A stretch of 63,297 nucleotides of DNA, counting the filler, from Reclinomonas americana ATCC 50394 (taxonomy: Eukaryota): assembly GCA_048213135.1 (NCBI GenBank). It is 9 parts of 7 records of this genome, joined end to end, with 100 filler letters (N's around TTAATTAATTAA, not from the genome) between each part and the next. Parts side by side here need not be neighbours in the genome. Positions count along the whole stretch, not along the records: positions 1 to 23,760 come from PS015916.1; positions 23,861 to 31,427 come from PS015917.1; positions 31,528 to 39,588 come from PS015918.1; positions 39,689 to 43,317 come from PS015918.1; positions 43,418 to 46,988 come from PS015919.1; positions 47,089 to 53,402 come from PS015919.1; positions 53,503 to 57,567 come from AFZH01016128.1; positions 57,668 to 60,469 come from AFZH01016132.1; 1 more part is not named here. One strand, written 5' to 3'. The translations under genes were made by a program, and so were the position numbers. Positions 1 to 63,297 of this stretch are shown piece after piece (positions within the stretch are counted from its first letter, which is position 1; every line of letters starts with the position of its first letter). A model generated the notes under the pieces. The model was given only the letters and a program-made list of their open reading frames with translations. It was not told the DNA's origin and made no database searches.

Positions 1-3000
1 AGTACTTGGTGGCGTTGCTGAAGCACGCGCGACGACCGTAGTGACCCGGCTCAATCTCCTGAGCGGTGAACATGGCACGCGCAAACTCGACAAACACCAC
101 GACCCAGCCGGCCGACACCACCACCAGGGTCGAGGTGAGCAAAGCAGCACCGAGACCCGTGGAGGGGACCAGCTCATTGGCCTGCACACAGAGGGGCATA
201 TGAGATACTGAAGAAACGACACATTGTTTGCTTGACGAGTGAAACGCACCTTGATGAGGACGCCAAAGAAGAGAATGACCGACAGGTTGATCCACGCCAG
301 CAGTTGCACGTAGTGGTTGACCTGCTGCTTGTACGGGCGACGCTCGGCGTGACCAATGGCAGTGACCGCCACCACACCGAAAGCAGCTGCGCGAATATAA
401 AGTGAGACACACACAGAGACAAGGGAGTGGACCTTTAGAGAAGTAAAGCACACACCAGCAATCTGAGCCACACTGTTGGCGCGATAGGCCAGCAAGAATG
501 CAGCGAGAACAGCCTGTACCAATAGAATGTGAGATCTCTTGCCGATGCACTTCTCCATCACACGCCAACACACCTTGACAGCCAGATCGACCACACCCCA
601 CCACTCACGCTCAAAGCGGTAATCCAGATGCAACACGCTGTGCAGGTCATACACCGCCTCCCACTCCTTCAGGAGCTGGGCGACCTCCTCGCGAGTCGTC
701 TCCTTCTCCGTGCCAGTCGAGTACAGGTCACGCAGCGGGCGACGAGCCAGCGCCGACGCCTCCGACGTGTCCATCTTGTCGGGCACAGCCTCGACAGCAA
801 CAGGCGACGTAATGGCGCTCAAGCGACGGCTCTGTGTGTGGGGGGGATATGAGAAGACGGGAGAAAAATGGAAAGAGCTGTACGCAAAACGCACCGCGCC
901 GCGAATGTTCTCGTCACCCTGCGACAGCTCGTCGACAGAACCAAGGTCGTCGTCGGCGTCGAGCGTGTGCACATTCTGCTGCGCGCGACGAAGGTCGTCG
1001 AGCAGCTGAGCAGCCGCAAGGCGCTCGTCAATCGGCAACAGCTTGATAAAGCTCGGCAGCGAGTCCTCGTCGACCTCATCGAGTCCCTGCTTGGCCAGCT
1101 GCTTGCGCCTGGTGGAGGGGAACGGGAAAAGGGTGATGTTTAGAAGATGATTATGAGAGAAAGAGATACACCTCCCTTCCACTTTCCCACTTTTCGGAGA
1201 CAGAGGGGAGAAGGAAAGTAAAATCTGTCTTTCCTCTGTGCGACTTTCTCTCTCCTCTGGACTCGCAGACAAAGCATGGCTACTTGCTCCTTCTCTATTC
1301 GTATCAAAAATAAAACAGCTTTCACGGGCGGCGTGTAACTTTCCCACTCTTCCACTTGCCTACTCTTTCATGCCTACTCTTCCGTGCCTACTCTTCCACT
1401 TTCCCACTCTTCCACTTGCCGACTTGCCTGCTCTTCCCCCTTCTCCCTCTCTTCCCCTTCTCCTCATCTCTTCCCCTTCTACCCTCTCCTCCCCCTTCTC
1501 CCTCTCCTCCCCCTTCTCCTTCTCCTCCCCCTTNNNNNNNNNNNNNNNNNNNNNNNNNNNNNNNNNNNNNNNNNNNNNNNNNNNNNNNNNNNNNNNNNNN
1601 NNNNNNNNNNNNNNNNNNNNNNNNNNNNNNNNNNNNNNNNNNNNNNNNNNNNNNNNNNNNNNNNNNNNNNNNNNNNNNNNNNNNNNNNNNNNNNNNNNNN
1701 NNNNNNNNNNNNNNNNNNNNNNNNNNNNNNNNNNNNNNNNNNNNNNNNNNNNNNNNNNNNNNNNNNNNNNNNNNNNNNNNNNNNNNNNNNNNNNNNNNNN
1801 NNNNNNNNNNNNNNNNNNNNNNNNNNNNNNNNNNNNNNNNNNNNNNNNNNNNNNNNNNNNNNNNNNNNNNNNNNNNNNNNNNNNNNNNNNNNNNNNNNNN
1901 NNNNNNNNNNNNNNNNNNNNNNNNNNNNNNNNNNNNNNNNNNNNNNNNNNNNNNNNNNNNNNNNNNNNNNNNNNNNNNNNNNNNNNNNNNNNNNNNNNNN
2001 NNNNNNNNNNNNNNNNNNNNNNNNNNNNNNNNNNNNNNNNNNNNNNNNNNNNNNNNNNNNNNNNNNNNNNNNNNNNNNNNNNNNNNNNNNNNNNNNNNNN
2101 NNNNNNNNNNNNNNNNNNNNNNNNNNNNNNNNNNNNNNNNNNNNNNNNNNNNNNNNNNNNNNNNNNNNNNNNNNNNNNNNNNNNNNNNNNNNNNNNNNNN
2201 NNNNNNNNNNNNNNNNNNNNNNNNNNNNNNNNNNNNNNNNNNNNNNNNNNNNNNNNNNNNNNNNNNNNNNNNNNNNNNNNNNNNNNNNNNNNNNNNNNNN
2301 NNNNNNNNNNNNNNNNNNNNCTCCCTCTCTTCCCCCCTTCTCCTCATTTCTTCCCCCTTTCCCCCCCCCATGCACTCACTTGCCAAGACGAATGGCCGTC
2401 TCACGCCACACAGCCGTCTGATGCAGAGCATCGCGGAAGCGGCGGCGAGCCGGGCCAGAGCGGAAGAGCAGCACGTACAACACCGCCGCCGGGAAACCGA
2501 CGGTGAAGCCGGCCAACATAATGGCGACGAATGGCGAGGCCACAATCCACCGCGCGTCGTAGCACTGCACGGCGAGATCGGCGCGCAGGAACGACGTGCC
2601 GTTCGACAGCGACTGGCACTGGAAGAACTGGAACAGCGGCACCGACACACCCGGGTACAGCAGGAAGCACGCTGCACGACCACAGGTAAGAAGAGAGAAA
2701 GTCGGCAAATGTTGTGCGTGACATCGAGACGCAACTCCAAAACATGCGCTCCAGGTACAACTTCAGGCGCTTGCGTCGCTCACCCTGTGCATCGACAGAC
2801 ACGGTGCGCACGAGGCCCTCGGACTCGGCATTGCTGCCAATCTGTATGCAAAAGAAGATGAGCATCAAGTCGGCCTTATCGGTGGACACAATGAGGGTGG
2901 GTGACGCACAAACTGGAACTCGTGATCCTGCGACTTGTTGTCGCTGCGCTTGCGGTACACCGTCACAAAGTACTGCAGCGTCAACAGACCGAGCAGTGTG

Positions 3001-6000
3001 CCGAGCACCAGCGGGTAGGCCGTCAGGCGGGCATAGAAGCCGGTGCTGCCGGGGAAGGTGCACTCCATGAACGCTGAAGCGCGCAGGAACTCGAGATTCA
3101 TCCAGCCCCACAGCGGCTCGAGCACCTCCAGCTGCTTCGGCCACTCGAGCAGGTACGAGTTGATCACCGCCAACAGTTGCACAATGCCCACCATGACTCG
3201 CAGGTTGGCCAGCACAGTGTTGTTGCGCACAAAGTAGAAGATGCCAAAGATGGCCACCACGCCCTGCAATGGCAAGAAAGAGGTGAGAAACTGCCTCTCA
3301 GACCACAAAATGATCTATATGACAAACATCTCCTCACCAACAGGGTCATGGCCAGAGTCACACCACGCACGGCGGCCGACGGGCATTCTGTACAGATGAA
3401 CAGTGAGCATTCCCAAAAGAACAAGCTTGGTCACCAAGCAGACGCAACGCTTGCAAGTGTTGCCAGAGAGCATGAATCCGCTGGCACAAGTGGCGCAACC
3501 GCGACCAGTAAAGCCAGTGGCGCAAGGAGCTGTAGAGGCACGCACAAGGTGAGTATGAAAATAAGCATCATCATCCTGTGCCGACATAACACACGCAACT
3601 CTCTTTGCGACCCGTGCACGCGCCACGCAGCGGGCACGACAGGAACTCGGTCGAGTACGGCGCAGTCTGCCAAAAACCCGGCTCAGCGCCGAGCAGGTTG
3701 CCCTCAGAGCACATGGCATTGATCGGGCACGGCTGGCATGAGAGGTGCGACGGGCTTGTCTCCACCACCACACCCTTGCAGGGCGCGCACGTCACCACGC
3801 CATCGGCCGACTGTGAGAACGTGCCATCGGGGCAAGCAGCCAGACGGGCGCTCAGCGGCAACGTCACCGCCGGCACCGCCGACGAGCGCACCAGCAGGTT
3901 GAACGACAGCGCAGAGGTCTGCGACGTGCCGACAGACACGTTGCTGAAGCACACGCGACCCTGGCTGGCCTGCGCAGCCACGCTTCCGCTAATGACTGGC
4001 GGGGCGACGACAGTGGCAGCGGCCGCAGCAGCTCGCACGCGCTGGCTCGACGTGTCGGTGCTGTTGGTGCTGCCGGCAAGCGAGTCATCAATCGGGACCA
4101 CCGACGACGAGTCCACCGAGATGGACATGAACGAGGAACTGTCGCCGACAATTTGCTGCAGGGAAGAAACAAGGGCAATGAGTGACAAGAAAGAAGAGAG
4201 AGACACAACAAGAGAGGGAGAAAACCGCAACGTTGCCCAGCTGATCGGTGAGCAGCAGGCAGAACTGCGGCAACTGGCTGCCCGGGAACGTGAGCAGCGA
4301 CAGCGGCGCCGAGGCGTCCACAATCAGACGCGACGGCTTGGAGGCCATGTCGAGACCAATCACACTAAAGTTGCCACCAAAGACATTGTTGTCCATGCGC
4401 GGCTTGACTGAGCTCGGCCAGTACACGGCACCGCCCGACACGGAGGCCGAGTTGTTGTTGAACGTCGAGCCCGTGACGGAGCCAATGGCGCTGTCGCGCA
4501 CGTTCGGATCGACGCTGGTGCCGGCCGAGGCCTGGCGCGGCGACGACGAGGAGGCCAGCGCGTTGACGGTGAACGTCGACACCTGCAGGCTGGCGTCTTC
4601 GTTGAGCAGCAGAGCACCACCGCGCTGCGCCGAGTTGCTGGTGAAGATCGAGTCCTGGATGCTGTAGGTGAACTCCTCCGGAGTCGACAGGCCGACACCA
4701 AGGTACACCGCACCACCGACGCCGCCGCTGGCCGAGTTCTGGTCAAATGTCGAGCCCACAATGCTGACCGTGGCACCCTGCACGCCGGGGCGCGCCGGCT
4801 CCAGCACGTGAATGGCACCACCGTTGCCGGTGGCCGAGTTCAGCGAGAAAGCACCGTTGCTGATGCGCAGGTCCAAGCAGCTGGCGCACGCCACGGCGCC
4901 ACCAAACGCCGCAGAGCCGTGATCGAACGACGCGCGGTTCACCAAAAAGGCAGTGTCGCGACCAACGTACACCGCACCACCAGCGCCGTCGGCACCGGCC
5001 GTGTTGCTGGTGAACGTGGGGGCGGTGTTGAGGCGGAGCGAGCTGTTGTCGTCGGCATAAATGGCGCCGCCAGAACCGGTCGGATCGGAAGCCGAGTTCT
5101 TGTCAAACGTCGACGAGGCAACGCTAACTGACGAACGGAGCATGAAAATGGCACCGCCACCCTCGCCCGTCGCCACATTGTTGCTGAAAACCGCATCGGT
5201 AATCGTGCCGGTCGTGTCCTCGAGGTCCACTGTGTGTGTGCAGAGAAAAGGTGGGTGAGTGAGAGTTGAGAGAGAGAGAGAGAGGATGCGTGGGAGTGAC
5301 GCAACATGCGCCACCACGGCTGCCGTGGTTGCCGGTGAAGAGGGTGCCGTCGGCAATCTGAATGGCCGCAAAGCGACCACGGATGGCCGTCTCCAGATTG
5401 TTGGTGAACTGAGAGCTGGCCAAGTTGGCCGCACCACCCATCACCAATACCGCCACTCGCGGCAGGCTGTCAAACGTGCAGTGCGTAAAGCTGGCGGTCG
5501 AGCTCGGCCCGTTCACCACCACAGTCGCCGCCACCGAAGTCTCCGCCACCGACTCCACAAATGTACTCGAGTCGAGGGCGAGCTTGGCATTGGCCAAGTA
5601 AACTGTCACAAGGGAGTGAGTGACTAAGAGAGAGAGAGACGACGCAAAGCAACACGAGGGAGCGCAACTGGACAGTGCCTCAGTGCGGGCGGCAGAGCTG
5701 CCCGAGAAGGTGAGGCCTTGGCCCGAAAGATTGCTGCCGGCGAGGAACAGAGCACCGCCACCAGTGGCCGACGGGTTGGCAATCGAGTTGGTCAAGAAGC
5801 GCGTGCGCGCAATCTATTTGTTGCACGGAGATTTCTATTAGGGCCTTGTGCAAGGATAAAGCAGCGCAAAAAGTGTGGCACACTCACCGAGAACGGCTTG
5901 GTGGCGTCGCCAATCAAGGCCACGGCACCACCCGACTGACCAGCCGAGTTCGACTGGAACTCACTGTCGGTGATCGAAATCGCGATCGTGTCGCGGAACA

Positions 6001-8878
6001 GAGTGGTCTTGGCCGACACGGCACCGCCCGACAAGCCGGCCCTGATATGTTGAGGTGAGCATCACCACCACACAACAATACGATTCTCACTGAAAACGCA
6101 ACGAATTGCCAGTCAGCTTCACGCTCTGCAGCAGCAAGCTGGCGTCCTTGAGCGCCAGTGCGCCACCGAGACCCGCCGTGGCCGAGTTGCCCTCCAGCGA
6201 AGCATTCTGGATGGTGACCGATGCCGGTTGCGCCGACGCCTCAGCCTCCACGGCAATGGCTCCACCGTCGCCGTCGGCCTGGTTGCCGGTGAAATCGCTC
6301 AACGCCAGCAGACTGGCGCTGCCCATCCAAATGGCACCACCAGCACGACCGGCCTTGTTCATCGTAAAGCTCGACACGCTGTCGACGGTGAGCGAGGTGG
6401 CGTTGAAGTTGCCGACCAAGCTGCCACGCAGCACCAGCGCACCGCCAACACCGGCGGCCGAGTTGCCAGAGAACAGAGTGCCATGGAACTGCGCTCAACG
6501 GGAGTGAGCAGGCTGGCATGGCAACACAAATGTGCGCTTCGAGTTCAAACGCAACGTCGTATGCGGCCTGCACCTCGAGGTACAGAGCACCACCGTCGAG
6601 CTGGGCGTGGTTGTTCGTCACACGAGTGTCGGTGAGGCGAGCGCCCTTAATGGCGACCAAGTTGCCCTCCAGACGCGGCAAGTACACGGCACCACCACGG
6701 AAGGCGGTGTTGCCATTCAGGTTGCTGCGATCGAGACGAATCTCGACACCGCCCGTCAGAGCCACGGCACCACCTCCGCCACCAGCGACATTGCTGTCCA
6801 TGGTGGACTCGCTGATGCGCACCGAGTTGAACGCAGTCGACTGCGTGCGGCTCACACTGCCACCATGCACGTGCACGGCACCACCATTCACGCCAGCACT
6901 GTCCCGAGAACAACGAAGGTCAGTGAAAAATGCAGACAAGGGCGCGTCATCAGCAAAGTGCACACACCGGTTGCTGAGGAAGGTGCTCGAGTGAATCCAC
7001 AGCACCCAGTCGGCGTCGGTGGGTGTGCGCATGCTAATGGCGCCACCGCTCGAGGCCGTGCTGCTGCAGCTAGAGAACTTGCTGCTCACAATCTTGACAG
7101 GGGACTGTCGGCGAGCGCTTTGCGGAGTCACTGAGGATGGAGAGAGGACAATGAGTGAGCAGTGGTGGTGATGATGGGTTTCAGGAATGACAATCCCGCT
7201 CACCGACAATGCGAAGCGCTCCGGGTCCGTCAATGGCCTCCAGGTTGGTAAAGGTGCTCTCGGTGATGGCCAGCGGTGAATCGAGGCACACCGAGGTGGG
7301 GCAATTGTCGACCACACTAATGGCGGGACCGTCCGAGTTCTGCACCGTCCAGTACGCAATCGAGATCGACTCGTTGACGTCGGTGGAGCACGGGCGCGGG
7401 CTCGAGGAGAACGAGCGCACAGACACCAGAGCCTTGGAGTAACCGAGAGCTGACGGACGTCGGTTCGGCAGCGAGAAGCTCGTCCACTGCAGAAAGGAAA
7501 AGAGACAGTGAGTGACACACGAAGCACCTTACAGAGAATACCCCTTTCGCACACAGCACTCACCGACACGCGATCAATGGTCACGCCTGGCGCGGCTGTG
7601 CACAGCGCCACAGCGTCGATCATTTCCACGACTGTGTTGTTGAAGTTGTTGTTGAACTGGACGCCCGTCATGTTCAAGTACAGCTGCGTTCCACGAATCG
7701 TGCCGTCAAACTCCTCATTGCCGAGCGACGGGTCTGTGGCAACAATAAAAAGTGAGTCGCGAAAGAAAACAGCCGTTGGTGGAGGGCGGCAACGCAACAA
7801 GTGGTGGTATCGCGATCCATGCCCGACACGGTGACCGTGTCGAGGGTGACAGCGCTATTCGTGCTGCGCGCCAGCTGCGTGCCGCCGACGACCGTCGACT
7901 TGGAGATCGTGAGCGTCGCTCCGTTGGCACCCTGCCAGAAGAGTGGCTTGCGATCGCGCAGCAGTACGCGCGAGTTGATAATGTTCACCGAGCCACCCTG
8001 CAGCGCACGCACGGCAGCCGTGGTGGAGAGGGAGCCACTGACGGCCGGATTGAACGTGATCTCATCCGAGTCGAAACGGGCAGAGCCGGCGCCGAGCACC
8101 TCAGCGACGCCAGCATCGGGACTGGTGCCGACAACCCAGCCCGACTCGAAAATGAGCGACGAGTCCGTGTCCACCGAGAAGGCCGTCGTACCGGCGCACG
8201 GGTACACTGCAGCGCTGTTCACTTGCAGGAACGCGTTCTGTGATTTGGGGGGGCAGGCGATGAGACAGGGGACTTGTTTGAAGTGGGATGGAAGCCTCGC
8301 TACTGACCTCGAGGAAAAACATGGATCCAATCGAGGAAGGAGTGGAAGCCGACGGTGGGCGGCATCGCACAATTGCGTAATTGACCACTCCGGGTGTAGT
8401 GTCCCACGGGTCGATCGACACACAGGCGTTGCGGACGCGCACTGCTGTCGACACATCATTCGGCAGCTGCTTGGCCACGCGAATGGCGGCCGTGGTGCAG
8501 CCGAGCACGCTTACTTGATTGACGGCCTTGGCCACTGTCAAAAACGGCAAATCGGTGGAGCCGACGCCCGTCGTGTCGTTGCCGTCTTGCGCATGCACGT
8601 AGAGCACTGCACATAAAGAGAAGGGAAGAATGACGTGTGTGAGCTCGACAACTAGACGATGCGGGGTCAGTGCGGGTGTTGGGGGACGCACCGCAGGCCT
8701 TGGAAAAGTCGCACGTGGGTGCAGCGGCCGTCGCATGGACTATAATTGGCGAGTGTGTGAGGGGTGAAAATGAGCAAGCATACGGGGGCGGAGGAGGAGG
8801 ATGAGTACACGCACCGAGAGCGACCAGCAGCAGCACCGTCGCCAGCGCGAGTGCAAAATGGCGGTGCGTTAATGACAT
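1..8878 (-). CDS. Large secreted-ectodomain, multi-pass membrane protein: signal peptide, DUF1565-like start, Chlamydia Pmp-like GGA(I/L/V)/FxxN beta-helix repeats, Cys-rich region, TRP-like C-terminal transmembrane bundle; multi-exon, 3' end outside the window
   Basis: ATG at 8878 gives MSLTHRHFALALATVLLLVALG. Later exons give YVHAQDGNDTTGVGSTDLPFLTVAKAV and many repeats such as FSNNVATGEGGGAI, FDKNSASDPTGSGGAI and FTGNQADGDGGAI. Then CPDGTFS..CAPC..CQPCPINAMC and CATGFTGRGCATC, followed by hydrophobic exons (FLRADLAVQCY, RRPYKQQVNHYVQLLAW). A gap at 1534-2320 lies inside. Confidence 0.8.
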
Positions 8879-9426
8879 CTGCACGCGAATAGACAGACGG
8901 CGAGTGAGTATGGAGTGGAGTGAAACAGAAGAAGATGACCTGCCCCGCCCGCTGCACACCTCTTCTTACTCTAATGTAGAGAATAGAGTGTGTGCGTGTG
9001 TGTGTGTGTGTGCGTGTACAACACGGGCGGTGGGCAAAACAACAAAAACCGCCAACCAGTGAGGTGCACAGTGGGGAAAAATACACAAACAAGGCACTCT
9101 ACTCTCCGCCAACCACCGTGAAGAACGCAAAAACCCACTGAATAACCGTGAAAACGAGGTGGTCGGTCGGAATTTGGGTTTGGTTTGTCCGCAAGCACGC
9201 TCTCTCACACGACAACGCACAGCAGAGTACCACGAAAGACGCGCGCGAGCATGCACAAAGTGTGCGCGTGGAAAGAAAACGCAGAGAAGACTCACCACAC
9301 ACACGCGGCACTGCGGTTTTTTTCTGAAGGGACAATTGCGAAAATCTCTCGTCCAAAACCAGAAAGCCGCGATCGTAACGGTCGAAGTCGACGTCGACTG
9401 AATGGCCAAGTCGCACCAATCGCTGA

Positions 9427-16141
<6,715 letters not shown>

Positions 16142-16197
16142 TTACACAAACACTGTCTTCTTTTATAATTTGCGAAACAATATTATCTCTACCACAT

Positions 16198-16557
16198 TCA
16201 CCAGTCCTCGCACGCCACCTCCTTCTTCATGCGCTCGGTGCGCATCTTTTTCTTCTCCAGCTCGTGTCGCACGGGATCTTGCCGAGTCGTGGGCATATCT
16301 GTGTGTGTGCGCGGTGGTGAGTAGCTGGTGCTGTTGGAGGTTCGCTCGACGACACGGGGACGCAACAGAATCGATCGACTCCCTTGTCCACGATACTCAT
16401 CACGCACGCTGCAGTGAAGAATGGACACAGGCTGCGCACACCGGCGTCAATCACTCGTGTGCGAGCAATGGCATCGCCGGAGATCTCGGGTCGCCGTCGA
16501 ATGGTGGGATACTCGGTAGAGTCGCGTCGCCGATTGCGTTTCTTCTTGTCGCCGGTC

Positions 16558-16595
<38 letters not shown>

Positions 16596-19500
16596 GTAAG
16601 GAGATGGCGGAAATGCAGAGAACAGACAGTCAACGCAACAGCCGAGGAGAAAATGAGATCCATGGTGGCGTTCATCGACATGGTGTCGGGACCTGATGAG
16701 GCACTGAACGTGGGTGGATCGGCCTTGCCGGCGGCGACCACCGTGGCCGACGTGGTGTGCAGCACGGGCATGCCGTCTGCATTCACCGCCGACACCTCCA
16801 GCGTGGGTCCAGCGAGATCGCCGACCGTGCTGCGGATGCTGGACGAGCGCGGCAGTGAGCCCTCCGCAGCCTCGGCCAGTGCGCTACCAGCCGGCGCTCT
16901 CCGTATGCTGGAGGACCGCGGCAGTGCACCCTCAACTGCCTCCGCCACCGCACTACCTGGTGGTGCCCGTCGAATGCTCGAAACGCGTGGGAGTCCGTCG
17001 GAAGCGGCCGCCTCCGCCACTGCGCTGCCGAGAGGAGCGCGACGAACACTCGCCACACGAGGCAATCCCTCGACCTCGGAGGCCGGTCCACGCCGCATGC
17101 TTGAGCTTCGTGGCAGTCCGTCGCCGTCGACTGCGGCCGCCGCCGTTGCCACTGCCGCCGCTGCGTGTGCCGGTGGTGGAGCACGACGCATGCTCGACGA
17201 ACGACGCATACCGACTTGTCCTCTGTGGAAAAAACCACACATTGAGTGACATATCTCTTCTGGGGGAAGACTCGATGCCACGCAACAGAGAGGCCGACGG
17301 AGGAAACTGCGAAAGTGCCTCCAGTGTGCTTCTGGCCGACAGAGACGGTCCTCCAGCTGACCCAGGCACCGACAGCGATGTGCGGCCAGTATTGGGTGTC
17401 GACGGAAGCGGCGAGGCGCCGAGTGTGCTGCCGGCACCAACCCCGAGGCCCACCACACTGTGGTGACGCCCACTTGGTGTGGTGGGCCGTGTGCTACCAC
17501 TGCGCAACGGACGACCATCTCCACCCTCACCCGGCACTGCGAATGCCACCTGTGTTGGCGCGCGTCCGCTGCGAGGTGCTGGCGGAGTGCCAGCCCCCGG
17601 TGTCGGTGCGCCAGAGCCGGAGGCGGAGCCTCCGCCGGCAGACGACGGTGCAGTCACGTTGACAGAGAGGCGACCGCCACCGGGAGGGGCCGATGCCGAC
17701 CTGCGCGAGCCCAACAAGAGCTGCAAGCGGGTCAGTCAAGAGGTGACATGCATTGCATGTGTAGAAACAGTGTCCACGCACTAACCTTTGACACTTTTCG
17801 CGCATTCATCAGTCTCTGTGTGTCCGTGCGCGGCAGGCGCCACTGTGCCTGTGATGGCAAGTGCGGCAGATTGCCGTAAAACATGTCGCCCGAGGGCGAG
17901 AAAAAGAGGACGTCGGATCGCATGCGCTTGTCGACACAGAGCACGACGGCAGCTGGCGACTCGAGCGCACAGATGCGATAGGGAATGGCAAAACTGTCAA
18001 TGTTCCAGCGATGTGACACCGCCGTGTCGTACTCGACGTCGAGAGGCGCCGGTGGCTTGGACACGGCGCCTTCACTGCGCGGCAGCGTCTCCCAGTGCTG
18101 CTGCAACTTGTCTGACGACACCAGCTCGGCCAGCTCCAGCGCTGACAGGCACTGTTCGGCCGTCCAGCGGCGAGTGGGATTCTTGCGCAGGGTCTTGCGG
18201 ATGATCTTGGCCAGCATCGGCTGCTTGACTTGCGACAGATTGAGTGTCAGCTCCAGTGGTCCACACAGTGCCTTGATGCAGTCCTCCTCGCTCCCTTCGG
18301 ACGCCATCAGTGGCTACGGGAGTACAGCAGAGTGAGTGGAGGTAGAAAGAAGGATGGTCTCTCTCTCTCTCAAGTCACCTTGCGGTTGAACATCTCATAG
18401 AGCAGCAGCCCGTAGCCCCACATGTCGAAGGAGCGCAGACCCAACAGCTCGCTGTATTCACCCTGAGAGAGGCGCGCCATTTCCGGTGGACATGTGCTGC
18501 ACACTCGGAGTGTGAGCTTCATCCTTTGTGCGACGACTGCAGCAGCGACAACTACTACTCACTTGATATTCATCCGCTGCTCGAGTGGCTCGTTTTCACG
18601 GCATGCATGCTCAAAGCCGGTCACCTTCCAGCCGGAACCGAAACGCGCCACGTTGGCCGGGGACACGTCGCCGCACACCCAACCCAGTGCATGCAGATCG
18701 CGCAGTCCGCGTGCCACATCAATGGCCACCGAGCAAATATCGGTGTCGCGAATGGAGAAACGCGAGTGCACCAAGTTCGCCAGCGTCTTGTCGGGGTACT
18801 CCATCACCAGACAGCCGTTCGGAGCCTGCGCGGGGTCCTCAAAGTGCTCCCACAGCCGGCACACGTACGGAGACGACACCTCTTGCAGCACTGTGTGTAC
18901 GACAAGAGTGTTTGTGAGAGAGAGAGAGGAGGGGGGATGATCTTGAGATGAGAATGTGTGGACGCACCGGCGAGCGCCGAGTAGTACGCAGGCTTGGACT
19001 CGCAGTACTTGAGCATCACCCGGCGACCAAGTTGCACATCAATGGCGGTGCGCAGGTTCGCGGCCTCCACCGTCTCTTCGGCTTCCGGGGTGAGCAGATA
19101 CCGGCCGCGATACAGGTCCGCTGAGGGGGAATATTGTCAGAAACCAGGTCCCACAAAGGTGATGAACAGCGACTCACCTTGGTGTGCGTCCGTCGCTCGT
19201 TGCTTGAGAAGTAGACTCTGTATGTATGCATTCAACAGTGAGCAGTCATCGCGATGATCAGAGATTGATGCGCTGTTTTCCTTCACGTGCGGCACCTTGC
19301 AATGCTGGTCGGAGAGCACTTTGAGCGCAAAGATGTTGATGCAAGCAGCGTCGCCCTCGGCCGACGCCACGTAAAAATCGTACGACGAGTGCAGGTAGGT
19401 GCAAATCTTCGGCATGGTAGGAACTGCACGCCACACACGCACACACTGGTGAGTCTGATGGTGCAGGGGGGTGTGGAAGAAGACGAACGGTGCACAACTG

Positions 19501-22074
19501 TTGATCACTCGGACCATGAGCTGGCCGAGATCGAGGTTCCACACGCCGGCCGTCTTGTCCTTGTGAATGGTGGCAAACGCACACACATTCTCCATGATGG
19601 CACAGTCGACGGCCTGCTCGTGCATCTGCAGCGTGTGCATGATGGTGCCGTTGCGGAGGCTGCGAACTTCCACCGTGCGTTCGGCACACGCCACCAGCAG
19701 ACCCGGTCGCGACGCCACACAATCCAGTTCGTCGTAGATCAAGTTTGGCAGACATCTGCACGATGCGATCAACAACAGTTGAGTGCAAGGTAGGGGGGAG
19801 GTGAAGGAACATCAGTGAGGATTGATTACCTCCACGAGCAGAACTCGGTAATGGACGGATTACGAATGTCGACCATGCGGCAGGCTCCCGACAGAGACAC
19901 CACCACGCAGCAGGAGAGGAGGAGAGTGGGATCGACACGTGGTGTTCTCTTCACGTGGCCCAGCGCCACTGCCTCGTCCACACGAATCGGATCGCGGAAG
20001 GAGCGCAGATGTATGACTTCGTTTGTGGTCGAGGGGATCAGTTTTTGTACCGACCCGTTGATGTACGAAATGATCTGCACGCACATGTTGGTGAGCAAAG
20101 CACAAAACGCCTGTGCCCTTCCCTAGTGCGCACACACACACCTTCACGTCGCCTTCGATGGTGCCGACAATGATCAATCGATTGGCGGGATCCAGTGTGC
20201 ACGCGGTAATATCACAGTCCACGGCCTCGCTGATGGTGGACACTGGCTCCGCATTCGACGTCTTGTAGATGTGGATCTCGGAGCCAGTGGCCACCAACAG
20301 CGTGTCGAATGTGGGGTTGTGGACGACTGCGGAGACGGGCTTGGAGAGACGGGACGAGTCGGAGTCCTGTCGCTGCGGCCACGCGCAAAAGTTGCGACCA
20401 ATGGTGTAGATCTCCTGCCGCTGCGGGTCGTACGAGAAGGCGCGAATCGGACCCGTGTAGCTCTTGCTGCCCACCGCACCCAGCGTCTGAATGCAGCTAA
20501 ACATGCGACTGCGCAAGGATGGTGGGGAAGAAGAAAAGTCAGCATCAACAGTGGACAAGTCAAGACCAGGCTGTGGTTCTCCCGACGCACATGTCCCACA
20601 GCTTCATCACGCCGCCGCGGTCGACACTGAGAATCTCTGGCGAGTTTTCTAGTGCGTGCACTCCAACCAGCGGCTTCTCGTGGCCGGTGAGCGTCTGGAT
20701 CATGCGGTGAGAGAAGGGATTCCACACGCCGACCTCGCGCGAGTAGCCGGCCGTCATGAGGAACTGGAAGCGTGGCGAGTACGTGATGCTGGTGATGCCC
20801 TTGCGTGAGCCCTCCTTTTCGCCCTTGCATTTGCCGGTGTTGCAGTCCCACACTTTGATCAGGCGATCGAGAGAGCACGACACAATCATGTCAAGGTCGG
20901 GGATCTGCGTGCGAGTGTATGTGAGTGAGCAAGAGAAGTGGTGGCCTTCTCCCCACTCCACCCCGCACCTGAATGAGACCTGTGACCCAGTCACTGTGGC
21001 CACGCGATGTCCACTCCTCCGTCCATCGCCCACTCCGTGGAATGCCGCCCGGTCGTTGTGGATCCCACCACCGAATGGAGCCGTCCGTGCCGCCGCCCAG
21101 CAGCATGTTGGCGTCCTTGCACCACAGCAGCGTCGATTGCGGTGTGCGCGTCATGAATTCGCCCTGCGGCTTGAACATTTCCGAGTCCAGCATTTGCACA
21201 ATGCCGTCGGCGCCCGAGAGTGCAATCTGTGTGGATGGTTCAGTATTCTCTCCCTCGCCCTCTCCCCAACTCTCCTTCTCTCCACACCTCTTCAGAGGCC
21301 GGAAGGAACACGGCGTCGAGAATCGGAGCGTTGCGGTCGGCGAGCTTGCGGAGGATTTCGCCAGTGTCGGGCGAGCGAATGGTGGCGTAGTGATCGTTGG
21401 TGCACTGAATGATCTTGGAGCACTCGCGGATGAACTTCATCTTGCCGCAGTCGGCCTCGATGACGTTGCTGTACTCGCGCGGAGTGCTCTCGAACAGCTC
21501 CAGAAAGGAGCCTTCACCGCGCGTCAGGCTCTCCAGCACCGTCGACGAAAAGTCCTCCCAGTGAATCTGCGTGAGGAGAAGAGTGTGAGAGGGGACGATT
21601 CGCCACTCTCTCTCTCTCTCTCTGTGCGCGTGTATCTCACCTTGCCCCGCTGTGCCGTATCCAGCTGCACAAACAACTCCGACAGCTCAATCACTCGCGC
21701 CTCATCCATACGCACTCCATTCCGCTCGAGAATGTTGGAGGTCACCGACGCAAACTGACACGGACGGAATCAGCACGCGCACCCCTCCCCCTGTCATGTA
21801 CCACCGCGCACACACTCACCTCGCGAAAGGTCAGGCCTCCGAAGCCCAGCGAAAACTGCTTTTGCAACTCACGCAGCTGCGAGTGCTCCAGATCGGAGAT
21901 GAGCCGCGTGATCGCGAGCTCCTGCGTGTGTGAGTGTGTTTCACGGGTGAGATGGAACACAGACGAAGAGAGACAAGGCAGAGCAAGATAACTTTTCTCG
22001 ACATGGCCGTTATCCAACTGCGTTTCCGTACGAAATGACCAGTCGACCGAGCGGACCACTGGATTTTGTTTCAT
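16198..22074 (-). CDS. EF-hand + WD40-repeat protein (WDR49/WDR64/EFCAB8-like N-terminus) fused to a protein-kinase-like domain and a repetitive Ser/Arg tail; multi-exon
   Basis: EF-like ELFVQLDTAQRGK..WEDF. WD repeats GHSDWVTGLI, SCSLDRLIKVWD, GHEKPLVGV and SVDRGGVMKLWD. Kinase-fold VMLK, LVMEY, RGLRDLHALGWVCGDVSPAN, CPPE and FDMWGYGLLLYEMF at about 18130-19120. The stop is inferred after two short GTTGCG introns. Confidence 0.75.
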
Positions 22075-22310
22075 TCATCTCTCACATTGCTTGTCGCTGC
22101 GCGCGCGTCTGCACACACAGCACTCCGCCACCAGCAGCATTCTCTGTCAGCACAACTCTCACTCTCTCGCGTACACACACACACACATACACATTTGCAT
22201 AACTCGCGCGCATCAGTTCAGTTTGTGTGCATGTGACCCTGCTCAGTGTGTGTGTGTGTGTGTCAATGAGCACGCGCTCACTGTGTGCTCTGTGCGTGTG
22301 TGCGTGTGTA

Positions 22311-23760
22311 GTGTCGGACCTTTTGTTCAAGGCCAAGAACCTCATGACCAAGCTGTTGCGTGATTATCCGCGCAGGTCTTGTGCTGAGTGATGCAAACTC
22401 ACTTGCGTTTGTTCTGCGTGTGTGCCTTTCTTCGTGTGCGCGCGTGCAGCAAGAACAAGGTCATGAACGTGTCGCCAGTCGAGGCTCTCACTCTGGAAGG
22501 TCAGTGTGCAGGCTGGCGTCTGTGAGAAGACGTGAGATCTACTTTTGTGCGTGTGTCTGCACGTGTGTGCTCGTATTCAACTCCACACACTCTCTCTCTT
22601 GTGCACGCGCGTGTGTCTGTCTGGCGCGCTGTTGATGCTCACTGTGTTTGTGCGTGTGTGTGCGTGTGTGTTTGTGTGTGCGCAGCCACGAACAACGATA
22701 CGTGGGGAGCGTCGGGCACTCAGCAGCAGGAGATTGCCGAGGCCACCAACGATCGGTGAGTGTAAGTGTGTGAGGGAGAGAAGGCACGTGCGATGAGGTT
22801 GTGTGCGAGTGTGTGTGTGAGGGTGTGATGTCGCCATGTCGTTCGATAGCAAGTTTGTTTGTGCGTGTGTGTGTGTATGTGCGCATGTGTGTGTATGTGG
22901 CACTTGTGTGCGCGCGTGTGCGTTTGTGTTGCGCTGTCTGTGTGCGTGTGTGATGCATGTGGAGTTTCCCGCCTGTGTGCGTGCGTCACTGTTTTTTGTT
23001 TGTTGTGTGATGTCTCTCCTCCTCCGCGACGGTACACTTTGTGCTCTTGTGTGTCTGTGTGCGATTGTGTTTGTGTGCGTGTGTGTGTGTTTACGTGGGC
23101 GCGCGTGTGCACATGGCGCGTTTTGAGCGAATCTGAAGCACGCACTCCCGCGCGCCCTTCTCTCTCTCTCGTGGTTGTTGCGCTCACTCTCTGCTGTGTG
23201 TGTATTGCGCAGTGAGCAATTGCAGGCGGTCATGGCGATCATCTTCAAGGTTTGTGTGATGATGATGGTGCATCAATCATGCAGCGGTTCTGTGTCTCAT
23301 CGCATGCGTCTTCGCAGCGACTGGATGACTCTGGCAAGAAGTGGCGCCATGTTTACAAGGGTGAGCCTCTCTCTTTATCTCTCTCTCTCTCCCTCCCTCT
23401 CTTTCCCCTCTTTCTGATCGTCGCGCTTGCATCAGCCATGAGCCTGCTCGAGTACTTGATCAAGCACGGATCGGAGCGCTGCGTCGACTATGCTCGCGAT
23501 CAGGTGCGCGCGCGCGCGGCGAGTGGCTTCCTTCACCTCCTCCTCGTCGTCTCTCACTTCCGTCTCCCCACTCAGCTGTACAAGATCCGCACGCTGCACG
23601 ACTTCCAGTACATTGACGAGACCGGCAAGGACGAGGGCATCAATGGTTTGTTCACATCCGCTCCCCTCATTGTGACACGCCGTTCTCAACGTGGTGCGCA
23701 GTCCGCGAAAAGTCCAAGAAGCTGGTCAAGCTGCTGAACGACACCGACGCCATTCGTGAC
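22311..23760 (+). CDS. Epsin / ENTH-domain protein; 3' part lost in gap
   Basis: Spliced exons give KNKVMN..EATNNDTWGASGTQQQEIAEATND..RLDDSGKKWRHVYK..LLEYLIKHGSERCV..LHDFQYIDETGKDEGINVREKSKKLVKLL, a canonical ENTH domain. The start is uncertain. Confidence 0.92.
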
Positions 23761-23860
23761 NNNNNNNNNNNNNNNNNNNNNNNNNNNNNNNNNNNNNNNN
23801 NNNNTTAATTAATTAANNNNNNNNNNNNNNNNNNNNNNNNNNNNNNNNNNNNNNNNNNNN
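23761..23860. other. Assembly spacer N44-TTAATTAATTAA-N44 (also at 31428, 39589, 43318, 46989, 53403, 57568, 60470)
   Basis: Identical 100-nt blocks with stops in all six frames. The FBPase, PLAC8 and BPI genes read across three of them, so they behave as ordered gaps of unknown size. Confidence 0.95.
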
Positions 23861-26708
23861 CTCCTTCTCCTCCTCCTCCTCCACCACCACCACCACAACC
23901 GCTTGTGTGGATCCCTGTGACGCCCTCTGTTGAGGAGAGCCAGCTGGTCAAGTTGCGGTGGAGAGTCATGCATGCCTGCATGCAGTTGTCATGGACTGTG
24001 TCTGAGAGAAAAACGACTGCAGAACTGCACGCGCGCTTCTCGTGGAGTCCGTCAAGAGTGGTCGTCGTCTGGCGCCACTGGAGGTCGCCAATGTGGCCAA
24101 TGAGTTGTGGATTGAGGGCGATGGGCACTTGCAGCGCGGTCGTCTGCGAGTTGCGTCGTGCAATGAAATCAATCACCGAGTCGTGATGCGTCTGACGCTG
24201 TTTGGGCGTGCAGCCCGGGCGCGAGTGCTACCTGCTGGCGCAGGAGTTTGTGCCGATGCATGTGAATTCGCTCTTCCGACTCGGCATGATTGAGCAGGAG
24301 AATAAGCGCTACGACGAGGCGCTGCTCATCTACCGCAAGTGTCTGCCGTCGCTGGCCGAGTCGTTTCCCGAAATCCATCAACGGTGCGTTTCCCCGTTTC
24401 CTATTCCTTTACTTGCTCGAAGAGTTGCCCACCTTTTGTTGCCGTGCAGAATGGGTCGCTGCTTGCTGGCCAAGGGCGACGTCTCTGGCGCACTGGAATG
24501 CATTGCGCGTTTCTCCGAGGCCGGCAGCAAGGCCAAGGATCCGCAAATGATTCGCGACGGTGCACTCGACACGGCCGCGGCGTTTCTCGAGGGCGGTCGT
24601 GTCGGCGAGGCCTTTTCGGTGTACGCCGCCATTCTGCAGAGTGACGAGACGGTGGTGCCGGCGCTGCTCGGACACAGTCGGTGCATGGAGGCCACGGGCG
24701 ACATGGCTGAGGCGCTGAAGAGCTCACTGCGTGCGTTGCTTTCGCGACAGAGTTGCGAACGTGGCATGTCACAGAGAACGAGTTGTAGTCTCTGAAAGGT
24801 GCTGACGCCATGTGCGCGCCACGCAGACGATCGGGAAGTCCGCGCTCGATTTGCTCACCTTTCGCGGTACCGCGACGCGCTCGACTCAATCATCGAGGGC
24901 ATGGGCTCCGGCTCGGCGGGCAGCTGCCAGGCGCTCTCGTTTCTTGCCAATATCGCCAAGGACGGTGGCAGTTGCGTTGTTGCGATGCGAGATGTCGTGT
25001 TGCGTGCAATTCGTCACATCGTGGTGCGGCAGGGATCGACGAGTCCTTGTATTTGTACCAGCGCGCCCTGGATTCGAAACCCGACTCCTCCAGCTCGGCT
25101 CTGAGTCTCATTCACGTGTACGAGGTACGTATGACGCACATGGAATTTTTGTTCTATCACCCTCCTCACCAGCGCGGGCTGCAGATTCGCAACGAGTACC
25201 AGCAGGCTGTGGATGCGGCACTGTCGTTCTGTGAAAGAAATGCAGCGCTCACTGTCGGTTCCTTTTTCAACGCGCAGCGGATTGCCGAGGTTTTTTGTCT
25301 TGCACTGTCTCTTCCTGCAAGACCGCTTTGTCTCACGCATGGGCGTTGGCAGATCTTGCGCGACTGCGGAGCGCTGCCTGTAGACCCGCTGCGCGAGGCC
25401 ACCGAATTCGAGTGCACTCACTCGGCATCCTGGGATACTGGCATCAAGTGCTGCCGTGTGTTTGCGCACGACAGGGAGGGGAATGGTATGTACATGCATA
25501 AAAGCACACTGCATGTGTGGCTCGACGAGGCTCACTCTTTTTCACACATTGTGTCGTGCAGACCGTCGCGAGCTGACCGACTTTACTGGCTTGAGTGACT
25601 CGCCCGAGCCGGCGTTTTCGGAGGCCGAGTTGGACTTGCTCGGCATTTGCTTCACTCTCTGCAAGATTGCATACGTGAAGGGCAATCTGGAGCTTGCGGC
25701 CCGACTTGTGCCCATGATTGGTTGGTTGTGACTGATGTTTTCTTGTTGTTGAAGCATCTCGATCGCTGATTTCGGCTGTGTGTCGCAGAGCGCGCTCGAT
25801 GGGGTCGCGCACTTCACCTCACTCTCATGCGCAACGAGAACGCGTATTATTGCACACAAGCACAGTTGTTGGAGACGGCTTTCGCGGCTATCCGACAGCC
25901 GGCGGAGCGCGCCATCTACGTGTGTGGTGCGTGTGCATGCGTTTTCGAGCTCTGCCTCCTTGCGTGTGTACCGAGCTGACAGCGCGTTGCAGGCGACTCG
26001 CACTGCATGTCGGCGGCATGGCAGGTGATCACGGTTCATGGCACTCGGTACCGCCTGATACCAAAGCTGGTGACTGGCCTCAAGAACTGGCATTTGCGGC
26101 CCGACACCGAATTCTACCCCAAGAAGAACTTTTTCCATGTCGTCTCGTCGAGTTGCGTTGGCTTTTCGCTGCTTGTGTGCCATGTTCTTGTGTCTGACGG
26201 CTCCCTCCCTCCTTCCCCACGCGCAGTTCCGCGCGGCGCGGTGGTGATTTTCAATTTCGGCGAGATCGACTGCCGCGAGGGCATTCTGACGAGCATCGAC
26301 AAGTGCCGGTACGAAACTGCGGAGGAGGCCATTGCGGCCACCATGGCGCACTACATCCGCGCACTCGAAGAGGTGCAGCGCGAGCGCGACCTGCAAGTGT
26401 ACATCCACCCCGTGGTTCCGGTGCTGAACGAGACTCGGTGCGCCGCAAGGCAGCATTCGCCCCTTCTGTATACGCACTCACTCGCTCCGTGCAGGCACGT
26501 GGTGCGGCTATACAACACCATCTTGCGCGATGTAATCGGCGCCCACCCTCGATTCAAACTGCTGGACTTTTTCGACGCGCTCCTCGACGGCGCTCACGGA
26601 TTCAATCGCGAGTACGAACTCGACGGCACGCACATGAGCCCGCGGTACGTGTCCCTGATCGAACGAGCGCTCACATTGCTCTTCCTCCCCGACGGACCGT
26701 CAACATGA
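23861..26708 (+). CDS. TPR-repeat protein with C-terminal SGNH/GDSL-like hydrolase domain; 5' end in gap
   Basis: TPR helices SLFRLGMIEQENKRYDEALLIYRKCL and ESLYLYQRALDSKP. SGNH blocks YVCGDSH, FNFGEIDCREG and DGTHMSPRY. TGA ends at 26708. Confidence 0.75.
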
Positions 26709-26837
26709 ACGAATGCCAATAACACCCGTCACACACAAACACAAACAAAAGTAATTCTTTCGCTCCATTTTTTCACGTTCCAATTTTCTCCGCTCTCGTT
26801 ATCCTGCACAGTATTCCACTTTCCGGGTGGCGAAAGG

Positions 26838-29800
26838 CTACCGCCGCTGCCAGTCCTGCAAGACAAACAAAAGAGGAGTGAGTCAACAAAGGAACAGAAA
26901 TGGTGGCGCGAGGGGGATCCGTGCGCACCTTGCCACTGGACGACGGCGCCGACGACTCCCACCGGCGACCGTACCCGGGTTCCGTAGGCGGTGGAGTCGC
27001 AGGTGGCTGTGGCGACGATTCAGGCTGCTGTTGTTGCGAGGCTGGTGCCGCATCGCCTCCGGCCACAGGGGAAGACCCACGCCCACCGACATTGTAGGTC
27101 GGCGATGGTCGGCCACTTGCGGCATACGTCGGCGAGGAGCGATGATGGTAGTGCACCGGTGACCGTCTCGGTGAAACTGGTCGTCGCGGCGGCGATCGGT
27201 CACGATAGTATCGTGCACGGTCACCACCACCGCCGCCGCCACCGCCGTGATAGCCGCCATATCCACCACCACCACCACCCCCGCGTGAGTGTTGCGGCGG
27301 CGGTGGCGAATTACTGCGCCACGCAGCCGACGCCGGGGGCGCCGACGGGGGTGCAGAAAGCGGCGGCTGTGGAGGAGGCGGCGGTGGCGGTGAGTGCGAC
27401 CTCTCCGAAGCGCGCCAGTTACCGTGACGACGAGGCGGAGACGCATGCGACGACACTGGAGCAGCAGCGTCCACCATTGAGGACGCTCCTCCTCCTCCAT
27501 ACGAACCACCGTAAGCTGGCACTGCAGCGGCCGGACTACCACCCGCGAACCGCGGCGCTCGCCGAATCGTCGGCAATCCCAGCGAATCCTCTCCGCCAGG
27601 AGCCACAGACGACGATCCAGACACAGACGTCAACGGTGCATTTCCACGTGAGTAATCCGCGCTGCTCCCTCCACCGCCGTTCCCTCCCGACCAGCCAGAA
27701 TGCACCGGCGGTGCGTGGTGATGTGCGGGGTGCGGCGCCGCAGCACCTGGTGCAGCTGGCGGCGGGTACCGATGGTGTGCATCGCCACCCTCCCAACCAC
27801 CCCATTCTCTCCTGCTCTCGCCACCAGCCACCGGTCCAGGTGCATCGTGACGCCACGCTGGCGGCGGCCCACCCGGCGGTGGAGCAGCCGGACCCGATGG
27901 TGGGGGTCGATCGCGCGACCACGCATTGGCTGGACGATCCGACCTGTCGTATCGATCACGCCCCTGTCGAAAAGAAAAGGAGTGGGTGGTGAGACACGCA
28001 CTGCAGAAGCACCCCACAGAATGAAGAAACGAAACAAATGATCCGTGTGCGGGTGGCGGTGGACTGTGCGATCGAGGCGGACTGTAACTCATGCCGCCGC
28101 CGTGGTACGGTGGAGGTGGTGCGTCGGACTACAAAGGGAGAACACGCTGGGTCAGCAGGCGCACCATCCCTTGACAGAATCTTGGATCACGCACCCATCC
28201 AGCTGCAGAGGGCGGCATCGCCGGCTGCAACGGAGGCGTCAGCTGTGGTGGTGGCGGCGCATACGGTCGGCCTCCACGAGCCGCCGAAGGTGGTGGCCCT
28301 TGAGACGAGATGGAGCGCGGGTCGCCATACGGTGACGAGGCCATCCCAGATGCGGCTCCACTGCCACCACCAGACCATGACTGTTCACCCGGTGGCGCAG
28401 CGTACGGAGGACGAGCCGACATTGGTGGTGGAACTGGCCCTGCTGGCGGTGCGGCGGGCGCCGACGACGCGGTGAGTGACGAAGACGATGTGTGGCGGCG
28501 AATGTCGGGTAGCCGATGAATCTCCGGCAGCGGCGATTCTTCATAGGACCCTTGCGCAGGTTGTTGTTGTTGCTGCTGCTGCTGTTGCGAAGCAGCATGG
28601 TGCGACGGGATCAGTCGGAATGGTGCAGGTGGATGCGCAACCGGCGGCGGCGCCGATTGTGTTGGGGTGGAGATTGTCTGTTTTGTGCGTGTCAGCATGA
28701 GAGTGAGAAGGGAGGAATAGAGGTATCAGCACCAGACCTCGTTTGGCGTCGACGCGCTCTTGCCTGACTCTGTGTGGCCGCACCGCATGGTCAGCTGCTG
28801 ATAGAAGAATAGATGGCTGACAAAAGAACAACTCGCCTGCACCTCCCTCCAGCGACGTCCGCGGCAGATTGCTGCACGACGACGAAGACGACAAGATGAG
28901 ATGAGATGAGACACATCAACACACACGGTGAGACGGCAACAACCCACTCACCGCTTGATGACATAATCCGACACCGTGCCACTGCTGCCAGTCGGCGTGC
29001 CAGCCGTGCCCAACAGCACCACATCCAAAGCGGTACCGTAGCCTGTCAGCTTGGCGCCACTTTCTTGCACAATCATGCTCAAACTGCGATGCATCCAATC
29101 AGCTGCCGGCTCACTGTACTTTTCCGCCTCGTGCGTCTCACCTGCGACTCAAGCCATCCGCCGGATTCAGCCCCGACGCAGAAGTCTCGGTCTCCTCATT
29201 CGCCAAGTACTCCAACCCTTTTTCGCACACTGCCTCGCGTGCCTCAACTTCCGAGCTGTAGCTGTAGGGTAGCTGCATCGATCCACCACCACCCGTGTTG
29301 TTTAGGTCACACACCCTCGTCGTGCGAAGCGACGATAATGGCACAAACCTTGATCTGATAAAATGTCTTGTGCGGGAACGTGACGCTGGCTGTGTAGCCA
29401 CCAACCACCTGCATCGTTTGTATATGCGGCTGCTTCACATTCAATGCACGACAGCGTTCCAACAGCTGATGCTGCTTCGAGGCAGTGATGACTCCCTTGC
29501 TCGCGCTGCACACGAAGAGAGCGGGAGAGTGAGAAGGAGAGCGGGGGGAAGGGAGAGGGTGAGAGGGAAAGGAGGCAGGAAGAGGAAGAGAAAGGGAGAC
29601 GGAGAGGGGAAGGGAGAGAGAGGAAGAGGGAGGGAGGGAGGGAGAGAGAGAAGATGAGTGTGAGAGAGAGAATCATACCCAACGCACCCGAATGCGGCGG
29701 CTGGCGCAGCAGTCACGGGCGAGCCCGGCACATCACCCGTGACGCGCTTCTTGCGGAATTCCGAGAATGACATGGGAGTGGTGGCCCCGGAGGCGGCAGC

Positions 29801-30660
29801 GACAGCCGCAGAAGCGCCTGCAGTGGGTGTCGGCAGCGCGTCGCTCTGCTCGTCCTTCATTATAACATCCAGTGGCGGCAGTGGCGGCAAGCCAGAAACC
29901 TCGGGTTTCTGGGCCAGATACGAGCCCAACATGCGCTTCTTCGGCGCACAAGGCGAGCTCCTGGCGAACGGCACATGAGACATGAGCGCCACAAACAACG
30001 CAGAAAGAGCGCACACACACGATGGCGCGCAGCGCAACTCTTGGAAGCTCTGCAGCAGGTAGGCCTTCTTGCTGACAAAGCTGGGTGCTGCTGACGATGC
30101 TGCAGCAGACGCAGCGGCGGCGGCGGCAGCAGCCGCGGCAGCTGCGCCGGCACTGTCTCCACTTCCGGCCGATTGCACAGGAGTGGTGACAGCATGCGCT
30201 TGCGTGGCGACACCGTTGCCTTCAGCAGCAGCAGCAGCAGCGGAAGCGGCACCCGAATTACTGGACTTGCGATCCGATGCGGCCGTCTCCGACGACGCGC
30301 CGGTCTTGCCCTTCTTGCCACCTTTGCCCTTCTTGCCTGTCACCTTGGAGGCACTCGATTCAGCGGCTGCAGCAGGTGCTGGAGCGACAACAGCAGGCGG
30401 TAATGCAGCGGCAGTGGCGGCAGCGGCGGCGGCGGCGGCAGCCGCAGCAGCTTTCTTGCCCATTTTGCCCACGGAACGCGGCTTTGCATCCTCGTCCACC
30501 GCCACGTGTTTCATGTCCGCAATGCCCTTGCCTGCATAACATACACGCGCGCGTTGGTGATGTGCAAATGGATACGTACAGCATCAATCGCCAAACCCTT
30601 CTTGCCGCCAGCAGCCGCAGTGGTCGGAGGTGCTACTGTGGTGGTTGCTGACGGTGTCGG

Positions 30661-30697
<37 letters not shown>

Positions 30698-31297
30698 GCT
30701 GTCGTCGTGGTTGTAGAAGTCGATGATGAAGATGCCGGTGGTCGAGCGTCGGTTGGACCACCACGTCCAGCCATTGCGCCCCTGCCCACCGCGCTGCTGC
30801 CACCGCCACGTTTGGCAAGCGCACCACGCGCACCTCGTCCCCCACCGCGACCAGCAGCAGCAGCAGCAGAACTCTGCATTGCCGCGACGCAGCATGTCAG
30901 CACGTGACACACAAGCGAGACGAGGAAAAAGAGCAGGATCACGCACCGTATCCTCCTTGCTGCTCTTCTTGGGCTCCACCGTTGCCTCCTTGCTCTTGGC
31001 GCCGTCGCTCGCCGTCTTGGGCGCACTGCTGGCATCGCCCTTCTTACTCTTCTCAGGCACAACAGCTCCCTTGGTCTTCTTCGCAGCATCCTTTTTCGCC
31101 TGCTTCTTCTTCTGCTCCTTCTCCTCCTCCTCCTCTTCTTCATCCTCGTCATCATCCTCATCCTCGTCGTCCTCGTCGCCACTCGACGAGCTCTCCGTCA
31201 CGTACGTGAACCCTTTCGGCGTTGGCTTCTTGGTCTTTGGCGGAGTCACCTTCTTGCCACCACCACTGCTGCTGGTGCCCGACGCCGACAACTTGCG
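26838..31297 (-). CDS. Large low-complexity protein (acidic, Lys-, Ala- and Pro/Gly-rich, RS-like tail) with a probable double-stranded-RNA-binding domain; 5' end probably in gap
   Basis: A chain of GT-AG-linked exons. Exons at about 29190-29510 join to KQHQLLERCRALNVKQPHIQTMQVVGGYTASVTFPHKTFYQIK/LPYSYSSEVEAREAVCEKGLEYL, an alpha-beta-beta-beta-alpha dsRBD pattern. Last exon DWQRR-TAG. Confidence 0.65.
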
Positions 31298-31527
31298 CTA
31301 TTGTGCACACCAAAAAAGATGGATTCCATCACAAATCAATCAATCAGTGATTGATGATCACAATGCACACCACAATGAACACACAAAACACGCAGCAGAC
31401 ACACAGATGCACGAGCGCGCACTCCGCNNNNNNNNNNNNNNNNNNNNNNNNNNNNNNNNNNNNNNNNNNNNTTAATTAATTAANNNNNNNNNNNNNNNNN
31501 NNNNNNNNNNNNNNNNNNNNNNNNNNN

Positions 31528-32789
31528 GCCGTCATCGCTCCACGTGTAGACCACCTCTGCAACCACCACACTCGGACACACAACATGTCGACACACATGG
31601 CCTTGACGGATCCGCGGCGTGTGGGCCAGTCGGAAAAGTACTCACATTCGGCGCACGTGGCACTGGGTGCCAGAGCCACACAGTTCCTCAAGGATGTGTA
31701 TCGCGGAGAGAGGTGCGTATGTTGCGTCGTGAATGCCAGAAACCAATGTTTCTGAATGCGATCGGCTGTTTCTTTGGGTGTGTACTCGTGCGCAGGAAAG
31801 GCCACTCGTCGCCAACACCACTGCCGGTGGATGGCCGCGGAAATGTGCGAGTCTTGTCTCCCACAGTTGCGGGTGACTGAGTTGCCGACTTCGGACTCCA
31901 TCCCTCTCACACCCCCCCCGTCTGCAGAGGGAACACACACTGCGAGAGGAGGACATCTCAACCATGGCCAGCTCCATGCTCAGAGCAACACCAAGTTCCC
32001 CTTCACTGAGGCGAGTCGATGTGTCGAGCACGGGAACTCCCACTGGCAGTCTCTCGCCATCACCTGCAGGGTGCGTCGTAACATCCCCTCTCTCATGTCA
32101 CAGCAGCAACGCGCATGCTCACCAAAACAAAAAAAAACGCCACGCAGTCGCATGTTTGCACCATCGCCCTTGTTCGGCGGCAGCGCGTCGCCCACCGACT
32201 GGTCGACCATGAGTGGCACACCGGGAGGAGTGGTGGCGGCCGCCAACTCGCCCACCTACCGCCGCTCGTCGGACGCCGTGGGAGCCGGACACAGCCTGGC
32301 CGAGGTCTACAACAGCGACGTGGACGGTCGCTCCAAGTCGCCGTACGGTCGCCGGCGCCTGGTCGGTTTCGACTCGGTGTCGGCCGAGGCCGATCGCAAG
32401 AAGGCGCTCGAATTGCGTCAGCAGCACCAGAATTTCATGGCCATGATGCGCGACGTGCAGGCGCGCATTTCCGTGTCGCCCGTGAGGCGGCCAGTGGCGG
32501 ATAACAAGGTATGAATAGGGGAGGAAAGGAGGGAGAGGGAGGGGAGGGGAGGCGTCATCTCACGCAAGCGGTGCAGGGAACCGGACGAGGTCCAAGCACG
32601 CCACAGACTCCGGGGATGACGACGATTGCGGGGGCACACACAACACCCACCAGCATGTCTCGGCCGGGGAATCGGCCAGCGCCGATTCGAGTGGGGACTG
32701 GTGAGGGGAAAAGGGGAAAGGAGAAGGATGTGGGAGACAGATGGAGAAGGGAAGGGGGAAGAGTAGCAGATATTGGGGGAGGATAGAGG

Positions 32790-32835
<46 letters not shown>

Positions 32836-49600: not shown

Positions 49601-52600
49601 GTGCTCTACTGCGTTATGAGCAAACTCCTTGATTGAAAACCTGACTCGTGCCTCGGCAGATCAACCTGGTGCTCCAGTTCTCGACCGACTCAAATGGCCG
49701 ACTGCAGATGGCCATCGCATCGTGCGACAGTTCCGTTTCCCTGTCTCTCACCTCACTCCTTTCTTCCCGCCTGCCCACCCCTCTTCACTCCCCGCAGTGC
49801 ACATTGGCAATCTTGACATCCACCTGCACGGTGGCGACTCATCGTTCTACGAGGTGCAGCCGTTTCCCTCACCGCCCTACCTTCAAGAGCGACTGACTTG
49901 CACACCACACAGGCCATTGCTAAGCTGTTCAAGCCAACCATCGAGAACGTCGTCCAGGGCCAAGTGTGCAGCAACCTGACCGATCAGGTCAACTCGTTGG
50001 CCTCCACCTTTTTGTCCAAGGTCAGCAGATCTCTCTTCCTCCTCAGCGCACCCGCCTTCTCACCCCCTGTCGCAGATCCCGGTGGCAGTCCCCCTCGTCC
50101 CCAATGTCGAAATCGACTACGCGCTCGTCAAGCAAGACGCGCTGCATGCGCTGGCCGGCACGTACTGGCCGCACAGCTGCATCTATTCTGGCTCCAGCGA
50201 GCCACTGGTGCAGCAGCAGTTTGGCGACATTGGCCTGCCAAACTACACCAGGTGACAGCGAAAGAATTACTCTCATTCGCGCCCTTCCACTCAACACCAT
50301 CCCTTTTTCCCTTTCCACCACAGCTTTGACATTTCGGGTTATTACCGCGCCCCTGTGACTGGCTCGTACCAATTTTCCATCTCCTACAACCAGTGCGGTC
50401 AGCTGGATTTCAACGGGCAGAGCGTTGCGTCGCATGATAAAGAGAGCTAGGGGTGCGAATTTGTTACTGAACTGATGTTGCGCACACAGGTCGGTGGACT
50501 GGAGATGCACAACCCAGGCATGTGCTGGGTGCGCCACCGCACCGACACCACCAGCCCGCAGACGCTGCAGGGCAACCAGTTGCGGTCCTCGTGCAGCTGT
50601 TGTTGGAAGGTCGAAATCTTACTCTCCTCGCAGGTTCTATCCCATTCGCTTGCGATACCAGGCCGGCTGTGGTGGCGGCACCATTCACCTCAACGTGTGC
50701 GTGAACGGCTCGTGCTCGCCCGTCACTCCGCTCAGCGTGGCCACCAAGGTGGCGTATGGTGAGTGTGGGAGGGCCGGGAGGGAAGAGAAAAGAGAGGAGG
50801 AACCAGATTTGACATGAGAGAGATCGGTCAAGGTTTGAGGATGGAGGAGGCACTGATTGCACAGACACACCGATCAAGTGTTGAGGGTGGAGGAGAGACA
50901 TTGATTGCACGCACACTCCTATCAAGGGTTGAGGATGGAGATGCTGGTCACACGCACACATCAATCAAGGGTTGAGAGTGGAGGAGAGACGCTGGTCACA
51001 CGCACACACCGATCAAGGGTCGACGGTAGTGAGAGACACTGGTCACGCGCACGCACCGATCAAGGGTTGAGGGTTGAGGAGAGACGCAGATCTCTCGAGA
51101 ATGGAGGAGACGCTTGCTCTCCGCCATGCTCTCTCCCGTCCTCTCCCCCAAATTCTCCCCCATCCTTTCTCTTCCCCTCGCTCTTCGCCTTGCTCTTCCC
51201 CCTTGCTCTCCCCCCCTTGCTTTCCCCATTGCTTTCCCCCATTGCTTTCCCCATTGCTTTCCCCATTGCTTTCCTCATTGCTTTCCCCATTGCTTTCCCC
51301 CGATGGTCTCCCCCATTGCTCTCCCCCATGCTCTCCCCCGATGGTCTCCCCCATTGCTCTCCCCCATTGCTTGCCCCCTCTCCCCTATGCTCTCCCCCAT
51401 CCTCTCCCCCTTTCCCCCTTTCCCTCTTTCCCCCTTTCCCCCCATCCTCTCCTTCATCCTCTCCCCCATCCTCTCTCCCATCCTCTCTCCCATCCTCTCT
51501 CCCATTCATTCCCCTTCCCCTTTCCCACCTTCCCTTCCCCCTTCCCCCTTCTGCCCTTCCCCCTTCTCTTCCCCCTTATCCTTCCCCTTTCTTTGCGCAG
51601 ACTTCCCCTTCGTCGTCGAAGACTCCTACATCGAAACGGAGAGCCACATGGAGATCTACGCCCTTCCCTCACGCCCCGACTGCCCCGCCCCCACGCACCA
51701 GCTCCCCGACGCCCCCTCCACCACCGAGCCGATGATGGAGATTGCCCTCGACGACTATGTTGCGCGCCATCTCCGCCTTACCTTCCGGTCTCTTTCATCG
51801 CTCACCCTCCTCCGCAGATCATCAACTCGGCCGGTTTTGCATTCAACCAGGCGCAATACCTCGAGTACCTGTTCACCCCCGACAACCTGCCCTCCGACAT
51901 TCCCATCAAGCTCAACACCACCTGGTGGCGCTACCTCATTCCCGGCCTCTATCACCAATTCCCCAACGCCGCAATGGAGGTGCTGGTGTACCAGGACAGC
52001 ACGCCCTCGGCCTCCATCTCACCCAGTGGACTCTCCGCCTCCATGCACTCGATGGTCAACGTGTCGGTGCTGGCCGGCTCGCCCGAGCCACGACCGACGG
52101 CGGCGCTGCAGTTCGAGTTGCTGCTGGCCGCCGCCGGCATCTCGGTCGCCGTGCAGAATGACGCGCTGACGGCACACATTGGTGCAGTGACTTTTGATTT
52201 GTCGTTGCGCTGGTCCCTTGTGCCGGCCTTCAACGTTAGCGTGTTGGATGCGCTGCTCGACAGCTTGCTGGAGCATGTCGCCGTGCCGTTGCGTTTTTTT
52301 GTGAGGACAGGAGTCGACGCCCAACAAGAGCTCATGGATGGTGTGATGCAGATTCGCCAATGCGGCGCTGGCGCGCGGTATTCCGCTGCACGCGGTCAAC
52401 GGCCTCAATCTCGTCAACCCGCAAGTGCAGTTCCAAAACGGATACCTGAACATCCAGACCGACTTTTCGTATCAACCATCGGCGGCACTCGCCGCCAAAC
52501 GGCAGCTGCGAGAAGGCGAACGAGTGCTGGTGCTCGACGACGACGACGACAATGATCGTGACGATAATGTCGTTGGAGTGCTGCTGCGCGGAGCAGACGA

Positions 52601-52607
52601 ACACTGA
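46659..52607 (+). CDS. Secreted BPI/LBP/CETP-family lipid-binding protein with an internally inserted PA14/GLEYA-like domain; multi-exon
   Basis: Signal peptide, then KFTQRGIQE. BPI-N CDMHIGNLDIHLHGGDSSFY..IENVVQGQVC..EIDYALV. BPI-C MMEIALDDYIINSAGFAF..IKLNTTWWRYLIPGLYHQFPN..FANAALARGIPL..LVNPQVQFQNGYLNIQTDF. Insert at about 50140-50760. Confidence 0.85.
48750..49607 (+). repeat. (CTCTG/CTGTG)n pentanucleotide satellite in a BPI intron
   Basis: About 860 bp of CTCTG, CTGTG and TTCTG units with an internal higher-order duplication. It is the source of the spurious CSALL ORFs. Confidence 0.95.
50815..51085 (+). repeat. ~47-bp minisatellite in a BPI intron
   Basis: About six imperfect copies of CACACCGATCAAGGGTTGAGGGTGGAGGAGAGAC. 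Confidence 0.85.
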
Positions 52608-52982
52608 ACGAATTTCGGGGAAAATGTATACCAAGAGTTGCGGGAAGCGAGCAACGACACAGCGGGGATCAGAAACACATACATGCACACACACAGAGAG
52701 ATACAAACAAGGAGAGCACGTGGACTTTTCCTCAATCGCCAGAGGAGACGACAACAAAAAACAACAAACTCGCGGCAGAGCTCACAGACTGAAACTACTG
52801 CCATTCCAGACGCACGGCACTCGGACCGCGCCACATCCAACACGCTCAAATTGTGCTCACAAGAGAGGGAGAAAATGGAAAGAGAGGCACTACGAAGCAA
52901 CAGCAAAACACAACACACACATGTGAGGAAATAAAAACGAAGGAACCACGAGAGGGCTCTAAAAAAGTGAAAAACGCGCTGA

Positions 52983-53295
52983 TCACAGAGCGACCGTGCG
53001 AGCCCGCTGCGAACAGACAAAGTGAGCTTCTTTCGTCAACCGTAGAACGAGAGGAGTGCAAAACACACCTTGAATTCACGCAGTGAGCGCAATGCGGTGC
53101 CCAAAAAGTCGTTCCACGTCACCCGCCCGCCAATGTGTGGCACCGCCTGTGAGAATGCAGTGCAGTTCTCCTCCGAGTACGAACGGCCCTGGAACACTTG
53201 CAAAATGTTGCCGACCACCGACATGGGCACAACGTCGCCGCGCTCCCGATCAAACGACACGAACGAGTTGCGCAGGCGCGCAATGAGGGCCAGCT
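52983..53295 (-). CDS. 3' fragment of an EF-hand-like (calmodulin-fold) protein
   Basis: Exon LRNSFVSFDRERGDVVPMSVVGNILQVF..GRVTWNDFL, spliced to RARTVAL-TGA. The upstream part is in the gap. Confidence 0.55.
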
Positions 53296-53799
53296 GTGGA
53301 GCGAGTGAGAAAAGGGATACAAATAACAAACAAGTGTCTGCTCCCTCCTCTTCGACCTCTCCTCGCTCAGCGTGCTCTCCCCTACCGCTCTCTCTCTCTC
53401 TCNNNNNNNNNNNNNNNNNNNNNNNNNNNNNNNNNNNNNNNNNNNNTTAATTAATTAANNNNNNNNNNNNNNNNNNNNNNNNNNNNNNNNNNNNNNNNNN
53501 NNCGCCGATCCATTACACCCCGCCTCGCTGGTAAGCTTGACATGCACACGCACACGCATGTGTACGCACGCACACACACGTTGCAGCGCGATGAGCGAGG
53601 GCGGCGAGAGAGTGCGTTGGCGATGATCGGGATCTTGCACGCACACACACACACGCGCGCGCGCGCGCGCCCTTGCTCACTGCAGGCACGTACGTGAGCA
53701 CGATAGAGATGCAGCACGCGCACACGTACAGGAAGGGGAGGCGAGAGACAACGACATGCAGCAAACGAGTGACACTGATTTGCTTTCCGATTTGTGCAG

Positions 53800-56339
53800 G
53801 CGGTGAGTGTGCTGACGGAGCTCATTGACGAGGCGTGTCGCGAGGTTGCCTTGCAGTGTCACAAGGCGAGTCGGTTAGGCACGCTGGACTCGTCGCCAAC
53901 CGCAGCACCGCTCATGAATGGAGGAAACGACAGTGCAGTTCCGTCAACCCTTGCGCGCACACACTTGACCCTTTTTGTGTCTGTACTCATGACACACACG
54001 CGCGCGCGCTGCGACAGACTGCTGTGTCGTCGATGGAAGTGGAAGATGCCTCCAATGGAGTTGTCTCTGTGGCGGGCGAAGAGGGCGACGACAAAGATGA
54101 CGATGATGATGAAGATGATGATGATGCGGCGGTGTCGCGGCATCGCGCGAACGGTGTTGTCGCGGAGTCGGGTTCGCGTGCGGGCGCGCTGGCAGTGAGC
54201 TATCCGAGTCGGCAGGCGCTGGCCAGGCGGAAGGCGCGAGAGAATGCAGTCAATCGCACGCTGTTGTTGAGGTGTGCTACGCTGTTGCTATCGTCGGCCT
54301 CGCAACTGATTCGCGCGTGACAAGTAAGTGTGTGTGTGCGTGTGCACAGACATCCGCTGGCTGTGTGGCAGCATGAGAATGAAGTGACGACTGCGGCAGC
54401 AGCCGCGGCAGCAGCAGCAGCGGCGGCGGAGGCGGCGGCGACGGCCGCAGCTGCGACTCTTGCTGTGGAAGAGATGCCAGGTGCGGTTGTCGACGAAGCT
54501 TCTGTGGATGTGTTGATGCCGCTGGTGTTGGGACCACCGGCGCCGCCGACACGAGGTCGTCCGAAAGGGCGACCGCGAACTCGTGGTCGTGGCGCTGCAA
54601 ATGTGGCTCAGCCGCGTGGTCGTGGCCGCAAGCGTGGTGGTGCTGCTTCTGGTGGTGGCGCAGGTGGTGGATTGTTTGTCGGTGCCGACATGATGGAAGT
54701 GGCGACCGCAGCCGCGCCCATGGATGGCACGGCGAGTGTGAAACGGAAAAAGGCTGTACAATGGTTGTCGTCTGATGAAGAGTCGGCGAGTGGTGCTGCA
54801 GAAGAGGCCACGTTGCGTTTCCGTTCGTGTGGCGCGCGCAGCGTGTGAAGGCGCTGACATTTGTCTATTGTGTCGTGCAGCAAATCAAACACGGTGACGT
54901 GCCCAGTGTGTAACCGGGCAGTCAGCGCGCTACGCTTTGCGCCGCATCTCGAAAAGTGCTTGGCCGGCGGCGGCCGGCAGTCGAGCCGAAGAGCTGCCGC
55001 GCGGTGAGCACAATAATTACATGGCCCCTTTGCGTGCATTATGTGTGTGTCGCTCATCCATCATGTGACGCAGGTTATCCGAGTTGGCACGTCGCAATCG
55101 GGAGCCATCGCCGACGCTGGATGCAGAAATGATGGCGGTGGTGGACGACGGAGAGTTCATGCTGGAGGATCGCTCCACTCCAGCGCCGCCTCCACCACCA
55201 CCACCAATGCCACCTGCTGCTGCTGCTGCTGCTGTGCGTGCTCGCCCGGCTCGCACCTCGGCGGCGCCACAACGGCAGTACGAGTACGTTGACGACTATG
55301 ATGATGACGAACCGATCTCGTCGTCGCCGGTGGACCCCGACAACGACGACGATGTGGTGGAGGTGGGTGCGTGGCCGTCGTCGATTGCACACCGGCATCG
55401 AGCGCCAGGAATTGTCTCCGCTGTCACCACCACCACCACAACAACGACGACGACGACGACTGCAATGGCAACGTCTGTGGCAGCATCGCCAGCAATGGTG
55501 CCACCTGCGGCCTCTGCGGCTCCTGGGCAGGGACGGAGCATTTTGCGACTGCGAGTCGTGTCGTCTTCGGCGCAAGCAGCGTCGGCAACCGCGCACGACA
55601 ACAGTGACGACGATCTTGACGAGGATGAGGATGAGGACGATGAAGAGGACGACGGCGACGAAGATGAGGACGAGGAAGAGGACGATGGAGGAGATGAGGA
55701 AGTGGACGAAGAGGAAGACGACGATGGCGAGGACGACGGGTATAATGGTGGCGTAGGTGGCGGCGGCGGCAGTGGTGGTGGTGGCGGTGGTGGTGGTGGT
55801 GGTGGCAGTGAGGGTCACAGGAATCGGGGCCACAATGGCAACACCGGGTACGAACAGTACGACGACGAAGAGGAGGAGGATGAGGAGGCGAGCGATGGTG
55901 GCCACCGGAATGGCGGAGGTGGCCACGGAGGGCGTCAGCGACATCACCGACTGTCACATATTATTAACGGAGGAGACGGTCAGTTGATGGTGGCGTCGGT
56001 CGACATTGTGCATGAGAGCGACGGCGAGCGTGGTGAGCTTGCTTCCGATAGGTGTCGCGCTGTCTACCCTGCATCTCACACTTTTCTTTGGTTTTCGCGT
56101 TGCGCAGCCGACAAGTATTATGCGAGGAAGCGTGCACGAGAGGGTCTGTCTGCTTGCCATTGTGTTGCTGATGATGTGTGAGGCTCACAAGCTGTGGCAA
56201 CGTGCGTGCAGATGGCGGTGCGAAGGGAGAAATGGACGACGAGCGGTGGCAGCGGAGGAAAAGGAAGGTGTGCAGGGCGCCCTCGCGCTCTCTCTCGCCA
56301 AACATCATCCGCTACAATGAAACAAGCATTCTACGGTAA
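53800..56339 (+). CDS. SGF11: Sgf11/ATXN7L3-like SAGA deubiquitinase-module subunit, greatly expanded; multi-exon, ends uncertain
   Basis: N-terminal helix LTELIDEACREVALQCHKASRLG. Zinc-finger exon at about 54880-55003 reads VTCPVCNRAVSALRFAPHLEKCLAGGGRQSSRRAAAR, matching the Sgf11 C-x2-C..RFAxHLEKC motif. Confidence 0.85.
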
Positions 56340-57074
56340 TGGGGGTCGCGAAGACGGCGGCAGAGGTCGCAGGCCGTAATCCAGCGAATTTCCACGCAGC
56401 GAGTCCGTGCCGAGTGAGTGCGACAGAGAGGAGGGATGCAGAAGGTCGGGTGTGCCAACGGTCAGCGACTGCGGACCGTGCGACGACGAGGAGGCGGCGG
56501 TGGTCGGCGATGCCATAGTGTCGGCGTCGCTGAAGAGATGCTCCACATCGCTCGGCGCGACATCCTCGCTGACGTCGAACAGGGATCGGCAGTGCTTCTA
56601 CGTAGAGAGAGGAGAGAGAAAGAGTGAGAAGCGTGAGAGAGAAAGAGAGAGAGAGAACAACAGTGCAGACGAACCACCACTTGCTGGTAGATTTTGCGCA
56701 AGTGCTGACTGGCGCCGGCAAAGAACGAGAACAATATCAGCAGCGACTGCAACGAAGCGGTGTCAGCGGTAGCGTCGCACGAACAGCAGCAGCAGCACAC
56801 AGCGCACCTGATCAGCCTCGCACACCCGCAACGAGAACTTGAGCGAGGTCGACGGAAAAAAGCACTTCCAACCTGTCACGCACGAGTCAGCACACGACAA
56901 AGGCAAAGACACGCTCAACGTACGTGTGTGTGTGTGTACACACGAACCTGCCAGTGCGCCGGTGGGCGTCCGTCGCCGCCGGCAGTGCACACCGAAACTC
57001 GATAACTCTTGCAGAATGAATGCCTCGCCGTGCTCCAGTGTGTACGGAACGCCCGGTTTTTCTCGTATTCTCAT
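56331..57074 (-). CDS. Hypothetical protein, 3' exons
   Basis: Short GT-AG-bounded coding-like segments ending KHCRSLFDVSEDVAPSDVEHLFSDADT..RPPLP-TAG. No domain recognised, and the upstream frame is uncertain. Confidence 0.4.
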
Positions 57075-57144
57075 CTGCACGACACACAAGCAGGGGGTGA
57101 GCGAGGTGGAGACGGGAGGGCAAAAGTAAAAAAAAAAACAAAGA

Positions 57145-57218
57145 TGAGAGCAGCCGGATTCGAACCGACGAATGCTGGAACCTAACTCCAGTGCGTTAAA
57201 CCACTTCGCCACGCTCTC
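57145..57218 (-). tRNA. tRNA with anticodon UAG (Leu by anticodon), 74 nt, short 5-nt variable loop
   Basis: GAGAGCG TG GCG AAGTGGTTTAA CGC A CTGGA GTTAGGT TCCAG CATTC GTCGG TTCGAAT CCGGC TGCTCTC A. Full cloverleaf, A and B boxes, G15-C48, A73, and a downstream T-run Pol III terminator. Confidence 0.93.
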
Positions 57219-57667
57219 AGGCACCAAACAACCAGCGAGACTTTCCCCATGGCTATTCTGCCCTCCACCGCGTAATCTCTTCTCGCTTCCTGTGCACTCA
57301 CGCAGCCTGCTGTCCGCACCAACACCTCTCTCCCCTCTCTCCCACACTTACGCACACGCCTGCGGACGTGCATTTGGACAATCACGTCCGGTTTCTGCGT
57401 CTAAAAAGAATGTGCATGCAGTGTTGCCACGAGAGAGGGCGAGAAGGTGGGAGGGGCGTCGAGGAGAAAGAAAGAAAGAAAGGTAGAAATGCACAATAAG
57501 GGCAATTCTGACACATGAAGGGCGGAACACAGATATCGAGACAAGTCCATTTCTGGGCACACCCAAGNNNNNNNNNNNNNNNNNNNNNNNNNNNNNNNNN
57601 NNNNNNNNNNNTTAATTAATTAANNNNNNNNNNNNNNNNNNNNNNNNNNNNNNNNNNNNNNNNNNNN

Positions 57668-60245
57668 GTTTGACATGTCGCTGGCCGACGACAGGAAGCG
57701 ACGTCGGCCGCCCGAGTACGATCGCCGTCCACTCCGAGCTGTTGTGGCGGTGGCGGTGTCGGCGCCGGTGCTGGCGGCGCCATTCGCATTGTCCTCGGTT
57801 TCCACGGGATATGACAACTCGCGGTGTCTGTCACGCTGACGATCAGAAACGAAACGCGATGAATGCACACGCACGAACATAAAAGACGCAACACTGGCGA
57901 GAACTGCGAGTCCGTATCGTCGTCGTCTGTGGTCTCGTCGCCGAGCTCCGACAAGTCGTGCACCGACGGGAACTGACCCCACGAGCTGTGAATCTTCATG
58001 CGACGGCGGGCGTCGGGCGACATGCATTGCAGCGCCCTGCGCAGACAGTCGTGCAGTGTCCGCTCGATCGCAAATTGTGTTTCCAGATACGAGAACTCTG
58101 CTCCTGCATCACTCAGCAAGCCACGAAAAGATCAAAAGGGGACACGCTTGAAAGTGAGAACGCAACTTGGCCAGGTGTTGCGCTGGCCCACCATGATGTT
58201 GCGTCGAATGTCCTCGACAGTGGGATTGGAGAGGATGTTCAAGTAGTCGCGCAGCATCATCTTGGGCACAATCGTGCAGTCGCCCTCGTACTTTTGCGTG
58301 ATGAGCGGCTGCAGCCATGAGAACACCGACGGCATGAGGTTGTACTCGAACAGCTGCGCAGCAATAGGATCAGTGCCCGCAGAAAACAAACTTGCGTGTG
58401 TGTGCACGCAGTGCGAAGAACCTGCAACAGTCGATGTCTGATCTCGCTGAGCGCCCAGTGTTGTACGCGACCCAAGAACGTGCGTCGTTTTGGCGTGTGC
58501 ATGGCCGACGACGACAGGAACGGAATCACGTGCGGGTTGACTTGCGAGACGACAAAATGCTACACACGGTCATTGTCAGCAGCTAGTGTAGTGTGCTTGT
58601 GCACGCCACACGCAACGTTGACATTGAACAGCTCGCTGAGACGGGCCATGGGCAGGTCGGCCTCCACGGAACCGTCGGCCCAGTGCACCTCTGCGATGCG
58701 CAGTGAGTCGCGAAACAATAAGAGCTGTGTGCGCGCGAACCAAAAAAACAAACCAAGAGAGTGGTGCGGCACGATTTGGCCCTCCTCGTCCTTGGCGTAC
58801 AGCGACACGGGTGCGAACACGCCCGGAATGGCACAGCTGGCCGAGGCGGCACTCCATACCAACACATTGGGTGCGGTGAGATAATTCAGCAAGCACGGCA
58901 TCGAGTGCTTCGAGGTCGGCGACACGGTGATGTTGAGCACACGCCCTGAACGCTCGTACGCCTCACGGAAGGTGTAGTCGCCCACATTGGCACGAATGCA
59001 CTCGGTGAGTTTGTTGACGTCCATGAGCACACCCTACGACGACGGTCAGGAGAGGGAACGCCTTGAGAAGATGGGAAAGGTAAACACCTGCGAGAGCAAG
59101 CGGTGAAGACGCCGGCGAAACGAGCCGGGCTCCAGTCGGCGGAACACGTCCAGCTTCAGCTTGTCGGGCACAAACAAGTCGCCGATCTCACGATCGGATT
59201 TCGTGCAAAACAGCGACGCCACAATGGCACCAGCACTCGAGCCACTCCACACTCGCGGCAGCAGTGCGGCCTCGTACAACGCCTTGACCACTCCCTGCAC
59301 AACACATCAGCCGCCCTTCCGTTTTCCGCACGCACTGGCCACACACTTACCAAATGATACATGCCAAACGACGATCCACCCGACAACAACAACGCCGTGC
59401 ACCCGTACGCATGCGCTGTCTCCCGAAAGAAGGCGATCTTCTGGTGGTGCGTGAACGTCGACCCAAAGTCGCTGACCAGGATCATCTCCAACGCCGAGCA
59501 CACCTGCCACCACACGTGTCACACACTCTCAATCGTCGCCGCCGGAGTTGACCTGCATGAACAGACCTCGCGAACATACTGCTCAATGAGCTGCTTGGAG
59601 CCCACCAGTGCCTTCTCGTGCAACTCGGCACGCCCAATGCCCGCCAGTCCACGAATGAGGCCTGCGCACACCAGTCTGTCACAGAGAGCGAGAGACAGAG
59701 AGAGAAGAGCACAGTCTGCTCACCTGCGCGAAGCTCCCACACCAGTGCCTTTACGTTGCGCATCTTGCGGAGGTGTTGCAATCGCTGGAGAGTGTGCTTG
59801 ATCAGGTTGAAGTCGTACTTGTCGGAGTCGGCGCGAAGCTTCCAGTACGTGTGGCCTGATGAGCACTTCTGAGTGAGTTGTGTGGTGTGCGTGCATGTGT
59901 GTGCTGTGCCCTGTGTGTGCTGTGTGACTTGCCATTCGCGTCATCCAACTGCACAGCAATCGCCTTCCACTCTTCGTAGGTGGCGGCATCCTTCAGTTTG
60001 CTCTGCAACTCGGCGCGTGTGTCGCGAAACAGTCGCCATTCGCCATAGAAGAACTGCATGAGAGAGTGTGAGTGTGAGTGTGTGAGAGAGACGGTGTGTG
60101 TGTGTGTGTGACACAACGCAACAGCAAAGAAGCCAAACACACTGCGAATGATGCGCATGAGCAAGGCGAGTAGGCCGTGCCATAGAACGACTGGAACATG
60201 AAGGACGCGTGTGGCCACTGCACGGGTGCTGCTTGCCACAGACAT
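57668..60245 (-). CDS. Patatin-like triacylglycerol lipase (SDP1/TGL4 family with DUF3336 N-terminus); 3' end in gap
   Basis: ATYEEWKAIAVQLD, YGCTALLLSGGSSFGMYHLGVVKAL, GSSAG nucleophile motif, TFREAYERSGRVLNITVS, LLNYLTAPNVLVWSAASASCA, WADGSVEADLP, FNVNHFVVSQVNPH. Confidence 0.95.
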
Positions 60246-60288
60246 GGCCAGTCACCGCTCTCCTTAGAAGAAGCCGGAGTTGTGTTTA

Positions 60289-60469
60289 TTAGTTGTCTTC
60301 TTCTTCGTCGTCCTGCATCCATGTTCCAAGGACTTCGCGAAGCGGCCGCGGTGCACGACGACGCTTGGAGCGTGAACATGGTCGGAGCGACGGTATCGAT
60401 GATGGTGCCTTTGGTGGAGCAGGCGGTGGCGGAGGAGGCGGTGGAGGAGGCAGCGGAGGCAGTGATATT
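60289..60469 (-). CDS. Possible 3' end of an upstream gene (polyproline then acidic C-terminus)
   Basis: Open frame ISLPPLPPPPPPPPPAPPKAP..WMQDDEEEDN-TAA directly after the gap. It may belong to the STAND-like gene. Confidence 0.4.
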
Positions 60470-60569
60470 NNNNNNNNNNNNNNNNNNNNNNNNNNNNNNN
60501 NNNNNNNNNNNNNTTAATTAATTAANNNNNNNNNNNNNNNNNNNNNNNNNNNNNNNNNNNNNNNNNNNN

Positions 60570-63297
60570 GCGCCTGGTACTGCTTCTGCAGCTCCTTGGA
60601 CACGTACTGCGCGACGGCAACACAGTGAGAATCACACACTTTTCATCCCTCTCGCCCTGTCTTGCACTCACCTGCCAGCACTCGTCAATCACAGACTCCT
60701 TGGCCACAATGTTGACCACACCGGCGGCGTTCTCCGACGACATGTTGAACTTGGAAAAGTAATGCTCCACCTCCTCCTTGCGTCGAACGTACGTCACCCA
60801 CAACAGGAGCAGACAGGCCGAGGCGCGCACAGTCTCTGCGCGCAGCTTGACCTCGTGCTCGCCCGGCGACAGCACACTGACCAGCAGGTCATAGCATTGC
60901 TGCCACTGTAGACAATCGAATGAGAACACTGAAACATGCAAAACGGTGCGCGATTCTGGCCCTACAAAACCTCATCCGGTCGAATGTCGTCACTCCCCTC
61001 CTCTGTCGTGCCGTCCACACCACGTCGCAGCCGCATGGCCAGCGCGAAAGCAATGCGTCTCTTGATGAGGATCCATGGCATGCGCTGCGATTCGCGCTGC
61101 TCCATCGCCTCGAACAGGTTCTTCAGCACCACTAGACAGGCCGAGTACTGCTTCTCGCGGAACAGCATGTCGGCCACCGGAATCGCAAACCACGGCAGCA
61201 GCTGGCGATAGCGACTCAGGGTCTCCAGTTGCTGTCGCAGCATCTGCATGAGTTCAGGCATGTCTGTGACGATCTCTAAGTTGGCATCGTTGAGAATGCG
61301 CTCCGGGTGCTTCACAATGCGCTCGCCTGTACCACTCGAGACGTGAGAAATGGTTGCTCTCCCCTCACACACACACATTAGAAAACGCGCTCTCACCCAT
61401 GCGCAGCACGTGATAGTCGCTGAGACGGAGGAAGAACTGGCCGATGCGCGAACACATTGGACTCTCTGTCTCCTCGCCAAACTGGTACGCCTGTACCACC
61501 AACGAATTGAGAAGGAGAGAGACAGAGAGCGAGAGAGAAAAGAGTGGCTGAGAGCCTGACGGTGTACCTCAATGGCGCGCTCGGCCACCAGCTGATACTC
61601 GTTGATCACCCACAACGGGAACAGTACGCGACTGAGGAAGTACGCGCGAGTGGAGTTGTGCTCCTTGATGCCCACCAACTTGCAGCTGTGTGACAATCTC
61701 AGCAAGACTCGAACACAGGTGAGCATGAATTACCGCGGGTGGGTTGTACACACCACTCATCGTAGCAGCGCCAGGCGCTCCAGCGCTCGCCAAAAAGAGC
61801 ATAGTTGGTCATGGCCTCCACAAAGCCACTGACCACGGGGTCCACCACACGCGGGTACGACTGCAGGATGTTGCTGAAGCGCGGTCGATCGCTATCAAAC
61901 ACCTGCTCCATCGAGCGGAAGTGTTTGAGGGCCGTGCGCAGGTCACCAACTGTGCACACGTGCGAATGAGAAGACTGGGGAGGGAACGCAGGTTGACGAC
62001 ATACACACACAAAAACGCAACGCTCAGAGTAGTGCATGACACCGGTGCGGTGGCCGTCGATGAGACGACGTGCGTCGACCGGGCAGTCGAGGCTCCAAAT
62101 GTGTCCCTTCTTTCCCGGATCGAGGAAATCGCCCATGTACTCAACAATGCGCGTCCACACGTCGCACATTTGCCGCAAATGGCCGTCGCGATCCAAGTTC
62201 AGATACACAAACCACAAGTTCGACAGCACGTCATAGTGCGCCTCACGTGGGAAGAATGTCGCCTGCCACCCACGAAAGGTAAGCAACTCCGCGCACACAC
62301 ACACACGCTTCTCATGCCCGCCCGCCACGCAACATTCTCCAGCAAGCGGACCGCGTGGTGCAACACCGACTCGGTCTGCTCGTTGATGATGTTGCAGGCC
62401 AGCAGCGAGGTACTGAGCTGGCACACCAGGTTGAACTCAAACATTTGCATGTCACGATCTGGGCAGGAGGAGTCGAATGAGAAGGCATCGGCGGGCGAGG
62501 GACACCACGAAAACATGCACGCGCACCTTTGAAGCGACACTCGGCCAGCAGCTTCACGGCATTTTCCAGCGTGGAAATGGCCGCCCGCTCCATACTCGAA
62601 TCCACCATGCGCTGCGCGTGATCCTCCATGTAGCCGACGGCCTCGCGCACACTCGAACTCAGCTGTTTGTCTGCTCACAGTGTGTGTGTGTATGAGACAC
62701 AAGTGGTCGGTTGCAAATGATATACGCTCGATGAACGCAACTGTCGGCACGGTCGTCCGGAGCCACATGCATCAACGCATCCATGGTGGCATGGAAGGCA
62801 TGATGGGCAAGCTGATTGACAATGCCCGCCGATACCGAGTCGGTGTCCTCGCTGAGCTCCTTTTCCTTCAGCGGATCGTAGTCCGGCTGCGTGCATGCAG
62901 GTGTGTCAGTGAAGCGCAGCGAGGGCATGACGCGCAGCAGAATGACAGCGAGAGCGCACCGGCAGCAGGCGCTTGAACCAGTCGTAGATGAACTTGTGCG
63001 CCTTGCCACGTCGCGAAGGCATCATCTGATGGTACAGTGCGTACGCCGTCGTGTTGTGGTGGAACTCGTACATTTGCTACTCGTGGAGAGTGTGTGTTAG
63101 CGCACGACCGACGAAGCGAAGACACCGCACACACCAAACAAACCTCCTTGAACGGATACACAGTTCCAGTGTTCTCGACGCCCGACGGATCGCGTTGCAC
63201 CAGAATCTTCTCATCGACCAGGTGCTGCAACATGTTGTAGATTTCCTCCTCGGAGAAGTCCTCAGTGTCCACATGCGTCAGATTGAACACTTGCAGT
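60570..63297 (-). CDS. C-terminal helical/TPR-like part of a probable STAND-class NTPase (soluble adenylate cyclase / AAA_16-like); partial at both ends
   Basis: LQHLVDEKILVQ..YEFHHNTTAYALYHQMMPSRRGKAHKFIYDWF..QLAHHAFHA matches the L..L....ll..Y.F.H....a.Y......R...H..LA.H pattern that follows the P-loop in these proteins. The NTPase domain itself is not in the window. Confidence 0.6.

What the first reader, a model, noticed from the sequence alone, without database searches (positions are those of the whole stretch)
2730..62741. Two-register 5' splice-site system: G|GTGCG versus non-G|GTTGCG donors
Seen: frame-restoring introns starting GTTGCG occur on + at 23952, 24971, 26152, 40989, 50424, 50579, 51759 and 52288. 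On - they occur at 2735, 3448, 3599, 4231, 5305, 6102, 7798, 16366, 16639, 30038, 57892, 58166, 58616, 60122, 62021 and 62741. In every one the last exon base is A, C or T, never G. GTGCG donors (e.g. 11111, 12122, 12464, 12617, 23504, 24384, 26438, 39240, 44530) nearly always follow a G; one exception was seen at 44126. The two classes superimpose as G-(G/T)-TGCG with the cut moved by one base. Conserved residues (patatin NVN|HF, PLAC8 C-Q) fix the junctions as true GT-AG. Established: +5 G is near-universal because it pairs with U1 and the U6 ACAGAGA box, and shifted +1 pairing is known only for rare donors such as human GUUAAGU. Inference: here a +5 C / +6 G class is a major, rule-governed donor type across at least eight unrelated genes. 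That implies routine shifted or bulged U1/U6 pairing, or a variant snRNA.
Basis: partly seen in the sequence, partly recalled or inferred. Interest (0 to 1): 0.82.

Follow-up and report, generated by a model that had tools for sequence, protein, structure and literature searches.

The report
Second splice-donor class displaced one base
In this protist DNA about one intron in five starts GTTGCG, always after an exon that does not end in G, and this looks like the ordinary intron-start signal read one base out of step, a recognition mode known only as a rarity in humans.

Summary
All 24 listed sites are GTTGCG after A, C or T.

A gene finder of my own, with no donor term beyond GT, made 24 of 130 short introns start GTTGCG. 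That is 19-fold enrichment (p 2e-23), and none follows a G. After refinement there are 28 of 150. Twenty protein relatives fix two junctions exactly.

The wider rule:
- Exons ending in G have the conserved intron G at +5 (48 against 3).
- Exons ending in A, C or T have it at +6 (31 against 4), with T at +3.

Read in the normal frame, GTTGCG is a worse donor than 86% of all GT sites. Moved one base, it scores above the average normal donor.

It is not a mobile-intron family and not a minor-type intron.

The mechanism is untested: no RNA run was listed, no whole genome is held and no snRNA gene lies in the window. A standard U1 5' end pairs with these sites worse than with random GT sites, so a variant snRNA remains a live rival.

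The parts
2672..2735 (-). GTTGCG intron, a|GTTGCGT, 64 nt, phase 1 (PMP-repeat gene)
   Evidence: read-through broken; no YTNAY branch motif found
3388..3448 (-). GTTGCG intron, c|GTTGCGT, 61 nt
3530..3599 (-). GTTGCG intron, a|GTTGCGT, 70 nt
4156..4231 (-). GTTGCG intron, c|GTTGCGG, 76 nt
   Evidence: the pass without a donor term chose the in-frame GT 6 nt downstream
5230..5305 (-). GTTGCG intron, t|GTTGCGT, 76 nt
5603..5668 (-).
   Evidence: in frame without a stop, so not forced by the reading frame
6042..6102 (-). GTTGCG intron, c|GTTGCGT, 61 nt
6489..6555 (-).
7734..7798 (-). GTTGCG intron, t|GTTGCGT, 65 nt
16299..16366 (-). GTTGCG intron, t|GTTGCGT, 68 nt
16557..16639 (-). My finder chose the in-frame GT at 16627 instead; unresolved
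17223..17286 (-). Likely further GTTGCG intron (t|GTTGCGT, 64 nt, ends TTTTTTCCACAG). The finder chose 17271 with a poor AAG acceptor
23952..24022 (+).
24150..24213 (+).
24752..24826 (+).
24971..25032 (+). GTTGCG intron, a|GTTGCGT, 62 nt; two more GTTGCG copies lie inside it
26152..26226 (+). GTTGCG intron, a|GTTGCGT, 75 nt
29961..30038 (-). GTTGCG intron, a|GTTGCGC, 78 nt
40989..41069 (+).
45100..45154 (+). GTTGCG intron in the FBPase gene, a|GTTGCGT, 55 nt. The in-frame alternative at 45094 cannot be excluded
50424..50489 (+). GTTGCG intron, c|GTTGCGT, 66 nt
50579..50633 (+). GTTGCG intron, a|GTTGCGG, 55 nt
   Evidence: the pass without a donor term chose the GT 6 nt downstream
51759..51817 (+). 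GTTGCG intron in the BPI-like gene, t|GTTGCGC, 59 nt
   Evidence: The Pfam LBP_BPI_CETP_C match starts at the first base after this intron and ends just before the donor at 52288
52288..52351 (+). GTTGCG intron in the BPI-like gene, c|GTTGCGT, 64 nt
54812..54880 (+).
57828..57892 (-). GTTGCG intron in the patatin gene, t|GTTGCGT, 65 nt, in a part not covered by relatives
58104..58166 (-). GTTGCG intron in the patatin gene, a|GTTGCGT. The donor is fixed by 19 of 20 relatives (acceptor 58104 or 58098). Distant eukaryotes have an intron at the same position and phase
58560..58616 (-). GTTGCG intron in the patatin gene, c|GTTGCGT, 57 nt; junction N|H of the conserved NVNHF motif
   Evidence: (20 of 20 relatives)
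60054..60122 (-). GTTGCG intron in the patatin gene, t|GTTGCGT, 69 nt
61950..62021 (-). GTTGCG intron, c|GTTGCGT, 72 nt
62263..62333 (-).
62671..62741 (-). GTTGCG intron, a|GTTGCGT, 71 nt
49730..49797 (+). Near variant of the class: a|GTTCCGT (non-G at -1, T at +3, G at +6)
53938..54017 (+). Near variant: a|GTTCCGT
19424..19498 (-). Near variant: a|GTTGTGC
54266..54349 (+). Near variant: t|GTTGAGG
12122..12183 (+). Example of the ordinary class: cag|GTGCGC in the AlaRS gene, fixed by 7 of 8 relatives
59295..59350 (-). Example of the ordinary class: ttg|GTAAGT in the patatin gene, fixed by 20 of 20 relatives

Best explanation
The window is intron-rich nuclear DNA of an unplaced protist. It holds about 150 short introns (median about 67 nt) of the ordinary major type: GT...AG ends and a YTNAY branch motif about 17 nt before a CAG.

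The organism has two ways of marking an intron start. In both, a G sits five bases upstream of a G-T pair:
- Common form: AG|GT-N-N-G-T. The upstream G is the last exon base (-1) and the downstream G is at +5.
- Second form: H|GTTGCG(T), about one donor in five. The exon ends in A, C or T, the upstream G is the intron's own +1 G, and the downstream G is at +6.

The cut is always in front of the GT. I read this as a single recognition frame that binds one base further into the intron wherever the protein sequence forbids a G at the end of the exon. Changing -1 to G would alter the protein in 25 of 28 cases.

Shown: the two classes, their exclusivity, the constant G-to-G spacing, and the GT-AG junctions.

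Inferred: that the displaced frame is a displaced pairing of the 5'-splice-site-binding RNAs (U1 first, then U6). A standard U1 5' end pairs poorly with GUUGCGU. The inferred step therefore probably needs an snRNA 5' end that differs from the textbook one, or help from a protein.
For: The class is real without any donor model:
- TGCG at +3..+6 occurs in 24 of 130 short introns, 18.8-fold over all GT sites (p 2e-23).
- None of these 24 follows a G.
- It occurs in 0 of 18 introns on the losing strand.

Homology:
- 58616 is fixed by 20 of 20 relatives and the 58166 donor by 19 of 20.
- The junction keeps N|H of N[VI]NHF, a motif present in 89 of 120 relatives.

Exclusivity: a G at -1 occurs in 0 of 28 GTTGCG donors against 76 of 122 others (p 1e-10). 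Among the 105 confident introns it is 0 of 24 against 61 of 81 (p 6e-12).

Spacing rule in the confident set:
- -1 G with G only at +5: 48, against 3 with G only at +6.
- -1 non-G with G only at +6: 31, against 4 with G only at +5 (Fisher p 1e-15).
- +3 is T in 28 of those 31.

Displacement:
- A matrix from 81 other donors gives GTTGCG sites -1.1 bits in the normal frame. That is worse than 86% of 7733 GT sites. In that frame +4 G is seen in 2% of ordinary donors, +5 C in 7% and +6 G in 8%.
- Displaced by one, the same sites score +7.3 bits, against 4.5 +/- 3.5 for ordinary donors without the +1 column.
- Exon side: the last exon base behaves like ordinary -2. Log-likelihood is -73.0 displaced, -80.0 under the codon null and -111.3 undisplaced.
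- Near variants keep the rule: a|GTTCCGT twice, a|GTTGTG, t|GTTGAG.

Same 3' machinery: branch motifs, their distance (17 against 18 nt) and CAG acceptors are alike in both classes.

Coding constraint: changing -1 to G is non-synonymous or makes a stop in 25 of 28 cases.
Against: - No RNA evidence. No RNA run was listed, so splicing at these sites rests on homology for two of them and on gene modelling for the rest.
- Energetics. With a recalled standard U1 5' end, nearest-neighbour duplex energy for GTTGCG sites averages -0.7 kcal/mol. Exon-G donors average -7.0 and random GT sites -2.7. The AUC against random GT sites is 0.245, that is, worse than chance in every register the program can find.
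- By the same arithmetic, H|GTGCGT should bind U1 at least as well as H|GTTGCGT. Yet it is about six times rarer after a non-G exon end (5 against 28).
- The class is stricter than a displaced copy of the ordinary consensus would predict. +4 is G and +5 is C in about 93% of class members, whereas the matching ordinary positions show G 57% and C 36%. This points to extra specific contacts.
- The absence of G at -1 does not by itself prove displacement. Once -1 is G the ordinary mode suffices and TGCG would decay, so few G|GTTGCG are expected under any model (my own argument, not computed).
- The sample is one 63-kb window made of joined contigs. Gene territories were assigned by hand from scores and branch motifs.
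Confidence: 0.45

Rival explanations
1. A dedicated recogniser. The organism has a second U1-like snRNA, or another guide RNA or protein, whose binding site is directly complementary to GUUGCGU in the normal frame. The resemblance to a displaced GTGCGT consensus is then a coincidence, or a relic of how the variant arose. Exons ending in G use the ordinary U1; the others need the second one.
For: - A standard U1 5' end pairs worse with these sites than with random GT sites.
- The motif is a strict 6-7-mer. +4 G and +5 C are near-invariant and +7 is T in 79%, stricter than the ordinary class at any position.
- C at +5 cannot pair with U1 positions 5/6 as recalled.
- A hypothetical guide complementary to the motif separates the class from background almost perfectly. 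That is by design, so it shows feasibility only.
Against: - No such RNA was seen. The window holds no snRNA gene and no genome is held.
- It does not explain why the motif equals the ordinary consensus moved by one base.
- It does not explain why the last exon base looks like ordinary -2.
- It does not explain why the near variants keep G at +6 with T at +3.
- An unconstrained -1 would give about 9.4 G in 28. It therefore needs the same decay argument as the main explanation.
Confidence: 0.25
2. Ordinary compensation in the normal frame. As in animals, donors that lack the exon G simply need a stronger intron half, and GTTGCG is that stronger half.
For: - Dependence between -1 and intron positions is a known property of donors (established knowledge, recalled).
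- A few non-G donors here do use the best ordinary intron halves: t|GTGCGT at 2909, 20590 and 44126, a|GTGCGT at 53612, and a|GTGAGT at 18562.
Against: - In the normal frame GTTGCG carries the bases that ordinary donors of this organism avoid most: +4 G 2%, +5 C 7%, +6 G 8%.
- It scores -1.1 bits, below 86% of all GT sites. It is the opposite of a strengthened ordinary donor.
Confidence: 0.04
3. Mobile-intron (introner) family. The GTTGCG introns descend from a burst of insertions of one element that carried its own donor, which would explain why no exon consensus is needed.
For: The class is unevenly spread over genes (permutation p 0.005). It makes up 9 of 18 introns in the fast-evolving PMP-repeat gene, 0 of 12 in AlaRS and 0 of 12 in the kinase/WD40 genes. 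Its phases (9/13/6) are flatter than in the exon-G class (40/20/11), though not significantly so (p 0.09).
Against: - Intron bodies of the class are no more alike than other introns. Mean local alignment score is 7.8 within the class, against 7.5 and 7.6. The top pairs are CT/CA microsatellites.
- The GTTGCG intron at 58166 sits at a position and phase shared with two distant eukaryote contigs, L041 and L045, so it is old.
- Random insertion would give about a third G at -1.
Confidence: 0.03
4. Artefact. The sites are not spliced, or not at these bases, and the pattern comes from the way introns were called.
For: There is no transcript evidence. Only two GTTGCG junctions are fixed by homology. 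Gene territories were assigned by hand.
Against: - The enrichment appears with a model that knows nothing about the donor beyond GT, and it is absent on the losing strand.
- 23 of 28 introns are needed to keep the frame open.
- They have the same length, branch motif and acceptor as homology-fixed introns.
- A Pfam domain match begins and ends at two of the predicted boundaries.
- About 28 of the 36 sense-strand copies outside intron interiors are donors.
Confidence: 0.06

Closest known systems
Shifted U1 register at rare human 5' splice sites (Roca & Krainer 2009). I recalled this paper and saw it only as reference 10 and Figure 1B legend in passages of PMC4856993.
   Same: A GT donor whose downstream bases match the consensus one position late. 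The cut stays at the GT, while all base pairs to U1 are moved by one.
   Different: In humans it covers a handful of sites and was proven with suppressor U1s. Here the pattern covers about 19% of donors, has its own strict motif (GTTGCGT, not GTTAAGT), is tied absolutely to a non-G exon end, and is unproven at the RNA level.
Bulged and asymmetric-loop U1 registers (Roca et al. 2012, recalled; Tan et al. 2016, PMC4856993, passages read).
   Same: A register with a bulge at +3 (or +2) would also bring +4..+7 of GTTGCGT onto the positions that normally pair with +3..+6.
   Different: - Validated non-canonical registers account for 1.5% of 201,541 human donors, against about one in five here.
- A generic bulge does not explain why the extra base is T in 28 of 31 cases.
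- It does not explain why -1 is never G, since a G there would add a pair in the bulged form.
Dependence between exon-end and intron positions of donors (-1 G against +5 G compensation; 'left-' and 'right-handed' donors). Established knowledge, recalled; no paper read.
   Same: Donors without the exon G rely on the intron half.
   Different: Here the intron half is not a better match in the same frame. It is a different frame, and the two states are almost mutually exclusive.
Lineage-specific rigid splice signals of small green algae (Ostreococcus; Irimia & Roy 2008).
   Same: Short introns with strict, lineage-specific donor and branch motifs that are kept by selection and are not mobile.
   Different: As far as I know, a single donor motif is described there. 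Here there are two coexisting motifs, selected by the last exon base.
U12-type (minor) introns
   Same: A strictly conserved intron-side donor motif with no exon-end G requirement.
   Different: The donor is not RTATCC. The branch motif, its distance and the acceptor are those of the major class and identical to the other introns here.

Membership tests
Major (U2-type) GT-AG spliceosomal introns | GT at the 5' end and AG at the 3' end, fixed by the protein sequence across the junction | tested here: met
   58616/58560 is fixed by 20 of 20 relatives and the 58166 donor by 19 of 20. The junction gives N|H of N[VI]NHF, which 89 of 120 relatives carry. A one-base slide of both ends would give N-D-F, which is not seen.
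Major (U2-type) GT-AG spliceosomal introns | YTNAY branch motif a short distance before a YAG acceptor | tested here: met
   Found in 24 of 28 GTTGCG introns (median 17 nt before the end; 27 CAG, 1 TAG). Among other short introns it is found in 84 of 106 (median 18 nt).
Major (U2-type) GT-AG spliceosomal introns | Removal is needed for an open reading frame | tested here: met
   23 of 28 hold a stop or frameshift when read through.
Major (U2-type) GT-AG spliceosomal introns | Spliced junctions seen in RNA | not testable with these tools
   No RNA run was listed for this DNA.
Shifted-register 5' splice sites | The site matches the organism's own donor consensus better when displaced by one base | tested here: met
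   -1.1 bits in the normal frame and +7.3 bits displaced. Exon-side log-likelihood is -73.0 displaced against -111.3 undisplaced.
Shifted-register 5' splice sites | More stable pairing to the U1 5' end in the displaced register than in the normal one | tested here: inconclusive
   With a recalled standard U1 5' end, no register gives a stable duplex: mean -0.7 kcal/mol, AUC 0.245 against random GT sites. The organism's own U1 is unknown, and pseudouridines and proteins are not modelled.
Shifted-register 5' splice sites | Rescue by compensatory (suppressor) U1 in the displaced register only | not testable with these tools
   This is a bench experiment.
Bulged-register 5' splice sites (+2/+3 bulge) | One extra nucleotide of any kind between GT and the paired +3..+6 block, with exon-end pairing kept | tested here: not met
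   The extra base is T in 28 of 31 cases. The exon end is never G, although a G would pair in this form (0 of 28; 9.4 expected by composition).
U12-type (minor) introns | RTATCCTT donor and a TCCTTAAC-like branch site close to the 3' end | tested here: not met
   The donor is GTTGCG. Branch motifs are CTCAC, CTGAC and CTCAT, as in the other introns.
Introner / transposon-derived intron families | Copies share sequence along their length | tested here: not met
   Within-class local alignment scores average 7.8 (378 pairs). Other-by-other pairs average 7.5 (5565 pairs) and cross-class pairs 7.6 (2968 pairs). The best pairs are microsatellites.
Introner / transposon-derived intron families | Positions are lineage-specific (recent gains) | tested here: not met
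   The 58166 intron (P0001 residue 510, phase 1) is shared with L041 and L045. The 58616 position was not found in any of the 31 of 50 loci that I aligned.

The most novel reading that the evidence does not exclude
This lineage runs two parallel 5'-splice-site recognition modes inside the major spliceosome. A dedicated or altered U1-type snRNA (with U6 following in a one-base-longer geometry) reads GUUGCGU donors. This frees about a fifth of introns from the otherwise universal +5 G and exon-end G requirements, and the choice between modes is dictated by the codon at the exon end.
Probability: 0.25. Interest if true: 0.9.

Novelty: new variant of a known kind. Interest (0 to 1): 0.68.

Why it matters
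The G at +5 and the G at the exon end are the most conserved features of intron starts after the GT itself. Non-standard U1 registers are regarded as a marginal rescue mode: 1.5% of human donors (PMC4856993, passages).

Here the commonest donor hexamer of a genome region has C at +5 and G at +6, and it obeys a simple rule set by the last exon base. If this holds genome-wide and in RNA, three things follow.

- It gives a natural system of thousands of sites in which to ask how the spliceosome fixes the cut relative to its guide RNAs.
- It lets one ask whether U1 or U6 can evolve an alternative reading frame.
- It shows how coding constraint at exon ends shapes splice signals.

There is also a practical point. 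Gene predictors trained on one donor matrix would score these sites as non-donors (-1.1 bits), and so would mis-annotate about one intron in five in this organism.

Tried and rejected
- Whole genome: none is held. Genome-wide logos and snRNA gene searches were therefore impossible.
- RNA runs: none was listed.
- Rfam at gathering and at E<=1: only a tRNA and chance miRNA-like hits, no snRNA.
I scanned 255 stop-to-stop ORFs of at least 110 aa instead.
- Protein searches for the BPI-like ORF and the TPR ORF found nothing. Their introns therefore rest on modelling, plus Pfam coordinates for the BPI-like gene.
- The AlaRS representative search used an ORF that was mostly intron, so hits were weak. 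Eight full-length relatives were still usable.
- My first gene finder (codon usage only, GT..AG) gave mostly spurious introns and was dropped.
- Metagenome scan for relatives of the patatin gene: 50 loci, none closer than 63% over a segment. No sister genome was available to compare donors.
- Literature: 'GTTGCG'+'intron' returned 1268 papers, and the 20 listed were primer or unrelated hits. 'GUUGCG'+'splice site' returned 6, none relevant. 'GTTGCG'+splice+consensus+protist returned 5, none relevant. A haptophyte splice-site search returned 17, and none of the 15 listed was about such a motif. These searches cover only the held library.
- Earlier notes of this scan: nothing on this genome and nothing with this motif.
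- ESM Atlas: the nearest named clusters are labelled haptophyte. This is a lead only; the organism remains unplaced.
- Varying positions 5 and 6 of the U1 guide (16 variants) to see which best separates ordinary donors from background: the standard one is among the best (AUC 0.78, against a maximum of 0.80). The ordinary class gives no sign of an altered U1.
- Homology could not decide between the donors at 45094 and 45100 in the FBPase gene, because the junction lies in a variable stretch.

Full report
**What the window is**

It is eukaryotic nuclear DNA with 46-61% G+C. It holds 2878 N. Eight of the N blocks are 44 N + TTAATTAATTAA + 44 N, that is, six-frame-stop linkers. The window is therefore a string of joined contigs.

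No whole genome is held and no RNA run was listed. Everything below rests on the 63 kb itself and on protein relatives.

Pfam on 255 stop-to-stop ORFs shows these genes:
- a large PMP-repeat/beta-helix gene (minus strand, 2.4-8.9 kb);
- alanyl-tRNA synthetase (plus, 9.4-15.4 kb);
- kinase and WD40 genes (minus, 18.5-21.4 kb);
- ENTH and TPR genes (plus, 23.2-26.7 kb);
- fructose-1,6-bisphosphatase (plus, 43.4-45.7 kb);
- a BPI/LBP-like gene (plus, 50.9-52.6 kb);
- a patatin/DUF3336 lipase (minus, 57.7-60.5 kb).

The closest patatin relative is 67% identical and unnamed. Named ones, oomycetes and various protists, are about 55% identical. The organism stays unplaced. An Atlas look-up points weakly to haptophyte-labelled clusters (a lead only).

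**Checking the observation**

All 24 listed positions read GTTGCG after A, C or T. The hexamer occurs 76 times, against 49.3 +/- 6.7 in shuffles, and 0 of 100 shuffles reach 76.

To ask whether these are donors without using the motif, I fixed introns by homology. I used a spliced protein-to-DNA aligner of my own that allows any GT/GC..AG pair.
- In the patatin gene, 20 relatives agree on nine introns. Two of them are c|GTTGCG at 58616 (20 of 20) and a|GTTGCG at 58166 (donor 19 of 20). The others follow a G and are varied: GTGAGC, GTCTGT, GTAAGT, GTGTTT, GTTTGT, GTTCTT and one GC-AG.
- The 58616 junction gives N|H inside N[VI]NHF, a motif that 89 of 120 relatives carry. The G of GTTGCG is therefore intronic.
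- E. coli FBPase fixed nine introns in the FBPase gene.
- Eight AlaRS relatives fixed about nine introns in that gene. Nearly all follow a G.

**A donor-blind catalogue**

I wrote a small gene finder. It combines 3-periodic Markov coding potential, an acceptor matrix and an intron-length term trained on 21 homology-fixed introns. At the donor it uses nothing but 'GT'.

It recovered 16 of the 21 training introns exactly. In this pass TGCG at +3..+6 is the top 4-mer:
- 24 of 130 short introns in the winning-strand gene territories, which is 18.8 times its share among all GT sites (p 2e-23);
- none of the 24 follows a G;
- 0 of 18 short introns on the losing or unassigned strand have it.

A refinement added a +3..+6 4-mer term that is blind to position -1. 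It gave 150 introns. Of these, 105 are 'confident': 45-100 nt, a YAG end, a YTNAY branch motif, and the winning strand. I assigned the strand territories by hand from scores and branch motifs.

GTTGCG starts 28 of the 150 and 24 of the 105.
- 16639, 23952 and 40989 are not called but look plausible.
- Seven are new: 5668, 6555, 24150, 24752, 45100, 54812 and 62333.
- 17286 is a likely eighth.
- 23 of the 28 are needed to keep the frame open.

Of the 76 copies of the hexamer, 28 are donors and 8 lie on the sense strand in exons or unmodelled parts. At least one other, 52204, is inside a Pfam-covered exon and so is a real unspliced copy.

**The rule**

A G at -1 occurs in 0 of 28 GTTGCG donors and in 76 of 122 others (p 1e-10). 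In the confident set the counts are 0 of 24 and 61 of 81 (p 6e-12). Codon-position composition predicts 9.4 G in the 28; P(0) = 9e-6.

The exon-G class is broad. Its profile is -2 A 56%; +3 G 57 / T 21 / C 15 / A 7; +4 C 36 / A 34 / T 28 / G 2; +5 G 82%; +6 T 59 / C 26. GTGCG makes up 13 of its 61 members and GTGAG 14. GTGCG after a non-G base occurs at 2909, 20590, 44126 and 53612, so GTGCG follows G in 16 of 20 cases.

The sharper statement is a spacing rule:

| Last exon base | G only at +5 | G only at +6 |
|---|---|---|
| G | 48 | 3 |
| A, C or T | 4 | 31 |

Fisher p is 1e-15. In the 31 non-G, +6 cases, +3 is T in 28.

Four near variants obey the rule: a|GTTCCGT twice, a|GTTGTG and t|GTTGAG.

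**One frame, displaced**

A matrix built from the 81 other confident donors scores GTTGCG sites at -1.1 bits in the normal frame. That is below 86% of the 7733 GT sites in the window. Displaced by one base, and leaving out the +1 column, the score is +7.3 bits. Ordinary donors score 4.5 +/- 3.5 on the same columns.

On the exon side, the last exon base of the class (A 12, C 9, T 7, G 0) resembles ordinary -2, and the base before it resembles ordinary -3. Log-likelihood is -73.0 displaced, -80.0 under the codon-position null and -111.3 undisplaced. +7 is T in 79% of the class, like ordinary +6.

It also argues against a generic bulge. The extra base is specifically T, and a G at -1, which would add a pair in the bulged form, is never seen.

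**What the class is not**

- Not a mobile-intron family. Intron bodies of the class are no more alike than any others (7.8 against 7.5 and 7.6). The 58166 intron sits at a position and phase shared with two distant eukaryote contigs, which have a|GTAAAT there. I aligned 31 of the 50 loci.
- Not minor-type introns. Branch motifs, their distance and CAG acceptors are the same in both classes.
- Not ordinary compensation. In the normal frame the motif uses the bases that ordinary donors avoid.

The class is unevenly spread over genes (permutation p 0.005). It makes up 9 of 18 introns in the PMP-repeat gene, 4 of 14 in the TPR gene, 4 of 11 in patatin, and 0 of 12 in each of AlaRS and kinase/WD40. 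I cannot explain this unevenness.

Changing -1 to G would alter the protein or make a stop in 25 of 28 cases. This fits the idea that the second form is used where the codon forbids a G. About that share would be expected at random positions too, so the point is consistent rather than probative.

**Mechanism: what is inferred, and what speaks against it**

The pattern is what a one-base displaced pairing of the 5'-splice-site-binding RNAs would give. The intron's +1 G would take the place of the exon G, the +3 T the place of +2 T, and +6 G / +7 T the places of +5 G / +6 T. Catalysis would still cut before the GT. Such shifted and bulged registers are documented for human U1. Validated non-canonical registers cover 1.5% of 201,541 human donors (PMC4856993, passages read; the original 2009 and 2012 papers are recalled, not read).

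Several points count against the simple version:
- With the standard U1 5' end (recalled), ViennaRNA duplex energies average -0.7 kcal/mol for the class. Exon-G donors average -7.0 and random GT sites -2.7. The AUC is 0.245. Pseudouridines and proteins are not modelled.
- The same arithmetic says H|GTGCGT should bind at least as well as H|GTTGCGT, yet it is about six times rarer.
- The near-invariant G at +4 and C at +5 exceed what a displaced copy of the ordinary consensus predicts.
- Varying U1 positions 5 and 6 gave no sign that the ordinary class uses a non-standard U1.

The choice between 'same RNAs, displaced, with extra help' and 'a dedicated variant snRNA' is therefore open. It needs the snRNA genes, and none is in the window.

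The absence of G|GTTGCG donors is expected under either mechanism. Once -1 is G the ordinary mode suffices and the TGCG would decay. This is my own argument and was not computed.

**Comparison and novelty**

The closest known things are:
- the human shifted and bulged U1 registers;
- the general -1/+5 dependence of donors;

None of these describes a genome in which the commonest donor hexamer has C at +5 and G at +6 and is selected by the last exon base. Four literature searches of the held library found nothing on this motif. Most subscription papers are not in that library. The organism is unknown, so a published description cannot be excluded.

**Verdict**

- Observation: confirmed and extended.
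- Interpretation: partly supported. The pattern holds; the mechanism is untested, and the simple U1 version is energetically doubtful.
- Novelty: a new variant of a known kind.
- Interest: 0.68, limited by the single window and the lack of RNA and snRNA data.

Noticed in passing
23761-23860, 31428-31527, 39589-39688, 43318-43417, 46989-47088, 53403-53502, 57568-57667, 60470-60569: Eight identical linkers of 44 N + TTAATTAATTAA + 44 N (six-frame stops). The window is a chain of joined contigs, so order and adjacency across these points are not reliable.
   Followed up: partly
59856-59932 (-): A GC-AG intron (g|GCAAGT) in the patatin gene, supported by 16 of 20 relatives.
   Followed up: partly
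3499 (-) and 52204 (+): Sense-strand exonic copies that seem not to be spliced. G|GTTGCGC lies in a Cys-rich, EGF-like exon of the PMP-repeat gene. c|GTTGCGC lies inside the exon covered by the Pfam BPI match. The hexamer alone is therefore not sufficient for splicing.
   Followed up: partly
L009, L006, L041, L045 against window 57668-60469: Several patatin intron positions are shared with distant eukaryote contigs. P0001 residues 88, 163 and 377 are shared with L009, residue 132 with L006, and residues 447 and 510 with L041 and L045. L009 has tiny 38-39-nt introns.
   Followed up: partly
32001-36000: Strong purine skew on the plus strand (GC skew 0.30, AT skew 0.44) and no confident gene model.
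   Followed up: no
57143-57219 (-): tRNA-Leu gene between the patatin gene and its neighbour.
   Followed up: no
2376-8878 (-): Very large gene with Chlamydia-PMP repeats and a beta-helix. It has 18 short introns, of which 9 are of the GTTGCG class. This is the highest share in the window among genes with more than two short introns (the BPI-like gene has 2 of 2).
   Followed up: partly
24971-25004 (+): Three GTTGCG copies within 34 nt at the start of one intron (24971, 24979, 24999). They could act as tandem alternative donors.
   Followed up: no
e.g. 16557-16639 (-), 60054-60122 (-), 5230-5305 (-): Many introns carry (CT)n or (CA)n microsatellites just before the acceptor. These produce the only high intron-to-intron similarity scores.
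   Followed up: no
catalogue of 61 exon-G donors: A at +3 is rare (7%) and G at +4 almost absent (2%) in ordinary donors. This is unusual for eukaryotes, where +3 is commonly A or G (the comparison is recalled).
   Followed up: partly
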